DNA from: an uncultured Clostridia bacterium | GTDB lineage: Bacteria; Bacillota; Clostridia; TANB77; CAG-508 | Assembly (NCBI GenBank): GCA_946529215.1 | Contig: CAMMZC010000008.1 | Coordinates: 17,656-81,655, forward strand | Direction: 5' to 3' | DNA: 64,000 bases | In this document: positions 1 to 64,000 of the stretch, piece by piece | How the letters are laid out: each line of letters starts with the position of its first letter | Position numbering within the stretch: the stretch's first letter is position 1 | Position numbers and translations under genes: made by a program | The notes under the pieces: generated by a model | Seen by the model: only the letters and a program-made list of their open reading frames with translations | The model's database searches: none | What the model was told of the DNA's origin: nothing

Positions 1-3000
1 TCCTTTTATTTCTGCTCTACTTACAATCTCCATATCGTCATCTTGATTTGACAATATTCTTTGTGCAACTATTTTTACATTATCTGATGTTGGATGTCTA
101 GCATCTCTATTTGTAATTTTGTTTGTAAACAAAGGAGTCCATTTTGTCAAATCCAATTCTTCTGCCTTTGCATTTTTCTCATCTTCAGTAACTATAGTTT
201 TTGTGCCTTTTGATACTATTCTATCTTTATCTGATTTTTCTGCTACATAAGTTAATGTTTCGTCTAAATAGTCTTTTACATCTGTTGGAGTTAACGTTAC
301 TTCTTTGTTTTCATCTTTTTCTCCAAACCAATAGTATCTATTATTATAGTAATTTATATCAGATTTGTTTGTAATTTTCACTTCATAGGTTAGTTCTAAG
401 TTTGTTCCATATAAACTCTCTTCTTGTACTTCTGCTTTTACATAAGTACTTCCTCCGTTTTTCTTATTATCTAAATCACTTAATGCTACTACTCCTTGGC
501 TTGCCACTGTTTCTGGATTTCCATTGTATAATACATTTCCTTGTGTGTTTGTTAACTTAACATTTGTAATTAATTTTTGAATTTCAGCATCTTGTTTTGG
601 AACCTCTACTATACCAAAGCTTAATCCATTAAAGGTATTTTCTGCTTTAATTGTATTCAAATATTTAGCATAAATAGTTTCTTTAGAATCTTTACTGTCT
701 GATAATGTTACCTGAGATGAGTTACTGTTTGTATTTTTTGGCATATCGAAAATTTTATCAGCATTATTTTCTACTGTTATAGACATCTTAGCTGTACTTG
801 CCATTACATCTGATTTTCCTTCTGCTGATTCATTTGCAATCTTTCTAGTATTTAAATTATCTAGTGCTACAGAAGCTTTAATATTTTCATCCATATCTCT
901 ATACCACTCTTCTTCAGTTCCTCCATTTAATGCTGCTTTTGCATTTACTTCTTTTACTACAGTTGATTTATAGTTTTTACCAACTATCGTTTTTATTTCT
1001 TTTCCACTAGTATCGCAAATCTTTTGTGTTCCATCACCATAAGTAAACCTTAAGAAATATCTTCCTGGAACTACTCCGACTAAATTGTAGTTTCCTCCTT
1101 TATCTGTATTAATAGCATCATTTGTAGCTTTTGGTTTATTAGTTGCATCTTTTGGGTACCTTATTGCTGGATTTAATTTTTTAATATTTTCAGCTGATAG
1201 CTGTCTTAAATCTGTAACTCCAGTTGGTACTTCGATTAAATCAACTTTAATATTCTCAACTTTATTTTCATTGCTATCATATACACCATTTCCAAGTTTT
1301 TGACCATCTTTTGTTACTATTTCATCTTCAAATACCATACCTTTAATTGTTCTTTCTTTATCTTTATGTTCTCTAAATATTAAGTATGGTGCAGCACTTG
1401 ACCTTATATCATTTTGTGTTAAGTGTAGTTGGTTATTTGCCGAAATATTTAAGTCCCAACTATAATCTTTTCTTGTGTATTCATGGTATCCATTAGATTC
1501 TACTTCGGTTGGATATTCCTCTATAATTCCATTTGGATTTTCTAGTATTTTCTTTATTGCATCATCTTTTACTCTGAATTCTATAAATGATGTAATGGTA
1601 TTATTTTTTCCTATTCCATCTTTATACTTATCTAAGTTATATGTTGCAACTTTTACATCTTTTCCATTTCTGGTTGTATCTGCACCTTCACTCCAGTCAT
1701 CAAAATCTTTTGTAATTTCATTATTATTCTTCAAATCATATACTTTCTCTAAAACATATCTATTTCCATCATAATAATTTTTCAAGCTTGATATTCTAAG
1801 TTTGTTTTCTTCATACAATTCTGGTATATTGTAAACTGTTGTATTTGTTATATCTATTCTATATACAACAAATACCTTTATTTTCTTATTTACATCAGTT
1901 TGAGCTACACTATATGCAATATCTGATGGATAAATATCTGCAGTATATCCCGAAATAGTTCCCACTTTTTGCCAATTAGTTGTAGGAGCTATAACCATAC
2001 TATTATCTCCTAATTGTCCATAGTTATATGTAAATGTAAATCCATTTATATCAATTTTTGCATAAGCTAAGTTTTGACTTACGCTATAATTTGCCTGAGG
2101 AATTTTTTTAATTCCTAAATTAATATTACTATATATTAAATTTTTTTCATCGAAAGTTCCACACTTCTTAATTCCATAGGTATTTATTGCATTTTGTCCT
2201 GTGTATGTTGTTGCAATTCCAGTTAAATCTATGTCTTTTGGTGCAACATTTTTCATCATAGCTTTTGATCCATTTCTAGCTGTTGCATTAAATGCTACTG
2301 GTATATAGTTACTATATTGATATTCATTACCATTTTCATCTTTATATGTAGTCTTAAACATATCTAATTCACTATAATCAAATTCAACATAATATTTTTC
2401 TAACTCCGAATACTTTATACGAGAATCAAACACATATTTTACATCATTTGAGTCCTCTTCTTTAAATGTAGATGTTTCAAATGTTTTTCCATTCTCTTTA
2501 TTTATAAGTCTTACAGTTATTCCTTCAACTTTTGTCTCTCTTGAATCATATAAGCTATTATATTCTTGACTTTTTGCAGTTGGTGTATCTATCCATACAT
2601 AGCCTTCTATTGATACTTTCTTAACATTGGTAATAGTAACATTTTGATCATATTTTGAATCTTCTGATGATATTGTTACTTCTTTTTTTGTATCTACATA
2701 TCCCCTATTAGCATTATATCCTTCCTGGTGCTTTAATAGATATCCTGTAGGTGGTTCAACTTCATAAAAATGATATGTGCTATCATCTAATCCATCTATC
2801 TTTAGACCATTTGCCTTTGAGTAGCTTACATTGTCTGTCGCTGAATACACATTATTAAATCTATATATAGTTGCAGTATCATAAGAAGCATTATATTTAT
2901 ATGTTGTCGCTTTTGTTCCTTGTAGCCATCCATTTGATGTTTTTATCTTAAAGCCTGCACCTTCTATACTTTGTCTAGTCTCCTCATCAATTTTTTTAAT

Positions 3001-5172
3001 AGTTATTGAACCTTTTCTTAAGTTTTCATAATCTTCCACAGGGTCTCTATCTGAATCTGAAATTGTTACTTCTATAGATTCTTCTTGTACTTCTAGTATA
3101 TATCCTGGTGGTGGTGTAACTTCTTCTATAGTATATGTTCCATAATATAACCCATCTATTTTCAATTTTCCTTTAGCATCGGTTGAGTATATTTTAGCTC
3201 TACTTTTATTACTATTATAACTATTTACACCTGTTAACCAACCTTTTCCTTGTTTATAAATTTTAAATTGACTTCCTTTAAGAGTCATTCCTGTTTCTGA
3301 ATCTTTTTTTATAACACTTAGACTTCCTGTTGGAGTATTGTAAAATACCATCGCTGATGCCTTTGGATTAGATTCGCTTATTGTTCTGCTTTGTGTAGTT
3401 GAAGTTCTTAGATATCTTGATGGTGCCTCTACTTCTTCTGCTGTATATGTTCCCTCTTTTAAACCTTTTAAAGTTAATTTTCCTTTAGTTGTTGTATATT
3501 TTCCTTTGCTTCCTGCAGCTTCTTTTGTAGCATTATTATATTTATAGTCTCCTTCTTTTCCACTTAAATAACCTTCATTTGTTTTTATCATAAATACTGC
3601 TTCATCACTTGTAATAAATTTTCGAGTTTCTCCATCTTTTTTGTGAATAGTTATACTAAAATCTTCAGACTCTGTTTCCTCATCAGGTGGTGGTGGTGGA
3701 TTATCTGGGGTGTTGTAAAATACTACTGTTGAAGGATTTGGCTTTGATGTACTTATAGTCGCAGATTTAGTTTTTGTTGATATTTTATATCCTGTTGGTG
3801 CTTGTACCTCTTCTATTGTATATTTACCCATTACTTGTAATTCTGATAAAGTTATTTTTCCTCCAGATGTTGAATAATTAGTACCACTTGCATGATTATA
3901 ATTATATGATCCAGCACTACCACTTAAGTATTTTCCAGTTGGTGTTTTTATTTTAAATTTTGCTACACCACTTATTAAACTTTTAGTTTTTGAATCTTTT
4001 TTGTTAATTTTTATACTACCATATTTATAATTTATTGTTACATTAGCCTCTGTTGGTACAACCTTATCTTTTACAGTAATAAGCTTTTGGCAAACAGTAG
4101 ACTTGGATTTTGTTAATTTTTCTCCTCCCAAATAACCTGTACTTTCTAGTAACCAAAGTTCAACCTGATATGTATTACTTTTCACATGAAAGTTTACACT
4201 TTTTATTGTCTTACCAGAAATATTTTTTATGTAAAAACTTGTTCCATCTTTTGGAATATTTTCAAGCCCATATATTTTACTTGCATTTGTGTAACTACTA
4301 TCTTTATAAAATCCTATTTTGTTAGACGGTATAGTAGTTCCATCTGCAGCAGTAACTACTACAGAGTCTATCGTTCCTGTATATGTAAGACTTATTGCTG
4401 GATTTACATCAGAAACATTTCTTTCTGTTGCACTTATAGCAGCTTTTTTATACTTTGAATAATTCTTTTTTGCATCTGCTACTGCATTGTTTCCATCAGT
4501 TTCATATTTATATTTTTTTTCTTTAAAAGAATTAAATTTCCACGCACCAGCACTCATAACGCCCTTTTTTCCCATTCTTGTTAACCATGTATTCCAATAT
4601 TTTTTCAAAGCTAATTGTCTTGGTCCATCCATTTCACCGTTTTGGTGATTCGTACCAACCTGTGTTGATGATTTAGTCCAGTTAGACCATTTACACTCTC
4701 CACTATCTATTGAATTAGCCAGTATATATGCTAAAATAGCATTCTCTTCACAATTATAAGTTGCTCCTCCAGAAGCTCCCTCATTTTTTGATGTACAATA
4801 ATCATGTTCAACCATTTCTGTACCATTAATTTTAAAATAATGTTTAACTCTCATATCTGATACAACATTACTAGCCTCATGTTGAACACAATATGTATTA
4901 TGATTTTCATAACCCATATTTACTACACCTGCAAGTGATTGTTCTGCTGTAGTATAATTTGTTCCTAGTAGTTTATTTATTTTATTTCTAATACTTGAAT
5001 TGCCTAAATCATCCCAATCTGCTAATATAACAACATTCGCAGCATTATTACTCTTTATCAATTCTGTATGTCCTTTTAATCTTCTAGTAGCTGCATATAC
5101 TTTTGTTCCATAAGTTAAGAAAACAAGAATTATAATTATAATTGCCAATATTTTCTTTCTAATTTTTGTCAT
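1..5172 (-). CDS. Giant surface adhesin, partial. The N-terminus is in the window and the C-terminus runs off the window start. It has a signal peptide, an N-terminal Cys-containing domain (candidate thioester domain) and many Cna-B-type (isopeptide-type) repeat domains. It is a paralog of the 10183..14730 gene.
   Basis: ATG at complement 5170-5172. The N-terminus MTKIRKKILAIIIIILVFLTYGTKVYAA is a signal peptide. I translated it by hand as ...HNTYCVQHEASNVV...RQLALKKYWNTWL.... No minus-strand stop occurs before position 1, since no minus-strand ORF is listed in the track. Downstream there are recurrent 'G(K)YxΦxEVxAPxGY' Cna-B motifs. It lies 14 bp after the stop of the 5187..9845 gene, so it is co-transcribed. 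Confidence 0.7.
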   Translation of the reverse strand, partial: MTKIRKKILAIIIIILVFLTYGTKVYAATRRLKGHTELIKSNNAANVVILADWDDLGNSSIRNKINKLLGTNYTTAEQSLAGVVNMGYENHNTYCVQHEASNVVSDMRVKHYFKINGTEMVEHDYCTSKNEGASGGATYNCEENAILAYILANSIDSGECKWSNWTKSSTQVGTNHQNGEMDGPRQLALKKYWNTWLTRMGKKGVMSAGAWKFNSFKEKKYKYETDGNNAVADAKKNYSKYKKAAISATERNVSDVNPAISLTYTGTIDSVVVTAADGTTIPSNKIGFYKDSSYTNASKIYGLENIPKDGTSFYIKNISGKTIKSVNFHVKSNTYQVELWLLESTGYLGGEKLTKSKSTVCQKLITVKDKVVPTEANVTINYKYGSIKINKKDSKTKSLISGVAKFKIKTPTGKYLSGSAGSYNYNHASGTNYSTSGGKITLSELQVMGKYTIEEVQAPTGYKISTKTKSATISTSKPNPSTVVFYNTPDNPPPPPDEETESEDFSITIHKKDGETRKFITSDEAVFMIKTNEGYLSGKEGDYKYNNATKEAAGSKGKYTTTKGKLTLKGLKEGTYTAEEVEAPSRYLRTSTTQSRTISESNPKASAMVFYNTPTGSLSVIKKDSETGMTLKGSQFKIYKQGKGWLTGVNSYNSNKSRAKIYSTDAKGKLKIDGLYYGTYTIEEVTPPPGYILEVQEESIEVTISDSDRDPVEDYENLRKGSITIKKIDEETRQSIEGAGFKIKTSNGWLQGTKATTYKYNASYDTATIYRFNNVYSATDNVSYSKANGLKIDGLDDSTYHFYEVEPPTGYLLKHQEGYNANRGYVDTKKEVTISSEDSKYDQNVTITNVKKVSIEGYVWIDTPTAKSQEYNSLYDSRETKVEGITVRLINKENGKTFETSTFKEEDSNDVKYVFDSRIKYSELEKYYVEFDYSELDMFKTTYKDENGNEYQYSNYIPVAFNATARNGSKAMMKNVAPKDIDLTGIATTYTGQNAINTYGIKKCGTFDEKNLIYSNINLGIKKIPQANYSVSQNLAYAKIDINGFTFTYNYGQLGDNSMVIAPTTNWQKVGTISGYTADIYPSDIAYSVAQTDVNKKIKVFVVYRIDITNTTVYNIPELYEENKLRISSLKNYYDGNRYVLEKVYDLKNNNEITKDFDDWSEGADTTRNGKDVKVATYNLDKYKDGIGKNNTITSFIEFRVKDDAIKKILENPNGIIEEYPTEVESNGYHEYTRKDYSWDLNISANNQLHLTQNDIRSSAAPYLIFREHKDKERTIKGMVFEDEIVTKDGQKLGNGVYDSNENKVENIKVDLIEVPTGVTDLRQLSAENIKKLNPAIRYPKDATNKPKATNDAINTDKGGNYNLVGVVPGRYFLRFTYGDGTQKICDTSGKEIKTIVGKNYKSTVVKEVNAKAALNGGTEEEWYRDMDENIKASVALDNLNTRKIANESAEGKSDVMASTAKMSITVENNADKIFDMPKNTNSNSSQVTLSDSKDSKETIYAKYLNTIKAENTFNGLSFGIVEVPKQDAEIQKLITNVKLTNTQGNVLYNGNPETVASQGVVALSDLDNKKNGGSTYVKAEVQEESLYGTNLELTYEVKITNKSDINYYNNRYYWFGEKDENKEVTLTPTDVKDYLDETLTYVAEKSDKDRIVSKGTKTIVTEDEKNAKAEELDLTKWTPLFTNKITNRDARHPTSDNVKIVAQRILSNQDDDMEIVSRAEIKG

Positions 5173-5186
5173 CTTTTTTCCTCCTT

Positions 5187-8100
5187 TCAGTCAAATTTTT
5201 TCCTAATTACTTTTTTCACAATACTATAAACAAGTGTTGTCATAATTACTGCTATAATTAATGTTATAATTGAAAATTTAACTGCTATACCTGTACTAAC
5301 ACTTATAATTAAATCTGCTTGTGATACATCATCATCTTGACTTGAACCCTCATCTTTTACTCCTAACTCATTATAATATTCAGTTATTTCTGCTTTATTA
5401 TTTGTAAGTCCTGTATTTGAATTTGTCATTGTTTTTGTAAGAATTAGAGTTATTTCTTTTGTTTCTCCTGGTTCTATTTTTGTATTAGCTAAGCTTTCTG
5501 TATAAAGTTTATTTCCTGATTGATACCAATCTTTATTAAGCTTAGAGTTAAATTTTAAATCTGATGGTTTATTGTCAACAATTTTTTTCGCATATCCTGC
5601 TAATTCACCATTATTTGTTACTTTTATTTTATATTCAACCATTACAACTGAACCTTTTAAATATTTACCTCTTATCTCAACCTTTGCCAAATTTGTATCT
5701 GAGAATTCTGTTGTTTTGTTTTCTCCTGAATTAGAAACACTAACTTTAGAAATAGTCTTAGATAAATTCAAATCAAACTTTTTGTATTCTACTAATCCTA
5801 TATCTATATTTGTTATATTTTCTTCATTTACAGTAATTGTGTCTGTTGAAGCAACTTTTTTACTTGCATTATTTATATTCATTGTAATAATTTCTACATC
5901 TGAATTGTTATTTTCACTTGTTCCATCAGCTTTATATGTAGTGATACTATATCTTTGATTATCATATTCAAATAATACTACATATTTTCCACTTTCTATA
6001 TTTGTAAAACTATATAATCCATTACTATCTGTTGTTGTACTTGTTATTTCTGAATTTGTTTCTATATTGTATAATGTAACTTTTACTCCATTTATTATCT
6101 CTTCATCAGATTCTCTTTGTCCATTTTGATTTCTATCTAACCAGGCTATACCTGAAATAGCTCCTTTATTTGTATTGTTATTTTCACCTTGTTGATTTGA
6201 TGTATCATCTTTATTGTCTGTTTTCTGATTATCTTCGTCTTGCGAATTGTCACCTGGATTATCTTGACCTGGATTATCTTGACCTGGATTGTCTTCACCT
6301 GGATTGTCTTCACCTGGATTTTCTTCACCTGGATTTTCTTCATCTGGATTATCATCTTCTGGATATATTGGCGCTTTCAAATAATATGTTATTTTTCCAC
6401 TTGATGCAAGCAAAATATCGTCATAAGCATCTGCTTCATTTATTACTTCAAAGTCTTCTAATAATGAAAGCTCTTTTACTTTGCCTTTTATTATTATATT
6501 TTTTTCTTCTTCTGCTTTCAAATTACAATTTATCTCCAATAAATTATAATTATCTGCTTCCTCTCCTCCTGTTAAATTGTATTCACAATCTTTTCCATCT
6601 ATAGTAACTGATTGTAAATCTAAATATTTTGAATACTTATCTTTTAAAATCAAATCATTAGAATCTGAATCTCCAATATTTTTTATTTTTATTGTATATA
6701 TTATTTCATCACCTAAATTAATTGTACTTTTATCATTTTTATTACCAATTAATTCTAATGAAGCTCTTATACCACTTACTTCGTTTGACACTTTGTTTGA
6801 TCTATATTGAACATTATCTGAATCTTTTATAGTACACATTGCTTCTGCATAATTTATTCCATTTATAGAATCTTTTATTTTTATTTCATATTCAACATAA
6901 GCTTCATTATTTGCCTGTATAGAAGGTATTGTAAAATACAATTCATCTGTTTCTACTTCTTGTCTTGGTTCATTTGAAGTATATACTATAGATTTTTTCT
7001 CCATCAAATCATTTATATTTAAATTAACTTGTACATTTTTTTTCTCTTCATTTGTATTATTCTTAATATAAAGCTGATAAATATATGTATATCCATAACT
7101 TACTTTATCATCATCTTTCATATATGCTAAATTTAAATTTGCTTCTAATGCTGCTGGTTCTATTTTGTTTTTTAATGCAAAGTTTTTACTATTGCTACCA
7201 TATCTAATTGTATAGTCTGATTCTATTTCTTGTGTTAGGTTTACATCAGAATTTACTTTTACCATATATTTGTATTCATATGTTTTTCCTGCATTTATGT
7301 TTATTCCATTTTTTTCTAAAGTTCTTTCTGTTTTCGTAACAAAATACTCTTCATCTGTTGTGTAAACATGTTTTTCTTCATCATAAGCTGGATATTTTGA
7401 ATTTACTTCAATTAATGTTGTATTATTTGGAATTGTTGCACTTAAAGATACGTTTTCTATATTTTGAGTACTTGGATTTTGTAATTTTACAGTATAAACT
7501 ATTATCTCTCCTGCTTTTACAGTATCTCCTTCTGATATTGTTTGTCCTCCAACACTTGCAGTAACTTCATATTTTAATTCCGTATTCGAAGTCTGCTCAG
7601 TTCCGCTTCCTGTTTCTGTTCCTTGATTTTCTCCTTGTCCTTCGCTACCTGTTTCTGTTCCTTGATTTTCTCCTTGTCCTTCGCTACCTGTTTCTGTTCC
7701 TTGATTTTCTCCTTGTCCTTCGCTACCTGTTCCTGTTCCTTGATTTTCTCCTTGTCCTTCGCTTCCTGTATTTCCTCCTTGTGTTTGTGCTGCAGAAATT
7801 TGAATCTTTACTTTTTCTGTTCCATTATCTGTATATTTTGTAGCATTTTCATTTGTATATGTCATAACTATTTCTTCTTCGGTGTTTTGTGCATTTTGAT
7901 CAATTTCTACATTTGTATTTATAGAAATTGTTGTTCCCTGTATTGCTTCTCCTAAATAATTTGTTTGTTCTCCTGTTAATTTTATACTTAGTACTTTTTG
8001 TCCGTTTTCTTCTATAACTTTATAATTTTCATCTGTTAATTGTAATCCATTTGGTTGAAATAATTGTGGTTTTTGTACATAAGTTACATTTTTAACTTGA

Positions 8101-9845
8101 CTTGGCAATTTTATTTTTATTTCAGGATTTTTGTATAAATCTTGATTTTCACCATTTGATTCTAGCAATACTTTTAAATTTAATGATTGTGCATTTGTTC
8201 CTGCAATTAATGCAACTTGTTCACTTTGTAGACTTGCTTTTGTTTCTGTCTCTATTAAACCTATATTATAAAAACTTGTTAATGTAAAAGTATTATTATT
8301 CTTATCTGTGTATTTAATTGAGCTACCATCTACAATTTTTTCAAATTCTTTTATTTGTTCTCTTGTATATTCTCCTTTTACTATGCTCTTTCTCGTTTCT
8401 ATTTTAAATGAACCATTACTTAATGGCTTGCTTGTTTTAATTGTTAATGTTTTTACGCCATTTCCTAAATTTATACTTATATTTCCATTTTCATCAACAA
8501 TAATTCCTGTACTTTCATCTGTTTGAGTTTCATTTGTAATTGTTTTATCTCCTATTGTTAAACTCCATGTATTTCCTAATACACTTGCAACTTCGTCTTT
8601 GTTAATTTTAACATTTTTTATTAAATTAAATTTTCCTGTATTTAATGTACTTTGTAATAAATCATTTGCCCTTTCTTCTTTTTTTCCAAATATGCCACCA
8701 TATTCTGTAACTTCTATATCTTCCACTCCATCTATATAGTCAATATGAACCATAGAATATGACGTAATATCTCTTCCATTATCTGCATATATTTTTCCTT
8801 TATATATATTACTTTCTTCTTCTAATTTTGATATATTAGCTATTCCATATCTTACTTCAGCAAGTGATAGTTGAACTTGATCTGCATTTAATTCAATATT
8901 ATTTTGTGTAGTTATTTTTTCATTTATTGTAATATTTTGTGTACTTTCAACTGTGTTTTCTGGGAACTCATAAGTTACTACAATAATATCGCTAAATCCC
9001 TTTATCCAACTAATTTTGCCATCTACTTCAGTATTATTAATATTTATTGTTAAAATATTATTTTCAACTTTGTAATTCTCTGTTGTAAAATCTTGTTCAT
9101 CATTTGTTGATTTTATTGATCTTTTATGAACTTCTACCTTTGTAGCCCCTTCTGGAATTGTTGCTGTAATTTGAGTATTTTTTATAGGATATGCATTATT
9201 TGTTAATTTACTAGTGATCAAAAATTGTACTATATCTTTGTTTTCTCCATTTATTTGATAGTTATAATTTGTTTGTAATTTTGAAGAAAGTTCTGCTTTT
9301 GTATTTTCAGGAACTTTCCATATTACTTTTACATCACTTCCACCATCTATTGTATTACTTCCATCACTTGATGTATATGTTCCATTTAACTTAACTGTAG
9401 TTGTTTGGTTTAAAGTTGAAGCTTGTATTTTATCATCTTCAAAATATTTTATTCCTACTTCTATACTAGCAGTTTCTTCACTATTAATTTGGTTTAAATA
9501 GATAATATTGTTTTCTATCTTATTTATATAACTATTGTCTGTTACCTCATCAAATTTAAACCCTGCATTTTGTAAAGATATTTGTCCATTAAAATATCCC
9601 TGATTTTTTACTGCTACATCTATTTTTAGTTTTAGGTCTTTAGCATCAATACTTTTTTCTATCTCAGTTAGCTCTTCCTCTCCATTTTTGAAATATGCTC
9701 TAAATTGAACATTTTCATGAATTGAAAGTAAGTCTATAGCATAAGATGTTGCTAAAAAACCTGTAATTGCATATTGTCCTAAAAATATAACTAAAATAAT
9801 CAATATGGCAATCCATTTTTTAATAATTGTTTTTACGTCTCCCAT
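5187..9845 (-). CDS. Giant (1552 aa) cell-surface protein with an N-terminal signal/TM, DUF11-type (conserved repeat domain) modules, an SdrD-B/Cna-B-like domain and in-frame low-complexity tandem repeats. The C-terminus is 'SVSTG' + TM + KKVIRKKFD.
   Basis: Long minus-strand ORF with RBS GGAAAGGAAA before the ATG. DUF11-like motif, e.g. IYTIKIKNIGDSDSNDLILKDKY. SdrD-B-like region 'WLDRNQNGQRESDEE...GLYSF...GKYVV'. C-terminal hydrophobic anchor with a basic tail. It is a paralog of the 14751..19700 gene. Confidence 0.8.
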   Translation of the reverse strand: MGDVKTIIKKWIAILIILVIFLGQYAITGFLATSYAIDLLSIHENVQFRAYFKNGEEELTEIEKSIDAKDLKLKIDVAVKNQGYFNGQISLQNAGFKFDEVTDNSYINKIENNIIYLNQINSEETASIEVGIKYFEDDKIQASTLNQTTTVKLNGTYTSSDGSNTIDGGSDVKVIWKVPENTKAELSSKLQTNYNYQINGENKDIVQFLITSKLTNNAYPIKNTQITATIPEGATKVEVHKRSIKSTNDEQDFTTENYKVENNILTININNTEVDGKISWIKGFSDIIVVTYEFPENTVESTQNITINEKITTQNNIELNADQVQLSLAEVRYGIANISKLEEESNIYKGKIYADNGRDITSYSMVHIDYIDGVEDIEVTEYGGIFGKKEERANDLLQSTLNTGKFNLIKNVKINKDEVASVLGNTWSLTIGDKTITNETQTDESTGIIVDENGNISINLGNGVKTLTIKTSKPLSNGSFKIETRKSIVKGEYTREQIKEFEKIVDGSSIKYTDKNNNTFTLTSFYNIGLIETETKASLQSEQVALIAGTNAQSLNLKVLLESNGENQDLYKNPEIKIKLPSQVKNVTYVQKPQLFQPNGLQLTDENYKVIEENGQKVLSIKLTGEQTNYLGEAIQGTTISINTNVEIDQNAQNTEEEIVMTYTNENATKYTDNGTEKVKIQISAAQTQGGNTGSEGQGENQGTGTGSEGQGENQGTETGSEGQGENQGTETGSEGQGENQGTETGSGTEQTSNTELKYEVTASVGGQTISEGDTVKAGEIIVYTVKLQNPSTQNIENVSLSATIPNNTTLIEVNSKYPAYDEEKHVYTTDEEYFVTKTERTLEKNGININAGKTYEYKYMVKVNSDVNLTQEIESDYTIRYGSNSKNFALKNKIEPAALEANLNLAYMKDDDKVSYGYTYIYQLYIKNNTNEEKKNVQVNLNINDLMEKKSIVYTSNEPRQEVETDELYFTIPSIQANNEAYVEYEIKIKDSINGINYAEAMCTIKDSDNVQYRSNKVSNEVSGIRASLELIGNKNDKSTINLGDEIIYTIKIKNIGDSDSNDLILKDKYSKYLDLQSVTIDGKDCEYNLTGGEEADNYNLLEINCNLKAEEEKNIIIKGKVKELSLLEDFEVINEADAYDDILLASSGKITYYLKAPIYPEDDNPDEENPGEENPGEDNPGEDNPGQDNPGQDNPGDNSQDEDNQKTDNKDDTSNQQGENNNTNKGAISGIAWLDRNQNGQRESDEEIINGVKVTLYNIETNSEITSTTTDSNGLYSFTNIESGKYVVLFEYDNQRYSITTYKADGTSENNNSDVEIITMNINNASKKVASTDTITVNEENITNIDIGLVEYKKFDLNLSKTISKVSVSNSGENKTTEFSDTNLAKVEIRGKYLKGSVVMVEYKIKVTNNGELAGYAKKIVDNKPSDLKFNSKLNKDWYQSGNKLYTESLANTKIEPGETKEITLILTKTMTNSNTGLTNNKAEITEYYNELGVKDEGSSQDDDVSQADLIISVSTGIAVKFSIITLIIAVIMTTLVYSIVKKVIRKKFD
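6252..6356 (-). repeat. In-frame 15-bp tandem repeat (about 7 copies, unit acctggatt[a/g/t]tctt[g/c]) encoding (E/D)NPG(E/Q/D) pentapeptide repeats.
   Basis: Direct reading: cacctggattatcttgacctggattatcttgacctggattgtcttcacctggattgtcttcacctggattttcttcacctggattttcttcatctgg. The protein reads DDNPDEENPGEENPGEDNPGEDNPGQDNPGQDNPGDN. Confidence 0.9.
7603..7768 (-). repeat. In-frame 39-bp tandem repeat (about 4.2 copies) encoding GSEGQGENQGTET 13-mer repeats.
   Basis: Direct reading of the repeated unit cgctacctgtttctgttccttgattttctccttgtcctt. The protein reads GSEGQGENQGTGTGSEGQGENQGTETGSEGQGENQGTETGSEGQGENQGTETG. Confidence 0.9.
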
Positions 9846-9929
9846 AATTTTTCCTTTCCTTTCTTAGGCACAAATAGTAAAAAAATATTTTTTTATTTAT
9901 ATATTTCTTCCATACTCTCCTACATTTTA

Positions 9930-9958
9930 ATATTACAACCATATTTTTTTAAAGTCAA
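9930..9958 (-). promoter_or_regulatory. Sigma-A-type promoter for the 5187..9845 gene. On the minus strand it reads TTGACT-17 nt-TAATAT.
   Basis: Reverse complement of 9921-9960 is tattgactttaaaaaaatatggttgtaatattaaaatgta. It lies about 85 nt upstream of the ATG at 9845 and downstream of the terminator at 10142-10177. Confidence 0.45.
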
Positions 9959-10141
9959 TATAGCGTTTTTTATAGCATTTAGAATATACTCAAATTCTTT
10001 TTACGGAAATAGCTTTGTAACTTTTTTGTTTATTTTATTTACATTTTCTTTACATTTTTGTAACAAAGCAATTATATATTTCTCTTTTTATTTAGGGAGA
10101 GTTGAACTTTAATAGGAAAATTTCGATTTTTCCTATACAAT

Positions 10142-10177
10142 AAAAAAAGTTGAACGATAATTCGTTCAACTTTTTTT
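10142..10177. terminator. Bidirectional rho-independent terminator. It is a perfect 8-bp GC-containing stem (gttgaacg/cgttcaac) with a 6-nt loop, flanked by A7 and T7. It ends the 10183..14730 transcript.
   Basis: aaaaaaagttgaacgataattcgttcaactttttttatt read directly. The stop codon of the upstream minus-strand gene is at 10183-10185. Confidence 0.8.
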
Positions 10178-10182
10178 ATTTA

Positions 10183-13100
10183 TTACTTAACAGCGTATTT
10201 CTTTATTACAACAACTCCTGCTGACAACATAGCAAGTGCTACTACTCCTGCAACTGTGTATATAATAATCATTTGTCTATCAGCACCTGTTGGTGGTACT
10301 ATAGTCATTCTTGCTTGAGTCAATTCTTCACTTGGTATTGTAGGTTTAATTATTAAAACTTGTTCATTATTATCTGAGCTATTTCCTGTTCCGTTTGTAA
10401 CTTTAATTAATCTTGCACGGTTTAATAATTCTAAATCCTCATCTGTTTGAGGTATAATTCTATGTGCAACAATTGTTGCTGAATCTGAAGTTTTAACATT
10501 ATTATTAGCTCTTGCAGTATTTTTTTCTGTATATAGCTTTGAATTCCAATTGTTTAATTTAATTACTGTTGTTTTTGCTAATTCATCATCTTGTGATAAA
10601 TTGCTATCTGTTACTACTTCAAATTGTAACTTAGATGATTTTTCTTGATCAAATTGTAATGTCTCATCTAAATAGTCTACTAGCTCATTTACAACTAATG
10701 TAACTTCTTTATTAGGATCTGCTTCACCAAAGTAATAATATTCATTATTGTAGTAGTTAACATCTGAAATATTTGTTACTTTAATTGCATATGTCAATTC
10801 TAAAGTAGAACCATAAATTAATTCATCTAATAATTCTGCTCTTACATATGAACTTCCACCATTTATATTGTTCATATCTCCTAAGTCACTTACACCTTGT
10901 AATTTGTCAGTTTCTGGATTTCCATTAATCTCTAAGTTGTTTTGTGTATTTGTTAATTTTATGTTCGTTATTATTTTTTCTAATTTAGCTTCTTGTTTTG
11001 GCATTTCAATGATACCTAAATTTAGTCCTTCAAATTTGTTTAATGCTAATGTTTCGTTTAGATATTCTACTTTAACATTTGCTGTATTATTTCCATCTGA
11101 TATTTCTTGTTGAGCTTGTGTTTGGGCTCCCTTAAGTTCAGTAGAGTTATTAGGACTATTTTCTACTGTTATAGCTAATTTTGCTGTTCCTGCCATTATA
11201 TTTTGTAAAGTTCCACTGTTTACAGCAATTCTAGTATTTAAGTTATCTACTGCAACAGAACTATTTACATCACCAAGTAGTCTGTACCATGAATCGTTTC
11301 CGTTTTTTAGTCCATTTTTTGCACTTTCATTTTTAACTATAGTTGATTTATAATTTTTTATGTCTATTTCTGTACCATCTATTTTAGAAATCCATTCTTT
11401 ATTTATTGTATTTCCTTCTAGGTCCTTAATTTCTTGTTTTCCATTACCATAAGTAAATCTTAAGAAATAATATCCTGGTACAACTCCGCCAAATGTATAT
11501 TCTCCTTTTTCATCAGTAACTGCCATTGCTGTACTTATTACAGCTTTTTTAGTATTATTTGCTGTATTTATTACTCTATATAATTGAGATACATTTAACT
11601 TATTAATATCATTTACTGATAAAGTATTAATATTTGCAATATTTCCTGATATATCAAGCAATTCTACTTTTACCCCTGAAACAGCTTTTTCTCCATTATC
11701 ATAAACACCATTTCCAAGTTTTTGTCCATCATTTGTTACTACTCTATCTTCAAATACTCTACCTGAAATAACTCTTTCTTCTCCTAATCTAAAGATTAAG
11801 TATGGTGCACTTGAACTTCTAGATTCTTCTATTGTTTGATGTTGCTGATTTGCTTTTAATATTGTTTTTCCTTCCCAACTATAATCATTTCTAGTATATT
11901 TATGATATCCTATACTATTAACTGTTGTTGGATATTTTTCTATAATTCCATTTGGATGTTCTAATATATCATCTATAGCTTTGCGATTAACACTAAAGTT
12001 AATTTTTACTGTAGCTGTTTTATTTACTCCAATATCTGCAATTGGTTTGTTATATTGTGCAGTATTATTTCCTTCTGCTTTCCAATTTCCATCGTTTAAT
12101 GTATATCTATTATTATCAAAAGTATTTGTTAGTTTAGAAATATGTAATGCATTTTCCTTGTATAAATTTGCATCATTAATTACATTTGTATTTGTTATAT
12201 CTATTCTATATCCTACATCTACTTTTAATTCTTCATTACTATTGTTGCTCTTATATACTATCTCTGATGGATAAATATTTGCTGTATATCCTCTAATTGA
12301 TCCAACTTTTTGCCAATTAACTGTTGGTGCTGCAACTTTACTTGTATCACCTTGCATACCATATCTATATGTGTAGTCAAATCCTCTAATATTTATTTTT
12401 ACATACTCTAGGTTTTCAGATAAGCTATAGTTTGCCTTTGGAATTTCTTTAATTCCTAAGTTAATATTATTTAAAACTGCTCCTTCCATAAGCTTATTGA
12501 AAAGATTTCCAGATAAACCATAGGTTGTTTCATCTTTTGTTCCTTTATATGTTGTTGCAATTCCTTTTAAGTCTACGTCTTTTACTGCTACATTATCCAT
12601 TATTGCTCTTGAACCATTTTTTACTATTTGGTTAGCAATTGCTGAATTAAATGCTACTGGAATATATTTTATATATTTATGTTCTTTTCCTTGTGCATCT
12701 TTATATGTTTCTTTTAAACTGTTTAGACCACTATAGTCAAATTCTACATAATAATCTTTTAATTGTGATTGACTAATTAGTTTATCAAATATATATTCAC
12801 CATTTGCATTTGTTAACACATAATCTTTATTTCCAACTTTAATCGCTTTCTTTGTCTTCTTGTCTTTTAATCTTACTTTAACTCCTGCAACCCTTGATTT
12901 AGCTTCTAGACTTGGGTCATATAAACTGTTATATGTGTCACTTTTAACTGTTTTTTGGTCAATCCATACATAACCTTTAATTGATATTTTTTGTTGGTTA
13001 TTGTATTGTTTTGTAACATTCGTATTTTTTGAATTTATAACTGCTGTTCCAAAATCTACCCAATTATTCTTTTTGTCATATCCTTGTTGTGCTGATAAAT

Positions 13101-14730
13101 CATATCCATTTGGAGGTGTTACCTCATAAACTCTATATGTTCCATATTTTAAATTTTTTAAAGTTATTGTAGATGGATATACTTGTGCATTTTTAAAGCT
13201 ATTTTTATAATTATATGCTCCATTTTTTCCACTTAGCCATCCTTCTGATGTTTTAATTTTAAATCCTGCTGAAATTTCTTTTTTAGTATCTCTATCTACT
13301 TTTCTTATTGTTAAATTTCCAACTGTTTTTTTGTTTTTATATGTTTTTGTAACACTTGTTGTTTTTAAACTTACAGTAGCTGTTCCAAAGTATACACCTT
13401 TTTTATTTTTCTCTCCTGGTATAGATTTATATCCATTTTGAGCAGATAAATCATATCCATCTTGACTTATCACTTCCCAAATTTTATATTTACCAAATTT
13501 TAAGTCCCATAATGTAATTGCTCTATAACCACGAGGTACTATTTTACCATTATTTATAAGTATACTTTTTGAATTATCAACAGTATAATATGTCTCTCCT
13601 TTACCAAAAGAATTGTTATATGTATAATGTCCATTATTTCCACTTAACCATCCTTCTGATGTTTGAATTTTAAATCCTGCTATTAATCCAGTTTTAGTAT
13701 TTTTGCTATCTACTTTTTGAATTGTTAAATTCCCATTACTTTTTACATTAAATTTAACTGATTTATTTTGTCTTGTTTCTCCTGGCTTAATAAGTATAAT
13801 ACCTTGACCATGTCCTTTTCCACCATTTCCAGACCAAAAGTCATTTTTAGCTAAAAATAGAATTCTTGCACTTAATACACTTGAGCTAGCATTAACTGTA
13901 ACATTTTTAATTTTTGTTCCATCTGTAACTTTTATATAAAAATTACTATTACTTTTAATTTTTGATATTTGTTTTGTACAAGCTTTATCTGAATATATTC
14001 TTATTTTGTTACCTGCAATTGTTCCATTAACTCCTGTAACAGTTAAAGATACACTATCACCTGTAACTTTTGCTTTAAAAGGTCCATAAGTATTTGCTGC
14101 ATATTCGCTTACTTCTTTTGCACCTGTGATTTCAGCACTAGCTTCTCCTGTTGAATTATTTGAAAAATTTATAGCTTCTTGACGTAGTTTTTTTGCTGCC
14201 TCTTTTGCTTCTTTTTCTTGATGTGAAAAATAATTGTCAATACTGTATTTGTTTTTTTCATTTTTCCAATTATTTTTTAGGAATCCATCACCAAGTGCAT
14301 TTAACCATGTATTCTTATATGACCAAATTGCGATATTTCTTGATGACATTTTATTGCTTCCATCTTTTAAATACATTTCCCTTCTATAATTACCTTTAAA
14401 TAATATATAGTTCATAATTACATTTGCTTTTTTAACAACAGTTTTTCCTGTTCCAATACTTTTAGCAGTTCTTCCATTTATTTCTATTATATCAGTAACT
14501 TTATATTGTCCTCCAGAAAATCCAGTTTTATGTTCAAAACAGAAAGTATCATTTCTTCCTCTTGAAAATCCTCCATTTAATTGAACTATATCACCAATTT
14601 TACCATAATCTTTTATAGTATCTGCTTGATTTAATCCATAAGTTGTTGCATTTACTTCACTAGCAAATAATACTATAGTTGTAAGTATTGTAATAATAAT
14701 ACTTAAAATAAAACTTTTTTTAGTTTTCAT
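10183..14730 (-). CDS. Giant (1515 aa) surface adhesin with a signal peptide, an N-terminal Cys-containing domain (candidate thioester domain), tandem Cna-B-type repeat domains, and a C-terminus 'VPPTG' + TM + KKYAVK.
   Basis: Signal peptide MKTKKSFILSIIITILTTIVLFASEVNA. Motif TFCFEH. Repeated '...GKYKIWEVISQDGYDLSAQNGY' and 'GTYRVYEVTPPNGYDLSAQQGY' Cna-B-type motifs. Hydrophobic C-terminal anchor with a basic tail. Paralog of the partial gene at 1..5172. Confidence 0.8.
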   Translation of the reverse strand: MKTKKSFILSIIITILTTIVLFASEVNATTYGLNQADTIKDYGKIGDIVQLNGGFSRGRNDTFCFEHKTGFSGGQYKVTDIIEINGRTAKSIGTGKTVVKKANVIMNYILFKGNYRREMYLKDGSNKMSSRNIAIWSYKNTWLNALGDGFLKNNWKNEKNKYSIDNYFSHQEKEAKEAAKKLRQEAINFSNNSTGEASAEITGAKEVSEYAANTYGPFKAKVTGDSVSLTVTGVNGTIAGNKIRIYSDKACTKQISKIKSNSNFYIKVTDGTKIKNVTVNASSSVLSARILFLAKNDFWSGNGGKGHGQGIILIKPGETRQNKSVKFNVKSNGNLTIQKVDSKNTKTGLIAGFKIQTSEGWLSGNNGHYTYNNSFGKGETYYTVDNSKSILINNGKIVPRGYRAITLWDLKFGKYKIWEVISQDGYDLSAQNGYKSIPGEKNKKGVYFGTATVSLKTTSVTKTYKNKKTVGNLTIRKVDRDTKKEISAGFKIKTSEGWLSGKNGAYNYKNSFKNAQVYPSTITLKNLKYGTYRVYEVTPPNGYDLSAQQGYDKKNNWVDFGTAVINSKNTNVTKQYNNQQKISIKGYVWIDQKTVKSDTYNSLYDPSLEAKSRVAGVKVRLKDKKTKKAIKVGNKDYVLTNANGEYIFDKLISQSQLKDYYVEFDYSGLNSLKETYKDAQGKEHKYIKYIPVAFNSAIANQIVKNGSRAIMDNVAVKDVDLKGIATTYKGTKDETTYGLSGNLFNKLMEGAVLNNINLGIKEIPKANYSLSENLEYVKINIRGFDYTYRYGMQGDTSKVAAPTVNWQKVGSIRGYTANIYPSEIVYKSNNSNEELKVDVGYRIDITNTNVINDANLYKENALHISKLTNTFDNNRYTLNDGNWKAEGNNTAQYNKPIADIGVNKTATVKINFSVNRKAIDDILEHPNGIIEKYPTTVNSIGYHKYTRNDYSWEGKTILKANQQHQTIEESRSSSAPYLIFRLGEERVISGRVFEDRVVTNDGQKLGNGVYDNGEKAVSGVKVELLDISGNIANINTLSVNDINKLNVSQLYRVINTANNTKKAVISTAMAVTDEKGEYTFGGVVPGYYFLRFTYGNGKQEIKDLEGNTINKEWISKIDGTEIDIKNYKSTIVKNESAKNGLKNGNDSWYRLLGDVNSSVAVDNLNTRIAVNSGTLQNIMAGTAKLAITVENSPNNSTELKGAQTQAQQEISDGNNTANVKVEYLNETLALNKFEGLNLGIIEMPKQEAKLEKIITNIKLTNTQNNLEINGNPETDKLQGVSDLGDMNNINGGSSYVRAELLDELIYGSTLELTYAIKVTNISDVNYYNNEYYYFGEADPNKEVTLVVNELVDYLDETLQFDQEKSSKLQFEVVTDSNLSQDDELAKTTVIKLNNWNSKLYTEKNTARANNNVKTSDSATIVAHRIIPQTDEDLELLNRARLIKVTNGTGNSSDNNEQVLIIKPTIPSEELTQARMTIVPPTGADRQMIIIYTVAGVVALAMLSAGVVVIKKYAVK

Positions 14731-14750
14731 TTAAAATCCTCCCTTCACTC

Positions 14751-17700
14751 TTATATTTCAATTTTTTCTATTAGTAACTTTTTATTTATTAAATATGCTA
14801 GTCCGCAGATAATTATTATAACAGTTAATGTTAATGTAACATAACTTACTGCTGTACCTGTTTTTACACCTATTATTGCATCTGCTGATCCTGCATTTAC
14901 TGTATCTTGGTTATTTTTATCTGTTGTGGTATTTGGTATTCCAAAGCTGTTATAAGCTGCTTCAATTTCTGCTTTGTTGTTTGTAAGTCCTGTATTAGAT
15001 TCTGTCATTTTCTTTGTTAGAGTTAATGTAACTTCTTCTGTCTCTCCTGGCTCTATTATTGTATCTGCAAGACTTGACGTGTATACATTGTTTCCTTTTT
15101 TATACCAATCACTATTAATAGCTGAATTAAACATTAATGATGATGGCAAATAGTCAACTATTGATTTTGCATATCCTGCAACTTCTCCAACATTTGTAAC
15201 TTTTAATTTATATTCTATTACAACATTTGAATCACTTAATTCTTTTGATGGAATTTCTACCTTAGCTAAGTTTTGGTCTTCATAGTCGTAAGTCTTTGAG
15301 CCATTTTTATTTGTTATAATTATCTTACTTATTGTCTTTTCAAGTTTTAGACTGAACGTTTTAGCTTCTGTAAGTCCTAAATCTATGTCTATTACATCTT
15401 GTGTAAGGTTTATGCTATCTGTAAATGCTGCGGTTATTTCTTGATCATTTATCATTCTTGAAGCTTTGACTGCATCTGAATTTATTGATTCATCTATTCC
15501 ATCTGCTTTATATGATGTAACCATATATTTATCTGTGTCATATTCAAATGTAACTATATATTTTCCTTTTGAAAGATTTGATAATTCATAAGTTCCGTCA
15601 CTGCCTGTTGTAGTTGTTATCTCCTCATTTTCATATGTTGCTATTTTATTTGTAACTACATTAATTGCATATACTTTTATTCCTTCTAATAATTCTTCTT
15701 CATCATCTCTTAAACCATCATTATTTTCGTCTTTCCATACTGTTCCTGTAATTGTATATGTTTCTGTGTTTTGATCTCCATAATCAATATCATCTGAATC
15801 ATCTACATTTGGTTCATCCGAATCATCATCTTGCTGATCATCTATATCATCTGAAATATCATCTTGATCAACTTCTTCATCTTTTTCTTCTTCTATTTTT
15901 ATATAGTATTCATTTGTATTTGTTTCATCTACCAGTCCTATATTTCCATATACTAATACTTTGTTTCTTAATTTTAGTATACCTGTTTCTAATGGTAGGT
16001 TGTCTGAAACTTTTGTAGTTATTTGAAGAGTATATTCTTCTGATTGTTTTATACCTAAGTTTTCTATTACAACAATACTATATTCATTATCATCTTCAAA
16101 ATATGGTTCTATTTCATATTCTGTTTCTGCATATTGTTTTCCATTAAGAGTAACTGATTCAATTTCTAGATAATCAGAAATCATTGTTTCTATTCTTAAA
16201 TTATCTGAATCTACATTTCCAATATTTTTTATTTTTGCTATATATGTAATCGTATCTCCTGATTGAACATATCTATCTGTATTTTTAGATGTAGTTGTAG
16301 TAGACAATTGTACTTTTATTTTTTCCGTACTTACATTATCTGTAACTAAATTAGATCTATACACTGAATTATTTTTATCTTTTGCTTCCAATCCTATTTG
16401 TGCATATGTTAATGTTTCTGTAGGTTGTTTTATTGTTGTTTGTAGTTTTATTGTAGCTTTGTCCTTTGGCTTTATAGATTTTATTGTAAATGTCTTTGTA
16501 TTACTTGGAACTTCTTCTGTAGTCTCTCCAGAATGATATTCTATACTATCTATTGAAATTAGATCATTTTCTTTAATTGTTATCTGTATATCTTTTTGTT
16601 CAGAATTTGATATATTATTTACATCTGCAAAATATAAACATCTTTGTCCGTTTTCAAGCTCAGTAACTATATCTCTTCCTACAGGAATAATATTTATTGT
16701 TAATGTAGCAGGTACAAATTTATTTGAAAATTCTTGAGTTTTCGTTTCTCCTTCTACTACTGTAACAGATAATTTTGTAGATTCTGTTTTTATTTCTGTT
16801 AAGTTTTCTTTTACTTTTACCTTATATTTTAAAATTATATATTCGTTTTCATTTAAACTAACATTACTTTTTGTAAGAACAGTATCTGCTTTTTCAATAT
16901 AATATGGTTCATCATATGTATAGTCTCCTGATTCTTCATTTACCCCTGGATATTTTGGGTTAATATCTAATAAAATTGTATTTTCTGGTATAGTTGCTTT
17001 AATTGTTGCGTTTTCCATCTTTTGACTTCCCGAATTTGAAACCTTAACTGTATATTCTATTATTTCTCCCGCTTTTACTTCATCACCTTGTTTTATTTCT
17101 GTTCCTTGAACTTTTGCTGTTAAACTGGTCGTTATTTCTGCTACTTTTCCTGTAAATAGAACTATTTTTGTAGATTCTGCTTGCTTTTGGGTAGTACTTA
17201 AGTTGTTTGTATATGAAACTTTGTAGAAAGTTTCTGTACTTAGATTATATGGTAAATTCTTTGCAATATTTATGTCATAACTAAAGTTTATTTTCGCACC
17301 ATTTGCAAGTGAATTAATTACTATTAAATAGTATTTAGAATCTTTTGTGGCATCTTCTTTCCAATTGTTTTCTGCTTTGCTAATACTTGTTGTAGGATTT
17401 TCTACAGATGTATAATAAACTTTAGCATTTTCCATATTTGTTCTTATTTTACTTGTTCTTTCTATTTTTCCACTTATATTTGCTATTTTTCCAAGTATTG
17501 CTATATTTGATATATCTGTTTCTTCATTATTTACTACTTGCATTTTTACTGTTGCATTTTTAGCTTCTGCATTACTACTAAGTTTAATTTCTTTGTCAGT
17601 TTCTTTTCCAAGTGTTGTAATATTATATTCTTCTATATTGTTTGTTAATATCATTGAATTTTGTGCTACTATATTAATATTAACTTTTTGCTCTCCTTTA

Positions 17701-19700
17701 TCTGCAAAGCTAGTAGCATTTTCGTTTGTATATGTCATAACAATTTCTTCTAAACTATTAGTTGCCATCTTATCTAGTCCAACATTTGCAGTTATATTTA
17801 GTGTTGCACCTTTTACAGCATCACCCTGATAATTTTTTTGTTCTCCTGTTAAATTAATTGTTATAACTTCTTGTCCGTTTTCTTGATTTATTTTAAAATT
17901 ACCTTTTTCTAAGTTTAGACCATTTCCATACATTAAACTACATTTTGCATATATTTTATTTATTTGTTTTGGTAATTTAATTTTTACAACTGGATTTTTA
18001 AATAAATCTCTATATTCACTATCTGTCTCTAATACTGCTGTTATGTGCATTTCTTGTTCTGCTGATGTTGTAAGTGTAATTGGTTCTACTTTTAAACTTG
18101 CTCTTGATTCTGTTTCTTTTAAAGTTATTGTAGAATTTGATGTTGCTGTATTTGTCAAACCATCATTTTTTGTATATGTTACTTTATTTGAATCTTTTAT
18201 TTTAGTTAATTCTTTTATCTCTGTTCTTTTATAATTAGTCTTTTCTATTGTTTTTGTTACTTCATATTTTAAAACTCCATTATTTACAGGTTTTGATGTT
18301 TCTATATTTAACACTTTTGCACCTGATTCAAGAGCAACTATTATATTTCCACTTTCATCTGTTTCATTTGTGTTTGTAATTGTTTTAATATTACTTGCTT
18401 GATCTTGTATGCTTATATTCCATTGACTTCCCAACACATTTTCAATATTTGCTTTGTTAAATTTAATGTTTTTGTATATGACTGATAATTCTTTTTCTTC
18501 TTCGCCTTTTAGTGCTTTTGACTCTTGTTCTAATATCTCAAGTTTTTGTAATACACTTGCATAATCTATATTAACTTCTGTTTTTGTTATATACTCTTTT
18601 TGCTCTCCAGCATATATTTTTCCTTTTGCTATTTCTGATTGAGTTTCTTTTTCTGTTATAGTCGCAAAATTTTCTTTATTTTCTGAAATAGTCGTTTCTA
18701 CACTTTTAGATAATACTTTATCATTATATGTATAGATTGAAGAATTGGCAGTAATTTTTGAATTTGTAATTTCGACTGTTTCTGGATATTTTAATGTAAC
18801 TACAAATTCATCACTTGCATTTTTTTGCCATACTATTTTGTTATTTTGACCATTTGCAACTCTTATAATTAACTTCCCATCTTTATATTCATAATTTGAT
18901 GATAAAAATTCTTTATCTCCATTTGTTGAAGCTGTTGTCCTTTTATGTACTGTAACAGTTTCAGCTTCTGCTGGAATATTTAATTCTATATTTGTATCTC
19001 TTACAGGATAAGAATTATTTTCTATTTTACTTTTAACTAAAAGTTGAACTATTTTTTTGTTTGTTCCATCTTCATTATATGTAGCATTTGTTAATACTTC
19101 TGCACTTAATACTGAATTTATATTTTCAGGATATGTCCAATTTAAGTTAAGCTCAGCTTTGCCTTTTATTTGTGCACTATTTTTACTATTAACATAGTTT
19201 CCTGTTAAATTGATTATAGATGTTCTTGATAAATAGTCTATATCGAATTCTTGCAAATTAGTAAATTCTATTCCAACTTCTACTGTTTTTATATCACCAT
19301 CATTTATTTGTTTAAAAGTCAGTGATTTTTCATCAATGTTACTAATATATTCACTTTTTGTATCTGTTTTAAATTTAAAATTTGCATTCTCATCTAATTC
19401 TATTTTTGCATTAGATAAATATCCATCTTTCTTAACACCTAACTCAAATGTAACTTTTAAATCTTGTTTGTCTATCGCAGCTGTAGTATTTAGTGTTTTG
19501 TTGTTTGCAAAATATGCTTTAAATTCGATATTTTGATTATTTACTTCTGCTGTATCAATAGCATAGCTTATCGAACTTGACCCAATTTGAGCCATCTGAA
19601 TTAAGTTTGAGCCAACCATACTTAAATCTGCCATAGTAATCGTAAAGATAGACGCTATTGCACAAGTTTTTTGAATAATTCTTCTTCCTGTGGTGTTCAT
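14751..19700 (-). CDS. Giant (1649 aa) cell-surface protein and paralog of the 5187..9845 gene. It has DUF11-type modules, an SdrD-B/Cna-B-like domain and an acidic low-complexity linker. The C-terminus is 'GVKTGTAV' + TM + KK.
   Basis: The N-terminal region is homologous to the 5187..9845 product (IEFKAYFANNK... versus VQFRAYFKNGEE...). DUF11-like motif ITYIAKIKNIGNVDSDNLRIETMISDYLEIESV. Region 'WKDENNDGLRDDEEE...GTYEL..GKYIV'. RBS AAGGGAGGAAAAG. There is 20 bp to the next gene. Confidence 0.8.
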   Translation of the reverse strand: MNTTGRRIIQKTCAIASIFTITMADLSMVGSNLIQMAQIGSSSISYAIDTAEVNNQNIEFKAYFANNKTLNTTAAIDKQDLKVTFELGVKKDGYLSNAKIELDENANFKFKTDTKSEYISNIDEKSLTFKQINDGDIKTVEVGIEFTNLQEFDIDYLSRTSIINLTGNYVNSKNSAQIKGKAELNLNWTYPENINSVLSAEVLTNATYNEDGTNKKIVQLLVKSKIENNSYPVRDTNIELNIPAEAETVTVHKRTTASTNGDKEFLSSNYEYKDGKLIIRVANGQNNKIVWQKNASDEFVVTLKYPETVEITNSKITANSSIYTYNDKVLSKSVETTISENKENFATITEKETQSEIAKGKIYAGEQKEYITKTEVNIDYASVLQKLEILEQESKALKGEEEKELSVIYKNIKFNKANIENVLGSQWNISIQDQASNIKTITNTNETDESGNIIVALESGAKVLNIETSKPVNNGVLKYEVTKTIEKTNYKRTEIKELTKIKDSNKVTYTKNDGLTNTATSNSTITLKETESRASLKVEPITLTTSAEQEMHITAVLETDSEYRDLFKNPVVKIKLPKQINKIYAKCSLMYGNGLNLEKGNFKINQENGQEVITINLTGEQKNYQGDAVKGATLNITANVGLDKMATNSLEEIVMTYTNENATSFADKGEQKVNINIVAQNSMILTNNIEEYNITTLGKETDKEIKLSSNAEAKNATVKMQVVNNEETDISNIAILGKIANISGKIERTSKIRTNMENAKVYYTSVENPTTSISKAENNWKEDATKDSKYYLIVINSLANGAKINFSYDINIAKNLPYNLSTETFYKVSYTNNLSTTQKQAESTKIVLFTGKVAEITTSLTAKVQGTEIKQGDEVKAGEIIEYTVKVSNSGSQKMENATIKATIPENTILLDINPKYPGVNEESGDYTYDEPYYIEKADTVLTKSNVSLNENEYIILKYKVKVKENLTEIKTESTKLSVTVVEGETKTQEFSNKFVPATLTINIIPVGRDIVTELENGQRCLYFADVNNISNSEQKDIQITIKENDLISIDSIEYHSGETTEEVPSNTKTFTIKSIKPKDKATIKLQTTIKQPTETLTYAQIGLEAKDKNNSVYRSNLVTDNVSTEKIKVQLSTTTTSKNTDRYVQSGDTITYIAKIKNIGNVDSDNLRIETMISDYLEIESVTLNGKQYAETEYEIEPYFEDDNEYSIVVIENLGIKQSEEYTLQITTKVSDNLPLETGILKLRNKVLVYGNIGLVDETNTNEYYIKIEEEKDEEVDQDDISDDIDDQQDDDSDEPNVDDSDDIDYGDQNTETYTITGTVWKDENNDGLRDDEEELLEGIKVYAINVVTNKIATYENEEITTTTGSDGTYELSNLSKGKYIVTFEYDTDKYMVTSYKADGIDESINSDAVKASRMINDQEITAAFTDSINLTQDVIDIDLGLTEAKTFSLKLEKTISKIIITNKNGSKTYDYEDQNLAKVEIPSKELSDSNVVIEYKLKVTNVGEVAGYAKSIVDYLPSSLMFNSAINSDWYKKGNNVYTSSLADTIIEPGETEEVTLTLTKKMTESNTGLTNNKAEIEAAYNSFGIPNTTTDKNNQDTVNAGSADAIIGVKTGTAVSYVTLTLTVIIIICGLAYLINKKLLIEKIEI

Positions 19701-19753
19701 ACTTTTCCTCCCTTTAAAGTGTATATTTATTATTTCAAAATATGTCTGTTCTT

Positions 19754-19782
19754 ATTATAATTAAACATTTTTTTGTTGTCAA
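19754..19782 (-). promoter_or_regulatory. Near-consensus sigma-A promoter for the 14751..19700 / 10183..14730 operon. On the minus strand it reads TTGACA-17 nt-TATAAT.
   Basis: Reverse complement of 19741-19800 is ...tatattgacaacaaaaaaatgtttaattataataagaac.... It lies about 55 nt upstream of the ATG at 19700. Confidence 0.55.
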
Positions 19783-20040
19783 TATATAGTTTTTTGAATA
19801 TTTAAAATTAGCTTACGGCTTTTCATCTATGCCATTTTTTTACATTTTTATTACATTTTTGTTACCTAAAAAACATAAATTGACACTCTATTATTATTAT
19901 ACGCTTTTTTTCCTAATTTTGCAAGTGATTTGGTTAATTTTTTAAAGTTTTTATGTAACTTTTTCTTTTGTCACATTTTCAAATTAATTTCATATTATAA
20001 AATATTATTAAATATATATGTGATAGAAAGGTGTGATTAC

Positions 20041-20196
20041 ATGAATAACAATGATATGTCTAGTTTAATAAATATGCTATCCAAAATGGATACAAATCAG
20101 TTAGCTAATGGTATTAACCAACTAAATCAAATGCTTAGTAATGAAGATAAACAACGTATTATACAGGCTTTAAATAATCAAAATAAACATCAATAG
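20041..20196 (+). CDS. Small (51 aa) N/Q-rich hypothetical protein (MNNNDMSSLINMLSKMD...).
   Basis: ATG preceded by AAAGGTG. The listed ORF 19930..20196 has no RBS at its first ATG. It shares the 'LINML(S/K)K' motif with the next ORF. Confidence 0.4.
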   Translation: MNNNDMSSLINMLSKMDTNQLANGINQLNQMLSNEDKQRIIQALNNQNKHQ

Positions 20197-20216
20197 CAAA
20201 AAAGGAAGGATAAAAA

Positions 20217-20645
20217 ATGGCTGATAATTTTAATATTTCTCCTGATATGGTCAATAATTTGATAAATATGCTTAAAAAAAACAGCTCTAATGAGCAATCC
20301 TCTCAAAACATTCAATCTGAAAATAGCACAAATATTAGTTACAATTCTCAATATAAGACCAATTCAAATACTTGTCAAAATAATCAATGCGAAACCAACA
20401 CTGATACTAATCAATCTAGCTCGCAATCTACTAATTCATCTACTAATATTGATTTTGAAACAATTATGAAACTTAAATCTATAATGGAAACATTAAACAA
20501 TTCAAATAATCAAGATAGTAATTTGCTTTATTCTTTAAAACCTTATTTACGTAAGAGTAGACAGGAAAAATTAGATCAATACATAAATATTCTTAAAATA
20601 ACTCAGGTTTCAAAACTTTTCAATAACAAATCTGATCACATATAA
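20217..20645 (+). CDS. Hypothetical N/Q/S-rich low-complexity protein (142 aa).
   Basis: RBS AAGGAAGGA 8 nt before the ATG. It lies 20 nt after the previous ORF. Shared 'NNLINMLKK' motif. Confidence 0.5.
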   Translation: MADNFNISPDMVNNLINMLKKNSSNEQSSQNIQSENSTNISYNSQYKTNSNTCQNNQCETNTDTNQSSSQSTNSSTNIDFETIMKLKSIMETLNNSNNQDSNLLYSLKPYLRKSRQEKLDQYINILKITQVSKLFNNKSDHI

Positions 20646-20790
20646 TTCTATGTGTTAATATTTAAATTGATATAAAACTTTGATTAATACATTGTTCTGT
20701 AAATTTTTTAAGTGCAAAATTTTCTATAAATAATTTCTGAGTAATACTTTTGTGGTATTGGAAAAACAGTTAGATTGGAGATGATATTAG

Positions 20791-21135
20791 ATGCATTTTT
20801 ATCCGCCTTTTAATATTCCATTTTTTTTTAATAATTATAGATATCCTAATAAACCTTTTAATCAAAGCACTCAAAATAGACAAAAATCTAACGAATTTTC
20901 AAATTATATTTCAACTTCAAATCAAAACTATATAGAACAAAGTAACTCTAACCAAAACAAAAAAGCTTCTAGTACCACTGAAAACAATGACACTTCTGAA
21001 GCTTTTTTTGAAATATTTGGCTTGAAGCTTTATTTTGATGATATTTTGATTATTTGTATATTGTTTTTTCTTTACTCTGAAAATGTGCATAATGATGAAT
21101 TGTTTATATGCCTAATTTTAATACTTCTTACATAG
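20791..21135 (+). CDS. Hypothetical N/Q-rich protein with a hydrophobic C-terminal segment (114 aa).
   Basis: ORF with upstream GGAGATG. The C-terminus FEIFGLKLYFDDILIICILFFLY is hydrophobic. Confidence 0.35.
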   Translation: MHFYPPFNIPFFFNNYRYPNKPFNQSTQNRQKSNEFSNYISTSNQNYIEQSNSNQNKKASSTTENNDTSEAFFEIFGLKLYFDDILIICILFFLYSENVHNDELFICLILILLT

Positions 21136-21181
21136 TTTATGTAGTTTCTATGCAAATTTGATCTTATATTAATAATACAAG

Positions 21182-21796
21182 CTATTCAATAATAATTTTG
21201 TCTTCATCAATATATGCATAAGCTAATTTACGAAGTGGTTCCTCTTCTCTGTTGAATTCTTTTACAATATTGGCAATTCTCATTTGAGCCGTATCTAATC
21301 TTCCTGCAGCAATAATCGCTTCTTTATTCCCTTTAGCTCCCGCATGTGCTAAACCTCTTAAAGCTCCTAAAACTACAATATTATCTGAGGCTATAACTTC
21401 TGCTCCAGAATTTACATCCCCAATTATAACAATACTTCTTTCTTCCTCTAATCTTTGACCTGATCTTAATGAACCTCTATGAAATTTTGTTTCAGATGTA
21501 GAAATTTCGCTTGCAAATGTTCTTTTTATATTAGACAACCCCATTTCTCTAGGCATATCAAATTCTATATCTACATCTAAGATATCTTTTATTATAGTTT
21601 CTATTTGTTCAATTTCTTTATTTTTTAATGCCCTTCCAATTACTTTTATAGGAGTTTTATCGTCCTTATAAATTTTCTTTAACTGAGTAGATCTCTTTTT
21701 TACTTCTTTTTTTATATCTTCAAATTCAGATCCATCATTAATTTTAAATACAACACAATTATTTCTCTGAAATACATTTAAACAACTACTTTTCAT
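21182..21796 (-). CDS. minC: Septum site-determining protein MinC.
   Basis: The C-terminal beta-helix signature IIGDVNSGAEVIASDNIVVLGALRGLAHAGAKGNKEAIIAAGRLDTAQMRIANIV matches the MinC C-terminal domain. Confidence 0.85.
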   Translation of the reverse strand: MKSSCLNVFQRNNCVVFKINDGSEFEDIKKEVKKRSTQLKKIYKDDKTPIKVIGRALKNKEIEQIETIIKDILDVDIEFDMPREMGLSNIKRTFASEISTSETKFHRGSLRSGQRLEEERSIVIIGDVNSGAEVIASDNIVVLGALRGLAHAGAKGNKEAIIAAGRLDTAQMRIANIVKEFNREEEPLRKLAYAYIDEDKIIIE

Positions 21797-21836
21797 TATA
21801 ATCTTCCCTTCACTTTATTGTTGATTTAATATGTCA

Positions 21837-23927
21837 TTAATTTATACTCTCCGTATATTTTTCCGCTTTATTATTCTCTTGTATTTCATCTGATTTTATA
21901 TTCATCCCAAAGTATTCTGCTATTATTTCTCTTACTACTTCTGCTGTATAATTACCATGTCCTCCATTTTCTACCATAACTACAACACATATTTCAGGGT
22001 TATCATATGGCGCGAATCCTGTAAACCAAGCGTTTACTTTGTTTCCTGGAGCTTCTGCTGACCCAGTTTTTCCTCCAATTTCTATTTCAAAATCTTTAAA
22101 TATATTATATGCAGTACCACCATCTTGAGCAACTGATTTCATTCCTTCTAGAACGATTTTTATATTATCTTTTGAAATTTTTAAGTCTTTTGAATCATCT
22201 TTTGGCAAATTTAATTTTTCTTTTACATATCTTTTTATTTGGCCTTTACTTTCTTCTGTTCCATCTGAATTTAAAACATTTTTTACCAAAGTTGGATTTA
22301 TTTGTTTTCCACCATTTGCCACTATTGCAGTATATTTAGCAATTTGTAATGGCGAAAAAGTGCTTTGCTGTCCTATTGCAGCTTGCAAAGTCCTTCCTCC
22401 AGACCAATTCTTTATTGTTTTTTTAGAAGCCATAATTCCTGCTGTTTCACTTGGAAGCTCTATGCCAGTTTTATTTCCTAATCCAAAGTACTTAGCATAT
22501 TTTTCCAAATCATCTATACCCATTCTATATGCTGTTTCAAAAAAGAAAAAGTTACATGACTTTTGAATAGCTTGTTTTACATTAACAAATCCATGTCCAT
22601 GATGTGATTGATTATATATCCAACATCTAGGCTGATAATCTCTATATCTAGTATAAATTCCTGTATCATTAATTTTTTCTGTTTTAGAAATAACTCCAGT
22701 CTCAAGTCCTGCTATTGCTGTTGCCATTTTGAAAACAGATCCAGGTTCATAAGCTCCAGATACAGCTTTATTGAACAAAGAATTTTGTTCTTTTATCTTT
22801 TTGTAATCTTCTGTACTTATACCACCTACCCATACATTTGGATTATAGTCAGGATAACTAGCCATAGCTCTTACTTCACCTGTTTTTACATCTAAAACAA
22901 CAACGCTTCCTCCTTCTGCATTATATTTTTTTCCAAATCCTCCTTTTTTTATTTTTTTAATGTTATTTTTTAATGCTTCTTCTGCAATTTTTTGAAGTTT
23001 AGCATCTATTGTAAGTACAACTGTTGACCCTTGCTCTGCATCTTTTGTTACAGTACTTCCTGTTACTGCACCATCTACGGACATTTCTATTTCTTCTTTT
23101 CCATCTTTTCCTCTTAAATAGCTTTCAAACATATTTTCTATTCCAGTTCTACCAACATAATCATCATTTTTGTATGGATTATCACTTTCTTTACTTGCAT
23201 TATATTCCTCTTGTCCTATTCTTCCAATATAGCCTAAAATATGTGAAGCTAAATTTCCATATCCATATACTCTTTCAGAATCTGTTGATATTGTTATTCC
23301 TGGATAATCTGTATTTTTTTCACTAATTTGTGCAACCACTTCTCTTGATACATTTTTTGCAATAGATAAAGATTTAGTACTACTATATCCTTTTGTTGTA
23401 ATTTCATATCTTATAGCTATTATTTTTTTTATGTCATTCCAATCCTCGTTTGTAATTTTATATTTTTTCACAAAATAATTTATAACATCTTGTTCTTTTG
23501 AATTTTCACTTAATTTATAATTTTTTAACCATTTTTTTAGTTCTTCACCTTTTATTGTAAATTTCTTGTCTTTATTGATTGGAAAATTATCTGGATAATC
23601 TGCTTTATTTTTAGATAATAATTTAGTTATATTTAATATGCATTTATTTAATGTTTCATCATCTGATTTGATTTTGTATAAAGATAAATTAAAAGTCGTT
23701 TTTGTGGTAGCAAGTACATTTCCAGTTCTATCTAAGATATCTCCTCTTGTTGCCTCTAATGTACTCTCTCTTGATAACCTTGTATTTGATATTTCTCTAT
23801 ATTCGGCTCCATGCACTATTTGTAAGTTAAATAGTCTTACTAGTAGAACAATACCTACAACATAAACCACCACAGTTAGAATATTAAATCTTAAATTTAC
23901 ATTTTCTTTTTTGATTCTTTTTTTCAA
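21837..23927 (-). CDS. mrdA: Penicillin-binding protein 2 (elongation-specific transpeptidase).
   Basis: N-terminal TM segment. Transpeptidase motifs SVFK (SxxK), SCN (SxN) and KTG(S). It sits directly downstream of mreBCD. Confidence 0.85.
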   Translation of the reverse strand: MKKRIKKENVNLRFNILTVVVYVVGIVLLVRLFNLQIVHGAEYREISNTRLSRESTLEATRGDILDRTGNVLATTKTTFNLSLYKIKSDDETLNKCILNITKLLSKNKADYPDNFPINKDKKFTIKGEELKKWLKNYKLSENSKEQDVINYFVKKYKITNEDWNDIKKIIAIRYEITTKGYSSTKSLSIAKNVSREVVAQISEKNTDYPGITISTDSERVYGYGNLASHILGYIGRIGQEEYNASKESDNPYKNDDYVGRTGIENMFESYLRGKDGKEEIEMSVDGAVTGSTVTKDAEQGSTVVLTIDAKLQKIAEEALKNNIKKIKKGGFGKKYNAEGGSVVVLDVKTGEVRAMASYPDYNPNVWVGGISTEDYKKIKEQNSLFNKAVSGAYEPGSVFKMATAIAGLETGVISKTEKINDTGIYTRYRDYQPRCWIYNQSHHGHGFVNVKQAIQKSCNFFFFETAYRMGIDDLEKYAKYFGLGNKTGIELPSETAGIMASKKTIKNWSGGRTLQAAIGQQSTFSPLQIAKYTAIVANGGKQINPTLVKNVLNSDGTEESKGQIKRYVKEKLNLPKDDSKDLKISKDNIKIVLEGMKSVAQDGGTAYNIFKDFEIEIGGKTGSAEAPGNKVNAWFTGFAPYDNPEICVVVMVENGGHGNYTAEVVREIIAEYFGMNIKSDEIQENNKAEKYTESIN

Positions 23928-23982
23928 TCTATTATTTCACCTCGATTTTTAATACATCTAAATAAATATATCTTTTTTAGTT

Positions 23983-24516
23983 CTAAAAATATCTAGTCAA
24001 AATTTTATTTCCTTTATACTCATTTTCTACTTTGTTTCCTAGTTTGCGCATTAATGGATACAAAATAATTGTAAGTATTGCATTATAAAAACACTCTATT
24101 AGTAAAATCTCAATAAATGGTAAAAACTCTATATATACTCTGTTTATTATATACAAAATTAAATTCTCTCCAAGTTCAAAAACAAATGTTGAAATCATCA
24201 CCATTATTATTAGAGTAATTCTATTTTCCTTTGAAAAATTTTTATCAAATGCTGTGCCAATTGCTCCAACAACCCCAAGCATAATTGCAGTAATTCCTAT
24301 TTTTTTGGCAATAAATAAATCTATCAATAATCCAAAAATTATTCCATATATTACTCCCATATACTTATTTGAATATAATCCTATAAATAATACTAATATT
24401 ACAAATAAATTTGGCATTACTCCTGCTATTTTAAACCATGTAAAAAGATTTGATTGCAAAAAATATATCACCCAAAAAACTAATATGATAATAATGTTTA
24501 TTACAAATTTTTTCAC
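23983..24516 (-). CDS. mreD: Rod shape-determining protein MreD.
   Basis: A 177-aa polytopic membrane protein immediately downstream of mreC in the conserved mreBCD arrangement. Confidence 0.7.
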   Translation of the reverse strand: MKKFVINIIIILVFWVIYFLQSNLFTWFKIAGVMPNLFVILVLFIGLYSNKYMGVIYGIIFGLLIDLFIAKKIGITAIMLGVVGAIGTAFDKNFSKENRITLIIMVMISTFVFELGENLILYIINRVYIEFLPFIEILLIECFYNAILTIILYPLMRKLGNKVENEYKGNKILTRYF

Positions 24517-24558
24517 AATACAAACCTCCCTTTTAATATATTAGTTTAGCATGTAATT

Positions 24559-25377
24559 CTAGTTATTTTTAATTACTAAAACTGACTCTAATTTTTTAAA
24601 ATTAACCGCAACAGAAACCAGTGCATATCTATTAGTTAAATCTGCAGTATTTTCTACTTTTTCTACTGTACCAATATAGATACCTTTTTGATAAATTCCA
24701 CCCAATCCTGAAGTTTCTATTGTATCTCCTTGTGAAACTATTGCATCCATTGGAATATACATTGCTTTTAATTGATTGTCATTGTTTAAAACTCCTTTAC
24801 ATACAATACTATCTCTTGATGTACTAAGTAATGCACTCGTAGAACTTGAACTATCTATTATTGTCTGTACTTTAGATGTTGAATCAGTTACTGAAATAAT
24901 ATGTCCAACTAATCCTTCTGCTGCAATAACTGTCATACCTTCTTTAATTCCATCCTTAGTTCCTATGTTTATAACAATATTTTTTGAATAGTTACTTATG
25001 TCTCTATTTATTACATCTGCTGGAACAGCAACATAATCACTATATTTCTCTTTTAAATTAAGATATTGTTTTAAACTCTCATTCTGAGCTTTAATACTCT
25101 CTAATTCTCTTAATTTTTCTTCTAATTCTGTATTTTTCTTTTGTAAATTTTCATTATCTTGTTTTAAATTATTTACATTTGCAAAAAAAGATGAGTTTCC
25201 ATTTAATTTATTTTTTAAATATGTTAATCCATTTTGAACAGGCATTACTACTTTATTAGCTATATTTTCAAAATAAGATAATTTACTATTTTGTATATTT
25301 GTTAAAATAAACAATATAATTAAAACTAAAATAGCTATTATAACTCCCACTATTCCATATTTCTTTTTATTATACAT
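24559..25377 (-). CDS. mreC: Rod shape-determining protein MreC.
   Basis: N-terminal TM segment, a coiled-coil segment (NENLQKKNTELEEKLRELESIKAQNESLKQ) and a beta-rich C-terminus. It sits between mreB and mreD. Confidence 0.8.
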   Translation of the reverse strand: MYNKKKYGIVGVIIAILVLIILFILTNIQNSKLSYFENIANKVVMPVQNGLTYLKNKLNGNSSFFANVNNLKQDNENLQKKNTELEEKLRELESIKAQNESLKQYLNLKEKYSDYVAVPADVINRDISNYSKNIVINIGTKDGIKEGMTVIAAEGLVGHIISVTDSTSKVQTIIDSSSSTSALLSTSRDSIVCKGVLNNDNQLKAMYIPMDAIVSQGDTIETSGLGGIYQKGIYIGTVEKVENTADLTNRYALVSVAVNFKKLESVLVIKNN

Positions 25378-25430
25378 TTGAATTCCTTTCTAAATAAATT
25401 TTGTTGTAAATCTTTAAATTTATTTACAAC

Positions 25431-26474
25431 TTAATTTCTTCTCTTTCGATTATTGATTAATACTGGTTTTAGTCTTTCAAGCTCTTCTAAGACTTTTCCT
25501 GTTCCTCTTACAACACACTCTAGTGGTTCATCTGCAATATATACTGGCATATTTGTTTCATCACTTAAAAGTTTATCTAAATTTTTAAGTAAGGCTCCTC
25601 CACCTGTTAAAACAATTCCTTTTTCTACTAAATCTGCAGCAAGTTCTGGAGGTGTTTTTTCTAAAGTTAATTTAACTGCTTCTACAATTCTCGAAATTGA
25701 TTCTTTTAATGCATACATAATTTGTGTAGATGTAATTGTTATATTTCTTGGAAGTCCAGTGTTTAAATCTCTTCCTCTTATTTCCATACTTTCTTGTGTC
25801 ATTAATGGAGATGCACATCCAAGTTCAATCTTTATTTCTTCTGCTGTAGTATATCCAATTGAAAGACTATGTTCTTTTTTTATATAATTTATAATATCTT
25901 CATCTAATTCATCTCCTGCAATCCTTAAAGAGTTGCTAACTACTATTCCTCCTAAAGATATAACTGCAACTTCTGTCGTTCCTGCTCCTAAATCTACAAC
26001 CATACTTCCACTTGGTTCTTCTACATGTAAACCTGCTCCAATTGCAGCTGCCATAGGCTCTTCTACCAAATACACTTCTCTTGCTCCTGCAAAAATTGTT
26101 GATTCTTCTACTGCTCTTTCTTCTACCTCTGTTATTCCATATGGCACACCTACAACTGCTCTTGGTCTTCTAGAATTGTATTTTTGATTTACCTTTTTTA
26201 ATATATTTTTTAGTAAAAGTCTTGTAGCAGTATAATCTGCTATAACTCCATCATTCATAGGTCTTACTGCTTTTATAGTTTCTGGAGTTCTTCCAAGCAT
26301 TTCTTTTGCTTCAAATCCTGTGGCTAAAATTTTACCAGTCTTTATATCTGTTGCAACAACTGCAGGTTCTTTAAGTACAACTCCCTTGCCCTTTAATGTA
26401 ACTAAAATATTTGATGTTCCTAAATCAATTCCTACATCTTTTGAATTCAAACCAAATAAGCCCATTTTCTTCAT
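25431..26474 (-). CDS. mreB: Rod shape-determining actin homolog MreB.
   Basis: Actin-fold motifs: GIDLGTSN (phosphate 1), VVDLGAGTTEVAV, LTGGGALL. Confidence 0.9.
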   Translation of the reverse strand: MKKMGLFGLNSKDVGIDLGTSNILVTLKGKGVVLKEPAVVATDIKTGKILATGFEAKEMLGRTPETIKAVRPMNDGVIADYTATRLLLKNILKKVNQKYNSRRPRAVVGVPYGITEVEERAVEESTIFAGAREVYLVEEPMAAAIGAGLHVEEPSGSMVVDLGAGTTEVAVISLGGIVVSNSLRIAGDELDEDIINYIKKEHSLSIGYTTAEEIKIELGCASPLMTQESMEIRGRDLNTGLPRNITITSTQIMYALKESISRIVEAVKLTLEKTPPELAADLVEKGIVLTGGGALLKNLDKLLSDETNMPVYIADEPLECVVRGTGKVLEELERLKPVLINNRKRRN

Positions 26475-26610
26475 TCCTTTCCAAGTCTTTAACTTACTTT
26501 CTGTTGGAAAAGAATTGGTATTTTAGCAAGTCAACATTTTACGCAAAAGCGGAGCATACTTTTTGTATGTGAACATTTTTAAGTAAAATTTTAACACAAC
26601 TAAAATCCAA

Positions 26611-27324
26611 TTATTTTTCAACTAATATGCTTCTATACTTCATATTGCCAATAACAATATGATCTACTAATTCTATTTTTAAAATTTCTGCCGCTTCTTT
26701 AAGTTTATTTGTAACCATAAAATCCGCACCTGATGGAGTCGGATCTCCACTCGGATGATTATGTACCAATATTATTTTGGGAGCATTTATCTTTACGGTT
26801 TCTGAAAGTATATATCTTATATTTAAATTTGAAAAATTTCCTGACCCTATAGCCACATCTAATATTTTTGTAACAACATTTTTGTTATTCAAAAATAAAA
26901 CTTTTGCTATTTCTCTTTTTTCAAATCTTAAATCATTCATTAGTAGTTTCGCAACATCATTTGGACTTTTTATCTGTACTTTTTTGTAATTGCTTGGTTT
27001 ACTCATTCTTGTAGCTAATTCACATACTGCTTTTATTTGTATTGCCTTAACTCTTCCGATTCCTTTTAAATTCATAAGCTCTTCTAAACTTAAGTCTCTT
27101 AAAAAATTTAGGTCTCCTCTATCTTCATTTGTATTTAAGTTTATAATTTCGTTTGCCATCTCTACAGATGTTTTCTCTTTTGTTCCATTTTTAATTATTA
27201 TTGCCAGTAATTCAGCATTTGATAATGCTTTTTCTCCATATAATTCTAATTTTTCATATGGTCTTTCCATTTCAGGTAATTCTTTTATTTTCAAGTCTGC
27301 ATCCTTTCTGCCCCTATACCCCAA
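26611..27324 (-). CDS. radC: RadC-like JAMM/MPN-domain protein (UPF0758).
   Basis: HNHPSGDPTPS JAMM motif and an N-terminal HhH-like segment (LSNAELLAIIIKNGTK). The true start may instead be the TTG at 27294 (MKIKELPEMERP...), which has an AAAGGA RBS. Confidence 0.8.
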   Translation of the reverse strand: MGYRGRKDADLKIKELPEMERPYEKLELYGEKALSNAELLAIIIKNGTKEKTSVEMANEIINLNTNEDRGDLNFLRDLSLEELMNLKGIGRVKAIQIKAVCELATRMSKPSNYKKVQIKSPNDVAKLLMNDLRFEKREIAKVLFLNNKNVVTKILDVAIGSGNFSNLNIRYILSETVKINAPKIILVHNHPSGDPTPSGADFMVTNKLKEAAEILKIELVDHIVIGNMKYRSILVEK

Positions 27325-27373
27325 CTTTCATTTAATAATCTACAATTCAATATTATTTAATTATTTTCTTTTA

Positions 27374-27640
27374 TTATACCTTTCTATATACAATTAAAGA
27401 AATAATTACTCCAATTATGCTTGCAATATTTATTTTTATAGTAAGCCCTAATGTTAAAGTTAAAACATTCAAATCAAGAATTACAGGATCTCTAAGTCCA
27501 AATTCTTCCCCATAAGACAGCCAACTTAGCCCATTTATATTTGCAGTTAAATTTCCTATTAATCCTCCTATTACTAATCCTGCTAAAACAAATAATATTG
27601 AAACTACTCTTCCTCTGTCTTTTACTGCCATTTTTCTCAC
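27374..27640 (-). CDS. Small membrane protein, DUF4321-like.
   Basis: An 88-aa protein with two hydrophobic segments. It lies upstream of radC-mreB, where this family commonly occurs. Confidence 0.5.
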   Translation of the reverse strand: MRKMAVKDRGRVVSILFVLAGLVIGGLIGNLTANINGLSWLSYGEEFGLRDPVILDLNVLTLTLGLTIKINIASIIGVIISLIVYRKV

Positions 27641-27924
27641 GTTCCTCTCTTTAAATAATTATTAAACTCCTATGTCCGTAATTTTATCTTTACATATTAT
27701 ATATTGAAATTTATTTTTTTTCAAGTAAAATGTAGATTTTTTTTAATTTTTATGTTATATTTTTATTACTGATTTACAATTTATTAGTTTTTCAAAAAAT
27801 AGCTTAAAAAAAGTAAATTATAATTTGTAAATAATAATATATTTATTACCAAAAATTGTGTCTTTAAATATAATAATAATAGTAGTATAATATAAATAGA
27901 TAAATAAATAAAATGGAGGCCTTT

Positions 27925-28554
27925 ATGAAAATAGAAAAACTTACAGATAATAAAATAAGAATCATATTCAATATAGATGATTTAGCTAAGAAAAATATTG
28001 ATATACATTCTTTAATAAAAAATACCGACGGAACTCAAAAATTTTTCAAAAAATTATTAAAAGAAGCAGAAAAAGAAGTAGGTTTTGACACTCAGGATTC
28101 TAAGCTTTTAATTGAAGCATTTATTTCTAATGATGGATTTTTTATTTTAACATTTACAAAAATAACAAATGAATCACAAAAAAAGTCTGTCTTACCTAAA
28201 GTAAAAAGAAAAAAATTAGATTTATCTTCTAAATATGCAATATATCAATTTGAAAATTTTAATGAATTTTGTAATTTTTGTACATATTTAAAAAATTCTA
28301 AATTAGGTAGTTTAAAAAAATTTGCAAAAAAAATTTCACTTTATGAATATAACTCTAAATATTTTTTAGTGTTTGCCGATATAGATACAGAATTTAAAGA
28401 TTCATCTCTAGTTTATGTTTCTATATGTGAATTTGCAAAACTTGCAAGTAATTCTCCTTGTTTTTCTAGTAGATTATTAGAATATGGGAAAACAATCTAC
28501 AAAAATAATGCTATTCAAAACGGAATAAATTTTGCTGAAACGAATATACATTAA
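27925..28554 (+). CDS. mecA: Adaptor protein MecA (ClpC adaptor).
   Basis: N-terminus MKIEKLTDNKIRIIF...GF...LLIEAF. C-terminus LYEYNSKYFLVFAD...RLLEYGKTIY, which parallels B. subtilis MecA LYSFENRYYLYVDF...RLEEYGKLII. GGAGG lies 7 nt before this ATG. The listed ORF begins 4 codons earlier, with no RBS. Confidence 0.75.
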   Translation: MKIEKLTDNKIRIIFNIDDLAKKNIDIHSLIKNTDGTQKFFKKLLKEAEKEVGFDTQDSKLLIEAFISNDGFFILTFTKITNESQKKSVLPKVKRKKLDLSSKYAIYQFENFNEFCNFCTYLKNSKLGSLKKFAKKISLYEYNSKYFLVFADIDTEFKDSSLVYVSICEFAKLASNSPCFSSRLLEYGKTIYKNNAIQNGINFAETNIH

Positions 28555-28607
28555 TAAGTACTATTTAATAGTTTTTAATTACAGTTGCAAAAAATTCTAG
28601 CAAGTAC

Positions 28608-28636
28608 TTGACAAATACTATAATTTCTGTTATATT
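28608..28636 (+). promoter_or_regulatory. Sigma-A promoter of the tRNA-Gly/tRNA-Cys operon: TTGACA-17 nt-TATATT.
   Basis: ttgacaaatactataatttctgttatatt ends 12 nt before the tRNA-Gly 5' end. Confidence 0.6.
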
Positions 28637-28648
28637 AGTATTTGAGTT

Positions 28649-28724
28649 GCGGGAATAGCTCAGTTGATAGAGCGCTGCCTTGCCAAGGCAGAGGTCGCGG
28701 GTTTGAGCCCCGTTTCCCGCTCCA
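28649..28724 (+). tRNA. tRNA-Gly (anticodon GCC).
   Basis: A 76-nt cloverleaf: GCGGGAA acceptor stem, anticodon loop cttGCCaag, T-arm GGGTTTGAGCCCC, and an encoded CCA. Confidence 0.93.
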
Positions 28725-28803
28725 ATTTTTATTCTATATTCGTTTTATTGCATATATACTATATATGTTTAATTTATGCAAAATTATATAGTTTAAAGTT
28801 TAT

Positions 28804-28877
28804 GGCGACATAGCCAAGTGGTAAGGCACGAGTCTGCAAAACTCTGATCCCCGGTTCAAATCCGGGTGTCGCCTCCA
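28804..28877 (+). tRNA. tRNA-Cys (anticodon GCA).
   Basis: A 74-nt cloverleaf: GGCGACA acceptor stem, anticodon loop tctGCAaaa, T-arm CCGGTTCAAATCCGG, and an encoded CCA. Confidence 0.93.
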
Positions 28878-28889
28878 AAAAGAAATCAG

Positions 28890-28921
28890 AAAAGCGAAAG
28901 ATTTTATTCCTTCGCTTTTTT
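28890..28921 (+). terminator. Rho-independent terminator after tRNA-Cys.
   Basis: aaaagcgaaagattttattccttcgctttttt: a 10-11 bp stem followed by a T-run. Confidence 0.7.
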
Positions 28922-29081
28922 AATGTAATTATTTACCATTCTTATTATATACTTAAAATAGTTTTTTCAACTACTTTGGAATAAATAAATTGTATTATTA
29001 TATTCACTTAATTTTACTTGTAATTTTTATCCAAATACTATATAGTATATATAATATATATTACAAAAAAGGAATGATACT

Positions 29082-30407
29082 ATGAAAATAACAAGATATG
29101 AAACAAATTTTAATCAAAACTTATTTTTTAACAAAACAGAACTCAAAGCAAAACGAATGCCAAAAAGATTTGAAAGCTATCTTATAAACATTTATCCAGA
29201 AATAACCTATCAAAAAATAATAGGCTTTGGAGGAGCTGTCACAGAAGCTTCAGGTTACGCTTTCAGCAAACTTCCTCAAGAAAAAAAAGAAAATCTTATA
29301 AATGATTACTTTTCTCCTGATGGAATAAATTATTCTATAACCAGAATTCCAATAGGAAGTTGTGACTTTTCAATTAAACCCTATGCATATGCTTCAAAAC
29401 GTGATTTATCTGATTTTAGCATAGATAAAGATAAACAATATATAATTCCATTTTTAAAAAATGCTCTTGAGAAAAATCCAAATTTAGAATTTCTTGCATC
29501 TCCTTGGAGCCCTCCTTGGTTTATGAAAAACACTAGATTGGTTGTTTTAGGTGGAAAATTACGCTTTAGCTATAAACAAAAATGGGCAGATTATTTTGCA
29601 AAATATATAAATGCTTACAAAAATGAAGGTTTTAATATAAATTATGTAACAGTTCAAAATGAGCCTAATGCAATTCAAACTTGGGAGTCTTGCTTATATG
29701 ATGCAAAACATGAAGCTAACTTTGCAATTAATTATCTGTATCCAACTTTTAAAAAAAATAATATAGACACAAAAATTCTTATTTGGGATCATAACAAAGA
29801 TAGAGTTTATTCTAGAGCAAAAGAAGAACTCTCTGTAGAGGGAGGAAATGAAGCAATCTCTGGTGTTGCTTTTCATTACTATTCTGGGGATCATTTTGAA
29901 AACTTAAAATTATTCCATGATATGTATCCTGACAAATTACTTATACATACAGAATGTTGTACAGGCTATTCTAATTTTAAACAATGTGACGAAATTCCAA
30001 ATGGAGAACTTTATGGACATGAAATTTGTGGTGATTTAAATTCAGGTGCAAATGCATTTATAGATTGGAACATAATGCTTGACCATGAAGGTGGGCCAAA
30101 CCATAAAAATAATTTCTGCAATAGTCCTTGTATGCTAAATGAAGACTCTTCTGACTATATAAAAAATTTAACTTATTATTATATCGGTCATTTTAGCAAA
30201 TTTATTAAGGTTGGTGCCAAAAGAATTGCATTTAGTAAATATACAGATAAGCTTGAGATGTGCAGTTTTAAAAATCCTGATAATTCAATAACCATTGTTA
30301 TTATGAATAAATATGATTGGGATATTGATTATAATTTGTGCATTAATGAAAATTTAATTTATGATACAATAGCAAGCCATTCAATTGCAACCCTAATTTT
30401 GAACTAA
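29082..30407 (+). CDS. Glycoside hydrolase family 30 (glucosylceramidase / O-glycosyl hydrolase family 30-like).
   Basis: FGGAVTEAS near the N-terminus and a VTVQNEPN catalytic acid/base segment, typical of GH30 / clan GH-A. No signal peptide is evident. Confidence 0.7.
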   Translation: MKITRYETNFNQNLFFNKTELKAKRMPKRFESYLINIYPEITYQKIIGFGGAVTEASGYAFSKLPQEKKENLINDYFSPDGINYSITRIPIGSCDFSIKPYAYASKRDLSDFSIDKDKQYIIPFLKNALEKNPNLEFLASPWSPPWFMKNTRLVVLGGKLRFSYKQKWADYFAKYINAYKNEGFNINYVTVQNEPNAIQTWESCLYDAKHEANFAINYLYPTFKKNNIDTKILIWDHNKDRVYSRAKEELSVEGGNEAISGVAFHYYSGDHFENLKLFHDMYPDKLLIHTECCTGYSNFKQCDEIPNGELYGHEICGDLNSGANAFIDWNIMLDHEGGPNHKNNFCNSPCMLNEDSSDYIKNLTYYYIGHFSKFIKVGAKRIAFSKYTDKLEMCSFKNPDNSITIVIMNKYDWDIDYNLCINENLIYDTIASHSIATLILN

Positions 30408-30456
30408 TATCAAAAAGCGATGTATTTTTTCTCAAAAATTACACCGCTTCTCTTTT

Positions 30457-30963
30457 TTATTTTTCAAACAAAACCACATTATTCTTCTTTAATGACTTCT
30501 TAACATCAATTACTCTTTGATTTGAAGAACCTTTCCATTTAAGAGTAGGATTATGTAATTCATCTACATATTGTCCATCTACTAAAACATCAACATAATT
30601 TAGTACAGGTTTATCTTTTAAATATTTTTCAAAAGTAAATCCTGACCATACCCATAATGTTTTGTTTGGAAATTTTTCTTTAAATGCTTTTGCAAGTTTT
30701 GTAGTTCCTTCAATATTTTTCGGATGCATTGGTTCTCCACCAAGTATTGAAAGACCTTCTATATAGTCTTTGTCACAAGCATTAAGTACTTTTTCTATTG
30801 TTTCATCTGTAAATTCTTCTCCACCATCAAATCCCCAAGTTTCTTGATTAAAGCAATTTTTGCAATGGAATTCACATCCTTGCATAAATATAGAAACTCT
30901 AACTCCTGGTCCATTTGCTATGTCCATTTTTCTAATTTTATTATATCTCATTTTGCTAGTCAT
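30457..30963 (-). CDS. nrdG: Anaerobic ribonucleoside-triphosphate reductase activating protein (radical SAM).
   Basis: CEFHCKNC radical-SAM cluster motif. The size and the position downstream of nrdD both fit. Confidence 0.85.
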   Translation of the reverse strand: MTSKMRYNKIRKMDIANGPGVRVSIFMQGCEFHCKNCFNQETWGFDGGEEFTDETIEKVLNACDKDYIEGLSILGGEPMHPKNIEGTTKLAKAFKEKFPNKTLWVWSGFTFEKYLKDKPVLNYVDVLVDGQYVDELHNPTLKWKGSSNQRVIDVKKSLKKNNVVLFEK

Positions 30964-31157
30964 CTCCTATTACTATAATTAAAAAATTTTCATTTTTACT
31001 TTTAGATATTGCTATGAAATTTTTATTAAATATTATATATAATTTTGGGACGACTCTTTTCTATAAAAGAATCATCCCTAATTTATAAATTTCTTTTGTT
31101 TTGTGTTATATTTTTCTTCTAACAGAGTGAATTTTTCCTCCGTCCCCAAAATCCACC

Positions 31158-33347
31158 TTACAAATCTTTATTATCAATATGTAATACTCTTTCCTTTATT
31201 TCTTGTGTTCTACCTTTGTTCCAGAAATTGCTTCCAATGTAGCCACATGTTCTTCTTGCAACATTTAGAGTTTTATGATCTCTATTTCCACAATTTGGAC
31301 AATACCATTCTAGATTTTCATCTATTAAAATTTCTCCATCAAATCCACATTTTTGGCAATAATCTGATTTTGTATTCATTTCTGCATACATTATATTGTC
31401 ATATATAAATTTGATTAATTGTATTACAACTTCTAAGTTATTTTGTAAATTTGGAGTTTCTACATAAGATATAGCTCCACCTGGGCTTAATCTTTGGAAC
31501 TCGCTTTCTATTTTTAATTTTGTAAATGCATCTATTTCTTCAAATACAGGAATATGATATGAGTTTGTTATATATCCTCTGTCTGTTATTCCCTTTATTT
31601 TCCCAAATCTTTTTTGCAAACATTTTGCAAATTTGTAAGTTGTAGCTTCAATTGGTGTACCATAAACACTGTAATCTATATCTTCTGCTTCTTTCCATTC
31701 TTTGCATTTATCATTCATTCTCTGCATTACTTTTAGACCAAATTCTTTACCTTTTCCTTCATCTGTATGACTATGTCCTGTCATAAATTTAACACATTCA
31801 TAAAGTCCTGCATATCCTAAAGAAATTGTTGAATATCCTCCATGTAATAAGTTATGTATGCTTTCTCCTTTATCAAGTCTTGCTAATGCTCCGTGTTGCC
31901 AAAGAATTGGTGCTACATCACTTGTAGCTTTTGCAAGTCTTTCGTGTCTCGCTTGTAGAGCTCTGTGGCAAAGTTCAAGTCTTTCATCAAATATTTTCCA
32001 GAATAATTCAAAATCTTTATCTGAAGATAATGCAACATCTACTAAGTTAATTGTAACAACACCTTGGTTGAATCTTCCGTAGTATTTTCCTTTTCCTTCA
32101 ACATAGTTTTTAGCTTTTGCAACATTTCCACGACTAATATTTCTATCTGGTGTTAAGAATGAACGACATCCCATACATGGATAACATTCTCCTTCTCCAT
32201 ATTCATTTTTCTTTAATTCTTTCATAACTTTTTCTGAAATATAGTCTGGAACCATTCTCTTTGCTGTACATTTTGCGGCAAGTTCTGTTAAGTACCAGTA
32301 TTTGCTATTTTCATGCATATTATCTTCTTCTAATACATATAGAAGTTTTGGGAATGCAGGTGTTATATATACACCTTTTTCATTTTTCATTCCAAGAATT
32401 CTTTGTTTTAAAAATTCTTCTATAATCATTGCAAGTTCTTCTTTATATTCTTCTGTTTCTCCTAAATAGAAACATACACTTAAAAACGGTGCTTGTCCAT
32501 TCGTTGTTGTCATTGAATTTATTTGATATTGGAAAGTTTGAACTCCATCTTCAATTTCTTTCTTTAAATCTTGTTTAGCAAAATTTTTAACTTGATCTTT
32601 TGGAAGTCCTCTTTCTTCATATTTTTTTACATATTTATTATAACTATCTCTTACAAATGGAGCTAAATGTGTCATTGTAACTGTTGCACCACCATATTGG
32701 CTTGATGTTGCAGCTGTTATTATTTGTGTTGCAATTGTCATTGCTGTTAAAAATTTATGAGGTTTCTCAATTAAAACACCATTAATATTTGTTCCGTTTT
32801 GAAGCATATCATCTAAGTTTAATAAATCACAATTGTGTAAAGCATTTTGTGCAAAATAATCTGCATCATGGAAGTGGATTATTCCTTCATCATGAGCTTT
32901 TACAACATCTTCTGGAAGTAAAAATCTTCTTGTTATGTCTGTACTTGTTATTCCTGCTAAATAATCTCTTTGTGTTGTAACTACAGTTGCATTTTTATTA
33001 GAGTTTTCTGTATTCCAATATTCGCTCTCTCCATCAATTAATTCTTTTATCGTTTGGTCAGTTGTATTTGCTTTTCTTACTAATTCTCTTTTGTAACGAT
33101 ATGTAATATATTTTTTGGCTAATAGGTATTTACCCATTTCCATTAATTTTTGTTCAATAATATCTTGAATATCTTCAACAAGCATTCTCTTTTTGTCTAA
33201 TTCTTCGATATATTTTATAATTTCTTGGATTCCTTCTTTTGAAATTTTTTCTCTTCCTTTGACTTCTGCATTTGCTTTTTGAATAGCTGTACGTATTTTT
33301 TCTCTGTCGTATTCAACTATTGTTCCATCTCTTTTTACGATTTTCAT
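31158..33347 (-). CDS. nrdD: Anaerobic ribonucleoside-triphosphate reductase (class III RNR).
   Basis: N-terminal ATP cone (MKIVKRDGTIVEYDREKIRTAI). A C-terminal Zn ribbon (CQKCGF...CPNCGN) and the glycyl-radical motif RRTCGYIGS. Confidence 0.9.
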   Translation of the reverse strand: MKIVKRDGTIVEYDREKIRTAIQKANAEVKGREKISKEGIQEIIKYIEELDKKRMLVEDIQDIIEQKLMEMGKYLLAKKYITYRYKRELVRKANTTDQTIKELIDGESEYWNTENSNKNATVVTTQRDYLAGITSTDITRRFLLPEDVVKAHDEGIIHFHDADYFAQNALHNCDLLNLDDMLQNGTNINGVLIEKPHKFLTAMTIATQIITAATSSQYGGATVTMTHLAPFVRDSYNKYVKKYEERGLPKDQVKNFAKQDLKKEIEDGVQTFQYQINSMTTTNGQAPFLSVCFYLGETEEYKEELAMIIEEFLKQRILGMKNEKGVYITPAFPKLLYVLEEDNMHENSKYWYLTELAAKCTAKRMVPDYISEKVMKELKKNEYGEGECYPCMGCRSFLTPDRNISRGNVAKAKNYVEGKGKYYGRFNQGVVTINLVDVALSSDKDFELFWKIFDERLELCHRALQARHERLAKATSDVAPILWQHGALARLDKGESIHNLLHGGYSTISLGYAGLYECVKFMTGHSHTDEGKGKEFGLKVMQRMNDKCKEWKEAEDIDYSVYGTPIEATTYKFAKCLQKRFGKIKGITDRGYITNSYHIPVFEEIDAFTKLKIESEFQRLSPGGAISYVETPNLQNNLEVVIQLIKFIYDNIMYAEMNTKSDYCQKCGFDGEILIDENLEWYCPNCGNRDHKTLNVARRTCGYIGSNFWNKGRTQEIKERVLHIDNKDL

Positions 33348-33473
33348 GGTAATCCCCTTCCTTTTAAAATTAAGTATTTAGCTTGAAAGTATTGATAATC
33401 TGCACAAAATGGTTCTTATGTGTTTCGATTTTTCTTTACTTTATCTGTTAAAAATTATAGCATTGCAAAAATT

Positions 33474-33501
33474 AAAATCTGTTGCAATTGCAACAGATTT
33501 T
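33474..33501. repeat. Perfect 28-bp palindrome (14-bp arms) in the nrdD upstream / oxidoreductase downstream intergenic region.
   Basis: aaaatctgttgcaattgcaacagatttt read directly. Confidence 0.8.
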
Positions 33502-33576
33502 AATTTTAAATTTTAACTTCGCTTCAGTCTTGAATTTACGGAAATATTACATTTATGTTACAAGAATTGCTACTAT

Positions 33577-34836
33577 TTATGTTAAATCAATTTGATTTGC
33601 CACTTCTCTCCCACTCTTTGCCGCCCAAGCAACTGTTGATATATTTCCTGCTAAATCGCCAATAGCAAAGATTTTCGGATTTGATGTTAAACCATTTTTA
33701 TCTATTTTTATGTAGCCTCTTTCATCAAGTTCCACTCCTATATTTTTTATAAAATCTGCAGGATGTGAACCAATTGCCATAACTACATAATCGACATCCA
33801 TAAAGTAATTGCTATTTGCTATTTCTACAGGAATAAGTCGGCTTTCTCCTTGTTTTTGTATAAGCTCTGTCTTTAATAATTCTACTTTTTTTACTACTTC
33901 ATTCCCTATTATCTTAACTATTTTGTTCAAAAACAAAAATTCTATGCCTTCATTTATAGCATCTTCTATTTCTTTTTGTTCAGCAGGCATTTGCTCTCTT
34001 GCTCTTCTATAAACTACTATTACTTTTTTCGCACCAAGCCTTTTTATAGTTCTTGCAGCATCCATAGCAACATTCCCGCCACCATTAACTACAATAGTTT
34101 TTCCCTCATAGTTTGGGTGATTATTATATTCTATAAGCTCATTTGCACCATAAACTCCTTTTAAATTTTCACCTTCTATATTTATTTTTGAAGAAACATT
34201 TGCACCAAATGCTAAAATAATATTATCGTATTCCTTTTCTAATTCTTTTAAATCAAGATTTCTTCCTAACTCTTGATTATACTTTACATCTATTCCTAAT
34301 TCTAAAATTTTGTCAATAGATTTTTTTATAATTTCTTGCGAAAGTCTAAATTCAGGAATTCCGTGAACAAGAAGTCCTCCTAAGTAATCATATTTTTCAT
34401 ATATTGTAACTTTATTTCCCGTACGAGCAAGAAAAGCTGCTGCAGTAAGTCCTGCAGGTCCTCCACCAATTATTGCTATTTTTTTGCTATTTATATTTCG
34501 TTTTTTTATACTATAATTGTTTTCTATAGCTAAGTCTCCAACAAATGCCTCTAAATCTCCTATACTTACAGATTCGCCTTTTATTCCTCTTATACATGAA
34601 CCCATACATTGCTTATAATGTGGGCAAATTCTTCCACAAATAGAAGACAACACAGTAGTTCTTGTAAGTATTTCATAGGCTTTTTCGTATTGTTCTTGTT
34701 TAATTGCATTTATAAAATTAGGAATGTCATTATTTAGTGGACAACCTTTTACAGAACACGGCTTTGTTTTGCAATTTAAACAATAATCAGCTTTTACTTT
34801 TATATTTTGCATTTTTTTAATCCTCTCTATATTCAT
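33577..34836 (-). CDS. FAD/NAD(P)-dependent oxidoreductase with an N-terminal Fe-S domain. It is of the glutamate synthase small subunit (GltD) / dihydropyrimidine dehydrogenase PreT family.
   Basis: Cys-rich N-terminus CLNCKTKPC...GCPL...CGRICP...C. Dinucleotide fold IAIIGGGPAGLTAAAFLARTG and a second fold VVNGGGNVAMDAA. Confidence 0.7.
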   Translation of the reverse strand: MNIERIKKMQNIKVKADYCLNCKTKPCSVKGCPLNNDIPNFINAIKQEQYEKAYEILTRTTVLSSICGRICPHYKQCMGSCIRGIKGESVSIGDLEAFVGDLAIENNYSIKKRNINSKKIAIIGGGPAGLTAAAFLARTGNKVTIYEKYDYLGGLLVHGIPEFRLSQEIIKKSIDKILELGIDVKYNQELGRNLDLKELEKEYDNIILAFGANVSSKINIEGENLKGVYGANELIEYNNHPNYEGKTIVVNGGGNVAMDAARTIKRLGAKKVIVVYRRAREQMPAEQKEIEDAINEGIEFLFLNKIVKIIGNEVVKKVELLKTELIQKQGESRLIPVEIANSNYFMDVDYVVMAIGSHPADFIKNIGVELDERGYIKIDKNGLTSNPKIFAIGDLAGNISTVAWAAKSGREVANQIDLT

Positions 34837-35386
34837 ATTTTGAATTATAATTCATAAGCTCTTTTAAATCCTTCAAAAATTCAATTTTTTTAGTCTCATC
34901 CCTTAGAAGTGCAGCAGGGTGCCAAGTAGGCAAATACATTATTCCCTTTTTCTCTATCCATTTTCCTCGAGCTTGAGTTATTTTATATTCTTTTCCTAAA
35001 ATATTTTGAAGTGCTATTCTCCCTAGCAATACAATTATTTTAGGCTTAACAATCATAACTTGATTTCGAAGATAATCCATACATGCTTTAATTTCATCTT
35101 CTTCAGGATCTCTGTTGTTTGGAGGTCTGCATTTTACTATATTTGCAATATATATATCTTCTCTTTTAATTCCAACTATATCAAAAGCTTTGTTCATAAG
35201 CTGACCTGCTTTTCCAACAAAAGGCTCTCCTAGTCTATCTTCGTCTCCACCTGGTCCTTCTCCTATAAACATTATATCTGCGTGTTCATTTCCAACACCA
35301 AATACTACATTTTGCCTTGTAGTACATAATTTGCACTTTTTACAATCTTTGCAGCTTTGTTTTAGTTCTTCCATATTTTCGTACAT
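34817..35386 (-). CDS. Uracil-DNA glycosylase, family 4 (Fe-S type).
   Basis: Cys cluster CKDCKKCKLC plus GEGPG motif-containing MFIGEGPGGDEDRLGEPFVGKAGQLMN. It overlaps the downstream gene by 20 nt. Confidence 0.8.
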   Translation of the reverse strand: MYENMEELKQSCKDCKKCKLCTTRQNVVFGVGNEHADIMFIGEGPGGDEDRLGEPFVGKAGQLMNKAFDIVGIKREDIYIANIVKCRPPNNRDPEEDEIKACMDYLRNQVMIVKPKIIVLLGRIALQNILGKEYKITQARGKWIEKKGIMYLPTWHPAALLRDETKKIEFLKDLKELMNYNSKYEYRED

Positions 35387-35503
35387 TTTTTGCTCCTTTA
35401 ATTTCTTTATTGCTTACTTTTATCTAAATATATAATAACAAAATAATAAAAAAAATTCAAGAAATCAGAAAAATTTTATTTAGGAAATTTTTTCCATTTT
35501 TTA

Positions 35504-35532
35504 TTGACAAATTTTAAAAAATATAGTATTAT
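35504..35532 (+). promoter_or_regulatory. Sigma-A promoter for the DUF4160/DUF2442 cassette: TTGACA-17 nt-TATTAT.
   Basis: ttgacaaattttaaaaaatatagtattat lies about 120 nt upstream of the ATG at 35651. Confidence 0.5.
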
Positions 35533-35650
35533 ATCTGTAATTACATCTATAGTTTTAAGTTTTGTTCAATTTTTTATTAATTTAATATATTTTTATACAA
35601 TTTTTTAGTTGAAAAAAAATTTCAATAATGCTATAATTAAAGGAGGTAAC

Positions 35651-35917
35651 ATGCCTGTAATATCACATTTTTATGGAATACTTATATATATGTATGCAGA
35701 ATTAGGCGGTCATCATAACGAGCCACATATACATGTAAAATATAATGAATATGAGATGTCAATAACACTTGAGGGAAAAGTACTAGACGGAAATTTGCCA
35801 AAAAAGCAAAAGAAATTAATAGATGCATGGATTGAATTACACAAAGATGAATTAAAAGCTGCATGGCATGCTTTAAATAATGATGGAGAAATATTAAAAA
35901 TAAAAGGATTGGAGTGA
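35651..35917 (+). CDS. DUF4160-family small protein (88 aa).
   Basis: MPVISHFYGILIYMY...HHNEPHIHV is the hallmark N-terminus of the DUF4160 family. GGAGG lies 6 nt upstream. The listed longer ORF starts at a TTG with no RBS. Confidence 0.7.
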   Translation: MPVISHFYGILIYMYAELGGHHNEPHIHVKYNEYEMSITLEGKVLDGNLPKKQKKLIDAWIELHKDELKAAWHALNNDGEILKIKGLE

Positions 35918-35922
35918 TTTAT

Positions 35923-36159
35923 ATGAGACCTAGAGCTATAGATGTAAAAGTTTTAGATAATTATACTTTAGAAGTTTTATTTAATAATAACGAAAAAAGA
36001 ATTTTTGATGTAAAGCCGTATTTCAAATTAAAACTTTTTGAGGAACTTAAAGATATAAAAAAATTTAATTCTGTTAAAGTTTCAGGCTTATCTATTGAAT
36101 GGGAAAATGGAGCTGATATATGTCCCGATGAATTATATAATAATAGCACGTCAATTTAA
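35923..36159 (+). CDS. DUF2442-family small protein (78 aa).
   Basis: It lies immediately downstream of DUF4160, the canonical gene pairing. GGAG is 8 nt upstream of the ATG at 35923. An alternative GTG at 35914 would overlap the upstream stop in a GTGA arrangement. Confidence 0.65.
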   Translation: MRPRAIDVKVLDNYTLEVLFNNNEKRIFDVKPYFKLKLFEELKDIKKFNSVKVSGLSIEWENGADICPDELYNNSTSI

Positions 36160-36192
36160 TTATCCGCACTTAATTTAAAGTGCGGATAATTA
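36160..36192. terminator. Perfect 12-bp-stem hairpin terminator after the DUF2442 gene.
   Basis: ttatccgcacttaatttaaagtgcggataa read directly, followed by AT-rich sequence. Confidence 0.65.
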
Positions 36193-36275
36193 TTTAATAT
36201 ATTTTCGGATTATTTTGGGCAAAATATGAATACAATTTGAATAAAATTCTAACATTTTTTTATATTCTTTGTTCT

Positions 36276-37730
36276 CTACTTTATTACCCAAACTGATACG
36301 GATTTTCCTCTTACTTTAAAATTTCCAAATCCTTCATCATCTATAAAAACCTCATCTTCACAATTTTCAAGTATATCTACAAACAACTTTCCTGCAAACT
36401 TCTTTCCTATATACATTCTTTTTTCTCCATCTCCAGCATTTGATATAACTACTGCTAAACCTGAATCTGAGTGCTCTTCATCTCCTTCTCTTGTCCAACC
36501 AATGTAATTTGGATTATCTAAATAATCTGTTTGATTTCCATATGCTTTTTCTTTTCGAAGTTTTAAAAGTACATCCAACTTTTCTAAGGCTAAAACATTA
36601 TCATGTGGAATTCCATACATATCTCCATAAAATACACATGGATATCCCTCATTTCGAAGCAAAATTATACTATATGCTGGTAATTTAAACCAGTTGTTTA
36701 TAAAACTTTGAAGACTCTGTCCGGGTTGAGTATCGTGATTATCTACAAAAGTTACTGCTTTTGAAGGATTTTCTTTCATTAAAGTATGTTCTAAAATCTT
36801 AGATAAATCGTAATTTTCGTCAAGTGAAGCATAATAAAAATTATAATGTAAAGGTACATCAAATAAAGAAATTTGACCTTCTGTTTCTTCTATGTATTTA
36901 TGTAATTTAGATATATCTGCTGACCAATATTCTCCCACAGAAAATAAATCTGGCTTTATTTTTTCTGTAATTTTCTTTATAAAATCTCTATAAAATCCTG
37001 CATTAATATGTTTTACTGCATCTAATCTAAATCCATCTACACCTGTTTCTTCTAAATACCATTTTGCCCATTTATCTAGTTCATCTATAACTTCAGGGTT
37101 TCCAAAATCTATGTCTGCACCCATAAGATAATCAAAATTTCCAAATTCACCATCAACTGCATCATCCCATTTTTTGTCTTTAAATTTGAAAATTGCATGT
37201 TCTCCTGATTTATCATCATAATCTATTCCATGAAAATGTGTCCAATTCCATTCAAAATCTGAATATTTGTGTTTTCTTCCTGGGAATGTAAACTTAGTTG
37301 CAACTCTTACAATTTCTTGCCCTGAAACTTCTTTATAGTGGTCCCCCCAATCTACCTTTGTAGCTGGAATTGTTTGAAGCATATCTGCTCCCATTTTGTG
37401 ATTTAAAACTATATCTGCATATGCTTCTATACCTATTTGCTTTAATGCTTTTATGCATTCAATATATTCATCTTTTGAACCATATTTAGTTTTAATTGTT
37501 CCTTTTTGTTCAAACTCACCTAAATCGTATAAATCATAAACTCCATAACCCACTTCATCTTTTCCGCCTATTCCTTTAAATGCTGGTGGTAGCCAAATGG
37601 CTGTAATCCCTAGCTCTGAAAGATTTTCGGCATCTCTTCTTACTTTGTTCCATAAATTTTGCTCACACTCTAAATACCATTCAAAATATTGCATTATTGT
37701 TCCATTTATTTTGTTCATTTTTACTGACAT
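36276..37730 (-). CDS. amyA: Alpha-amylase (GH13), cytoplasmic type with no signal peptide.
   Basis: MQYFEWY...GITAIWLPP; GFRLDAVKHI (region II catalytic Asp); EYW; FVDNHD (region IV). Confidence 0.9.
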   Translation of the reverse strand: MSVKMNKINGTIMQYFEWYLECEQNLWNKVRRDAENLSELGITAIWLPPAFKGIGGKDEVGYGVYDLYDLGEFEQKGTIKTKYGSKDEYIECIKALKQIGIEAYADIVLNHKMGADMLQTIPATKVDWGDHYKEVSGQEIVRVATKFTFPGRKHKYSDFEWNWTHFHGIDYDDKSGEHAIFKFKDKKWDDAVDGEFGNFDYLMGADIDFGNPEVIDELDKWAKWYLEETGVDGFRLDAVKHINAGFYRDFIKKITEKIKPDLFSVGEYWSADISKLHKYIEETEGQISLFDVPLHYNFYYASLDENYDLSKILEHTLMKENPSKAVTFVDNHDTQPGQSLQSFINNWFKLPAYSIILLRNEGYPCVFYGDMYGIPHDNVLALEKLDVLLKLRKEKAYGNQTDYLDNPNYIGWTREGDEEHSDSGLAVVISNAGDGEKRMYIGKKFAGKLFVDILENCEDEVFIDDEGFGNFKVRGKSVSVWVIK

Positions 37731-37944
37731 CCCTTTCTAAGTCATAAAATTTGATTAAAATATTTCATAATCTTTTTTCAAACTTTGGTTCAAGCACTTT
37801 CTGCCTTTACGCTTTTAAGCATTTGCATATTATAATTTTACTACACACATACGAAAAATGCAAGGAATTGTTTTGCATTTCGTCCAAAAGATCTTTTAAG
37901 CGCAAAATAACAAGAGCTACAATTAAATGTAACTCTTGTTATTT

Positions 37945-40900
37945 TTATTTTTTTTGTGTTGTACATATTATAGACTTTCTTGCTGTAACACATTTCTTTT
38001 TATCTATAGTCTTATATGCTAATACTTGTAATTTATAGGTAGTTCCTGCTCTTAAGTTAATACCTGTTACTGAATTTGTTTTTGGCTTTTTATATAATAC
38101 ATATTTTTTGGCAGTTTCGTTATATGCATATACTTCATATCCATCAGCACCAGCTACAGCATTCCAATTAAGTGTAATAGATGATTTAGTTGTTTTAGCT
38201 TTTAAATTGTTAATTGTAGGTGCCTTTATATTTATCTTTGAAGTAACACTTGCTTTTCTTCCTCTAATTGTAGAACTTGCTGTAATTGTAACTGTTTTTC
38301 CATTTCCTGCCCATTTTGGTGTAATAACTCCAGTTGTAGAAATTGTTGCATATTTTTTATTATTTGTAGCCCATTTTACAGATGTTGCTTCTTTATCACT
38401 TAGAGTCGCTGTGAGCTTTAACTTGCTAAATGATGACAAATTTGCAGATGTTTTATTTAATTTTATTAAACTTGTAGTTTTTGGGGTTGTAATCTGTATT
38501 GTTCTATCTGCCCCTATAACATTAGTATATTTGTATCCATTAACTTCTTTGCCATCAACTTTAAAGTTTCTTATGTAATATCCTGTCTTATCTGATAAAT
38601 TTAAGTTCATTGTTGAACCTGGCATATAGTAATATGTATTTGTAAGCTTATTATCTATTGCTTTTTTACTATATAATTTTGCATTTATAGTTGCTTTTAT
38701 TCCAGTTGAAGGATATGTAACTGTTAATTTTGAAAGACCAGTTTTTACTGGAATGGAATATACTGATAATCCATATTCTTCACCATAATTTACCTCTGTC
38801 TCATCTTCGTACTCATTTTCGATTACTCCGAAATCGATATCTTTATCAATTATATAATATCTATTTCCTACTGCAATTCCTACTGTATCTTTGTCTCTAT
38901 TTATAATGTATCCTGATTTTTTGTATATATCTGTTGAAATATCATAATAAAATGTGTTACCATATTTTTCTGCATTTATTCCTGATAATACTAATCCTCC
39001 AGATATAAGTCCAGTTTCTGGTTTAAAATATTTTATATTATTATAACTTCCTGTATAATCTTTTAAATCTATTGTAGCCGAAGATTTTTTCCAATTCTTT
39101 CCATCAAATATTAACACACTAGGAACTTTACTATTCTCTTGTCCTCCAAATGATAATAATAGCTTATTTCCAACTTGAGTTGCTTTTGAAGCAAATCTGC
39201 CTTCTGGTAAATCTGCAACATATGACCACTTCTTTGTTGTCATATCTAATTTATATACTTTTTTAGATATTTTATTACTTATATCATTATATCCACCAAT
39301 TACATATAAATTGCCATTATATGCACCTAATGTTGTCATTGATAGATTGTTAATTCCTGTTGGCAAACTCTTTGCTTTTCTCCATATGTAGTCACCTTTG
39401 TTAATATTGTAATATGCTAAAACCTTATCTTTTGCAAATCCATAATCAAATGTAAATATAGTATAAATATTATTATTTATAAATACAAAGTCTGTATTTT
39501 CAACTTTATACTCATTTCCCATTATCTTATATTGTTCACCTAATAATGCTTGCATACTTTCATCTGTTAAATATGCTATATCAGTATTGAAAAATCCTAT
39601 TTCATCTTCTTTGTCCAATCTTATTAATGTTTTTGTTTGTGGTAAATAACTATATATATCTTTTCCATTTGTAAATAATGAATTTAAAGAATCTATACCA
39701 TAAACTGAATTTTCGAAATTGTAATTTTTCCCAGCTTTTAAATAAAATGTTTTTGAATCTGTATTTTTTTCTGTAATTTTTAAAGTAATTCTTGCTGTTG
39801 TATTTATTAAATTTTTATTTGTAACTTTCAAAGTATCTGAATTCACCTTTGTTGCAGTTACTTCTTTATTATTAACAAATACTTTAGGCATTTTATTCAT
39901 ATTATTTACTTTAATTGTTACTTCTCCATTTGTGTTTATTTTAGCTGAATTAATAAATATATTAGGATTTGATAAATATTCTAAATCCAATACCCCACTT
40001 GTTGCAACTTTATTGTTTAAACTATTTACCTTTCTTATTGTACCTAAAATTCTTTGTTTTCTTTGTAGTGCTGTTTCATTTTTATAATTTGATGATATTC
40101 CTACAGCTGAAGTAACATATGGTGTCGCCATAGATGTACCATTATAAAAGTTATATTTTCCAAAATCATCTTCATTTACTCCACTTTTACTTATTGCAAA
40201 ATCATCTATATATACATTAACTTTACTATCTTCTAGTGCATAATATAAAAACCTTATAGTACCTCCTTTAGAAACATATTCTTCTATATGAGTCCAATAA
40301 TTTTCATCTTCTGAATTAGCAATATTTTTCATATTTTTTTGTGTTTCTAGGCTTATATCTTCATAATCACTAAAATCATAGTTTATATAATATTCTCCCG
40401 AATGATTTACATTTGAAGTAACTTTTAGCATTTGACTAATTTTCTGATCATCATTTTCTGCTGTACATGGTATCAATAACTCATAAACTTTATCTTTTAC
40501 AGCATCAAATTGCCAGTTAAAGGATTGTCCACTATTTCCGAAATATGTATTTGATGATGTTGTAACTTTACCTTCTGAAATTCTATATTTAAAATCTCCT
40601 AGTCCTGAGTCAAAATCTACATATTGACTACAAAATCTTGATTTATCCTCATACAAAGATGGATTAAAACAATTATATGAAACAGTTGATAATACATTTG
40701 TTCCTGGAGCAGCTATATCTACTGTACTTGTTCCATAATTTGAAAAACCTGCTATTTCATCTTTTTCGTTAGAAGCTGCTACTGAAATAATATAATTACT
40801 GTCTAGGCATGATGGACTATTAAATACTTTATCTGTGTTACTATATTCATTCCCTGCTGCACATATAGATAATGCTCCATTTCCATCTTCATTTGGACCT

Positions 40901-41886
40901 TTTCCTACTAAATCAAATGCAGTTTTCATAATATTATCATTTGCATCAGCTTTACCACCCCAAGAGTTGTTTATCGCCACAACATTTACTCCTAGTTTTT
41001 GCGCTCTATAAATGTAATGATATGCTGAAATTGCACCATACGCAGTTCCACCCATAGGTCCTAAAAATCTTATTGGCATAATTTTAATATTAGAATTATT
41101 TAAAATTGCACCTGTTATACCTTCATTATTATTAGATTCAGCTGTAATAATACCTGCGACATGAGTACCATGACCCTCTTCATCCATAGGGTCTTCATCT
41201 GAGTCATAGAAATCATATCCATGTTCACCTTTTAACAGACCTTTACTTGCAAATGGGTTAGTCCAAATATGATTTTTTAATTCGGAATTTGTATAGTCTA
41301 CACCTGTATCTAAAACAACTATAACTTTTTCATCTGATAATTTTTTAGTTACTTTTTCAGGATTAATGTCTAACCCTTGTGTACCTGCATTTTGACCAAT
41401 ATTTTCAATTGCCCATTGATATTTTTGATAAGTGTCATTAGTTATATTAGCTGCTTTTACTTTATAATTTTTTTGAACATACATAATAGAATTTTCTTTT
41501 GATAATTTGTTAATTAATTCATCTGTAGAATATTTTTCTGATTTAACAAGTGATACTACATAATCTGTAGTTTTATCTGACTGTAAAACTGAATTTGACC
41601 TTAATAAATTATTATTGTTATTTTCTACATCTTCAAATGTTACTGTTTTTTCAACAGTCAAACCATCTAAAAATGAGCTTGGATTTATTAAGCTTTTAGA
41701 TTTTATGCGATTATCTGTTGTACTTTGTTTATACATTATTATTACTTCTCCGTCTTTGTTTTCTGAAGTATTTTTGTTATTTATCTGAGTTTGTAAATTT
41801 TCTGCCAAAACTGTTACTGGCAAATTTGTTGTTAATATTACACTAGTTAAAACTAACATAAGTGTATATCTTAAAAACTTTTTCAT
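37945..41886 (-). CDS. Secreted multidomain subtilisin-family (S8) serine protease, 1313 aa, with C-terminal beta-propeller-like, Ig-like and FN3-like domains.
   Basis: Signal peptide MKKFLRYTLMLVLTSVILTTNLPVTVLA. Catalytic triad segments VVLDTGVD, HGTHVAGI, GTSMATPYV. C-terminal repeated beta-rich modules. Confidence 0.85.
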   Translation of the reverse strand: MKKFLRYTLMLVLTSVILTTNLPVTVLAENLQTQINNKNTSENKDGEVIIMYKQSTTDNRIKSKSLINPSSFLDGLTVEKTVTFEDVENNNNNLLRSNSVLQSDKTTDYVVSLVKSEKYSTDELINKLSKENSIMYVQKNYKVKAANITNDTYQKYQWAIENIGQNAGTQGLDINPEKVTKKLSDEKVIVVLDTGVDYTNSELKNHIWTNPFASKGLLKGEHGYDFYDSDEDPMDEEGHGTHVAGIITAESNNNEGITGAILNNSNIKIMPIRFLGPMGGTAYGAISAYHYIYRAQKLGVNVVAINNSWGGKADANDNIMKTAFDLVGKGPNEDGNGALSICAAGNEYSNTDKVFNSPSCLDSNYIISVAASNEKDEIAGFSNYGTSTVDIAAPGTNVLSTVSYNCFNPSLYEDKSRFCSQYVDFDSGLGDFKYRISEGKVTTSSNTYFGNSGQSFNWQFDAVKDKVYELLIPCTAENDDQKISQMLKVTSNVNHSGEYYINYDFSDYEDISLETQKNMKNIANSEDENYWTHIEEYVSKGGTIRFLYYALEDSKVNVYIDDFAISKSGVNEDDFGKYNFYNGTSMATPYVTSAVGISSNYKNETALQRKQRILGTIRKVNSLNNKVATSGVLDLEYLSNPNIFINSAKINTNGEVTIKVNNMNKMPKVFVNNKEVTATKVNSDTLKVTNKNLINTTARITLKITEKNTDSKTFYLKAGKNYNFENSVYGIDSLNSLFTNGKDIYSYLPQTKTLIRLDKEDEIGFFNTDIAYLTDESMQALLGEQYKIMGNEYKVENTDFVFINNNIYTIFTFDYGFAKDKVLAYYNINKGDYIWRKAKSLPTGINNLSMTTLGAYNGNLYVIGGYNDISNKISKKVYKLDMTTKKWSYVADLPEGRFASKATQVGNKLLLSFGGQENSKVPSVLIFDGKNWKKSSATIDLKDYTGSYNNIKYFKPETGLISGGLVLSGINAEKYGNTFYYDISTDIYKKSGYIINRDKDTVGIAVGNRYYIIDKDIDFGVIENEYEDETEVNYGEEYGLSVYSIPVKTGLSKLTVTYPSTGIKATINAKLYSKKAIDNKLTNTYYYMPGSTMNLNLSDKTGYYIRNFKVDGKEVNGYKYTNVIGADRTIQITTPKTTSLIKLNKTSANLSSFSKLKLTATLSDKEATSVKWATNNKKYATISTTGVITPKWAGNGKTVTITASSTIRGRKASVTSKINIKAPTINNLKAKTTKSSITLNWNAVAGADGYEVYAYNETAKKYVLYKKPKTNSVTGINLRAGTTYKLQVLAYKTIDKKKCVTARKSIICTTQKK

Positions 41887-42132
41887 TTTGAAAAATCTTC
41901 TCCTTTCATTGGCACAGATTTAGCTAAAAATTATATTTATTATTAATTTTTAACTTTTGCCTTTTTTACTTGTTATGCCTGTTATTATATCACAATTTTT
42001 CTTATTTTTCAAGGCTTTTTAAGTTTTTTGTATACATAAACTATTACAAATTTTTACTATGCACAAAAAAATAGCAAGAATTTCATATTACTTGAAACCC
42101 TTGCTATTATTTTTATTATTTATTTGCTTAAA

Positions 42133-43335
42133 TTAAGCTAAGATGTCTGAAACAACTCCAGAACCTACTGTACGTCCACCTTCACGAATAGCGAATCTTA
42201 ATCCTTTTTCGATAGCGATTGGAGTAATAAGTTCGATTGTCATTGTTACATTATCTCCTGGCATAACCATTTCTGTTCCAGCTGCTAATTCAATAACACC
42301 AGTAACATCTGTTGTTCTGAAATAGAATTGTGGTCTGTATCCATTGAAGAATGGTGTATGACGTCCACCTTCTTCTTTTGTTAATACATAAACTTCAGCT
42401 GTAAATTTAGTATGTGGATTGATACTTCCTGGTTTTGCAAGAACTTGACCTCTTTCAACGTCTTTTCTATCAATTCCTCTTAATAATGCTCCAGCATTGT
42501 CTCCAGCTTCTGCTAAATCTAATGATTTTCTGAACATTTCTAGTCCTGTTATAACAGTTTTCTTTCTTTCTGTAGAAAGTCCGATGATTTCTACTTCTTC
42601 ACCAACTTTAACTTGACCTCTTTCAACTCTACCTGTAACAACTGTTCCACGTCCTGTAATTGTCATAACGTCTTCAATTGGCATTAAGAATGGTTGATCT
42701 ACTGGTCTTTCTGGTGTTGGGATGTAGCTATCAACTGCATCCATTAATTCTTTGATTGGTTTGTAAACTTCATCATTAGGGTCTGTTGATGTAGACTCTA
42801 ATACTTTTAATGAAGATCCTTTAACGATTGGAATTTCGTCTCCTGGGAAACCATAGCTTGATAATAAGTCTCTAACTTCCATTTCAACTAATTCTAATAA
42901 TTCTGGGTCATCAACCATATCGCATTTATTTAAGTAAACAACGATATATTTAACTCCAACTTGTCTAGCTAATAAGATGTGCTCTCTTGTTTGAGGCATT
43001 GGTCCATCAGCTGCAGAAACAACTAATATTGCTCCATCCATTTGAGCTGCACCTGTGATCATGTTTTTAACATAGTCAGCGTGTCCTGGGCAGTCAACGT
43101 GTGCATAGTGTCTGTTTTCTGTTTCATATTCTACGTGAGCTGTGTTGATTGTGATTCCTCTTGCTTTTTCTTCTGGTGCTCCGTCGATTTGATCATAAGC
43201 TGTGTATTGAGCCTTTCCTAATAATCCTAAATATTTTGTAATAGCTGCTGTTGTTGTTGTTTTTCCATGGTCTACGTGTCCGATAGTACCAATGTTAACG
43301 TGTGGCTTTGTTCTTTCAAACTTTGCTTTTGCCAT
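42133..43335 (-). CDS. tuf: Elongation factor Tu.
   Basis: [21 protein letters not shown] motifs. A full-length 400-aa EF-Tu. Confidence 0.97.
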
Positions 43336-43468
43336 TTTAAATTCCTCCTTTAATTTTTGCTTTAGCTACTTTCCGTAGCTTTAAGCTAATATATTTTTTA
43401 AATTTAATAACTTTGTTATTGTATGCATTATATACTATTTTTTTATAAATTGCAAGACTTTTTTAATT

Positions 43469-43930
43469 TTATTCCTTTTCTTTTGCAAACGTTCCTTTTT
43501 CCAGCATTTCTTTTTCAGCTTTTAAAAATCCTCTTTTTAGAAGAACAATAACTCTTTCTAGTGGAATATCTGGATATCTTTTTATAATATCTTTTATTAT
43601 TTCACTTGGAATTTCAGTTATCTTTTCTTCTTGTCTTCTTTCTTCTGCTTTTATTAGTTCATCTGCTTGTGAATAACCTGTTTTAAAAAGTTCAGAAATT
43701 TCATCTTTAGAAAGACTATCATAACTTCTACTAAAATGTATTATTCTATTTAAAAAATTTTCTAGTTTTATTCTTTCAGTATTTAAAGACCTATCTAATA
43801 TTTTATCTTTGAGAGCTGTATATCTTTTAATACATTCTTCTAATGAATCTAGGTTTGGATACTTACTCACCAAAGACTTTACACTATCAATTATCATTCT
43901 TTCAGCAAATTGTTTATCATTATTTTTCAT
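43469..43930 (-). CDS. Hypothetical charged helical protein (153 aa) inserted between fusA and tuf.
   Basis: Clean ORF in the 500-bp fusA-tuf spacer. No recognisable motif. Confidence 0.5.
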   Translation of the reverse strand: MKNNDKQFAERMIIDSVKSLVSKYPNLDSLEECIKRYTALKDKILDRSLNTERIKLENFLNRIIHFSRSYDSLSKDEISELFKTGYSQADELIKAEERRQEEKITEIPSEIIKDIIKRYPDIPLERVIVLLKRGFLKAEKEMLEKGTFAKEKE

Positions 43931-43955
43931 TTTAATTCCTTATTACTATAAAATT

Positions 43956-46043
43956 TTATTCTGCATTGTTTTTAGCTCTTGAACTAACAATTTGCTCATG
44001 AACTGATTTTGGAACTTCTTCATAGTGAGATGGTTCCATAGAATATGTTCCTCTACCTTGTGTTTTAGAACGTAAGTCTGTTGCATATCCAAACATTTCT
44101 GATAGTGGTACAAAGCTTCTAATTTCTTCCATTCCATCAACTGCGTCCATTCCTTCGATTCTACCACGTCTTGAGTTAATATCTCCAATAACATCTCCCA
44201 TGTATTCTTCTGGAACTGTTACTTCAACTCTCATTATTGGCTCTAAGATAACTGATTTAGCTTGTTTACATCCTTCTTTGAATGCCATAGAAGCTGCAAT
44301 CTTGAATGCCATTTCTGAAGAGTCAACTTCGTGGTATGATCCATCAACTAATGTAGCTTTGAAGTCTATAACTGGATATCCAGCTAAGATTCCGCTTTCA
44401 GCTGCTTCTCTCATTCCTTGTTCAATTGGTTTAATATATTCTTTTGGAACAGCTCCACCAACAATTTTGCTTTCGAATTCTATTCCTTTTCCTGGCTCTA
44501 ATGGTTCCATTTCAAACCAAACATCACCATATTGTCCTTTACCACCTGATTGACGAATGAATTTACCTTGAACTTTAACTTTATTTCTAATTGTTTCTTT
44601 ATAAGAAACTTGTGGTTTACCAACATTACATTCAACGTGGAATTCTCTTTTTAATCTATCTACGATTATGTCTAAGTGTAATTCTCCCATTCCTGCAATT
44701 ATTGTTTGACCTGTTTCTTGGTTTGTATATGCTTTGAATGTAGGATCTTCTTCAGCAAGTTTTGCTAAAGCAATTCCCATTTTTTCTTGAGCTGCTTTAT
44801 CTTTTGGCTCAATAGCTATATCGATAACTGGCTCTGGGAATTCCATAGACTCTAAGATAACTGGATTGTTTGGATCACATAATGTATCTCCTGTTCCAAC
44901 TTCTTTAAGTCCTACTGCTGCAGCGATATCTCCTGCATATACTTTGTCGATATCTTCTCTATGATTTGAGTGCATTTGAAGAATTCTTCCGATTCTTTCT
45001 TTTTTATCTTTACTTGAGTTTAATACAGTTGAACCAGAATCTAGTGTTCCTGAATAAACTCTAAAGAAACATAATTTTCCAACAAATGGGTCTGTAGCAA
45101 TTTTAAATGCTAATGCTGCAAATGGTTCTGAATCTGAAGTTTTTCTTTCAACTTCATTTCCTTCCATATCTACACCTTTAATATGAGCTATATCTAATGG
45201 TGATGGCATAAAATCTACAACTGCATTTAATAATTCTTGTACACCTTTGTTTTTGTATGAAGAACCACATGTAACAGGTACTATAGCATTTGCTATTGTT
45301 CCCATTCTTAAACCTTTTTTGATTTCTTCTTCTGTTAGTTCTTCACCATCTAAATATTTCATCATTAATTCTTCATCTTGTTCAGCTGCAGCTTCGATCA
45401 TTTCTGATCTGAATTTTTCTGCATCTGCTTGCATTTCTGCTGGGATATCTTGTTCTTCTATAACTTTTCCTAAATCATCTTTATGAACAAATGCTTTCAT
45501 TTTGATTAAGTCTACAATTCCTTGGAAATTGTCTTCTGCTCCAATTGGTAATTGAATTGGAACTGGATGAGCTCTTAATCTTGTTTTCATTTGCTCAACA
45601 CAAAGCATAAAGTTTGCTCCTGTGATATCCATTTTGTTTACATATACCATTCTTGGTACATTGTATTTATCAGCTTGTCTCCAAACTGTTTCTGTTTGTG
45701 GTTGAACTCCACCTTTTGCAGCTAAAACTGTAACAGCTCCATCAAGTACTTTAAGAGATCTTTGAACTTCTACTGTAAAGTCAACGTGACCTGGTGTATC
45801 TATGATATTTATTCTATGATCATTCCAAAAACATGTTGTTGCAGCAGATGTAATTGTGATTCCTCTTTCTTGTTCTTGTTCCATCCAGTCCATTGTAGCA
45901 GCACCTTCATGTACTTCTCCAATTTTGTGTGTTTTTCCTGTATAGAAAAGAATTCTTTCTGTTGTTGTTGTTTTTCCTGCATCTATGTGGGCCATTATTC
46001 CTATATTTCTTGTTCTTTCTAATGGACATTGTCTACCTGCCAT
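43956..46043 (-). CDS. fusA: Elongation factor G.
   Basis: [21 protein letters not shown] motifs. 695 aa. Confidence 0.97.
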
Positions 46044-46064
46044 ATTTTTTTCCTCCTCATTTTA

Positions 46065-46535
46065 CTAGAATCTGTAATGAGCAAAAGCCTTATTAGCTTC
46101 AGCCATTTTATGAGTATCTTCTTTCTTCTTGAATGCTCCACCATTTCCGTTAACAGCATCAATTATTTCACCTGCTAATTTTTCTGCCATTGTTTTTTCA
46201 TGTCTTTTTCTAGCATATGTTACCAACCATCTTAATCCTAGAGTTTGTCTTCTTTCTGGTCTTATTTCTAATGGAACTTGGTATGTTGCTCCACCTACTC
46301 TTCTTGCTTTAACTTCTAGTACTGGCATTATGTTTTCAAGTGCTGCTTCAAATACTCCTAGTGGATCTTTTTGCTCTTTTTCTTTTATGATATCAAATGC
46401 ATCATATACGATTTCTTGAGCTACAGATTTTTTACCATCTAACATTATGTTGTTTACAAGTTTTGTAACAACTTTGCTATTATATATTGGATCTGGTAAT
46501 ACATCTCTTTTTGCTATAAATCCTCTTCTTGGCAC
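46065..46535 (-). CDS. rpsG: 30S ribosomal protein S7 (GTG start).
   Basis: MPRRG...full-length S7. The start codon reads GTG, preceded by AAAGGAG. Confidence 0.95.
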
Positions 46536-46965
46536 TATTCTTCACTCCTTTCTTAGTTAGGTAGAAATTTTTAAAATATGGTTATTTTTTAATCTATAGA
46601 GTTTCGAAATTTGTTACTCTTAATTAGATTTAACTAATATTTCTACCTATGATAGATACTTTATACAAAAAGTATCAAAGTTACTCTGATAAGCTCTTTT
46701 GCTTACCCGCATAGTGTTTATATTTTCTAAATTTAAGTACCTCTTAATAATTTAGTAAGATACAAACGCTATTTTTTCTTTGAATCTACAAACTTCGTTT
46801 CTAAATCCAAATCTTTCTTCGTTCTAAAATTGAAGCTATATAAAATTGATTAAATTAGGTATATTGCTAGGCAAAATTGTTTGAAAAGGCAAAGGAGCAT
46901 ACGTGGTGTATGTAACTGCGTTTTTAAATAACTTTGACGACGCAAGATGCCTGATTTCATTCATT

Positions 46966-47379
46966 TTATTTTTTTGGTTTCTTTGCTCCATACTTCGAAC
47001 GACCTTGCATTCTGTCTTTAACTCCTGCTGTATCTAATGTTCCTCTAATAATGTGGTATCTTACACCTGGAAGGTCTTTTACTCTTCCTCCTCTTATTAA
47101 AACAACACTGTGTTCTTGTAGGTTATGTCCTATACCTGGGATATAAGATGTAACTTCATAACCATTTGAAAGTCTAACTCTGGCTACTTTTCTTAAAGCT
47201 GAGTTTGGCTTTTTAGGTGTTACAGTTTTAACTACTGTACATACTCCTCTTTTTTGTGGACTTCTTGCATTTGTTTGTCTTTTATTTTTTGAGTTATATC
47301 CATGTTGAAGAGCTGGTGCAGTTGATTTTGTAACTCCTGTTTTTCTTCCTTTCCTTACTAATTGATTAATTGTTGGCAC
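46966..47379 (-). CDS. rpsL: 30S ribosomal protein S12.
   Basis: [13 protein letters not shown]...[10 protein letters not shown] is diagnostic of S12. Confidence 0.96.
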
Positions 47380-47615
47380 TTAAATTTCACCTCCTATTTT
47401 TAAAATGTGACAAATCTCGCTTTGAAAAAAGCGTAAAGATTCGTCGACGCGAAAAATTGTTTCACAATTTTTCTGTGCATCGTTTTTTAATTTTTAGAAA
47501 ATAAAATTTTTTAAAAATTAAAACCGCTACGGAAATAACTATTTCTAGTTTTTTCCATAACGGTTATATTTTATCACGTTTTATTACATATGTCAATGGT
47601 TTTTGAGGATTTTTT

Positions 47616-48113
47616 TTACCTCTCGCCATTATCTTTGTCTCGTAGACTATCAAATTTCATTTTTTCTTCTGGTGCAAAATTTTGCTCTCTTAAAATTCCA
47701 ATTTGTATTATCATTTTTTTTAATGTTTTTATCATTTCTACCGCAACATATTTTACATTTATTTCACTTTGATCTTCAACAAGTATATAATTAAATATTG
47801 CAGCATATCCATCATATTCATCTTTTAATTCTTTTATTGATTTTAATATATATTTTTTATCTGATATTCTATATTCTTTTCTTAAACAACTATAATCTTT
47901 CAATTCTTCTTTAGTAATACTTCCTTTAAAAGCTTTAATTAATTCTAACATTTTTTCCAAAGTTATTATCATTTCTTGTGCAAAATAGTTAACATTAATT
48001 TCACTTTGGTCTTCTTTAAGTATATTATTATTAAATATTGCTTCAAAACCATCATATTCACTTTCTAAGTAATTTAATTGTTTCAATTTTTCTTCTATTT
48101 CTTCAATTTCCAC
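47616..48113 (-). CDS. Hypothetical cytoplasmic protein (165 aa, GTG start) made of two tandem copies of a roughly 75-aa domain.
   Basis: Internal duplication EYDGFEAIFNNNILKEDQSEINVNYFAQEMIITLEKM... versus EYDGYAAIFNYILVEDQSEINVKYVAVEMIKTLKKM.... It lies 43 nt downstream of the 1011-aa gene. Confidence 0.5.
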   Translation of the reverse strand: MEIEEIEEKLKQLNYLESEYDGFEAIFNNNILKEDQSEINVNYFAQEMIITLEKMLELIKAFKGSITKEELKDYSCLRKEYRISDKKYILKSIKELKDEYDGYAAIFNYILVEDQSEINVKYVAVEMIKTLKKMIIQIGILREQNFAPEEKMKFDSLRDKDNGER

Positions 48114-48156
48114 TATATCATCTTCTTATTTTACATTAATATTTTCTTATTATTTT

Positions 48157-51100
48157 CTACTTTACACATATATTGCTTTTATCTAAATCTGGTGCAGCTT
48201 CTAAACTGTTTGTAGGTGTAATTGGTTCTACATCAATATGTTCTATTCCTTTCTTAGCCAAATTATCTCTTCTTTTTTGCATTCTTGCTACACGTTCTTC
48301 ATATGCTGATATTTGTTTTATATCTCCAACATTTCCTCTATTTAATGATAAGATTCTATCTTTTGATGGCAAAAATCTTTCTAGTGGACTTTGCATTTTT
48401 CTTATTATTTTTGCAATTAATGTCTCGTGATATGTTCCTTTTATATCAGCAACTTGATATGTATTATTTGCAACAGTAGCTAATTCGGCGATTCTATCTT
48501 TTTGATTAACTGTTAATTCATTTCTATCTAGCCAACTTTGTTCAGCATTTTTACTCTCATCAGTAGCGTTTCTCATATATCCAATATTTCTTGTATCTGT
48601 TGCTATCATAGAACGAAGTGCTTTAAATGAAACCCCTGATAAATTGTCTAAATTATATGTTACATCTATATTGTGAGTATATGGTGATTTAATATATTTT
48701 TGTATTTTCTTTATGTCATCACTTTGTCCTATTTTCTCTAAAATATCATAATGTGTTCCTAATATATTAAAAATGTAACCTTTAATTAAAGCGTCTCTTC
48801 TTTGTGATTCTGCATTAAAAACATCTTTAATAGAGTTTATGATTGTAAAATCTATTTGTACATTACTATTTTTACAAACTTCTATTAATTTATTGATATC
48901 AGGCGAATAAGCTTCTCTGTTGATCACGTCCATAAATTTTTCTGTACTTAATGATGCATAATATATATTTAATTCTGCTGCATCTTTATAAACTTCTTGA
49001 TCTACTTTACGAGAGCGACCAAATAAACCTTCACCTACTTTTATCTTTCCATTTTTGCCTATTGTTATTTTATATGATTTGTTGCCCAAAACATCTTTTA
49101 AATTTTGTGCTTCCTTATCTATATCTATTCCATCATCTAAGTCTACACTTTGAGTTCTTGTTGATTCAGGTCTTAATGTTGATGGTATTTCAGTGGTTGA
49201 AGTTACAGAAGCTTTTGGAGTTTTAGGTATTGTTGATGAAAATGTTCTTGGTTCTCGCGTAGCTGATTTTGGTATCTCTGGTGTTGGATTTTCTTCAGAA
49301 ATAAATGGCTTTACCTTTGACATATTTGATTGCCCAATTGAGCTTATAGTTTCTTCCCTATCTTTTTTAGCTTCTCGTTCTGCTTGTTCTCTTAATCCTT
49401 TTTCAATTTCATCAAATTCAGCTTCAACCCCCATTTCAGTTTTTCCCTCTGCTGGTGTTTGCTCTATTGGTTCTCCTGCTTGTCTATTTAATTCTTTATC
49501 GTTTTTCAATCTCTGCATTATTATTTCTGCTTCATCTTTGCTTATCTTAAATACTCCTCCTATTCTAGATGCTTCAACTGTCTCCTTCCATTGTATCATT
49601 TTTTTATACCATTCTCTGACTTCTTTATAAAACAACTCATCTACAAGTTGCACAATCTTTTTATACTTTTCTTCACTAATATTTTTTCCTCTTTGTGCTT
49701 CAAGAAATTCCTTTACTTTTTTATATTCAATTTTATATATAATAGTATTTGTTTTGCCTCTACCATAGCCTCCTTGATTCATTAAAATTCCTAATCTGCT
49801 TAATTTATTTGTTATTTTGTAATCTAGAATTTCTTCATCAATACTTCCATATTTGAATTCATTTGTCTCGAAATCAAATGAACGTTGATAAACACAATTA
49901 TATTGAAGATCTCCATTTTCTATACGAGCTAATAACCATTGTGTTAACATTTTATCATCTACTTCTACAGATGAATTATGAGTTGACTGTTCTGGATTTG
50001 TTGGTTCTGGTGTTACTTTATTATATACTATTCCATATTCTTCTAGGACTTCTTTAGTTCGTTCTTTGTTTATTAAATTATTTAAATCATAATCCTCAAC
50101 AACTCCTATTTTAACCAACTCAGAAAAAACATTAACTGCCTGATCATAAGATATTTTTAGCTCAACACTCAAATTAGTCACAAATAATCTTTCTCTCTTA
50201 TCATTAAGGCGTTTTGCAACCACTTCCATTGCTTTTTTCATTAAATCTTCTGATACCTTGATTTCTGTTTCATCAGGTTCTTCTGGTTCTGCTTCATCAA
50301 GTTCTTCTGCTTCTATTTCATCAGGCTCTGCTATTTCTGCTTCATCAGGTTCTTCTGCTTCTATTTCATCAGGCTCTGCTATTTCTGCTTCATCAGGTTC
50401 TTCTGCTTCTGCTTCATCAGGTTCTTCTGCTTCTGCTTCATCAGGTTCTTCTGCTTCTACTTTATCAGGTTCTTCTGGTTCTATCAGTTCAACTTCTTCT
50501 TGTAGTTGTTCTAATGATTTTACATCAAAAGTACTACATAAAACTTTAATTTTATCCTTTGAACCGCCTTCAAGATTAGCCATATTTTTTTCATATCCAT
50601 CAAGTTCATCCCATAAATCGCTTAATCTGTCAGGATTTAATTTTTCTAATTCTTTGTCTATTTCAGCAATTCTAGAATTAGCATTTTCTTCCCTTCTTTT
50701 TAAATCACGATAAATACTATCATCTGCTCTTACTTTTCTATTCTCTGCTAATTCAATTAATTCTCTAAACCTTTTTCTGTCATTTTCTAGTGATTTTTTT
50801 TCGGCATTTAATCTATTTATGCTTACTTCTTCTTGTACTTCTGCATTTATTCTATTTTTTTCTTCTTGTATTTTTTCTATTATCTCTTCTGCAAATTCTT
50901 CAATTTCTTGATTTAGTTTTTCTTCAAGCTCAGCTATTTCATCTTTTAACTCTTTTAATTCCTGTTGTCTTTCATCTAATAATAAAGAAATTCTTTCTCT
51001 TCTTTCTCTCTGAATTTTAACAGGATTCTGACTACCATTTGACAAAACATCAGCATTATTTGCTCTATAATTTTCATCATCATTTGCTAAAATATTATAA

Positions 51101-51192
51101 TCTTCTTCTAAGTCTTTCTTATAATCATCAATTTCTTCTTGACGTCTTTCAAATTCCTGAATCTTGCTTTTAATATCTTCTAATTCTAACAT
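48157..51192 (-). CDS. Large (1011 aa) cytoplasmic hypothetical protein. It has an N-terminal coiled coil, an acidic EPDEAEAE repeat linker, a winged-helix-like segment and a C-terminal domain of unknown function.
   Basis: No signal peptide. The first 230 aa are heptad-rich and E/K/R-rich. The repeats are encoded by 24-bp units. MKKAMEVVAKRLNDKRERLFVTNLSVELKISYDQAVNVFSELVKIGVVED resembles an FtsK-gamma / DnaD-type wHTH. GGYGRGKT matches GxxxxGK[ST], but there is no Walker B motif. The RBS is AAGGGAGGAATAT. Confidence 0.7.
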   Translation of the reverse strand: MLELEDIKSKIQEFERRQEEIDDYKKDLEEDYNILANDDENYRANNADVLSNGSQNPVKIQRERRERISLLLDERQQELKELKDEIAELEEKLNQEIEEFAEEIIEKIQEEKNRINAEVQEEVSINRLNAEKKSLENDRKRFRELIELAENRKVRADDSIYRDLKRREENANSRIAEIDKELEKLNPDRLSDLWDELDGYEKNMANLEGGSKDKIKVLCSTFDVKSLEQLQEEVELIEPEEPDKVEAEEPDEAEAEEPDEAEAEEPDEAEIAEPDEIEAEEPDEAEIAEPDEIEAEELDEAEPEEPDETEIKVSEDLMKKAMEVVAKRLNDKRERLFVTNLSVELKISYDQAVNVFSELVKIGVVEDYDLNNLINKERTKEVLEEYGIVYNKVTPEPTNPEQSTHNSSVEVDDKMLTQWLLARIENGDLQYNCVYQRSFDFETNEFKYGSIDEEILDYKITNKLSRLGILMNQGGYGRGKTNTIIYKIEYKKVKEFLEAQRGKNISEEKYKKIVQLVDELFYKEVREWYKKMIQWKETVEASRIGGVFKISKDEAEIIMQRLKNDKELNRQAGEPIEQTPAEGKTEMGVEAEFDEIEKGLREQAEREAKKDREETISSIGQSNMSKVKPFISEENPTPEIPKSATREPRTFSSTIPKTPKASVTSTTEIPSTLRPESTRTQSVDLDDGIDIDKEAQNLKDVLGNKSYKITIGKNGKIKVGEGLFGRSRKVDQEVYKDAAELNIYYASLSTEKFMDVINREAYSPDINKLIEVCKNSNVQIDFTIINSIKDVFNAESQRRDALIKGYIFNILGTHYDILEKIGQSDDIKKIQKYIKSPYTHNIDVTYNLDNLSGVSFKALRSMIATDTRNIGYMRNATDESKNAEQSWLDRNELTVNQKDRIAELATVANNTYQVADIKGTYHETLIAKIIRKMQSPLERFLPSKDRILSLNRGNVGDIKQISAYEERVARMQKRRDNLAKKGIEHIDVEPITPTNSLEAAPDLDKSNICVK
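50269..50485 (-). repeat. In-frame 24-bp tandem repeat (about 9 copies, with a nested 48-bp periodicity) encoding (A)EEPDEAE(A/I) acidic repeats.
   Basis: ttcatcaggttcttctgcttctgc / ttcatcaggctctgctatttctgc units read directly. Confidence 0.9.
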
Positions 51193-51243
51193 TTATATTC
51201 CTCCCTTTATTTCCTCTATTTTCTCATTTTGTCCATCTCTTTC

Positions 51244-51272
51244 ATTTTACCATATTATGTCTACTTTGTCAA
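51244..51272 (-). promoter_or_regulatory. Sigma-A promoter for the 1011-aa gene unit. On the minus strand it reads TTGACA-17 nt-TAAAAT.
   Basis: Reverse complement of the region is tttgacaaagtagacataatatggtaaaatgaaag. It lies between the ftsH terminator hairpin and the ATG at 51192. Confidence 0.5.
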
Positions 51273-51354
51273 ACTAATAAAATTCTTCTGTTGCAATAAC
51301 ATATATTTAATTTATCATACTTCATTTTCAAAAAATTCTTTATATTTATACAAC

Positions 51355-51387
51355 TTAAGCAGGCAAACTAACCATCTGCCTGCTTAA
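51355..51387. terminator. Hairpin terminator after ftsH (11-bp perfect stem).
   Basis: ttaagcaggcaaactaaccatctgcctgcttaa, 3 nt from the ftsH stop. Confidence 0.6.
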
Positions 51388-51390
51388 AAA

Positions 51391-53196
51391 TTATCCTTCA
51401 AAAACTCTATCAAATTCTTCTCCATCGATTTTTTCTTTTTCAAGTAATATTCCTGCAACAATGTGTAATTTGTCAATATTGCTTGATAAAATCTTTTTAG
51501 CCTTATCATAAGCAGTGTCAATTATTTTCTTTACTTCTTCATCTATAATAGCTGCTGTTTCTTCAGAATATGTTTTAGATTGAGCCAAATCTCTTCCTAA
51601 AAATACTTCTCCTTGATCTCCGTCAAACATTATAGTTCCTAGTCTATCACTCATACCATAAACTGTAACCATACTTCTTGCCATTTTTGTAGCTCTTTCA
51701 ATATCATTACTTGCACCTGTAGAAACATCATCTAAAATTAAGCTTTCGGCAACTCTTCCTCCAAGTAAAGACACAATTGTTTCTTCCATATATGTTTTAG
51801 ATATAAATGACTTATCTTCTGTAGGTCTATACATTGTATATCCTCCAGCTGTTCCACGAGGTACTATCGAAATTTCATGTACAGGATCTTGTGTTGGTAA
51901 AAATTTACTTACAACTGCATGACCTGCTTCATGGTATGCTACTAATTTCTTTTCATGTTCATTTCTAACTCTTGTTTTCTTTTCAGGACCCATTGTAACT
52001 TTTACCATAGCATCTTCTATTTCTCTCATTCCTATTTCTTGTAGATCTCTTCTTGCTGCTAAAAGTGCTGCTTCATTTAAAACATTCTCTAAATCTGCTC
52101 CTGCAAATCCTGATGTATTTTTTGCTATTATTTTTAAATCAACATCATCTGATAAACGTTTCTTTCTACTATGAACTTCAAGTATCTGCTCTCTTGCTTT
52201 TACATCTGGAGCTCCTACTACTATTTGTCTGTCAAATCTTCCTGGTCTTAATAAAGCTTTATCTAAAATGTCTGGTCTATTTGTTGCAGCTAATACTATA
52301 ACTCCTTCATTTGCAGCAAATCCATCCATCTCAACTAATAATTGGTTTAATGTTTGCTCTCTTTCATCATGTCCTCCGCCAAGTCCTGCACCTCTTTGAC
52401 GTCCTACTGCATCTATTTCATCTATAAATATAATACATGGCGAATTTCTTTTAGCTTGCTCAAATAAGTCTCTTACACGTGAAGCACCAACACCTACAAA
52501 CATTTCTACAAAGTCTGAACCACTTATTATAAAAAATGGCACTCCCGCTTCTCCCGCAACTGCTTTTGCTAAAAGTGTTTTACCAGTTCCCGGTTGACCT
52601 ACAAGCAATACTCCTTTTGGAATTCTTGCACCCATATCTGTGAATTTCTTTGGATTTTTTAAAAATTCTACTATTTCTTGTAATTCTTCTTTTTCTTCAT
52701 CTACACCCGCTACATCTTCAAATGTAATTTTATTCTTATCTGCTGTATTTACAAGTCTTGCTCTACTCTTTCCAAATGTAAGTGTTTTATTTCCACCTTG
52801 AGATCCATTTCCATTCATCATGAAAAACCAGAATACTAAGAAAATTGCTACTAACCCAAATGGCATTAATAGACTTAGTAGTGTAACCCATATAGATTTA
52901 GATGCACTTTCTATACTAAAGTTTCCTGCTTTTATATCTTCATTGGCATAACTCATAAAACTATCTAAACTAGGTATATTTACTTGTTTTGGTCCTTTCT
53001 GTGATTTTAATGTTACATAAGCAGATGTTCCTTCCGAACTTACCTCTATAGATTCCACATTTTTCTCCTCAATGTTTTCGATAAGTTCTGAGTAAGTCAT
53101 CTTTGAATTTGTGTTGTCTATTATTGATGAAATGACAACAATCAAAATGATTCCGATTATTAGCCATGTTGCTAATGATTTAATTCCGTTTTTCAC
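51391..53196 (-). CDS. ftsH: ATP-dependent zinc metalloprotease FtsH.
   Basis: Two N-terminal TM segments. AAA Walker A GQPGTGKT, Walker [14 protein letters not shown] zinc motif. Confidence 0.96.
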
Positions 53197-53637
53197 GATT
53201 TTTCCTCCTTTTTAATTGGTGTTGTTTTTTTTTGTAAATTTGCACACCTCTTGATTTTTATTATTTGCAATATACCACATAAATATATGAAATGCAAGCT
53301 TTTTTTTATGTCATTTTTATTACATTTTCAAGGCTTTACGGAAAGCTACTTTAAGACAATATTTTTTTTAAAAAATTTCTACGCACCCCAAAAATTGGGG
53401 GTAAGCTGAGAATTGACGCAAATGCATTTTCAAACTAAAAATTGATTTTTTAGTATATTCATCTCAAATTATTCATTTAATACCTTTTTAAAGTCCTAAT
53501 TCTTGCATTTCTAGTTGTGGCCTGGCGTCTTTGTTTTACATTAAAAAATCGTTTACAAATTTTTATAAAAAATTAATAATTACTAAAAGCTTAATTTTTT
53601 CACTTTGTATTAAGCTGCATACTTAAAAGCTTAATAA

Positions 53638-54627
53638 CTATTTGTATGCAATAAAATGTATCTTCCCCTTATTTACTAAGACCTTTATATTCTTATTTGG
53701 CTTCAAGTACTTATTTCCGATGTTTTTCTCACACATTTTTATGATATCTTCTATATTAATTTTCTCGACATTTTGTGCATTCCCTAGTACTTTAGAAATT
53801 GTATATAATAACATTCTTTTTCTTATTAAAATATCTTTTGTGTTGAATTTTTTAAGATTTAAAATTATTTCTTCGTCAGTTTCTTCTATTTTTATTTCAT
53901 TATAGTTTTCAATAACTTGTTTTTGAATAAATTCGTCTGTTTCTGTTGCCACCTCTGAAAGCCTACTCATTGTTTCTATTATATTAGAATTAAATTCTTT
54001 TTTTACATAAGGCAAAACTATATTTCTTATTTTATTTCTTGTACAATCATTTTCAAAATTAGTTTTGTCAATTCTCGGTTTTAAATTATTCTCTTCTGCA
54101 TACTTTTCAATTTCTGCTCTTTCACATTCTATTATAGGTCTTATATATTTATTATCTCTAATTGGCTCAATCCCTCTTAATCCAGAAATTCCACTTCCTC
54201 TTATAATATTCATTATAATTGTTTCTGCTTTGTCATTTTTATTATGTGCAATTGCAATTTTATTTGCATTTTCTTTTTCTAAAATTTCATCAAAAAATTC
54301 ATATCTTAATTTTCTTCCAGCCTCTTCTAATCCCATTTTATTATTATTTGCATATTTTATAACATCTATTCTTTTTGAATAAAATTTTATATCATTTTTT
54401 TCACAATATTTTTTAACATATTCTTCATCATCATTTGCTTCTTCTCTAATTTGATGATTTATGTGACATGCAATAATTTCAAAATTTAAAATTTTATTTT
54501 CACAAAATTTATTTAAAATATGTAATAAAGAAATAGAGTCTGGACCGCCAGAAACTCCAACTATGACTCTATCTCCATCTTCTATTAAATTATATTTTTT
54601 AATTGTATCTAAAACTTTTTGCTCCAT
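53638..54627 (-). CDS. tilS: tRNA(Ile)-lysidine synthetase, short form (329 aa).
   Basis: PP-loop SGGPDS near the N-terminus. The C-terminal extension of long TilS proteins is missing. Confidence 0.85.
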   Translation of the reverse strand: MEQKVLDTIKKYNLIEDGDRVIVGVSGGPDSISLLHILNKFCENKILNFEIIACHINHQIREEANDDEEYVKKYCEKNDIKFYSKRIDVIKYANNNKMGLEEAGRKLRYEFFDEILEKENANKIAIAHNKNDKAETIIMNIIRGSGISGLRGIEPIRDNKYIRPIIECERAEIEKYAEENNLKPRIDKTNFENDCTRNKIRNIVLPYVKKEFNSNIIETMSRLSEVATETDEFIQKQVIENYNEIKIEETDEEIILNLKKFNTKDILIRKRMLLYTISKVLGNAQNVEKINIEDIIKMCEKNIGNKYLKPNKNIKVLVNKGKIHFIAYK

Positions 54628-54731
54628 TTTTACTCCTTTTAAGGTTCCTTTTTGGGACGGAGGAAAAAAGTAACCTCATTTTTTGTATTATATAATATTA
54701 TTTCTATGCAATATATTCATTATGTTGACCC

Positions 54732-56066
54732 TCATTCTTCGAACCCTCTCGCCAAATTCGCAAATTTTGTATAATTACCCATCCAAAGAAGTTTAACTTT
54801 TCCTGTTGAACCACCTCTGTGTTTTGCAATAATTACTTCTGTTAGGTCTTTATCTTCACTATCTTTGTTGTAATAATCATCTCTGTATAAAAACATAACA
54901 ATATCTGCATCTTGCTCTATAGAACCTGACTCACGTAAGTCTGAAAGCATTGGTCTATGGTCTTCTCTTTGTTCGACGGCACGAGATAGCTGTGATAATG
55001 CTATAACAGGAACATTTAACTCTTTTGCTAAGATTTTTAAAGAACGGCTTATTTCAGCTATTTCTTGTTCACGGCTTCCATTTCTTTTATTGCTTCCTTG
55101 TACTAATTGCAAATAATCTATTATAATAAGTCCAATATTCTTTTCCATTTTTAATTTTCTACATCTAGTTCGTATTTCCATAACAGAAATTCCTGGTGTA
55201 TCATCTATAAAAATATTTGCATCTGAAAGTGTCCCTAGCACATTTGCAACTTTGCTCCAATCTTCTTCTTCCAATTTTCCTGTTCTAATTTTGTTACTAT
55301 CCACCATTGCTTCACTACTCAAAATTCTGTCTACCAATTGATCTTTAGACATTTCTAGGTTAAATATTGCAACAGGCACATTTGACTTAATTGCAGCATT
55401 TGCAGCAATATTTAGTGCAAATGCAGATTTTCCCATTGCAGGACGAGCAGCTAACAAAATAAGTTCTGATCCATGAAGCCCTGTTGTCATATAATCTAAT
55501 TCCGAAAAACCTGTTGCAACACCTGTTATATGTTGTTTTCTGTTATATAATTCTTCAAGTTTTGTAATACTTTCTATTAAAACATCTTTTATTGGAGTAA
55601 AACCTGATTTATTTTTGTTTTGAATCAAATCAAAAATCTTCTTTTCTGCGCCATTCATAATATCTTCAACATCTTCTGTTCCATCATATCCAAGCTCTAT
55701 TATCTCATTTGCAGTTTTTATAAGATTACGAAGTGTAGATTTTTCCTGTACAATTGTTATGTATTTTTGAGCATTTGCAGTAGTTGGAACTTTCGCAGGA
55801 AGTAAAGCTAAATACTCCATTCCTCCAATTTTATCAAAAAGCCCCATAGACTCAAGTTCGTCTTTTACTGTAATTAAATCTACAGGTTCAGATCTATTAT
55901 ATAAATTTATCATTGCTTCAAAAATTGCTTTATTATCATCTCTATAAAAATTATCTGGTTTTAATCTTTCCACGGCAAGCATAACTGCATCTTTATCTGT
56001 AAGCATACTTCCTATAACTGCTTGCTCTGCTTCTATATCATGTGGTGGTACTTTTCCTAATTCCAT
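54732..56066 (-). CDS. dnaB: Replicative DNA helicase (DnaB family; DnaC in the B. subtilis nomenclature).
   Basis: Walker A GARPAMGKSAF, motif IIIDYLQL. The start is trimmed to the ATG (MELGKVPP...) preceded by GAAGGAGA. The listed ORF begins 22 codons earlier, with no RBS. Confidence 0.9.
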   Translation of the reverse strand: MELGKVPPHDIEAEQAVIGSMLTDKDAVMLAVERLKPDNFYRDDNKAIFEAMINLYNRSEPVDLITVKDELESMGLFDKIGGMEYLALLPAKVPTTANAQKYITIVQEKSTLRNLIKTANEIIELGYDGTEDVEDIMNGAEKKIFDLIQNKNKSGFTPIKDVLIESITKLEELYNRKQHITGVATGFSELDYMTTGLHGSELILLAARPAMGKSAFALNIAANAAIKSNVPVAIFNLEMSKDQLVDRILSSEAMVDSNKIRTGKLEEEDWSKVANVLGTLSDANIFIDDTPGISVMEIRTRCRKLKMEKNIGLIIIDYLQLVQGSNKRNGSREQEIAEISRSLKILAKELNVPVIALSQLSRAVEQREDHRPMLSDLRESGSIEQDADIVMFLYRDDYYNKDSEDKDLTEVIIAKHRGGSTGKVKLLWMGNYTKFANLARGFEE

Positions 56067-56211
56067 AATCCATTCTCCTTCTATTTGGGGACGGGGTAAA
56101 AATTCACTCACGTCCATTTTTGAGCTCAACATTTTGAACTTTCTTTTATGGACCGAGAAAAAAGTAACCTCAATTCACCAAATATTAACAACCCCTATTG
56201 TTGAATTGTAC

Positions 56212-56655
56212 TTATATTTTAGTTGCAACCTTTACTGTTCCAACTACTCCCTCAAATAGCTTTATATCTACCCTTTTTACACCTAATATTTTTATAGGTT
56301 CTTTTAAATCTATTTTCTTTTTATCTACTTTTATTTGATACTCGTTTTCTAATCTTTCTGCTATTTCTTTACTTGAAATACCTCCAAATATCTTTCCGTT
56401 TTCTCCTGCTTTAACTTTAAACTCTAATGTTAATTTTGAAAGTTTCTCCGCAACTTTTTCAGCTTCTTCTTTTTCAACATTTTTCTTAAATGCTGCTGAA
56501 TCTTTTTTTGTTTGTAATTTTGCTAAATTTCCTGGTGTTGCTTCTACTGCCAAATCTTTTGCAAATAAATAATTTCTTGCATATCCATCAGATACATTTA
56601 TTACTTCATCTTTTTTTCCTATGCTTTTTATATTTTCTTTTAAAATTACTTTCAT
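56212..56655 (-). CDS. rplI: 50S ribosomal protein L9.
   Basis: MKVILKENIKSIGKKDEVINVSDGYARNYL is the canonical L9 N-terminus. GGAGGT is 8 nt upstream. The listed ORF has a spurious 24-codon N-terminal extension. Confidence 0.92.
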   Translation of the reverse strand: MKVILKENIKSIGKKDEVINVSDGYARNYLFAKDLAVEATPGNLAKLQTKKDSAAFKKNVEKEEAEKVAEKLSKLTLEFKVKAGENGKIFGGISSKEIAERLENEYQIKVDKKKIDLKEPIKILGVKRVDIKLFEGVVGTVKVATKI

Positions 56656-56729
56656 TTTGCACCTCCAAATTTTATACACATATTGTACTACATTTTTTAT
56701 AAAATAGCAATAGATTTTGAATAACACAG

Positions 56730-56757
56730 CCCCTAAACATAAGCTTATGTTTAGGGG
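56730..56757. repeat. Perfect 28-bp palindrome (13-bp stem) between gdpP and rplI.
   Basis: cccctaaacataagcttatgtttagggg read directly. There is no flanking U-run. Confidence 0.8.
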
Positions 56758-56796
56758 TACTGCTATGTAAACTATTTTATTATCTTTTATTCATCT

Positions 56797-58818
56797 TTAA
56801 CTTTCTGTTTCTTCAAAATATTCATCTATTCTTTGAAGTAACTCTTGTTTAACTTCATCAATAGTTTTCCCTGTAACTTGAGCTCCTGCAACAGTACTAT
56901 GTCCGCCACCGCCCATCTTTTCAAGTATAAGTTGAACATTTATTTCTCCAACAGATCTTCCGCTAATACTTACTCCTGTTTCTGTAGTTCCTAAAACAAA
57001 AGATGTAGTAATATTTCCAATTGTAAGAAGTTCATCTGCCGCTTTTGCACATACAATTCCTGCATCTTTATCTTCACTTACATAAGTTGAAATTCCGATA
57101 ATGTCTTTTATAACCTCAGTTTTCTCAACAATATTCATTATTTTTTTGTAGGTTTCTAAATCTGTTTGGAACCATTTTTTAACTTTTATAATATCTATTC
57201 CATATCTTCTTAAATATGCTGCAGCTTCAAAAGTTCTTACACCTGTTTTAAATGTAAAGTTTTTTGTATCCATCATAATTCCTGCATACAAAGCTTCTGC
57301 TTCTAATGTTGTAAGTTTTGGTTGAACTTCTGTATATTGCAAAACCTCTGTTACAAGCTCTGCTGCAGATGATGCATATACTTCATGGAATGTTAAAATA
57401 CTATCTTTTATAAAATCTGTGCTTCTTCTATGATGATCTATTATTGCTATTTTTCCAGCTTTATCTAATAACTCTGGCATTTCCACATAATCAGCCTTAT
57501 TTGTATCTACTACCACTAATAAAGTATCTGGTGTTATTTGATTTTCTGCAACTTCTTTATTTATTATAACATCTTTGTATTCCGCATCTTCATTTAAACT
57601 TTGAACTATTTCTTTTAAAGCTAATCCCTCTGTTGATGCAACAATATTTGCTTTTTTATCTAAACTTTTAGCCAATCTGCAAATTCCAAGTGCAGAACCA
57701 ATTGCATCTATATCTGGATTTTTATGTCCCATTATCATAATTTGTTCAGATTCTTTTATAAGTTCTTCTAATGCATGAGCAACAATTCTTGCTTTAACTT
57801 TTGTTCTTTTTTCAAACTCAGTTGTTCTTCCACCAAAGAATTGATATTTTTCATTCTCTCTAATAGTTGCCTGATCTCCACCACGTCCTAAAATAACATC
57901 CATTGCAGCTACTGCTGTTTTGTATTTTTCTTTATTAGACTCACCATCATTTGAAATTGAAATACTTAGAGTTACTTGAACTTTATTGTTTATTGTAATA
58001 TCTTTTATTGTATCTAAAATGCTAAATTTATCTTCTTTTATTTTTTCAAGATATTTGTAATCAAAAATATAAACAAATCTGTCTCTATCTGCCTTAATTA
58101 AAATTCCGTCAATTCTATTTGCCCATTCATAAATTGATTTTTCTATTTCTGCTATAACTTGTGGTCTTTCTTCCGCATCTAATTGAAGCATTGTTTCTTC
58201 ATAATTGTCTATCATAACAATACCAATGCAATTTTTAGAATTCTCATACTCTCTTTTAAGTTTATTTTCTTCTGTCTCATCTATAAAATATAAAATCATC
58301 ATATATTTATCAGATTGTTTTTTTCTATCCATTGTACCAGACTTAATGAACTCACCTAGTACTTTATAATCATTGTTACCAATCCTAATATTTTCTCTAA
58401 TATTTTTGTCTTTTTCATCTTTTTGAAGTTCTATCTTTTTGTTTATATTCTCTAATAAATCACCTATATATATTGACATATCTTCATTTGCAAATTCAGA
58501 TACATATCTTGTACTTCTCCAAATAATATTTCCATCTGTTTCTAAAATAATCAATGGAAATGGTGAGTGAATCAAACTATTTTTTGCAGCAGCATTAACA
58601 TTTAATGTTAAATCTTGTAAATGCTGAGAAATCTCACTCTTTCTTTTGTTATTTGCAAAATATGTATATCCAATAATTAATGCAAATATAATAATTGAAG
58701 GTATTATCATTATTGGCTTTAGTAAGCAAATTATGACTAATAAAATAAATATTAGTACTAAATATATTTTGGTTCTTGATACTAAACTATCAAAAATCCT
58801 TCTATTGCTGTTTTGCAT
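56797..58818 (-). CDS. gdpP: Cyclic-di-AMP phosphodiesterase GdpP (DHH/DHHA1 with N-terminal TM helices and a degenerate GGDEF region).
   Basis: Two N-terminal TM segments. The DHH motif is IAIIDHHRR. The ...GGGGH DHHA1 signature is near the C-terminus. It is in the conserved gdpP-rplI-dnaB arrangement of Firmicutes. Confidence 0.85.
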   Translation of the reverse strand: MQNSNRRIFDSLVSRTKIYLVLIFILLVIICLLKPIMIIPSIIIFALIIGYTYFANNKRKSEISQHLQDLTLNVNAAAKNSLIHSPFPLIILETDGNIIWRSTRYVSEFANEDMSIYIGDLLENINKKIELQKDEKDKNIRENIRIGNNDYKVLGEFIKSGTMDRKKQSDKYMMILYFIDETEENKLKREYENSKNCIGIVMIDNYEETMLQLDAEERPQVIAEIEKSIYEWANRIDGILIKADRDRFVYIFDYKYLEKIKEDKFSILDTIKDITINNKVQVTLSISISNDGESNKEKYKTAVAAMDVILGRGGDQATIRENEKYQFFGGRTTEFEKRTKVKARIVAHALEELIKESEQIMIMGHKNPDIDAIGSALGICRLAKSLDKKANIVASTEGLALKEIVQSLNEDAEYKDVIINKEVAENQITPDTLLVVVDTNKADYVEMPELLDKAGKIAIIDHHRRSTDFIKDSILTFHEVYASSAAELVTEVLQYTEVQPKLTTLEAEALYAGIMMDTKNFTFKTGVRTFEAAAYLRRYGIDIIKVKKWFQTDLETYKKIMNIVEKTEVIKDIIGISTYVSEDKDAGIVCAKAADELLTIGNITTSFVLGTTETGVSISGRSVGEINVQLILEKMGGGGHSTVAGAQVTGKTIDEVKQELLQRIDEYFEETES

Positions 58819-59021
58819 ATATTCCCCCTTTATAGGTTTTAATTCATTTTATTATAATAATTAAATATTAAATTATAACTTTTTAAGCAAATAAAAGTTA
58901 TTTTTTTACGTATATATTGTACAACTAATTCATTTTTTTGTCAAATTTATTGCAATTTAAGTAAAAATATGGTAATATATTTCCATATTATTAATAAAAA
59001 GAAAGGTGGAGATTACATAAA

Positions 59022-59375
59022 ATGGATATTTCTCGTCTAGTTAAACATAAGCTAAACATAGCTCAATTTCGAGTTCCTCCTATTTCCTCAAAATCAATAT
59101 CATATACACCGACAACAAAAAGATTTACTATAACTGGTGTAAAAGAAGGTAGTGGTTTTACCTATACTGATACAAATGGAGAAGAAAACATAATTCCATT
59201 CAAATGTATAACTGATATGTTCTTTAACAGCAAAAATGCTAGTCAATACATTGGGAAAAAAATTACAGCATTTTTTACATATAAAATGGTAAAAGGAAAA
59301 ATGACATGCGTTAAAATAAGTGCTACTTTTCGTGATTTTTCCCAAATAAAAAGTGATATAGAAAGAGATATATAG
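59022..59375 (+). CDS. Hypothetical small protein (117 aa).
   Basis: RBS AAAGGTGGAG. It ends 14 nt before leuS. No recognisable motif. Confidence 0.45.
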
Positions 59376-59389
59376 AAAGGAGCGATACT

Positions 59390-61798
59390 ATGGCTTATGA
59401 TTTTAAAAAAGTAGAAAAAAAATGGCAACTTAAATGGGACGCAGAAGGCACATTTAATGCCACAAATGATTATAAAAAGAAAAAATGGTATGGACTTATA
59501 GAATTCCCATATCCATCAGGACAAGGGTTACATGTAGGTCACCCAAGAAGCTATACAGCACTTGATGTAATAGCAAGAAAAAAGAGATTACAAGGATATA
59601 ATGTACTTTATCCAATAGGATTTGATGCATTTGGTCTTCCTGCAGAAAACTATGCAATTAAGACAAATGTTCATCCAAAAATTACAACTCAGAAAAATAT
59701 TGCACATTTTACAGAGCAGTTGAAAGCTTTAGGATTTTCATTTGATTGGTCAAGAGTTGTTGATACCACAGATCCTAATTACTATAAATGGACACAATGG
59801 ATTTTTATTCAATTATATAAACATGGATTAGCATATAAAGCTACAATGCCAATTAACTTCTGCACAGGATGTAAAGTTGGGCTAGCAAATGAAGAAGTTG
59901 TAAATGGTGTATGTGAAAGATGTGGCAGCCCTGTAGTTCAAAAAGAAAAATCTCAATGGATGCTTAAAATTACAGAATATGCACAAAGATTAATAGATGA
60001 TTTAGATGAAGTAGATTTCTTAGAAAAAATAAAAGTTCAACAACGTAACTGGATTGGACGTAGTGAAGGAGCAGAAGTTGAATTTAAAATTGCAAATACT
60101 GATGAAACATTACAAGTATTTACAACAAGACCAGATACTTTATTCGGAGCTACATACATGGTAATTGCTCCTGAGCATAAATTAATAGAAAAATTTGCAG
60201 ATAGAATAACAAATCTTGATGAAGTTAAGGATTATCAACATAAAGCTGCATTAAAATCTGATTTTGAAAGATCAGAAATAAATAAAGAAAAAACAGGTGT
60301 TGAAGTAAAAGGAATTAAAGCAATCAATCCTTTAACAAACCAAGAAATTCCGATTTGGATTTCAGATTACGTACTTTCTAGTTACGGAACAGGTGCTATA
60401 ATGGCAGTTCCTGCACATGACACAAGAGACTTCGAATTTGCAACAAAATTTAATTTACCAATAATCCAAGTTGTAAAACCTGCAGATAATTCAGAAGTAG
60501 AATTACCTTTTACAGATGTTGAAACAGGTATTTCTGTAAATTCAGGATTTTTAACAGGTCTTTCTGTAGAAGATGCAAAAAGAAAAGTTACAGAATATTT
60601 AGAAGAAAACAAAATTGGAGCAAAAAAAGTAAATTATAAATTACGTGATTGGGTATTTTCACGTCAAAGATACTGGGGTGAACCAATTCCAATGGTATAT
60701 TGTGACTGCTGTGGATGGGTTCCTCTTGATGAAAAAGATTTACCTTTAACTCTTCCAGAAGTTGAAGACTTTTTGCCAGGAGAAAATGGTGAATCTCCAC
60801 TTGCAAAACAAACTGAATGGATTAATACCACTTGTCCTAAATGTGGAAAACCTGCAAAAAGAGAAACAGACACAATGCCTCAATGGGCAGGATCTAGTTG
60901 GTATTTCTTAAGATATATGGACCCACACAATGCCACAGAATTAGCATCAAAAGAAGCTCTTGAATATTGGTGCCCAATAGATTGGTACAATGGTGGTATG
61001 GAACACACCACTTTACACTTACTATATTCAAGATTTTGGCATAAATTCTTATATGACATTGGAGTTGTTCCAACAAAAGAGCCTTATGCAAAAAGAACTT
61101 CACATGGTATGATTCTTGGAACAAATGGTGAAAAAATGTCTAAGTCAAAAGGTAATGTTATAAACCCAGATGACATAGTAAATGAATTTGGAGCAGATAC
61201 ATTTAGAGTTTATGAGATGTTTATGGGACCTTTTGATCAAACAGCTGCATGGTCTATGGAAAGTATTCGTGGATGTGGAAAATTCTTAGATAGAGTTTGG
61301 AATATGCAAGAATTTATGATAGATGGAGATTCATACTCTCCAGAATATGAAAAAATGATGCATAAAGCTATTAAGAAAGTTACAAATGATATTGAAGAAA
61401 TGAAATTTAACACATGTATTTCTACATTTATGACTATGGTTAATGAATTCTATAAACTAAAAAGAATAAATAAAGCTGAATTTAAAACATTTTTAACATT
61501 ACTTAATCCTTTTGCACCACACATAACAGAAGAATTAAATAAATTAATTGGTTTTGAATCAGATATTTCTACATATACTTGGCCAGAATATGATGATGCA
61601 AAAACTATAGATGACGAGATTGAAATCCCTGTTCAAGTAAATGGAAAACTAAAAGCTACAATTAGAATAGTTTTAGATGAAGAAGAAGCTCTAGTTAAAG
61701 AAAAAGCACTAGATGCAATTTCTAGCATGATAGATGGAAAAAGTATTATAAAAGAAATTTATGTTAAAAATAAAATTTACAATGTGGTTGTAAAATAA
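59390..61798 (+). CDS. leuS: Leucine--tRNA ligase.
   Basis: HVGHPRSY (HIGH) and KMSKS motifs. 802 aa with CP1 editing domain features. Confidence 0.96.
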
Positions 61799-61803
61799 AC
61801 ATA

Positions 61804-61837
61804 AAAACTCGAATTATTAGCGTAATTCGAGTTTTTA
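61804..61837. terminator. Bidirectional rho-independent terminator between leuS (+) and the convergent 61856..62554 gene (-).
   Basis: aaaaactcgaattattagcgtaattcgagttttt: a 10-bp stem flanked by A5 and T5. Confidence 0.8.
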
Positions 61838-61855
61838 TGTTTATTTAAATCTTTT

Positions 61856-62554
61856 TTATCTAGAATCATCTTCTCCCTGTATCACTTTAAATCCAAGTTT
61901 AACCTTTTGATTAATCATTAGTTGAATTAATTCTTCAAAATATTTTATTACTTCTTCAACTTCTGTTGTTTCATCTATAGGATAACGTAAAGCCACTCCA
62001 CGAAAATCGAAACTATAATTAGAAAAAGAACTATTTTGATGAAATAATGTTATCGCTTGTTCTTCAAATTTATCGTTTTTTAACGGAGTAGATATTTTTT
62101 TAGGTCTTCTATTATACTTTGCTTTGTCAGGTGCACTTTCTTTTACTCTATAAAATTTAAATAATTCTGACTGCCTCGATTGAATGCCATTAATGCTACA
62201 ATTATGCAGTAATATATTCTTAGCTTTATCATTTAAATTGACTTTTACATCTCCATTATTTAACTTATCAATTAAGTCTCTATTTTGTTCATCTAATTGA
62301 TCATAATCAATCATAATCCAAGCATATCCATTTCCAATTGATAAATATTGATTTTGATTTTCAGGAATATCTCCATTTTTACAATCTCTTTTATTAGCAC
62401 TAGACATTATGGTATCAATCCCCTTATTATTCAAATCAATACAAGCTTTTCTTACAGGTAACTCTATGTATTCACATGAGTCATAACTCCATATTTTCTT
62501 ATAAGCTTCAGGTGAAGATTCTATATCTTTTAAATATCTTTCCATTCTTATCAT
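61856..62554 (-). CDS. Hypothetical protein (232 aa).
   Basis: Clean ORF. No motif recognised. Confidence 0.5.
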   Translation of the reverse strand: MIRMERYLKDIESSPEAYKKIWSYDSCEYIELPVRKACIDLNNKGIDTIMSSANKRDCKNGDIPENQNQYLSIGNGYAWIMIDYDQLDEQNRDLIDKLNNGDVKVNLNDKAKNILLHNCSINGIQSRQSELFKFYRVKESAPDKAKYNRRPKKISTPLKNDKFEEQAITLFHQNSSFSNYSFDFRGVALRYPIDETTEVEEVIKYFEELIQLMINQKVKLGFKVIQGEDDSR

Positions 62555-62607
62555 CTCCTATAATTTATATATAGCATATTTAATTTTAAAAGTCAATTTT
62601 CATTTTA

Positions 62608-63663
62608 TTATACTACAGTGTAATCATCATTATTTTTCAAAATCCATATTATTTCCGTAATTCCTAAGTATCCAAACACAGGAAACAATAATTTTACCAA
62701 ATTTGAAAATCCAAAATTTGAAATTAGCACCCCACTTATGCACATTATTGCCACAAATTGTGGATAACTCTTTTTGTTTTTCGTAATATTTTTCAAAAAA
62801 CTAATTCCAATTGATATTGCTGTTGAAAAAATAGACAGTAAAATCACAATCCCATATATTCCAGAAAATTGTGGAAAATATTTATCTATTATATAAACTG
62901 CTGGCATTTGAATTTTAGAATAATCAGATTCCACACTTGTAAGCACAAGGAAAATGCTCATTGCTAAAACAAAAACAATTCCACCACTAAGAGCCGATAC
63001 AACAGCTATTTGTCTTTTATTTTTAATACATTTTCCTAAATTTACAAGTACAGGTATTACCAAAATCATATTATAACTGCAATAAACTACAGCTTGCAAA
63101 ATCCAATTAAAGCTGTATTTATTTTCAAAGTTCACTTGCCATATTTCTCCACTTCTGTTATATAAATCTTTCAAACTCAAAAATCCAATAATTAAAATAA
63201 CAACAATTAAAATAGGCACAATAATTGAATTTACTCTTTTTACTCCTTCAATATCTTTTATTAAAACAACAAAACATATAACCGATAGAACAATTGCTCC
63301 AATTATTGCAGGAATTTCAAATTGTTGCTTAAAATACACTCCGAATCCTGAAATCATAATATAAAATGTAATTAGCAAAAAAGAATTTACAATTATATTT
63401 GAAATATTACTTAATTTTTTTGAGTGAAAAATTTCTCGCAAAAAACCTTCATACGTATCAATTTTTCTTGTATGTATTATCAAAAATGTTTTATAAATAA
63501 CCATGGAAATAAGTGTGCTACATAATATTAAACCAAATATTCCATTTATTCCAAACCTATAAAAAAACAAATACATTTCTTGACCAGATGCAAATCCTGC
63601 ACCTATTAATGTTCCTATTATTGAAAAAATAAGCATAATGAGCTCCTCTTTTTTTGATTTCAC
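62608..63663 (-). CDS. Polytopic membrane protein (351 aa), transporter-like. It resembles the YkvI / GerAB-type amino-acid-permease superfamily.
   Basis: About 10 hydrophobic segments. An N-terminal GAGFASGQE motif. Confidence 0.5.
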   Translation of the reverse strand: MKSKKEELIMLIFSIIGTLIGAGFASGQEMYLFFYRFGINGIFGLILCSTLISMVIYKTFLIIHTRKIDTYEGFLREIFHSKKLSNISNIIVNSFLLITFYIMISGFGVYFKQQFEIPAIIGAIVLSVICFVVLIKDIEGVKRVNSIIVPILIVVILIIGFLSLKDLYNRSGEIWQVNFENKYSFNWILQAVVYCSYNMILVIPVLVNLGKCIKNKRQIAVVSALSGGIVFVLAMSIFLVLTSVESDYSKIQMPAVYIIDKYFPQFSGIYGIVILLSIFSTAISIGISFLKNITKNKKSYPQFVAIMCISGVLISNFGFSNLVKLLFPVFGYLGITEIIWILKNNDDYTVV

Positions 63664-63776
63664 AATCAGTTAATTATTAATAATTTATATCTTACCTTTC
63701 ATATTGCATAAAAAATTTGTAGCTGTAAATATTAACTATTATATTCTATTTTTTTCAAAAAAATGCTGATTTTTTC

Positions 63777-63805
63777 TTGACTTTATGTTATTTTTATGGT
63801 ATGAT
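63777..63805 (+). promoter_or_regulatory. Sigma-A promoter for tRNA-Arg: TTGACT-17 nt-TATGAT.
   Basis: ttgactttatgttatttttatggtatgat lies about 20 nt upstream of the tRNA. Confidence 0.55.
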
Positions 63806-63824
63806 AGATATGTTCAGTTGATTT

Positions 63825-63901
<77 letters not shown>

Positions 63902-64000
63902 AAACACAACTTATATGAACCTGTAGTAATATAAGACAAAAAAATATTATCAGTTTTAGACTGATAATATTTTTTATTATATCAAATTTTCCGGATTTAA

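Follow-up and report, generated by a model that had tools for sequence, protein, structure and literature searches.

Two tandem copies of a conserved gene pair for giant surface proteins, one a predicted thioester-type adhesin, in an uncultured gut Clostridia lineage

The locus and its two gene pairs

The 64-kb stretch of DNA analysed here (the window) comes from an uncultured low-GC gut Clostridia lineage, whose relatives include the GTDB genus CAG-354, order TANB77. Four large, co-oriented genes run along its minus strand, and two unrelated architectures, here called A and B, alternate in the order A1, B1, A2, B2. A1 (14751..19700, minus) encodes a fibre protein of 1649 aa, identified from its ORF and its Pfam/NCBIfam matches, and B1 (10183..14730, minus) a protein of 1515 aa that is predicted to be a TIE-type adhesin. 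A2 (5187..9845, minus; 1552 aa) is a paralogue of A1 with the same architecture. B2 (1..5172, minus), a paralogue of B1, is cut by the window edge, with 1724 of its 1798 residues inside the window; its full length of 1798 aa was obtained by following the gene past the window start on the source contig (ENA ERZ28612970 scaffold_909), as the first-pass annotation of this DNA had proposed. The ORF calls reproduce the coordinates and lengths given in that annotation for all four genes.

The same annotation had described the genes as two alternating pairs of paralogues, which pairwise comparison supports. A1 and A2 share 38% identity in two blocks that span nearly the full length (BLASTP, E 6e-140 and 7e-118). 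B1 and B2 align at 43% identity along 1174 aa (E 0), and their N-terminal ~540 aa at 30% (E 1e-27). In BLASTP of the four proteins, no A protein matches a B protein at E ≤ 1e-3. Given these identities, and since self-BLAST detects no internal repeats in the proteins, the alignments indicate that the A1/A2 and B1/B2 paralogy is real; the alternative of shared low-complexity sequence is not borne out. Pfam and NCBIfam likewise agree with the earlier domain calls, namely DUF11-type and SdrD-B-like domains in A, and Cna-B-type domains in B.

Within each pair the genes lie very close together. The A1–B1 junction (14731..14750, minus) spans 20 nt, contains a GGAGG ribosome-binding site and is too short for a promoter or terminator; the A2–B2 junction (5173..5186, minus) has 14 nt with AGGAGG. 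These gaps match the 14–20 bp spacing reported earlier. A bidirectional terminator had been placed at 10142–10177, between the pairs, and is recovered there as a predicted intrinsic hairpin at 10139..10180, with a 19-pair stem, a 4-nt loop, and flanking A and T runs. The claim that each pair has its own consensus promoter holds for one pair only. The promoter-like site of unit 1 (19754..19782, minus) reads TTGACA-17-TATAAT and matches the consensus at 12/12 positions. That of unit 2 (9930..9958, minus) is weaker (TTGACT-17-TAATAT, 9/12; the −10 element is TAATAT, not TAAAAT) and is absent from the top matches of a promoter scan. Overall, 137 promoter-like sites were found versus 127 expected, which is not above chance in such AT-rich DNA.

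Further upstream, the two units share a direct repeat. In unit 1 (19839..19862, minus) it reads ACAAAAATGTAA-TA-AAAATGTAAA and lies 56 nt upstream of the −35 element; in unit 2 (10038..10061, minus) it reads ACAAAAATGTAA-AG-AAAATGTAAA and lies 79 nt upstream. This conserved repeat, of the form AATGTAA-N4-AATGTAA, is a candidate binding site for a regulator. An Rfam scan of positions 9700–20300 returned no riboswitch or leader, so that control by a c-di-GMP riboswitch, as for C. difficile sortase substrates, is not evident.

Architecture and anchoring of the A and B proteins

From N- to C-terminus, A1 comprises a signal peptide with predicted cleavage after SYA, about five β-sandwich domains, a variable CLIPPER/DUF11 middle, an SdrD_B domain, and a CLIPPER-like C-terminal domain. 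It ends in SADAIIGVKTG, after which come a transmembrane helix and KK, and A2 in ADLIISVSTG, again with a transmembrane helix and KK. CLIPPER is an isopeptide stalk domain of fibrillar adhesins. A2 scores well on the corresponding model (PF01345; 4e-10, 40.4 bits, cut-off 24.6) and A1 falls below the cut-off (18.5 bits); both pass TIGR01451 (32.7 bits for A1 and 57.3 bits for A2, cut-off 24). The SdrD_B matches have E-values of 1.5e-13 and 9e-18. Residues 1–700 of A1 give an all-β AF2 model with a pLDDT of 88.8. A Foldseek comparison of the N-terminal domains, one of the checks suggested earlier, returned for this part of A1 only generic sandwich arrays (integrin legs, AgI/II C123, MG domains; TM ≤ 0.26) and no distinct adhesive head, and a phmmer search of full-length A1 against PDB sequences gave no match.

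A total of 157 A homologues was found, nearly all of ~1600 aa. Their conserved part is the N-terminal 700 aa and their variable part the CLIPPER middle. Three Lys residues are near-invariant (K359, K483, K1455), and many conserved Lys/Asn/Asp columns are compatible with isopeptide bonds. The anchor motif, [GS][VI][KS]TG, is without Pro and is conserved across the family. The A proteins thus resemble CLIPPER (DUF11)/SdrD_B fibrillar adhesins in their CLIPPER and SdrD_B domains, signal peptide, long all-β stalk and C-terminal anchor; they differ in having no recognisable separate adhesive head, in the Pro-less motif, and in being always followed by B.

B1 is built from a signal peptide, a divergent Class II thioester-like head, a stalk of CnaB/SpaA/SdrD_B domains, and a C-terminus composed of VPPTG, a spacer, a transmembrane helix and KK. 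The layout of Class II thioester domains (TEDs) and their [YFL]C-Φ-ζ motif are those defined in PMC6194298. The head residues of interest are Cys64, Asn132 in a TQxxΦW-like motif and the candidate bond-forming Gln309 in B1, and Cys95, Gln186 (TQxx-like motif) and the candidate bond-forming Gln362 in B2. The Cys is found in 80 of 81 related heads, in the context [YF]C-x-x-H (TFC64FEH in B1, TYC95VQH in B2), and is the sole invariant residue of a 77-sequence alignment; B1 contains only 2 Cys in its 1515 aa. In the consensus YCxxH, the His is present in 53/81 head sequences. The column of the second Gln holds Gln in 67/81 heads, with gaps in 8 of the rest. Its context is G-Q309-G-I-I in B1 and C-Q362-K-L-I in B2, and it follows a predicted β-sandwich (residues 198–295 in the B1 model). 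We infer that this Gln (Q309 in B1, Q362 in B2) is the thioester bond partner. Between it and the Cys lies the family consensus Q-x-A-x-W (Gln 62/81, Trp 53/81). At the TQxxΦW position, B1 has RN132IAIW, the Asn being common to B1 and its close relatives, and B2 has RQ186LALK, with no Trp at that column. This motif, on helix 2, is reported not to be essential for bond formation (PMC6194298).

The structure of the B1 head points in the same direction, with a model of modest quality: it was predicted from an alignment of only 6 sequences and has a pLDDT of 69, which drops below 50 at residues 298–309 around the candidate Gln. The head model shows the β-barrel and the three-helix bundle with a sandwich insert that characterise the TED fold, and its order of helix bundle, sandwich and hairpin fits the Class II layout. 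Only four Foldseek matches reach E ≤ 1e-3, and all are Class II TEDs, including BaTIE (6fwv, 8.6e-6) and EfmTIE86 (6fwy, 1.5e-4), at low TM-scores of 0.17–0.27. At the level of sequence, TED is the Pfam family matched by most B heads, yet weakly and in 7/77 (best E 9.4e-5). B1 and B2 have no match at E ≤ 0.01 to the TED models of Pfam and NCBIfam (PF08341, TQXA), and 0/6 distant members of the head family match Pfam TED. Against PDB sequences, a profile of the 77 heads finds no TED, and full-length B1 has no phmmer match. When the B1 head was the sole query, a sequence search returned only 4 fragments, and the same search with the 77-sequence alignment nothing. Among 1.84 billion representatives, an exhaustive HMMER search with the head profile yielded only 87 clusters; no bridge by sequence leads from these 87 to Pfam-recognised TEDs. 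Because B1 and B2 lack Pfam/NCBIfam TED matches and those of their relatives are weak or absent, we class the B head as TED-like but divergent, outside the curated family. The earlier guess that B might be a covalent-binding adhesin is consistent with the Cys/Gln motifs, the Pfam TED matches among relatives and the Class II TEDs returned by Foldseek, and the preferred reading of B is that of a TIE adhesin with a divergent Class II thioester domain, in which a thioester would form.

The stalk is more readily recognised. B1 matches PF17802 (SpaA) at 3e-13 and B2 at 1.9e-37 with 4 stretches (four SpaA domains), and SdrD_B is matched as well; the SpaA matches represent SpaA/prealbumin-like CnaB-type domains. 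K339, E419 and N442, which lie after the head, are conserved. The tail, [TVI]P[PSNT]TG with a transmembrane helix and KK, is family-wide; in B2 it reads TPPTG, transmembrane helix, KKK, and lies beyond base 1 of the window. Compared with the orthologue at a related locus (L006), the B head is 19–28% identical versus ~60% for the stalk; the head evolves faster. Class II TIE proteins, such as BaTIE/BasC of B. anthracis (6fwv), EfmTIE86 (6fwy) and SaTIE, share with B the N-terminal head with its [YFL]C-Φ-ζ Cys, the three-helix bundle with an inserted β-sandwich and then a Gln-bearing hairpin, the CnaB-type isopeptide stalk, the signal peptide and the C-terminal sorting signal. Unlike them, B has a head too divergent for Pfam TED (with Asn in the TQxxΦW-like motif of B1), carries [TV]PxTG in place of LPxTG, and, at 1500–1800 aa, is 3 to 4 times longer than BaTIE (~560 aa). 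B also lies always directly behind a conserved partner gene, for which a search that was not systematic found no report among TIE proteins.

The first-pass annotation had stated that nothing in the window explains how the proteins are exported or anchored. It is correct that the 64-kb window holds no sortase, pilin or secretion gene; the proteins themselves, however, all carry Sec-type signal peptides and end in a motif, a transmembrane helix and a Lys/Arg tail. This tripartite signal occurs in both classes and is conserved within each. In 139 loci, neither SrtA similarity nor a TLxTC-type ORF was found within ~10 kb on each side of the module. A useful comparison is C. difficile SrtB, which is specific for (S/P)PxTG and does not cleave NVQTG (CbpA) in vitro (PMC4155245). 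Its substrates also combine a C-terminal motif with a hydrophobic segment and a basic tail. The PPTG, PSTG and PNTG of B resemble SPKTG, PPKTG and SPSTG of C. difficile, and the closest known analogue of A's GVKTG/SVSTG is NVQTG of CbpA. Unlike SrtB substrates, B has T, V or I at the first motif position rather than S or P, and no sortase was found in the window or within ~10 kb of the module. Most likely, a housekeeping sortase whose gene lies elsewhere fixes B to the cell wall. For A, processing may differ, or the protein may remain anchored in the membrane.

Synteny, fusion and duplication of the pair

An A-seeded genome scan found 503 relatives, from which 77 species-level MAG loci were kept. 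A B-like gene follows every A in these 77 loci, typically after 16–21 nt (73 related pairs). In related genomes, a BLAST-recognisable B lies within 60 bp of 73/88 complete A genes; behind the remaining 15/88 lie B-like ORFs that are split or more divergent and that keep the signal peptide, the Cys motif and the TPxTG tail. The converse also holds. In a B-seeded scan of 57 metagenome loci, 51 B genes lay behind an A at ≤30 bp, and none of the complete B genes (0 in these 57 loci) lay behind an unrelated gene. The strict pairing suspected from the window alone is therefore found in other genomes as well: in ~140 pairs, neither A nor B was seen intact without the other.

The A-then-B order and the 16–21 nt spacing are kept down to 28% A identity, as is the chromosomal site, in which radC-mreBCD-PBP2-minC is followed by three small ORFs and then A–B. 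The opposite flank is occupied by spoIIE or a WG-repeat gene, and the three small ORFs between minC and A1 gave nothing convincing in Pfam or NCBIfam. As the module sits at a fixed housekeeping site, an origin as a mobile element or conjugation adhesin was rejected. The Tad-pilin cluster reported for TANB77 is a different locus.

In one lineage (five contigs), A and B are fused in frame to proteins of 2940–2957 aa, in which the STG motif, transmembrane helix and KK of A run directly into the signal peptide of B. Such a fusion is topologically consistent and yields a 1:1 product.

A second A–B unit is present in about half of the related loci, and duplications always copy the pair as a unit. 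The paralogy and these two-unit loci support the proposal of a duplicated and since diverged two-gene operon. A recent duplication, or one that arose in this genome, was rejected: two units are common among related loci, and counterparts in another species (locus L002) are 55% identical to A1 and 46% to A2, versus 39% between A1 and A2.

Interpretation

Taken together, the window probably contains two tandem copies of a conserved A–B operon for a pair of giant fibres, in which B is a thioester adhesin and A its surface partner. Each unit would consist of an upstream direct repeat, a sigma-70-type promoter, A, a span of 14–20 nt with a ribosome-binding site, B and a terminator; with this layout, A and B would be made from one mRNA in near-fixed proportion. 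Both would be exported by Sec and retained at the surface by motif, transmembrane helix and basic tail, in the case of B presumably through a sortase. The long B stalk, made up of CnaB/SpaA/SdrD_B domains that isopeptide bonds probably cross-link, would present the fast-evolving N-terminal head. The Cys and Gln of this head would be joined in a thioester, and its reaction with a target nucleophile would attach the cell covalently. Host mucus or epithelium, or another cell, could serve as the target. The most likely role of A is that of an obligate surface partner acting alongside B; synteny, translational coupling and the fusions suggest that the two cooperate physically.

Several other readings account for part of these data. 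That A and B are functionally independent adhesins, adjacent only through a shared promoter and regulator, is unlikely, despite the fact that each has its own signal peptide, stalk and anchor, that they share no similarity, and that any interaction between them is deduced indirectly. Co-regulated adhesin genes often cluster, and the conserved upstream repeat could account for co-regulation without interaction. Mere co-regulation would, however, be an unusual cause of linkage this tight: order and 16–21 nt spacing persist to 28% A identity, neither gene is intact alone in ~140 pairs, the pair is always duplicated as a unit, and in-frame fusions are known. Fixed stoichiometry, to which the 1:1 coupling and the fusions also point, is equally a feature of a minimal heterodimeric pilus, in which a sortase would cross-link B to A, from the Thr of TPxTG to a Lys, with A as a stalk fixed to the wall or membrane through its own VKTG signal and B as the tip adhesin. 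The near-invariant Lys residues of A (K359, K483, K1455) would suit this arrangement, and the C-terminal motifs of A and B differ and are each strictly conserved within their class, a pattern also seen where different sortases process the subunits of a pilus. A dedicated class C sortase is almost always encoded in Gram-positive pilus clusters. Since none is found within ~10 kb of the module in 139 loci, the stalk-plus-tip version offered by the first-pass annotation is not favoured. The absence of any sortase-like ORF, TLxTC motif or SrtA similarity extends to the 64-kb window, there is no small basal pilin, and A and B, each ~1500 aa, have stalks of their own. Sortase-assembled pili can bear a TED adhesin at the tip, as the S. 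pyogenes T-pilus does with Cpa; the locus differs from these in lacking a pilus-specific sortase, and A and B are giant multi-domain fibres, unlike pilins of 30–60 kDa. Such a pilus is, in our estimate, distinctly improbable.

The remaining alternatives concern what the proteins do. The invariant Cys could belong to a Cys–His peptidase or transglutaminase-like site, a disulfide or a metal-binding site, and the B head would then not be a thioester domain. The YCxxH consensus with His in 53/81, the missing Pfam TED match in the window proteins, the modest B1 model and the small size of the family (87 clusters of 1.84 billion, unlinked by sequence to the large TED family) all allow for this. It nevertheless has only a slight probability: the four significant Foldseek matches are all Class II TEDs and include no peptidase, the order of helix bundle, sandwich and hairpin fits the Class II layout, the second conserved Gln is at the expected place, TED is the Pfam family most often matched among members, and B has the layout standard for TIE proteins, in which a CnaB stalk with a sorting signal bears the head at its N-terminal end. 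Slighter still is the chance that the pair is mainly a structural part of the envelope with a link to cell shape or sporulation, for instance a fibrous coat or a replacement for an S-layer. The fixed site by mreBCD, PBP2 and minC, with spoIIE or a WG-repeat gene opposite, would be in keeping with such a role, as would the consensus promoter of unit 1, the conserved core of A and the large investment that ~20 kb represents for relatives with ~1.5 Mb chromosomes (locus L022). These housekeeping neighbours may, however, reflect simple synteny, neither A nor B contains an SLH, CWB2 or other S-layer anchoring domain, and the hypervariable B head and A middle fit pressure from an external ligand or the immune system.

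A more far-reaching version of the preferred reading, that of a thioester adhesin with an obligate surface partner, goes well beyond these observations and is quite improbable as it stands. A and B would form an obligate 1:1 two-chain organelle specific to TANB77-like gut Clostridia, in which the conserved N-terminal multi-sandwich body of A docks onto or shields the hypervariable thioester head of B, or is B's covalent partner, so that reactivity is gated until contact with the target; the tandem units would then provide alternative target specificities. If true, the logic of complement and α2-macroglobulin, an MG-domain scaffold with a thioester warhead, would have a bacterial counterpart made of two genes.

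Neither TIE adhesins nor CLIPPER fibrillar adhesins are new in themselves. For a thioester adhesin tied in this way to one conserved partner gene, no earlier report was found in a search that was not systematic. The linkage is strong: it covers ~140 gene pairs in many uncultured species, the pair is duplicated as a unit, and it is occasionally fused. The system provides a very divergent thioester-domain lineage that is missed by current Pfam models, a pair of non-canonical sorting motifs, and a testable case of partner-dependent covalent adhesion. Its carriers are gut Clostridia related to TANB77, a clade that currently attracts clinical interest (PMC11680825). In at least one of them the chromosome measures only ~1.5 Mb, and two units of ~10 kb each take up >1% of a genome of that size, an outlay that points to an important role at the interface with the host or with particles.

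The paired genes and their chromosomal setting

The module consists of two units on the minus strand, each with a gene for a giant DUF11-type surface protein (A) followed by one for a CnaB-type partner (B). A1 (14751..19700, 1649 aa), B1 (10183..14730, 1515 aa) and A2 (5187..9845, 1552 aa) are complete; B2 runs from 5172 to the window edge with its frame open. The exact A2 protein also occurs on a 65-kb metagenome scaffold (ENA ERZ28612970 scaffold_909), where B2 is completed at 1798 aa. BLASTP aligns A1 with A2 at 38% identity, in two blocks over near full length, and B1 with B2 at 43% over 1174 residues (30% over the N-terminal ~540), bearing out the paralogy claimed in the first-pass annotation; between A and B, it detects no similarity. 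No internal repeats were found in the proteins, so low-complexity sequence, the alternative source of likeness raised earlier, does not account for the paralogy. Pfam and NCBIfam support the earlier domain calls: A carries DUF11 (now called CLIPPER) and SdrD_B domains toward its C-terminus, and B carries SpaA/prealbumin-like (CnaB-type) and SdrD_B domains. Neither database places a domain in the first ~850 residues of A or the first ~470 of B.

A and B are 20 nt apart in unit 1 and 14 nt apart in unit 2, with a GGAGG ribosome-binding site in each. The units are divided by a bidirectional hairpin of 19 pairs (10139-10180), in agreement with the terminator proposed in the first-pass annotation. 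The suggestion that each pair has a consensus promoter holds for unit 1 (perfect TTGACA-17-TATAAT) and not for unit 2 (weaker TTGACT-17-TAATAT); promoter-like sites in general are no more frequent in the AT-rich DNA of the window than chance predicts. Before each −35 element lies a 24-nt direct repeat, ACAAAAATGTAA-NN-AAAATGTAAA (minus strand; 19839-19862 upstream of A1, 10038-10061 upstream of A2), present in exactly two copies in the 64-kb window, where none is expected by chance. In related loci, 46 of 141 A genes are preceded, at a distance of 140-260 nt and always in one orientation, by the tandem A[AT]TGTAA-N4-A[AT]TGTAA with a period of 11 nt (copies include L002:9860-9879 and L085:3156-3175 and 11875-11894), against a background of 72 in 15,890 windows. 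The upstream repeat is probably bound by a regulator common to both units. An Rfam scan of 9700-20300 shows no element.

GC content is low throughout (~28%). The remaining window genes are housekeeping ones (nrdD/G, tuf, fusA, rpsG/L, ftsH, dnaB, leuS), which places the A-B locus on the chromosome. On the upstream side of A1 follow, in order, three small orphan ORFs, minC, a PBP2-type transpeptidase gene, mreD, mreC, mreB and radC. The small ORFs lie on the plus strand, opposite to A1 and pointing away from it: 20040-20192 (50 aa, with a weak YlbD_coat match, the sole family match among the three), 20217-20645 (142 aa) and 20791-21135 (114 aa). ORFs of like size occupy this position in two related loci, L002 and L003. 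Past B2 lie genes for a WG-repeat membrane protein, an aminotransferase, an M48 peptidase and LemA. Distant relatives repeatedly have a membrane protein of ~506 aa with WG-containing beta repeats on the downstream side, in some cases behind spoIIE (L001:20240-21760, just past window base 1; L003:23144-24673; L005:3374-4897). Another large surface or secreted protein of the window is a 1313-aa secreted subtilase (Peptidase_S8; 37945-41886, minus) that contains Kelch repeats and, C-terminally, an fn3 domain. Also on the minus strand, a 1011-aa ORF (48157-51192) has a highly charged, Glu/Lys-rich, coiled-coil-like N-terminus and lacks both a signal peptide and any match in Pfam or NCBIfam. Two minus-strand orphan ORFs without family match adjoin str-operon genes, namely one of 153 aa between tuf and fusA (43469-43930) and one of 165 aa with an internal duplication, upstream of rpsL (47616-48113).

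Pairing, duplication and fusion among relatives

The protein collection contains 157 A1 homologs, nearly all of 1600-1690 aa; every one comes from a metagenome or a 'Clostridia bacterium' MAG. For A relatives at 53%, 37% and 28% identity, a B-type gene follows A in all three contexts, and the site (radC-mreBCD-PBP2-minC, three small ORFs, A-B) is kept in two of the three inspected. Searching one genome per species with the A alignment gave 503 relatives and 77 kept loci, all from uncultured Clostridia, 'Clostridium sp. CAG:343' and 'CAG:354' among them; GTDB places genus CAG-354 in order TANB77, family CAG-508. Among the 88 complete A genes of the kept loci, 73 have a BLAST-recognised B within 60 bp, typically after 16-21 nt. 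Behind the other 15, the next ORF encodes a signal peptide and shares the Cys motif, with the TPxTG tail present wherever the ORF is complete; BLAST missed these B-like ORFs because they are split or too divergent. Reciprocally, the B alignment run against metagenome contigs found 51 B genes immediately after an A and none after an unrelated gene, the leftovers being contig edges, split-B pieces and fusions. The proposed pairing therefore holds, with no regular separation of A from B in either scan.

A second unit directly follows the first in 32 of 65 judgeable loci. L002, one of the two same-site relatives, repeats the A-B-A-B layout. A1 and A2 are 55% and 46% identical to their positional counterparts in L002 and 39% to each other; they group with those counterparts and not together, so the duplication is older than this genome. 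Other clades seem to have undergone separate duplications.

Five contigs carry the second unit as one continuous A-B ORF of 2940-2957 aa (L099:8404-17262; L100:12850-21681; L103:13914-22736; L108:4250-13123; L129:13914-22736). At the junction (...SADILISVSTG-LYRNT-LIIILIGGGVYLLI-RVIRKYNKK-FPTIMMMIMATVLIGTTVSNA-GW...), the STG motif, transmembrane helix and basic KK tail of A continue in frame to the signal peptide of B. In a sixth contig, L107, this junction carries a TAG stop in place of the TAT of the five fusions. The fusion topology is self-consistent (out, in, out), and signal peptidase together with any STG cleavage would restore the two usual proteins. The naturally fused ORFs independently support a fixed 1:1 relationship of A and B.

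In six contigs of one species, the second B is split into a 480-aa head ORF (L104:11166-12608; L105:15523-16965; L109:16039-17481; L113:19014-20456; L115:2027-3469; L118:3745-5187) and a stalk ORF overlapping it by 11 nt. The frameshift lies within the first CnaB strand, with GGAGG just 5' of the second ATG. A similar head ORF of 406 aa (L005:14898-16118) precedes a stalk ORF of 1509 aa. Such a B may have become a pseudogene, may depend on recoding, or may be truly split.

A beta fibre and a thioester-like head

The AF2 model of A1 residues 1-700 (pLDDT 88.8, pTM 0.74) is entirely beta, a long signal peptide being followed by ~5 sandwich domains. Foldseek returns only generic sandwich arrays, every TM<=0.26 (integrin alpha legs, antigen I/II C123, MG domains of alpha-2-macroglobulin and C5), and no specialised head is evident in this region. 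The CLIPPER matches of A sit mid-protein (~870-1300); SdrD_B comes next, then a C-terminal domain resembling CLIPPER. Across the family, Lys, Asn, Asp and Glu are conserved at many alignment columns, which is compatible with isopeptide cross-links like those shown for CLIPPER domains.

Over their N-terminal 340 residues, 77 B proteins share a mean identity of only 12% and a sole invariant residue, a Cys (B1 C64, B2 C95); B1 has only two Cys in 1515 residues. In wider alignments, this Cys is found in 80 of 81 sequences, in the setting [YF]C-x-x-H, with Q-x-A-x-W ~70-90 residues further on; the motifs GPF and FY also recur. Of the 81, 67 have a second Gln (B1 Q309, B2 Q362), gaps making up 8 of the remainder; K339, E419 and N442 are conserved in the domain after the head. 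Thioester domains (TEDs) have a Cys in [YFL]C-Phi-zeta, a non-essential TQxxPhiW on helix 2 and a bond-forming Gln in Phi-Q-zeta-Phi-Phi (Miller et al., PMC6194298), and Class II TEDs insert a beta-sandwich ahead of the Gln hairpin (PMC6194298). The motif order of the B head agrees with Class II. TED is also the Pfam family matched by most head sequences (7 of 77, best E 9.4e-5), which is beyond chance; B1 and B2 themselves do not reach the model. An exhaustive profile search with the B head gave only 87 clusters and no bridge to recognised TEDs. In fold and homology, the head is quite probably a very divergent Class II-like TED with a putative thioester bond, and we conclude that B is a TIE-type adhesin, the class bearing such a head. 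A non-thioester role for the head Cys would be compatible with the sequence but is contradicted by the fold matches to Class II TEDs. In B1, Asn132 (codon at 14333-14335) replaces Gln in the TQxxPhiW-like motif (RNIAIW), as in its close relatives P0121-P0124; B2 and most of the family have Gln. Since this Gln is reported to be dispensable, the Asn need not disable the domain.

Against the ortholog in locus L006, the B1 head is 19-28% identical and the stalk ~60%; for A1, identity reaches 75-82% at the N-terminus and 79% at the C-terminus but drops to 32-47% in the middle. Both proteins have a fast-evolving part, and that of A is not the tip.

Anchoring signals and proposed joint display

All four proteins begin with a Sec-type signal peptide. 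The C-terminus of every complete B consists of [TVI]P[PSNT]TG (PPFG in a few), a spacer of 8-10 residues, a hydrophobic helix and KK; in every A, the C-terminal motif SAD-x-II-[GS][VI][KS]TG leads straight into a helix and KK. The B motif resembles (S/P)PxTG, which is cleaved by C. difficile SrtB, and the proline-less A motif resembles NVQTG of CbpA, which SrtB did not cleave in vitro (PMC4155245). As the first-pass annotation observed, the 64-kb window has no sortase, pilin or dedicated secretion genes, and across 139 loci the flanks of the module are free of sortase-like genes to a distance of ~10 kb. The likeliest anchoring agent for B is a housekeeping sortase encoded elsewhere.

TIE adhesins, CLIPPER stalks and non-canonical clostridial sorting motifs are already known. 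New are an obligate two-gene module confined to an uncultured gut clade, a divergent TED lineage, duplication by unit, in-frame fusion and a conserved upstream repeat.

In principle, A and B could be built into one fibre by a sortase, a reading disfavoured by the absence of a linked sortase. That they are independent adhesins, merely co-regulated, is hard to square with ~140 unbroken A-B pairs, and a purely structural coat lacks support, domains of that kind being absent. From the strict linkage, the unit-wise duplication and the fusions, we infer that A and B cooperate physically. The best-supported reading is that each unit would be expressed as one mRNA encoding a conserved fibre protein A and a thioester adhesin B, which would be displayed jointly on the cell surface, with B providing covalent and variable target binding.

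Follow-up and report, generated by a model that had tools for sequence, protein, structure and literature searches.

The window, a 64-kb (64,000 nt) stretch of DNA from an uncultured Clostridia bacterium, encodes four giant predicted surface proteins, here called G1 to G4, in two tight operons adjoining minC (Table 1). In each operon a family-A gene (G1 or G3) precedes a family-B gene (G2 or G4). The members of each family are paralogs (38-47% identity for G1 and G3, 43% for G2 and G4), and no BLASTP match was found between family A and family B. G4 is cut by the window start; it is complete on the same DNA (L002:14674-20070), and its C-terminal signal, membrane segment and tail lie just outside the window (L002:19957-20070). 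On inspection, the giants appear to carry N-terminal Sec signal peptides, which by eye read MGDVKTIIKKWIAILIILVIFLG...SYA/ID in G1, MKTKKSFILSIIITILTTIVLFASEVNA/TT in G2 and MTKIRKKILAIIIIILVFLTYGTKVYA/AT in G4; that of G3 has a weaker h-region and ends SYA/ID. In G1 the signal peptide is followed by predicted DUF11/CARDB-like, SdrD_B and terminal Ig-like domains and a predicted C-terminal sorting signal. In G2 a signal peptide is predicted to be followed by an N-terminal domain that bears thioester-domain motifs, a stalk of SpaA and SdrD_B domains and a C-terminal sorting signal. The SpaA, SdrD_B and DUF11 stalk domains are typical of sortase-anchored adhesins and count in favor of a sorting-signal reading of the C-termini.

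Table 1. Positions of the giant surface proteins and their parts, counted from the first nucleotide of the window.
Feature	Position	Strand	Basis or remark
G4, family-B giant, 1798 aa in full, cut by window start	1..5172	-	14 nt past G1 stop
G1, family-A giant surface protein, 1552 aa	5187..9845	-	translation; paralog of G3
G1 basic tail KKVIRKKFD	5190..5216	-	translation
G1 hydrophobic segment, 24 aa	5217..5288	-	translation
G1 pentapeptide SVSTG (aa 1515-1519)	5289..5303	-	translation
G2, family-B giant surface protein, 1515 aa	10183..14730	-	translation; paralog of G4
G2 basic tail KKYAVK	10186..10203	-	I-K-K core at least 90% conserved in family B
G2 hydrophobic segment, 23 aa	10204..10272	-	translation
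G2 polar spacer ADRQ after VPPTG	10273-10284	-	translation
G2 pentapeptide VPPTG (aa 1478-1482)	10285..10299	-	translation
G2 N-terminal adhesin-like domain, ~aa 29-330	13741..14646	-	thioester-domain motif match
G2 Q309	13804-13806	-	at least 90% conserved (56-species alignment)
G2 FCFEH cysteine C64	14539-14541	-	invariant in 56 species
G3, family-A giant surface protein, 1649 aa	14751..19700	-	20 nt upstream of G2
G3 tail NKKLLIEKIEI	14754..14786	-	translation
G3 hydrophobic segment, 23 aa	14787..14855	-	translation
G3 pentapeptide GVKTG (aa 1611-1615)	14856..14870	-	translation

The translated C-termini are ...DLII-SVSTG-IAVKFSIITLIIAVIMTTLVYSIV-KKVIRKKFD in G1, ...MTI-VPPTG-ADRQ-MIIIYTVAGVVALAMLSAGVVVI-KKYAVK in G2, ...AII-GVKTG-TAVSYVTLTLTVIIIICGLAYLI-NKKLLIEKIEI in G3 and FTI-TPPTG-ENRS-ITTIYAIAGIISLIILSTGIVII-KKKVL in G4. 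A preliminary description of this DNA had pointed out that none of the three giants complete in the window ends in LPxTG and that each nevertheless has the tripartite layout of a cell-wall sorting signal. Both observations hold: in G1-G3 the TG motif is followed by a hydrophobic segment of 23-24 residues and a Lys-rich tail, and this layout is conserved in relatives. The end coordinate given there, 14760, stops short of the GVKTG codons (14856-14870). The number of residues after TG is 33 in G1, 33 in G2, 34 in G3 and 32 in G4, and the motif of sortase substrates lies 17-45 residues from the C-terminus (PMC4155245). All four tails have a TG pentapeptide within this distance of the end, a hydrophobic segment and at least two basic residues, and the tails are rich in KK. 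None of the window tails combines the canonical Leu at position 1 with Pro at position 2; their first motif residue is S, G, V or T.

Relatives were found at 77 loci for family A and 71 for family B, all in genomes of uncultured gut Clostridia from about 70 species. TG directly precedes the membrane segment in every tail from these loci, 104/104 in family A and 82/82 in family B. Among distinct tails, T and G are invariant (96/96 and 76/76, respectively), with no Ser, Ala or Val replacing Thr, and they are the sole invariant positions, at 4.32 bits each compared with 1.2-3.6 bits for their neighbors. TG at the same place is absent from 10 housekeeping membrane proteins of these loci, such as MreD, whose C-termini likewise consist of a membrane segment and basic tail. 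Conservation of TG is far beyond chance. It had been argued earlier that a TG core shared by unrelated protein families is likely to be functional. The giants represent two families and hence two independent cases in the window, so that the cross-family argument becomes strong only once the relatives are added.

The family-A consensus is [SG][VI][KSR]TG, and GVKTG is its third commonest variant (12/104). Position 2 is V, I or L, with P in 3/96 tails (SPSTG, SPATG and GPKTG); the canonical Pro therefore does occur at the same site in some family-A orthologs. In family B the consensus is [TVMI]P[PNAST]TG, extending to [IV]-T-P-x-T-G-x-[ND]-[RK]; position 1 is T in 58, M in 8, V in 7, Y in 2 and I in 1 of the 76 distinct tails, and position 2 is P in 67. 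The family-B motif follows a variable linker, yet it is the most conserved element there. Signals of the same type occur on other proteins of the lineage. RGIG2666, the closest relative, has LPYTG towards the C-terminus of a papain-family protease that contains a Big_2 domain and IPPTG at the corresponding place in a VWA protein; a membrane segment and basic tail come after both motifs. A third LPYTG protein is found in L051.

Comparison with curated sorting-signal models separated the two families. Among family-B ortholog tails, 46/75 matched TIGR01167 (LPXTG_anchor) at E≤0.015, approximately the cut-off, with a best value of 1.7e-6, whereas only 4/75 still matched after the pentapeptide had been swapped for SQNSE. 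The likeness of family B to LPXTG-anchor models depends on the pentapeptide. One TPPTG tail (L047) passes TIGR01167, with 17.8 bits against a cut-off of 15.9. The window tails score lower: G4 reaches 12.6 bits against this same cut-off, G2 reaches 13.4 bits against the PF00746 cut-off of 20, and G1 and G3 match neither TIGR01167 nor PF00746. Family-A tails as a whole matched the LPXTG model weakly (17/77 at E≤0.1, compared with 6/77 in the control), and TIGR03065, which covers the QVPTGV class, matched 1/77, the same as in the control.

An AlphaFold model of the G1 C-terminal fragment places S-V-S at the close of the last β-strand of an Ig-like domain (pLDDT 92) and predicts a helix for the hydrophobic segment (fragment residues 164-195), with T-G the only two residues between strand and helix. 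The 12 residues upstream of the family-A motif are also strongly conserved and belong to the fold. Since S-V-S end the last strand of a confidently modelled domain, conservation of the family-A motif is in part structural. This geometry would suit plain C-terminal membrane anchors that are never cleaved, T-G being a strand-to-helix junction, most plausibly in family A; the weak matches of family-A tails to LPXTG models point the same way, as does the resistance of the NVQTG motif of Clostridioides difficile CbpA to SrtB in vitro (PMC4155245). We consider this explanation unlikely. A hinge would not need Thr to be invariant in 96 and 76 distinct tails, and a few family-A tails have Pro instead of V or I at position 2. 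The family-B motif, conserved behind its variable linker, carries the match to the model, and unrelated proteins of the lineage bear the same type of signal, including the canonical LPYTG.

Sortase genes were sought with two seed sequences and a TLxTC pattern. The 64-kb window yielded none, in agreement with the preliminary description, nor did extensions of about 13 kb or the DNA within 10 kb of the 77 related loci (1.49 Mb), and so no dedicated sortase was seen at the same locus. This result would fit plain membrane anchors. It would also fit recognition of the tails by a non-sortase enzyme, whether exosortase-, archaeosortase- or rhombosortase-like or other, and a few tails do give stray weak matches to the PID-CTERM, CoaP and GVDTG models. 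These matches concern one tail each, however, and those to PID-CTERM and CoaP persist in the motif-less control, the GVDTG match alone being lost. Of the motif-dependent matches, that to the LPXTG anchor dominates, and the T-G dipeptide and the LPYTG relatives point to a sortase, which makes a non-sortase enzyme very improbable.

Taken together, these findings suggest, with a probability of roughly 0.7, that the giants are Sec-exported surface adhesins of gut and rumen Clostridia with variant LPXTG-class cell-wall sorting signals. Judged from the sequences, the reading of the tails as variant sortase signals appears well supported for family B and moderately supported for family A. The sequences themselves show the layout, its conservation, the likeness to curated models of sortase signals, the presence of a canonical LPYTG signal alongside and the domain architecture; that there is a sortase, which class it belongs to, and that it cuts the giants and links them to the wall are inferences. 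Once a giant has been exported, its hydrophobic segment and Lys-rich tail would keep it membrane-bound. A sortase whose gene would lie at another site in the genome would then cut between the invariant Thr and Gly and pass the Thr carboxyl to a peptidoglycan precursor, leaving the stalk of 1500-1800 residues covalently on the wall. The signal so recognized would be [TVMI]-P-[PNAST]-T-G with a polar spacer in family B and, in family A, a proline-less [SG]-[VI]-[KSR]-T-G fused straight to the last β-strand.

The N-terminal head of family B was also compared with known adhesins. Thioester domains are marked by a [YFL]CΦζ cysteine, a TQXXΦW motif and a ΦQζΦΦ glutamine (PMC6194298). An alignment of family B from 56 species (A8) shows LYCxxH with an invariant Cys, then QxAxW, then Q309, so that by sequence the three motifs appear to be present in the correct order. 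A family-B profile matched the sortase-anchored thioester adhesin BaTIE of Bacillus anthracis (6FWV) with E values of 3.7e-12 over the whole chain and 2e-4 over the thioester-region stretch, and the Pfam and NCBIfam thioester-domain models gave no match to G2. The AlphaFold model of the G2 N-terminus, built with 3 sequences, has a pLDDT of 37 and is unusable for the fold.

A thioester-type head on one partner of a conserved gene pair recalls the pili of Streptococcus pyogenes. A class-B-type sortase encoded elsewhere might join the Thr of B, which has an xPPTG signal and the thioester-type head, to a Lys on the A protein made from the same transcript. Through its xVxTG signal A might then tie the pair to the wall or to more A subunits; Cpa (VPPTG) and the backbone pilin (EVPTG) would be the parallel. 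The A-B gene pairs are tight, with gaps of 14-35 nt, and are kept in dozens of species; the two signal flavors mirror the (E/Q/V)(V/P)PTG pair taken by Spy0129, and B bears thioester-domain motifs, like Cpa. Pilus operons normally encode their own sortase, however, and no sortase gene was found in or near the 77 loci; the giants have 5-10 times the size of pilins and no identified pilin-motif lysine, and the family-A motif directly abuts the membrane helix. Both the coupling of B to A and the onward linkage through A thus seem improbable. It would likewise be a long shot to view the giants, which recur throughout a lineage of uncultured gut Clostridia, as an outsized counterpart of the S. pyogenes Cpa/FctA pilus with no linked sortase gene. 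In a weaker variant of this proposal, the A-type signal would be a new sortase specificity class.

If wall anchoring by variant signals is correct, a whole lineage of uncultured gut and rumen Clostridia from goat, sheep, rabbit, chicken, mouse and human displays pairs of adhesins of 1500-1800 residues via non-canonical signals. Because standard LPXTG models miss all four window tails, surface-proteome predictions would under-count wall-anchored proteins. With its invariant, proline-less [SG][VI][KSR]TG signal, family A would allow sortase specificity to be tested cleanly, and the signal may bear on the similar NVQTG motif of C. difficile CbpA. Beyond that, the tails extend a well-known mechanism and reveal no new one.

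Among known sorting signals, the canonical LPXTG signal of housekeeping sortases (TIGR01167 / PF00746) shares with the giants the tripartite layout, with T-G 32-34 residues from the C-terminus, and most family-B ortholog tails roughly reach its curated cut-off. The giants differ in having no Leu at position 1 and, in family A, no Pro at position 2 either, and the window tails fall below the cut-offs. BaTIE combines a thioester domain of class II with isopeptide stalk domains and is anchored through LPATG. It resembles family B in the profile match over the thioester-domain region and stalk, in the order of Cys, TQxxΦW-like motif and Gln, and in the long Cys-Gln spacing, the stretch between aligning to the BaTIE β-sandwich insert. 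Family B is three times longer and has xPPTG in place of LPATG, and its thioester is putative.

EVPTG and VPPTG are both recognized by Spy0129, a class B sortase of S. pyogenes with the consensus (E/Q/V)(V/P)PTG (PMC3019223); its substrates in the FCT-2 pilus are Cpa (VPPTG) and Spy0128 (EVPTG/QVPTG). The G2 motif is identical to that of Cpa, an adhesin with a thioester domain, which family B also appears to have, whereas TPPTG of G4 departs from the consensus at position 1. Spy0129 takes Val at position 2, so that the V or I of family-A xVxTG fits there; position 3 is S, K or R and not P. The S. pyogenes pilus is further set apart by its pilins and by its sortase, the present loci encoding giants with no sortase found.

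C. difficile SrtB uses (S/P)PxTG, as the preliminary description correctly stated, for example in CD2831 (PPKTG) and CD3392 (SPKTG), and has been proven to cut between T and G (PMC4155245). Its substrates are collagen-adhesin-like stalk proteins and, like family B, have a clostridial xPxTG with a short spacer of acidic or polar residues behind it (TG-D... and TG-[AE]-[DN]-[RK], respectively). VPPTG departs from (S/P)PxTG at position 1, which in family B is T, V, M or I and not S or P; with V in G2 and T in G4, both window motifs of family B lie outside the SrtB consensus. SrtB failed to cleave LPETG or NVQTG in vitro (PMC4155245), and in vivo only some of the candidate substrates are reported to be actually sorted (PMC5569036). 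The NVQTG signal of CbpA, a clostridial stalk adhesin, comes closest in sequence to SVSTG and GVKTG, being a proline-less x-V-x-T-G with a membrane segment and basic tail; CbpA has a polar spacer, DQSN, after TG, whereas in family A the hydrophobic segment starts immediately. Set beside these systems, the tails of the giants would represent a known anchoring mechanism with a variant tag and not a new system.

Four very large minus-strand genes, G1 to G4, lie in a chromosome segment of 28% G+C and adjoin minC, mrdA, mreD, mreC and mreB. They are arranged as two pairs in which a family-A gene precedes a family-B gene; 20 and 14 nt separate the partners of the two pairs, and 337 nt lie between one pair and the other. 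Family A comprises the paralogs G1 and G3, built of DUF11/CARDB-like repeats, an SdrD_B domain and a terminal Ig-like domain; family B comprises the paralogs G2 and G4, with SpaA and SdrD_B stalk domains. No BLASTP similarity was found between the two families, and phmmer comparison of whole G1 and G2 with PDB sequences gave an SdrD B-domain match as its only useful result. The part of G4 beyond the window was read from a sheep-rumen metagenome scaffold bearing the same DNA. Two in-frame tandem repeats in G1, a 39-nt unit (GSEGQGENQGTET; 4.3 copies, 97% identical) and a 15-nt unit (7.7 copies) reading (E/D)NPG(E/Q/D), are probably flexible, length-variable linkers; an acidic D/E-rich linker occupies the equivalent place in G3. 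Three small N/Q/S-rich ORFs between minC and G3, opposite in strand to G3, had no family match; two related loci, L004 and L031, have ORFs of comparable size at corresponding places.

Positions of the giants, their signals and neighboring features (window coordinates unless a contig locus is named)
Feature	Position	Strand	Details
G4	starts 5172, continues past window start	minus	family B; full length 1798 aa
G1	5187-9845	minus	family A
G2	10183-14730	minus	family B
G3	14751-19700	minus	family A
G1 C-terminus	5289-5303 (pentapeptide codons)	minus	SVSTG, 24-residue hydrophobic segment, KKVIRKKFD
G2 C-terminus	10285-10299 (pentapeptide codons)	minus	VPPTG, ADRQ, 23-residue hydrophobic segment, KKYAVK
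G3 C-terminus	14856-14870 (pentapeptide codons)	minus	GVKTG, 23-residue hydrophobic segment, NKKLLIEKIEI
G4 C-terminus		minus	TPPTG, ENRS, hydrophobic segment, KKKVL
Putative thioester-type domain, G2	13741-14646	minus	aa 29-330; motifs and profile
Putative thioester-type domain, G4	about 3300-5090	minus	motifs and profile
G1 tandem repeat, 39-nt unit	7604-7769		in frame
G1 tandem repeat, 15-nt unit	6250-6364		in frame
Small N/Q/S-rich ORFs	19930-21135	plus	88, 142 and 114 aa
Secreted-type protein	37945-41886	minus	1313 residues; S8 subtilase, Kelch-repeat and fn3 domains
ORFs with zero Pfam matches	48157-51192; 61856-62554; 62608-63663	minus	1011, 232 and 351 aa
Genes inserted between pairs, closest relative (RGIG2666)	L031:15134-19553 (JAFROW010000005.1)	minus	two unrelated genes
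RelB/YafQ toxin-antitoxin pair	L083:15884-16391		contig extension right of the window
EssC-like protein	L083:21350-22409		~8 kb past the window's right end; 1525 residues; FHA and FtsK/SpoIIIE domains

The preliminary description had assigned the three complete giants a non-LPxTG pentapeptide followed by a hydrophobic segment and a Lys-rich tail, and the translations bear this out. Its end coordinate, 14760, missed the third motif, because the GVKTG codons lie at 14856-14870. It had also proposed that the TG core is shared by unrelated protein families; this holds for two families rather than three, since G1 and G3 are paralogs, and the three complete proteins thus amount to two independent instances of the motif. 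The secreted-type subtilase protein of the window has neither a C-terminal membrane segment nor an xxxTG signal, so the tag is not found on every large exoprotein here.

Conservation of the signal was followed across relatives. The C-terminal parts, used as queries, recovered 14 fragments of family B and 79 of family A, and nearly all of these close with xxxTG, membrane segment and basic tail. The large homolog search yielded only fragments of up to 656 aa, with full-length giants and the window's own proteins absent from its output although the latter can be retrieved by exact look-up, and its counts therefore understate the family; full-length sequences were taken instead from genome-contig loci. 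When genomes representing individual species were scanned with the terminal domain of family A, 131 relatives emerged, from which 77 loci were kept, all from uncultured Clostridia assemblies of goat, rabbit, chicken, mouse or human gut. In these related loci TG immediately precedes the hydrophobic segment in 104/104 family-A and 82/82 family-B C-termini. Once duplicates are set aside, T and G occur without exception in the 96 A and the 76 B tails, and they are the most conserved positions of the region in both families. The consensus is E-[DN]-D-x-[GS]-S-A-[DN]-[VL]-I-[IL]-[SG]-[VI]-[KSR]-T-G for family A, where motif position 2 is V, I or L (P in three species), and [IV]-T-P-x-T-G-x-[ND]-[RK] for family B, with 27-39 residues following TG in either. 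One homolog (P0093) was considered as a module swap joining a family-A domain to a B-type signal, but was ruled out since its tail is near-identical to true B tails; its weak family-A match probably stems from the shared SdrD_B domain.

The pairing also recurs among relatives, often beside minC, the closest being RGIG2666 from goat omasum. In the window (1-19700), in L004, L005, L006 and L031, and in most of L007-L082, A is followed by B 14-35 nt downstream. The pair often occurs in two or three copies, the cluster in most cases adjoins minC/mrdA/mreBCD, and the arrangement is kept in dozens of uncultured gut Clostridia species.

The tails were compared with curated sortase-signal models. Among the giants, G4 scored 12.6 bits against TIGR01167 (cut-off 15.9) and G2 13.4 bits against PF00746 (cut-off 20), while the G1 and G3 tails matched neither model. 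In the wider set of species TIGR01167 was matched at about its cut-off by 46 of 75 B tails (best E-value 1.7e-6), with minor matches to the NPXTG and LAETG models. When the pentapeptide was replaced by SQNSE only 4 of the 75 still matched, so it is the motif, and not the membrane segment only, that the match relies on. The effect was weaker for family A (17/77 versus 6/77 in the motif-replaced control, E<=0.1). We consider it likely, with a probability of roughly 0.7, that the tails are variant sortase sorting signals serving a four-step route, in which the giants would be exported through Sec, held in the membrane by the hydrophobic segment and K-rich tail, and cut between T and G by a sortase encoded elsewhere in the genome, Thr then being passed to a wall precursor. 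What the sequences show directly is the layout, its conservation, the likeness to curated models and the domain architecture; the enzyme, the cut and the wall linkage are inferred. The sortase-signal reading put forward earlier is thus partly supported, well in family B and moderately in family A.

For the C-terminal 196 residues of G1, AlphaFold gave a confident model (pLDDT 92; 52-sequence alignment) with an Ig-like sandwich in which S-V-S ends the last strand, T-G forms a two-residue junction and the membrane helix follows directly. Conservation of the A motif is therefore partly structural, which keeps alive for family A, where the concern mainly lies, the alternative that the giants are uncleaved membrane anchors with TG as a structural junction. 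Given the motif-dependent model matches of family B, we regard this alternative as unlikely, and covalent, pilus-like assembly of A and B proteins by a class-B-type sortase as quite unlikely. Foldseek with the same model gave generic Ig-like matches only (CARDB, RhoGDI, BcpA, AgI/II), among them pilin and AgI/II C-terminal domains.

Other proteins of the lineage carry comparable ends. Of the two genes inserted between A-B pairs in RGIG2666, one encodes a C1 peptidase of the papain family that contains a Big_2 domain and ends in LPYTG, the other a VWA/SdrD_B protein ending in IPPTG; both proteins also have the membrane segment and the basic tail. Locus L051 encodes a further LPYTG protein, and in L047 a protein of 2676 residues, its tail carrying TPPTG, exceeds the TIGR01167 cut-off at 17.8 bits. 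Judged from sequence, the canonical LPxTG signal is the best indirect sign that genomes of this lineage may encode a sortase.

The cognate enzyme had been described as absent from the window, and none was found here. With S. aureus SrtA and SrtB as its two seeds, a phmmer search of the window and 82 loci (1.49 Mb), covering every ORF from 100 aa upward, gave no match. The pattern T[LIVM]xTC gave four matches in the same ORFs, all spurious: three fell within giant ORFs and the fourth in an antisense ORF of 100 aa. Nor did a sortase emerge when the contig extensions and the window ORFs lacking annotation were scanned with Pfam. None was found in the 5 kb left of the window (WG-repeat protein, aminotransferase, M48 peptidase, LemA) or in the 8 kb to the right (M29 peptidase, RelB/YafQ, ThrRS, EssC-like ATPase), and the related loci, searched out to 10 kb (1.49 Mb overall), gave none either. 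In the closest relative, the 3-kb stretch separating L031 from L006 was suspected of encoding a sortase, but it proved to be the middle of another family-A giant. That a non-sortase sorting enzyme acts on the tails is nonetheless highly improbable beside the LPYTG ends of the lineage. The EssC-like protein points to a type VII secretion system in its vicinity.

At the other end of family B, an alignment of N-termini from 56 species shows an invariant Cys in LYCxxH, then QxAxW, then a Gln at least 90% conserved ~245 residues past the Cys. Thioester domains have three motifs in this order (PMC6194298), and the family-B profile matches B. anthracis BaTIE (6FWV), so that from its sequence family B resembles a TIE-type adhesin of giant size. 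The head went undetected by the thioester-domain models of Pfam and NCBIfam, and the assignment draws on motifs and profile because AlphaFold modelling of this domain in G2 reached a pLDDT of 37 (the last homolog search gave a single relative). BaTIE is itself sortase-anchored, as proposed for family B.

Literature searches found no work linking PPTG to sortases of clostridia, nor any on sortases of TANB77, and the sources read do not describe a proline-less, invariant [SG][VI][KSR]TG fused to the last strand as in family A. C. difficile SrtB cuts SPKTG, PPKTG, SPSTG and SPQTG between T and G, and leaves LPETG and the CbpA motif NVQTG uncut (PMC4155245). The B-type signal is a further member of the xPxTG family. 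The class B sortase Spy0129 of S. pyogenes accepts EVPTG of the backbone pilin and VPPTG of the adhesin Cpa, with the consensus (E/Q/V)(V/P)PTG (PMC3019223). The Cpa motif is identical to that of G2, whose VPPTG is therefore an already proven sortase motif, and acceptance of Val at position 2 by Spy0129 provides a precedent for the Val of the family-A motif.

Follow-up and report, generated by a model that had tools for sequence, protein, structure and literature searches.

Few bacterial gene arrangements are as conserved as the str operon, in which rpsL, rpsG, fusA and tuf follow one another. Secondary tuf promoters have been reported within or after fusA, both in E. coli (tufA) and in Bacillus. 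Documented insertions into the str operon sit at its edges: in Bacilli, rpl7ae/ybxF precedes rpsL, and in Enterobacterales the operon is bordered by tusDCB and bfd-bfr (Brandis 2021, PMC8046335). We found no report in the literature of a gene between fusA and tuf. Here we describe an open reading frame in exactly this position, orfX, in a 64-kb stretch of DNA from an uncultured Clostridia bacterium (the window). Judging from the sequence comparisons set out below, it is likely that orfX is a genuine, translated gene, and that it belongs to a very young or very fast-evolving family which lives in one genus-level clade and only in the spacer between fusA and tuf.

The whole cluster is encoded on the minus strand, and comprises rpsL (46966-47379), rpsG (46065-46535), fusA (EF-G; 43956..46043, assigned from its translation, from Pfam domains on orthologous loci and from per-feature identities) and tuf (EF-Tu; 42133..43335). 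As the initial annotation had reported, fusA and tuf are separated by an ORF on the same strand; it starts with ATG, spans 462 nt including the stop codon and encodes an orphan protein of 153 aa (43469..43930). The gap that it occupies was given as 587 bp but measures 620 nt (43336-43955). The spacer between fusA and orfX is 25 nt long (43931-43955), is 100% identical in the related loci L103 and L008, and contains a Shine-Dalgarno sequence, AAGGA, that can be read from the sequence (43937..43941, minus strand). The initial annotation had left ribosome-binding site support to be checked and had named relatives lacking the ORF, combined with a missing ribosome-binding site, as grounds for doubt. 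The AAGGA (43941..43937 in the direction of transcription) lies 6 nt before the ATG, and relatives keep orfX in the same position between fusA and tuf.

The rpsL-rpsG-fusA-orfX(-tuf) transcript probably starts at a strong promoter-like site before rpsL (47568..47596, minus strand; TTGACA-17-TAAAAT with a TG, 11/12 match). We saw neither a terminator nor a promoter between fusA and orfX on the minus strand, and the sole terminator-like site on this strand from rpsL to the end of tuf is an intrinsic terminator located after tuf (42070..42108). A consensus scan placed a second promoter 14 nt past the orfX stop codon (43427..43455, minus strand, 10/12 match), with a -35 element TTGCAA (43455-43450), a 17-nt spacer and a -10 element TATAAT (43432-43427). 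The two hexamers are kept in all types of fusA-tuf slot described below as well as in sister-clade loci that have no orfX, while the surrounding spacer is not alignable, and we take TTGCAA-17-TATAAT as the functional tuf promoter. Cotranscription of orfX with fusA is thus plausible, since nothing that would end or restart transcription lies between the two genes. The proposal that orfX shares a very abundant transcript with both EF-G and EF-Tu is overstated, given that tuf has a promoter of its own and that the codon adaptation index (CAI) of orfX is 0.62. orfX is best described as the last cistron of a putative rpsL-rpsG-fusA message, upstream of the promoter that belongs to tuf. Transcription would start at the rpsL promoter and proceed through rpsG, fusA and orfX without meeting a terminator, orfX would be translated from its own AAGGA site, and the transcript would run on into tuf, which would add its own conserved promoter just past orfX.

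Several lines of evidence bear on the coding status of orfX. When the 620-nt gap was simulated 5000 times with a first-order Markov model, the longest ORF reached 139 aa (mean 43.5), and a length of 153 aa was never attained. All six distinct DNA alleles of orfX have an intact reading frame and differ in length by whole codons, through 3-nt indels only. Orthologues at 90% and 55% protein identity occupy the same slot; across the 55%-identical alleles 76 columns are invariant, the conservation being patterned rather than uniform, and family motifs are still held in common at 28-30% identity. The CAI of the annotated frame (0.62) compares with 0.32-0.58 in the other five frames; it is similar to that of ordinary genes in the window (0.54-0.74) and far under that of tuf and fusA (0.81-0.84), which argues that orfX is not adapted to very high translation. 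No Shine-Dalgarno sequence was found within 15 nt of the ATG of the more divergent allele B. Overall, orfX is very probably a real protein-coding gene as far as can be read from its sequence.

The initial annotation had described the ORF as having no recognisable family, and this has stood up well: for orfX and the other slot proteins no significant hit came from profile searches of Pfam, NCBIfam, PHROGs and PADLOC (best PHROGs E-value for orfX 0.07), PADLOC had no match for orfX and only weak, short matches for other slot proteins (E-values of 6e-4 or weaker), and a profile search of PDB sequences with orfX retrieved nothing relevant. A tblastn search of phages and plasmids and a scan of IMG/VR found no match to the orfX family, a scan of GTDB genomes with the orfX profile gave no match, and no orfX paralogue exists elsewhere in the 64-kb window, nor were terminal repeats found flanking the gene. 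Members of the family are nevertheless present in larger collections. A search of 5.8 billion protein clusters returned four, namely the window protein, a variant with 89-90% identity (A') and two variants with 55% identity (allele B). From 1.84 billion cluster representatives an exhaustive HMM search retrieved, in addition, only P0016, P0017, P0019, P0020 and two marginal hits, where P0016 is a fragment and P0017 (161 aa), P0019 (108 aa) and P0020 (165 aa) are distant relatives, and two further rounds of profile searching contributed only P0022 and P0023, both of 106 aa. The 106-aa protein is a family member across the N-terminal module (hmmsearch, E 4e-9). Nine clusters thus make up the orfX family (P0001-P0004, P0017, P0019, P0020, P0022 and P0023). 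In alignments the family is marked by the motifs of the N-module (E-x-x-I ... S-(L/F)-V-x-(K/x)-(Y/F/H)-P ... C ... S-x-x-(Y/F) ... L-F-x-x-G), and by synteny its genes, wherever the flanks are readable, are located between fusA and the tuf promoter.

On contigs with a readable upstream end the family members all follow fusA, and they precede tuf wherever the contig reaches far enough downstream. The short contigs of the distant relatives start in the 3' end of fusA, whose product is identical to that of the window over 27-38 residues, and, given sufficient length, they run as far as the tuf promoter or tuf. The content of the slot varies among these relatives. Types A and A' carry one 153-aa gene (window, L008, L009, L103-L109) and type B one 152-aa gene (L001-L007, L100-L102). 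L008 and L103-L109 originate from studies of sheep and cattle. Type C combines an unrelated 127-aa ORF with a 165-aa family member (L010), and type D a 60-aa ORF, an apparent ORF remnant (a 32-aa fragment ending EEPEL) and a 108-aa member (L011). Type E harbours tandem members of 106 and 161 aa (L097, L110, L111), with the 161-aa member alone in L098, and type F a single 106-aa member (L112, L113). The flanks of types E and F are about 95.5% identical to the window at the nucleotide level; most relatives are short metagenome contigs, strain assignment and flank comparisons rest on few loci, and chimeric assembly of the conserved flanks is possible.

In the sister clade, whose EF-G is 87.6-90.9% identical, the slot holds unrelated ORFs of 61-62 aa (L092, L094, L096) or none, with ORF-less spacers of 141 nt (L012), about 170 nt (L095) and, as the largest, 309 nt (L013). 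The premise of a normally short spacer between fusA and tuf holds: among the loci recovered with EF-G from 185,579 GTDB species genomes in which both genes were found together, the spacer was shorter than 250 nt in all genomes outside the orfX clade and its sister clade, and no gene between fusA and tuf was found in the surveyed loci outside the orfX clade. Since the spacers elsewhere are this short, orfX appears specific to one genus-level clade of uncultured Clostridia. Its hosts are low-GC bacteria of the rumen and gut, and their nearest named relative by EF-G is Ructibacterium (Oscillospiraceae) at 73%.

The 5' leader of tuf has features of its own. A hairpin reported in the spacer before tuf is real and stable, with its core (AGCTAC-ttTcc-GTAGCT) at 43364-43380, one base off the 43365-43381 first given. 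An outer stem, GCTT/AAGC, extends the AGCTAC/GTAGCT pairing to 43359-43386 (minus strand), 23 nt upstream of the tuf ATG, and the RNA fold of the untranslated region has a free energy of -15.5 kcal/mol (z = -3.65). A', B and F loci retain this hairpin, with sequences too similar for covariation to appear in it, whereas the sister clade and E-type leaders lack it or have something else in its place. It belongs to the tuf leader and not to orfX. At the start of the same leader lies an inverted repeat, AATAAC-aaa-GTTATT (43406..43420, minus strand), that is invariant in the window, L103, L001, L100, L097 and L098, and a similar ATAAC-G-GTTAT is found upstream of the P0017, P0019 and P0020 genes. 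An Rfam search of the fusA-tuf gap identified no RNA family. In E-type loci a degenerate copy of the tuf promoter and leader precedes the second gene, a sign that the promoter region may have been duplicated as cassettes were added.

The orfX product has a mass of 18 kDa and a pI of 7.7, with 40% K/R/E/D in which acidic and basic residues are equal in number, no tryptophan, a single cysteine, and no hydrophobic or membrane segment and no signal peptide. AlphaFold2 (AF2) models are all-helical, with a pLDDT of 78 from an alignment of four sequences and 82 from one of eight (81.7; 79-82 across five models), and helices at residues 2-23, 30-40, 47-69, 75-104, 109-118 and 124-152. The product was therefore aptly called helical and charged. 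Foldseek searches of the model against the PDB and BFVD found no relative (best E-value 0.37). The protein has a two-module layout, in which an N-module of about 100 aa is followed by a C-module that repeats part of it: the C-terminal third echoes the middle of the protein with the pattern Y-x-x-(I/V)-(S/T)-x-(E/D)-x-(V/I)-x-x-L-(F/L)-x-x-G-x-x-x-A. By shuffling, this internal repeat is supported in allele B (2/2000) and P0020 (1/2000) and weaker in the window allele, where a trace is left at the DNA level (43570-43596 against 43816-43842). The product would accordingly be a soluble, highly charged six-helix bundle built from the N-module and its partial repeat. No catalytic-looking conserved residues were seen in orfX, and the combination of a soluble helical repeat without residues of catalytic type, weak constraint and variation in copy number points to a dispensable binding or adaptor protein. 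Going by the models, orfX probably encodes a binding protein that would act by engaging another macromolecule rather than by catalysis, as a dispensable, lineage-specific accessory factor.

The rate at which orfX evolves sets it apart from its neighbours. Between the window and the B strains rpsL, rpsG, fusA and tuf are 97% identical at the nucleotide level while orfX is 72% identical, and the drop begins exactly at the fusA stop codon. The two orfX alleles differ at 91 of 370 nonsynonymous and 36 of 86 synonymous sites (pN 0.25, pS 0.42), so that dN is significantly lower than dS, with a dN/dS of 0.47 and estimates that lie at 0.45-0.48 or span about 0.45-0.7. In the same strains ordinary genes have dS values of 0.42 (dnaB), 0.47 (tilS), 0.27 (ftsH) and 0.41-0.62 (amylase) against 0.63 for orfX, values that are rough, coming from the NG/JC method at a GC3 of about 10% and from small counts. 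The dN of orfX is 0.29, compared with 0.003-0.044 in ordinary genes, and relative to synonymous change its protein changes roughly ten times faster than those of neighbouring genes. The str genes themselves, with a dS of about 0.1, are frozen by extreme constraint and codon bias. Because the dS of orfX matches the background, the split between alleles A and B would be about as old as the strains, and because their divergence equals the background synonymous divergence, the orfX protein simply evolves fast. Ancient alleles maintained by balancing selection, which the contrast between 97% flanks and a 72% orfX might have called for, were dropped as unnecessary with a background dS of 0.27-0.62 close to the 0.63 of orfX.

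The comparison of the window with the A' locus L103 tells of more recent events. Synonymous differences amount to 2/88 in orfX, compared with 11/71 in the adjacent end of fusA, 29/271 in tuf and, in the gene for amylase, 46.5/88. The window and L103 are too alike in their A allele, and orfX therefore seems to have been exchanged between lineages by recombination in the recent past. There are 14 nonsynonymous differences in orfX alongside the two synonymous ones, a ratio of 1.7 that is not significantly above 1; the 14:2 split fits neutrality and is borderline high for a dN/dS of 0.45 (p about 0.05, a binomial estimate). These sequences are most simply explained if lineages recently exchanged the orfX segment and if most substitutions since then changed an amino acid. 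Distances between tuf genes are not sorted by orfX allele. The history of the family thus includes tandem duplication, loss, gain and loss of modules, and at least one recent exchange between lineages.

What the protein might do, and whether it does anything, can be weighed against several other readings. The initial annotation saw in the C-terminus a weak resemblance to sigma-70 region 4, and the peptide it quoted, IPLERVIVLLKRGFLKAEKEMLEKG, is indeed found at residues 122-146 of the product; the resemblance itself found no support, as no helix-turn-helix (HTH) or sigma family of Pfam or NCBIfam was matched at E<=10 and there was no structural match. That orfX encodes a small HTH-type or sigma-region-4-like DNA-binding regulator, acting for instance on the tuf promoter 14 nt beyond its stop codon, is accordingly very improbable. 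The gene does adjoin this conserved promoter, and the closest lead is P0018, a 319-aa protein that itself matches HTH_23, HTH_3 and Sigma70_r4 and consists of HTH-plus-'KYPxxxTVEQII' repeats: an hhalign comparison of the family profile with its five repeats gave a probability of 73% around the motif xSLVxKYPxxxSxExCI, and the two share S-L-x-x-K-Y-P-x-(L/I)-x-(S/T)-x-E-x-x-I. However, only 26 columns align, they cover the segment after the HTH core and fall in the N-terminus of orfX rather than in the quoted C-terminal peptide, and orfX has no HTH core, so that no homology at the level of domains is established. AF2 places a continuous 22-residue helix where the helix-turn-helix would be, a compact three-helix fold is absent, Foldseek finds no DNA-binding domain in the PDB, the balanced charge and pI of 7.7 do not favour such a role either, and the tuf promoter is conserved in genomes without orfX. 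Decidedly unlikely, if a little less so, is an ORF with no function, open only as its translation shields the fusA-tuf transcript from termination or decay, or else a decaying remnant of inserted DNA. In its favour, dN/dS is high and over the short term equals or exceeds 1, which would fit weak or decaying constraint, codon usage is ordinary, allele B lacks a Shine-Dalgarno sequence, the remnant in L011 demonstrates that slot genes do decay, and the sister clade manages without orfX. Yet conservation is patterned, with 76 invariant columns at 55% identity and motifs traceable to 28-30%, dN is significantly below dS between alleles A and B, and the AF2 fold is confident and consistent over five models (pLDDT 79-82). 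The patterned conservation and the confident fold make a purely non-functional ORF unlikely, and protection of read-through is not essential since tuf has its own promoter.

A role in conflict, as an anti-phage, immunity- or antitoxin-like or type VII secretion-linked component that exploits strong constitutive str transcription and owes its diversity to an arms race, is also rather unlikely. It would account for the rapid protein evolution, for the variation in copy number and gene content, for the unrelated small ORFs in the slot, and for an allele that was recently exchanged laterally and then collected 14 nonsynonymous and two synonymous changes; moreover, in some strains an EssC/WXG100-like type VII secretion locus lies directly downstream of tuf. 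In the window, however, the neighbour of tuf is an S8 peptidase and not a secretion system, orfX has no WXG, secretion signal or WXG100 match, and the slot contains no toxin-like or enzymatic partner gene. The slot proteins have no meaningful PADLOC, PHROGs or Pfam match (best E-values no stronger than 1e-3, along short stretches of helix), no member of the family turned up in phage, plasmid and viral collections, and the A/B divergence needs no diversifying selection given the background dS. Two narrower candidates were rejected in their own right: a WXG100 or type VII substrate, as the protein has no WXG100 match and no tryptophan, carries L-F-x-x-G as its central motif and has no type VII locus after tuf in the window; and a known anti-phage or phage family, for want of a match in PADLOC, PHROGs or the phage, plasmid and IMG/VR records. 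A bolder proposal, unlikely but the least so of these, views the fusA-tuf spacer as a cradle of gene birth that is still building, with a product whose strain-specific role would be tied to the translation factors expressed along with it, for instance in modulating or guarding EF-G or EF-Tu. The loci could be arranged in a series that begins with empty spacers of 141-170 nt (L012, L095), continues with ORFs of 61-62 aa (L092, L094, L096) and single-module genes of 106-108 aa (L011, L112, L113), gains a second module by internal duplication (152-165 aa; window, allele B, L010) and ends in tandem pairs (L097, L110). No non-coding precursor of orfX could be aligned, and a de novo origin is a candidate only.

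The reading we prefer, a genuine gene of a young or fast-changing family restricted to this slot, means that a hitherto unknown family of small proteins resides between fusA and tuf and is diversifying there among close relatives. Should the protein be made, the locus is an accessible natural example of a young gene establishing itself by means of the transcription of an essential operon, and orfX would be a candidate partner, peculiar to this lineage, of the translation machinery. Should it not be made, the core operon still tolerates a variable insert of 0.3-1.1 kb, given that the downstream gene keeps its own promoter. Annotators of metagenome assemblies of gut Clostridia should expect such ORFs and keep them.

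How, then, does orfX compare with the systems described so far? Like rpl7ae/ybxF, tusDCB and bfd-bfr, it is a non-canonical, lineage-confined gene in the conserved rpsL-rpsG-fusA-tuf cluster. These genes, however, occupy the edges of the operon and belong to families with known functions, whereas orfX sits inside it, between fusA and tuf, cannot be assigned to any known family, and lies in a slot the content of which differs among close strains. As in E. coli and Bacillus, tuf has a promoter here in addition to read-through from rpsL; the difference is that in this case a protein gene is accommodated between the fusA stop codon and that promoter. A further parallel is with small taxonomically restricted orphan genes, among them candidates for a de novo origin from intergenic DNA, which orfX resembles in its confinement, among billions of proteins, to a narrow clade, its short, helical and charged product, its weak constraint and fast evolution, and in the empty or differently filled site in its relatives. 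Although none of the libraries searched contained this family, small genes that are taxonomically restricted and evolve fast are familiar as a kind; what is unusual is the place within a core operon and the series of slot states that can be seen. Where orfX departs from typical orphans is in its residence inside a core translation operon and in having been duplicated already, both internally and in tandem.

In the related contigs L010 (1075-1086), L011 (981-992 and 460-471) and L097 (1030-1044), several of the proteins encoded in the slot, i.e. the fusA-tuf spacer that holds the orphan gene orfX, other members of its family or unrelated small ORFs, end in a common C-terminal peptide, which reads GSEPEL, DSEPEL or EEPEL, and GSEPGR in P0017, a distant 161-aa member of the orfX family. 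The slot genes with this shared peptide also have an identical leader in common, TATAACGGTTATTTTAAATAATCGAAGGAGTATAAAATG, which includes the palindrome ATAAC-G-GTTAT. Two of the contigs, L010 and L011, carry different slot arrangements and derive from a single metagenome (sample ERZ14209543). Both are short, starting in fusA and stopping in the tuf promoter, ends that fit an assembly graph breaking at a polymorphic region; the slot variants therefore probably coexist in one community.

In the strains with an E-type slot the tuf leader (L097 1045-1270, L098 634-859, L110 1755-1980) is approximately 90 nt longer, with the -35 element at -208 versus -120, and an unrelated insert replaces the hairpin of the window; modularity thus extends to the 5'UTR of tuf. 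In L092 and L096, two loci of the sister clade, the otherwise very AT-rich fusA-tuf spacer contains GC-rich perfect palindromes (GGGCACAGTGTGCTGTGCCC; CGGGCACGAAATGCCGTGCCCG) downstream of a 62-aa ORF, and similar GC-rich hairpins recur in L092 3' of tuf. These elements resemble REP-type sequences.

The rpsL-rpsG spacer is unusually long in the window (430 nt, 46536-46965, minus strand), and its length varies from strain to strain, with 406 nt in L001 (616-1021), 235 nt in L101 (7158-7392) and 167 nt in L002 (671-837). A core of approximately 120 nt is kept across the compared strains and includes a hairpin with one compensatory change, TAAGC...GCTTA in the window versus TAGGC...GCCTA in the relatives. 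The spacer matched no Rfam family at threshold; its hairpin core could serve as an S7-type translational operator.

Immediately 5' of the rpsL promoter lies a 165-aa orphan ORF (47616-48113, minus strand) without a match in Pfam but with an obvious internal duplication (EYDGFEAIFNNNILKEDQSEINVNYFAQEMIITLEKM / EYDGYAAIFNYILVEDQSEINVKYVAVEMIKTLKKM); in L101 its place is taken by a different, 106-aa orphan. Between ftsH and the str cluster, an ORF of 1011 aa (48157-51192, minus strand) has no Pfam domains, and its counterpart in L101 encompasses only 565 aa. The gene content 3' of tuf is, like that of the slot, strain-dependent (window 37945-41886, minus strand; L003 2228-3685; L100 3996-9582; L110 3467-9048): the window encodes a secreted S8 peptidase of 1313 aa with Kelch repeats, L003 and L103 an alpha-amylase directly after tuf, and L100, L102 and L110 a type VII secretion locus comprising a 1514-aa FHA-FtsK/EssC protein and WXG100-like genes. 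Elsewhere in the window, three consecutive giant ORFs of 1552, 1515 and 1649 aa (5187-19700, minus strand) contain SdrD-B, SpaA and DUF11 domains and are probably cell-surface adhesins.

The str cluster of the window (42133-47379, minus strand) is flanked by dnaB-tilS-ftsH on one side (51391-56132) and by peptidase and amylase genes on the other (36276-41886). In many bacteria the str cluster is linked to rpoBC upstream and to the S10 operon downstream; here it is linked to neither.

Follow-up and report, generated by a model that had tools for sequence, protein, structure and literature searches.

Two narrowly distributed genes between ftsH and rpsL in uncultured herbivore-gut Clostridia

Results

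Two genes between ftsH and rpsL

In an uncultured rumen Clostridia bacterium two open reading frames, here called X and Y, lie on the minus strand between ftsH and rpsL and are separated from each other by 43 nt. The gene order in the window (the whole stretch of DNA that was analysed, 64,000 nucleotides) is tilS, ftsH (51391-53196), X, Y, rpsL (46966-47379), rpsG and fusA, and the surrounding housekeeping and cell-shape genes are dnaB, tilS, ftsH, the str operon, mreBCD, PBP2 and minC. A second fast-evolving orphan is located between fusA and tuf. The features of the locus are:

51354..51388 (approximate), minus strand: stem-loop directly behind the ftsH stop codon, folding energy of the RNA -21.7 kcal/mol (z = -5.5)
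51244..51272, minus strand: X promoter TTGACA-17-TAAAAT with TG extension (TG-n-TAAAAT), 11/12 match
51200..51208, minus strand: X ribosome-binding site AAAGGGAGG, strong, 7 nt before the ATG, read from the sequence
48157-51192, minus strand: gene X, 1011 aa, ATG start
47616-48113, minus strand: gene Y, 165 aa, GTG start
47568..47596, minus strand: rpsL promoter TTGACA-17-TAAAAT, starting ~20 nt past the Y stop codon, at the downstream edge of the variable region

An earlier note on this DNA had placed both frames at these coordinates, and they proved to be real; the promoter of the unit, the acidic repeat and the GGYGRGKT string in X, and the internal duplication of Y that it described are each present in the sequence. 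The X promoter hexamers and the entire 17-nt spacer between them are invariant in six divergent alleles, with the surrounding spacer DNA diverging, and the ribosome-binding site is kept across alleles; the pair has the look of well-expressed genes. The hairpin after ftsH, which had been called a terminator, is stable and conserved in all aligned alleles; because it is followed by no U-tract and a terminator scan gave no call there, it is better described as a conserved hairpin than as a canonical intrinsic terminator. At the opposite end, DNA homology to other alleles restarts exactly at 47614/47615, giving a sharp edge at the Y stop codon.

A narrow family in a fixed slot

Neither X nor Y had a match in Pfam, NCBIfam, PADLOC or PHROGs. 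Pfam was scanned with a cut-off of E <= 1 for both proteins and six of their homologues, and NCBIfam for X and Y, and within this scope the LXG (PF04740), WXG/WXG100, toxin, immunity and trafficking families remained unmatched; likewise, neither a nuclease, NTPase or protease domain nor an effector domain of another kind could be detected. PADLOC returned noise only (E >= 0.036), for five homologues as for X and Y themselves, and a known anti-phage defence system was rejected because no PADLOC model matches. PHROGs gave weak matches only, the best (E = 1.8e-4) in the coiled-coil/charged-repeat part of protein P0033, and nothing below E = 0.04 for X and Y of the window, and an IMG/VR scan contained no relative. 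A phage or prophage gene was rejected on these results together with a best BFVD match of E = 0.31 and the lack of border repeats. No flanking repeats were found at X-Y and no silent cassettes in the window, and the slot carries no mobile-element signature. Secretion-system genes, including those of type VII secretion (EssC-type ATPase and others), and sporulation genes were not found within the 64 kb window.

When 1.84 billion representatives were scanned exhaustively with HMMER, 8 relatives came up, and each search of a database of 5.8 billion proteins gave 2-3 matches. Every relative with a readable locus, all from herbivore-gut metagenomes, occupies the same ftsH-X-Y-rpsL site (L001, L083-L092); these loci lie on short metagenome contigs that stem from several strains and are in some cases interrupted by assembly gaps within the repeats, and the strain relationships were taken from the flanking genes only. 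Both X and Y are genuine protein-coding genes, and their family has a very narrow distribution, occurring in a small clade of low-GC Clostridia, uncultured and from the herbivore gut. Of the suggestions in the earlier note, lineage specificity of the unit was supported, as was the orphan status of both frames in every family library tried, and an unrecognised conserved system was not supported, with just 8 relatives among the representatives scanned.

The note had also assumed that ftsH and rpsL are normally contiguous. In the closest species representatives with downstream sequence (L004 and L005; ftsH 78-80% identical) other genes follow ftsH, and rpsL was not found in the ~10 kb downstream of ftsH in L004, L005 or L007. 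An insertion splitting normally contiguous genes was accordingly not supported, the two genes not being neighbours in the nearest relatives. As to the suggestion that the pair always co-occurs beside ftsH and rpsL, the fixed slot was borne out and the constant pairing was not: in L087, X is followed by a 16-codon remnant and then the rpsL promoter, with no Y at the locus, and in L091 and L092 Y comes directly after ftsH, with no X.

Modules of X and Y

X is an acidic protein (pI 4.7) of modular build, consisting of a coiled-coil head, a charged tandem-repeat spacer, zero to three winged-helix-like modules, a linker that is disordered and a C-domain of ~270 aa that is globular and conserved. 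The modules of X and the units of Y are:

50494..51192, minus strand: X residues 1-233, coiled-coil module, heptad signal above 200/200 shuffles
50263..50482, minus strand: tandem repeat, 24-nt period, 9.2 copies, encoding (E)EPDEAEA(E), 57% D+E
50023..50259, minus strand: X residues ~312-390, winged-helix-like module 1, ending ...KEVLEEYGIVY
49483..50022, minus strand: X residues ~391-570, two more wHTH-like stretches and GGYGRGKT, low AlphaFold confidence
49750-49773, minus strand: X residues 474-481, GGYGRGKT, fitting GxxxxGK[ST]
49141..49482, minus strand: X residues 571-684, linker, charged, then Pro/Ser/Thr-rich (33%), predicted disordered, pLDDT below 50
48325..49140, minus strand: X residues 685-956, C-terminal domain, conserved and family-defining, basic (pI 8.4)
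48113-47868 and 47867-47619, minus strand: Y units 1 and 2, ~82 aa each, tandem, helical

No signal peptide or membrane segment was found in X, whose N-terminus is acidic and whose highest 19-residue hydropathy is 0.9, nor any export signal or membrane segment in Y (highest value 1.3), and the Pfam scan and composition of X revealed no sortase motif and no cell-wall-binding or anchoring domain. The N-terminal coiled coil held up, its heptad signal exceeding that of all 200 shuffles, and Pro and Gly are almost absent from this region. This module exists in at least three allelic types; the window's is 72% identical to the L001 allele and 41% identical to L087/L084, regardless of the type of C-domain. 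Where the window allele carries its acidic repeat, other alleles have unrelated charged repeats (QRQEAEAER, KAEKEHYEKLAKQ, EGQET).

Homologues of module 1 occur in two other alleles, L087 and L088 (E = 2e-5 and 3e-7), and the winged-helix-like segment is a real module common to several alleles. Its resemblance to FtsK gamma is sub-threshold. The repeated module of ~75 aa is colinear with E. coli FtsK gamma and has several weak winged-helix matches; however, all matches in a PDB profile search fell below significance (MarR, E = 0.07; CodY, 0.3; FtsK gamma, 2j5p, 0.62), hhalign against E. coli FtsK gamma gave a probability of 9.6% over 47 colinear columns, and Pfam gave no match to the FtsK gamma family (PF09397) for X, Y and six homologues. 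Unlike FtsK gamma and MarR winged helices the module is optional in the family, being missing from the P0002, P0026, P0027 and P0030 alleles, and the region has no confident AlphaFold model: in a prediction of X 305-1011 the three-module region has pLDDT values mostly of 28-66 with one ten-residue block at 72, the alignment is uninformative there, and this low-confidence model contains helices without a confident wing.

Residues ~391-570 have no counterpart in any homologue by exhaustive search. Within them lies the GGYGRGKT string, read earlier as P-loop-like, where ~0.013 strings of the form GxxxxGK[ST] would be expected from composition. A P-loop NTPase was not supported: the string stands alone with no P-loop family match in Pfam or NCBIfam, the segment is missing from all homologues, and a sub-threshold winged-helix match (SgrR_N, E = 0.031, residues 462-519) covers it.

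The C-domains of all alleles form one homologous family with the motifs YKITIG, VPIDFTII.SI, ALIKGY, L.KY, TYNL..LS, Q.DRIA.LA and LLPxPE. Apart from a single Asp, the residues in their invariant columns (I, I, D, F, I, Y, L, Y, Y, L) are hydrophobic or aromatic, and no catalytic-looking motif is found among the conserved positions. The structure model of the domain is confident and predicts a mixed alpha/beta, mainly helical fold; it has no known structural relative (best BFVD match E = 0.31) and no toxin-fold match, and the modelled fold would be a previously unrecognised one.

Y is small, acidic (pI 4.8) and helical and ends in -ER. Its construction from two tandem copies was corroborated by halves that are 64% identical over 47 aa (E = 2e-16). 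Homologues are P0004 (66%) and P0005 (57%), and in L083-L085 Y is a single-unit protein of 85 aa (unit HMM E = 3.5e-10), so that loci have 0, 1 or 2 units.

Diverged alleles in a conserved backbone

Between strains, X alleles are 28-56% identical in protein, against flanks that are 94-98% identical in DNA (ftsH 94%, ftsH-X spacer 97-98%, rpsL 97%, fusA 96.8%). Within the cassette, DNA identity falls to 65% in the N-module of X; in the C-module of X it is 69% or too low to detect, and in Y it is undetectable. The two ends of X do not follow each other: N- and C-modules are 100% and 35% identical between L087 and L084/L085, 72% and 28% between the window and L001, 42% and 76% between L001 and L087, and 20-27% and 99% between P0027 and L085. 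The N and C modules reassort independently. Repeat type, the number of winged-helix-like modules (0-3) and gene presence also vary between loci.

By crude Nei-Gojobori estimates, in an AT-rich genome with sites partly saturated, dN/dS is 0.26-0.5 for X (~0.26-0.43 for the C-domain) and 0.5-0.8 for Y (up to 0.79), against 0.03-0.08 for the flanks. On the same basis, dS in X is 0.5-1.0, against 0.14-0.26 for ftsH, fusA and rpsL/rpsG relative to the closest loci, with tilS (0.54) and ftsH against the more distant L088 (0.51) overlapping the lower end of the X range. The X frames are intact in every allele read, at 433-1011 aa in a 27-35% GC genome. The X-Y slot is hypervariable, with drastic, mosaic differences between near-identical strains.

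Discussion

The earlier note had proposed that X and Y are an effector/immunity or sensor/effector pair. In its toxin form, X would be a polymorphic toxin whose C-domain kills competitors or the producer and Y the cognate immunity protein or antitoxin. The locus does resemble the LXG-type type VII toxin/immunity loci of Firmicutes in having a helical N-region, a variable middle, a strain-variable C-domain and a small co-varying downstream ORF, here 43 nt after a large modular protein, that is sometimes found alone; the Y-only loci look like orphan immunity genes, Y has the highest dN/dS, and a basic C-domain faces an acidic Y. However, the L087 X keeps its C-domain intact (76% identity with the L001 one) with no Y at its locus, although a copy may lie elsewhere in that genome, whereas a toxin gene would be expected always to come with its immunity gene; the C-domains are a single family with conserved core hydrophobics and no evident catalytic set; no LXG, WXG100, toxin, immunity or trafficking family matched and no toxin fold resembles the C-domain model; and X-Y has core genes around it instead of a secretion cluster, with no secretion genes in 64 kb. 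The separability of X and Y, the reassortment of modules and the variable numbers of modules and units argue against an obligate toxin/immunity or two-component pair, and we regard the toxin reading as very improbable. It is also unlikely that X is exported by a route needing no classical signal peptide (type VII-like, lysis-dependent or spore-surface) as a fibrillar surface or extracellular protein whose head and end domain are diversified by phage or host pressure. Like the streptococcal M and M-like proteins and PspA/PspC, X has a hypervariable coiled-coil head, tandem repeats differing in unit and copy number, a proline-rich (Pro/Ser/Thr-rich) linker and mosaic alleles recombined within a conserved chromosomal frame, and its promoter and ribosome-binding site are strong. 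Unlike them, it is predicted to be cytoplasmic, with no signal peptide, membrane segment, sortase motif, choline-binding repeats or other cell-wall-binding domain, and has winged-helix-like modules, which are uncommon in surface fibrils; LXG and WXG100 are unmatched at E <= 1, and the 64 kb window lacks secretion-system and sporulation genes.

Two further explanations attribute the variability to relaxed constraint. X may be a cytoplasmic scaffold that evolves fast and is not essential, a tether associated with the nucleoid, the pole or division and comparable to coiled-coil proteins that carry DNA-binding heads, in which the coiled coil would oligomerise, the repeats and linker serve as variable-length spacers, the winged-helix-like modules bind DNA and the C-domain dock on a cellular partner. 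The housekeeping and cell-shape neighbours, the conserved promoter of vegetative type, the predicted cytoplasmic location, acidity and heptad head of X, the sharing of wHTH-like modules by several alleles and a dN/dS below 1 all suit a scaffold. On the other hand, L091 and L092 do without X, the wHTH match is sub-significant and some alleles have no module, the family is confined to a tiny clade, and an X dS mostly two to four times that of the flanks together with module reassortment points to old alleles kept or imported and not to simple drift; a scaffold is in our view rather doubtful. The combination of separable genes with the extreme variability of X argues against an essential housekeeping role in any case. 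Alternatively, X and Y would be young, weakly constrained orphans of little or no function, carried at a rearrangement junction by highly expressed genes, as the extremely narrow taxonomic range, the low-complexity, charged and repeat-rich nature of much of X, the Y dN/dS of up to 0.79, the presence/absence variation of both genes and the other fast-evolving orphan between fusA and tuf might suggest. This too is unlikely, given long frames of 433-1011 aa intact in every allele read at 27-35% GC, an invariant promoter, a C-domain that folds confidently with dN/dS of ~0.26-0.43, and the retention of alleles older than the backbone.

The explanation that we tentatively prefer, as a possibility and not yet a probability, is that X-Y is a locus for recognition or conflict inside the cell that varies from strain to strain. 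A specific-recognition protein under frequency-dependent selection would be expected to show the pattern inferred here: old alleles that recombine within a young backbone, a hydrophobic core that stays conserved beneath a variable surface, dN/dS that is raised yet below neutrality, and a strong promoter that is kept. Since neither X nor Y has an export signal, the most likely arena would be intracellular conflict with phages or other mobile DNA. X would form a coiled-coil oligomer, its variable C-domain, and possibly the DNA-binding-like modules too, would recognise a component of the invader, and Y would be a dispensable accessory or modulator. Against the recognition reading, dN/dS below 1 also fits a weakly constrained structural protein, and a defence mechanism would be left without its executing part, as an effector domain (nuclease, NTPase, protease or other) could not be detected. 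More specifically, and with greater hesitation, X could represent a new family of oligomeric proteins that serve in recognition inside the cell and have an unseen fold, whose old recombining alleles are held at one slot by frequency-dependent selection, Y being an optional modulator. If true, gut Clostridia would in effect have a strain-specific immunity or self/non-self system of a new type.

A recognition locus of this type would differ from the systems it most resembles. Like anti-phage defence hotspots, the X-Y slot is fixed between core genes and its content varies in close strains, including gain and loss. Known defence hotspots usually contain unrelated systems, however, whereas this slot contains diverged alleles of a single family, with no PADLOC match and no recognisable effector. 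Unlike the comQXP pherotypes of Bacillus and the agr specificity groups of Staphylococcus, X-Y has no signal peptide precursor, kinase or processing enzyme and the proteins are unrelated, yet it shares with both their sharp edges, at which near-identical flanks give way to deeply diverged alleles of the same genes that predate the backbone.

Organization of the X-Y locus

In the window, the 1011-aa ORF (X) and the 165-aa ORF downstream of it (Y) lie between ftsH and rpsL, with gdpP, rplI and dnaB upstream of the tilS-ftsH-X-Y stretch.

53638-54627, minus strand: tilS
51391-53196, minus strand: ftsH
51272-51244, minus strand: X promoter, near-consensus, extended -10 type (TTGACA-17-TGgTAAAAT)
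48157-51192, minus strand: X, 1011-aa ORF
47616-48113, minus strand: Y, 165-aa ORF with a GTG start
46966-47379, minus strand: rpsL, followed by rpsG and fusA

The ribosome-binding site of X is AAAGGGAGG, and 43 nt separate the X stop codon from the start of Y. The earlier note had described the locus correctly from sequence: the ORF coordinates and the promoter were recovered, as were the acidic repeat of X (a 24-nt unit in 9.2 copies), the heptads of residues 1-233 (a signal exceeding 200/200 shuffles), the GGYGRGKT string (residues 474-481) and the internal duplication of Y (halves 64% identical over 47 aa, E = 2e-16), with signal peptides and hydrophobic segments absent from the X and Y sequences. 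Y was also considered as a relative of X, and this was rejected. The proposed ftsH terminator held in part: RNA folding gave a stable hairpin 3′ of ftsH (-21.7 kcal/mol, z = -5.5), but it has no U-run behind it and was not called by the terminator scan. The same scan called no terminator between Y and the rpsL promoter, whose -35 box begins ~20 nt past the Y stop codon. The rpsL leader after this promoter (47380-47567) is ~170-190 nt long, with its first ~125 nt conserved at ~89-96% among alleles; it had no Rfam match, nor did an Rfam scan give one in or near the X-Y locus.

X relatives are rare and occupy a single slot

Searches of Pfam, NCBIfam, PADLOC and PHROGs gave no meaningful match to X, to Y or to any of six homologues. 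Against an index of 5.8 billion proteins, whole X recovered itself and one relative (P0002) and Y recovered itself and two relatives. The whole-X query drew many low-complexity candidates, and the C-domain alone (residues 685-956) and residues 310-1011 were also used: the former found two relatives in the same index, and the latter, using HMMER against 1.84 billion representatives, found 8 proteins at E ≤ 0.001. There was no match in GTDB species genomes scanned with the X alignment or in IMG/VR viral contigs scanned with the C-domain alignment, a GTDB scan with ftsH yielded 80 loci of which none carried X or Y, and literature searches turned up no comparable loci. The X family is truly narrow in distribution.

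All relatives with a readable contig, at nine loci read from metagenomes (L001 and L083-L090), occupy one slot; each contig holds parts of tilS, ftsH, an X homologue, the small ORF, rpsL, rpsG and fusA. Judging by the labels alone, the metagenomes SHIW14, STEW19, XIEF21 and AUXO probably derive from rumen or ruminant-gut studies. The window belongs to an 84 kb contig, and L087 is carried on the 48.9 kb JGI contig Ga0310691_10000941.

The slot had been thought to interrupt genes that are normally neighbours, an expectation that failed. In the GTDB species representatives closest by ftsH (77-85% identical, uncultured Clostridia), X and Y were absent from the fetched stretches. Other genes follow ftsH at two of these loci (L004 and L005), in an order unlike that of the window, and rpsL was not found within ~10 kb downstream of ftsH in these or in a third (L007). 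Because their gene order differs, these loci are uninformative on whether X or Y lies upstream of rpsL there. Since ftsH is not near rpsL in the nearest relatives, the ftsH/rpsL junction is itself restricted to the small clade with the X-Y slot, and insertion of X-Y into a widespread gene pair was rejected.

X and Y are hypervariable between conserved flanks

The main new result is the hypervariability and mosaicism of X-Y, seen when the window is compared with the other loci.

Identity between the window and other loci (region; DNA; protein)
ftsH; 94%; 98-99%
ftsH-X spacer; 97-98%
rpsL; 97%; 100%
fusA; 96.8%
X N-module (N-terminal coiled coil); 65%; 41% (72% versus L001)
X C-domain; 69% or undetectable; 28-56%
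Y; undetectable

DNA homology to other alleles ends within X and restarts exactly at the Y stop codon. Border repeats, silent X/Y cassettes and mobile-element genes were all sought in the window, and none was found. By crude Nei-Gojobori estimates, dN/dS was 0.03-0.08 for the flanks, 0.26-0.5 for the X modules and 0.5-0.8 for Y; the corresponding dS values were 0.14-0.26 against the closest loci (0.54 for tilS, and 0.51 for ftsH versus L088), 0.5-1.0 and 0.22-0.58. The X values indicate a protein that is constrained yet fast-evolving, and in most comparisons the X alleles look older than the surrounding backbone or imported by recombination.

Six alleles share an unchanged promoter, 17-nt spacer included, even where the rest of the intergenic spacer DNA has diverged. 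The spacer of the X promoter (51244-51272) reads AAGTAGACATAATATGG in all six, which hints at a putative regulator-binding site within the promoter.

Modules reassort and either gene can be lost

The X N-module and C-domain reassort between alleles, as pairs nearly identical in one can be deeply diverged in the other.

Identity of X modules between alleles (pair; N-module; C-domain)
L087 versus L084/L085; 100%; 35%
Window versus L001; 72%; 28%
L001 versus L087; 42%; 76%
P0027 (an X relative) versus L085; 20-27%; 99%

The repeat unit also varies by allele (EPDEAEAE, QRQEAEAER, KAEKEHYEKLAKQ..., EGQET), as does the number of winged-helix-like modules, with none in four X relatives (P0002, P0026, P0027, P0030), one in two (P0033, P0032) and three in both the window and L088. 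In L089 the coiled-coil head of X is wholly absent. An LXG-like turn at the G-x-S-x-NP break of X residues 53-57 was rejected, as its register varies by allele and Pfam LXG gave no match.

The small ORF has two units in the window (165 aa), L091 (164 aa) and L092 (165 aa) and one unit in L083-L085 (85 aa); it is 123 aa long in L001, 162 aa in L089 and 106 aa in L090. The significance of a Y-unit HMM fell from 3.5e-10 in L083-L085 to 0.0097, 0.015 and 0.43 (L001, L089 and L090, as listed). All small ORFs at this position (47616-47624 in the window, L001, L083-L085 and L089-L092) end in Glu-Arg-stop, at any divergence and across lengths of 85-165 aa, and the closer variants carry a (K/T)DN motif a few residues ahead of it.

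Position was constant in all readable relatives, but co-occurrence was not. In L087 the small ORF is missing, leaving a 16-codon remnant ahead of the rpsL promoter, and in two independent assemblies (L091 and L092) Y directly follows ftsH and X is absent. This argues against X and Y being essential or obligately linked. Because each is lost at some loci, the effector/immunity or sensor/effector unit proposed in the earlier note is removed as an obligate pairing; because both are dispensable, so is an essential housekeeping role. In L091, sequence from ~13 nt past Y (991-1053) departs from the rpsL promoter of all other alleles, through either a further rearrangement or a contig-end assembly artefact.

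The winged-helix-like modules and the C-domain

Residues ~312-390 of X, previously likened to FtsK gamma, form a real module common to other alleles (tblastn E = 2e-5 in L087 and 3e-7 in L088) that terminates in a conserved ...AKEVLEEYGI.Y motif. The likeness to FtsK gamma fared less well: profile matches to winged helices were all sub-threshold (MarR 0.07, CodY 0.3, Lrs14 0.39, S25 0.54, FtsK gamma 0.62), and hhalign against E. coli FtsK gamma (query verified identical to 2j5p) was colinear with a probability of only 9.6%. The resemblance is thus plausible but unproven. The reading of GGYGRGKT as a P-loop did not survive: the stretch has no counterpart in any homologue, lies beneath a weak SgrR_N winged-helix match (E = 0.031), and is accompanied by no other NTPase feature in X. 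The simplest reading, we infer, is that it belongs to a predicted wing hairpin and not to a nucleotide-binding loop.

AlphaFold on residues 305-1011 was confident for the C-domain only. Run on residues 685-956 alone, from an alignment of nine sequences, it reached a pLDDT of 86.6 and a pTM of 0.87; the modelled domain comprises a small beta-meander at its N-terminus, two more strands and approximately fourteen helices. Foldseek against the PDB with the 305-1011 model returned noise (best E > 0.03), the best BFVD match had E > 0.3, and a profile search against PDB sequences gave no match. Within what could be tested (PDB and BFVD), the predicted fold is unrecognised. The positions invariant across alleles (I, I, D, F, I, Y, L, Y, Y, L) suggest a conserved core and a free surface, with no evident catalytic set. 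The C-domain is basic (pI 8.4); the remainder of X and the whole of Y are acidic.

Possible roles of X and Y

Read from sequence, the comparisons establish X-Y as a genuine gene pair, confined to one lineage, modular, hypervariable and mosaic, with a conserved, strong predicted promoter. The features that define the known families tested were not recovered in it, and no relative of the C-domain could be detected by sequence or among solved and viral structures, which places X-Y far from all known kinds of system. We tentatively favour X as a recognition protein, with old, recombining alleles, a conserved core and a variable surface, that would act inside the cell in conflict with phages or mobile DNA. 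These allele properties, together with loss and gain and the absence of an export signal, point this way; we put it no higher than a possibility because no part of X-Y can be identified as an effector and the pair matched no defence model. A toxin/immunity pair is very unlikely, X and Y not being obligately linked. That X is a fibrillar protein exported by a non-classical route is improbable. It is doubtful that X is a nucleoid or division scaffold under weak constraint, and unlikely that the pair are young orphans of little function; under either, the interest would be gene birth and turnover beside highly expressed operons, and no more.

If the variability instead reflects recognition under selection, X-Y would constitute a module for conflict or immunity whose parts escape all current libraries, in uncultured gut anaerobes of a group without genetics. 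Candidate conflict loci overlooked by homology searches can be picked out by comparing one slot between strains in metagenomes, the flag being near-identical flanks bordering reshuffled, deeply diverged alleles. At minimum, X contributes a ~270-aa domain that is modelled with confidence and for which the PDB and BFVD offer no structural relative.

Other ORFs in the window

A second orphan ORF, of 153 aa, lies between fusA and tuf in the str operon (43469-43930, minus strand; 14632-15087 in L087). It has no Pfam match, and its window and L087 versions share only 54% identity, against 98.8% for the adjacent fusA; like X and Y, it is a lineage-specific gene that evolves fast amid the translation genes. 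No ORF of at least 150 aa was listed on either strand of 1-5186, in a listing that omits frames running off the window start, and this stretch may hold a long ORF extending past that start or non-coding DNA. Two adjacent ORFs of 232 and 351 aa (61856-63663, minus strand) matched nothing in Pfam at E ≤ 0.001. Finally, three consecutive giant ORFs of 1552, 1515 and 1649 aa (5187-19700, minus strand) carry SdrD_B, SpaA or DUF11 domains and look like tandem surface adhesins or pilin-like proteins.
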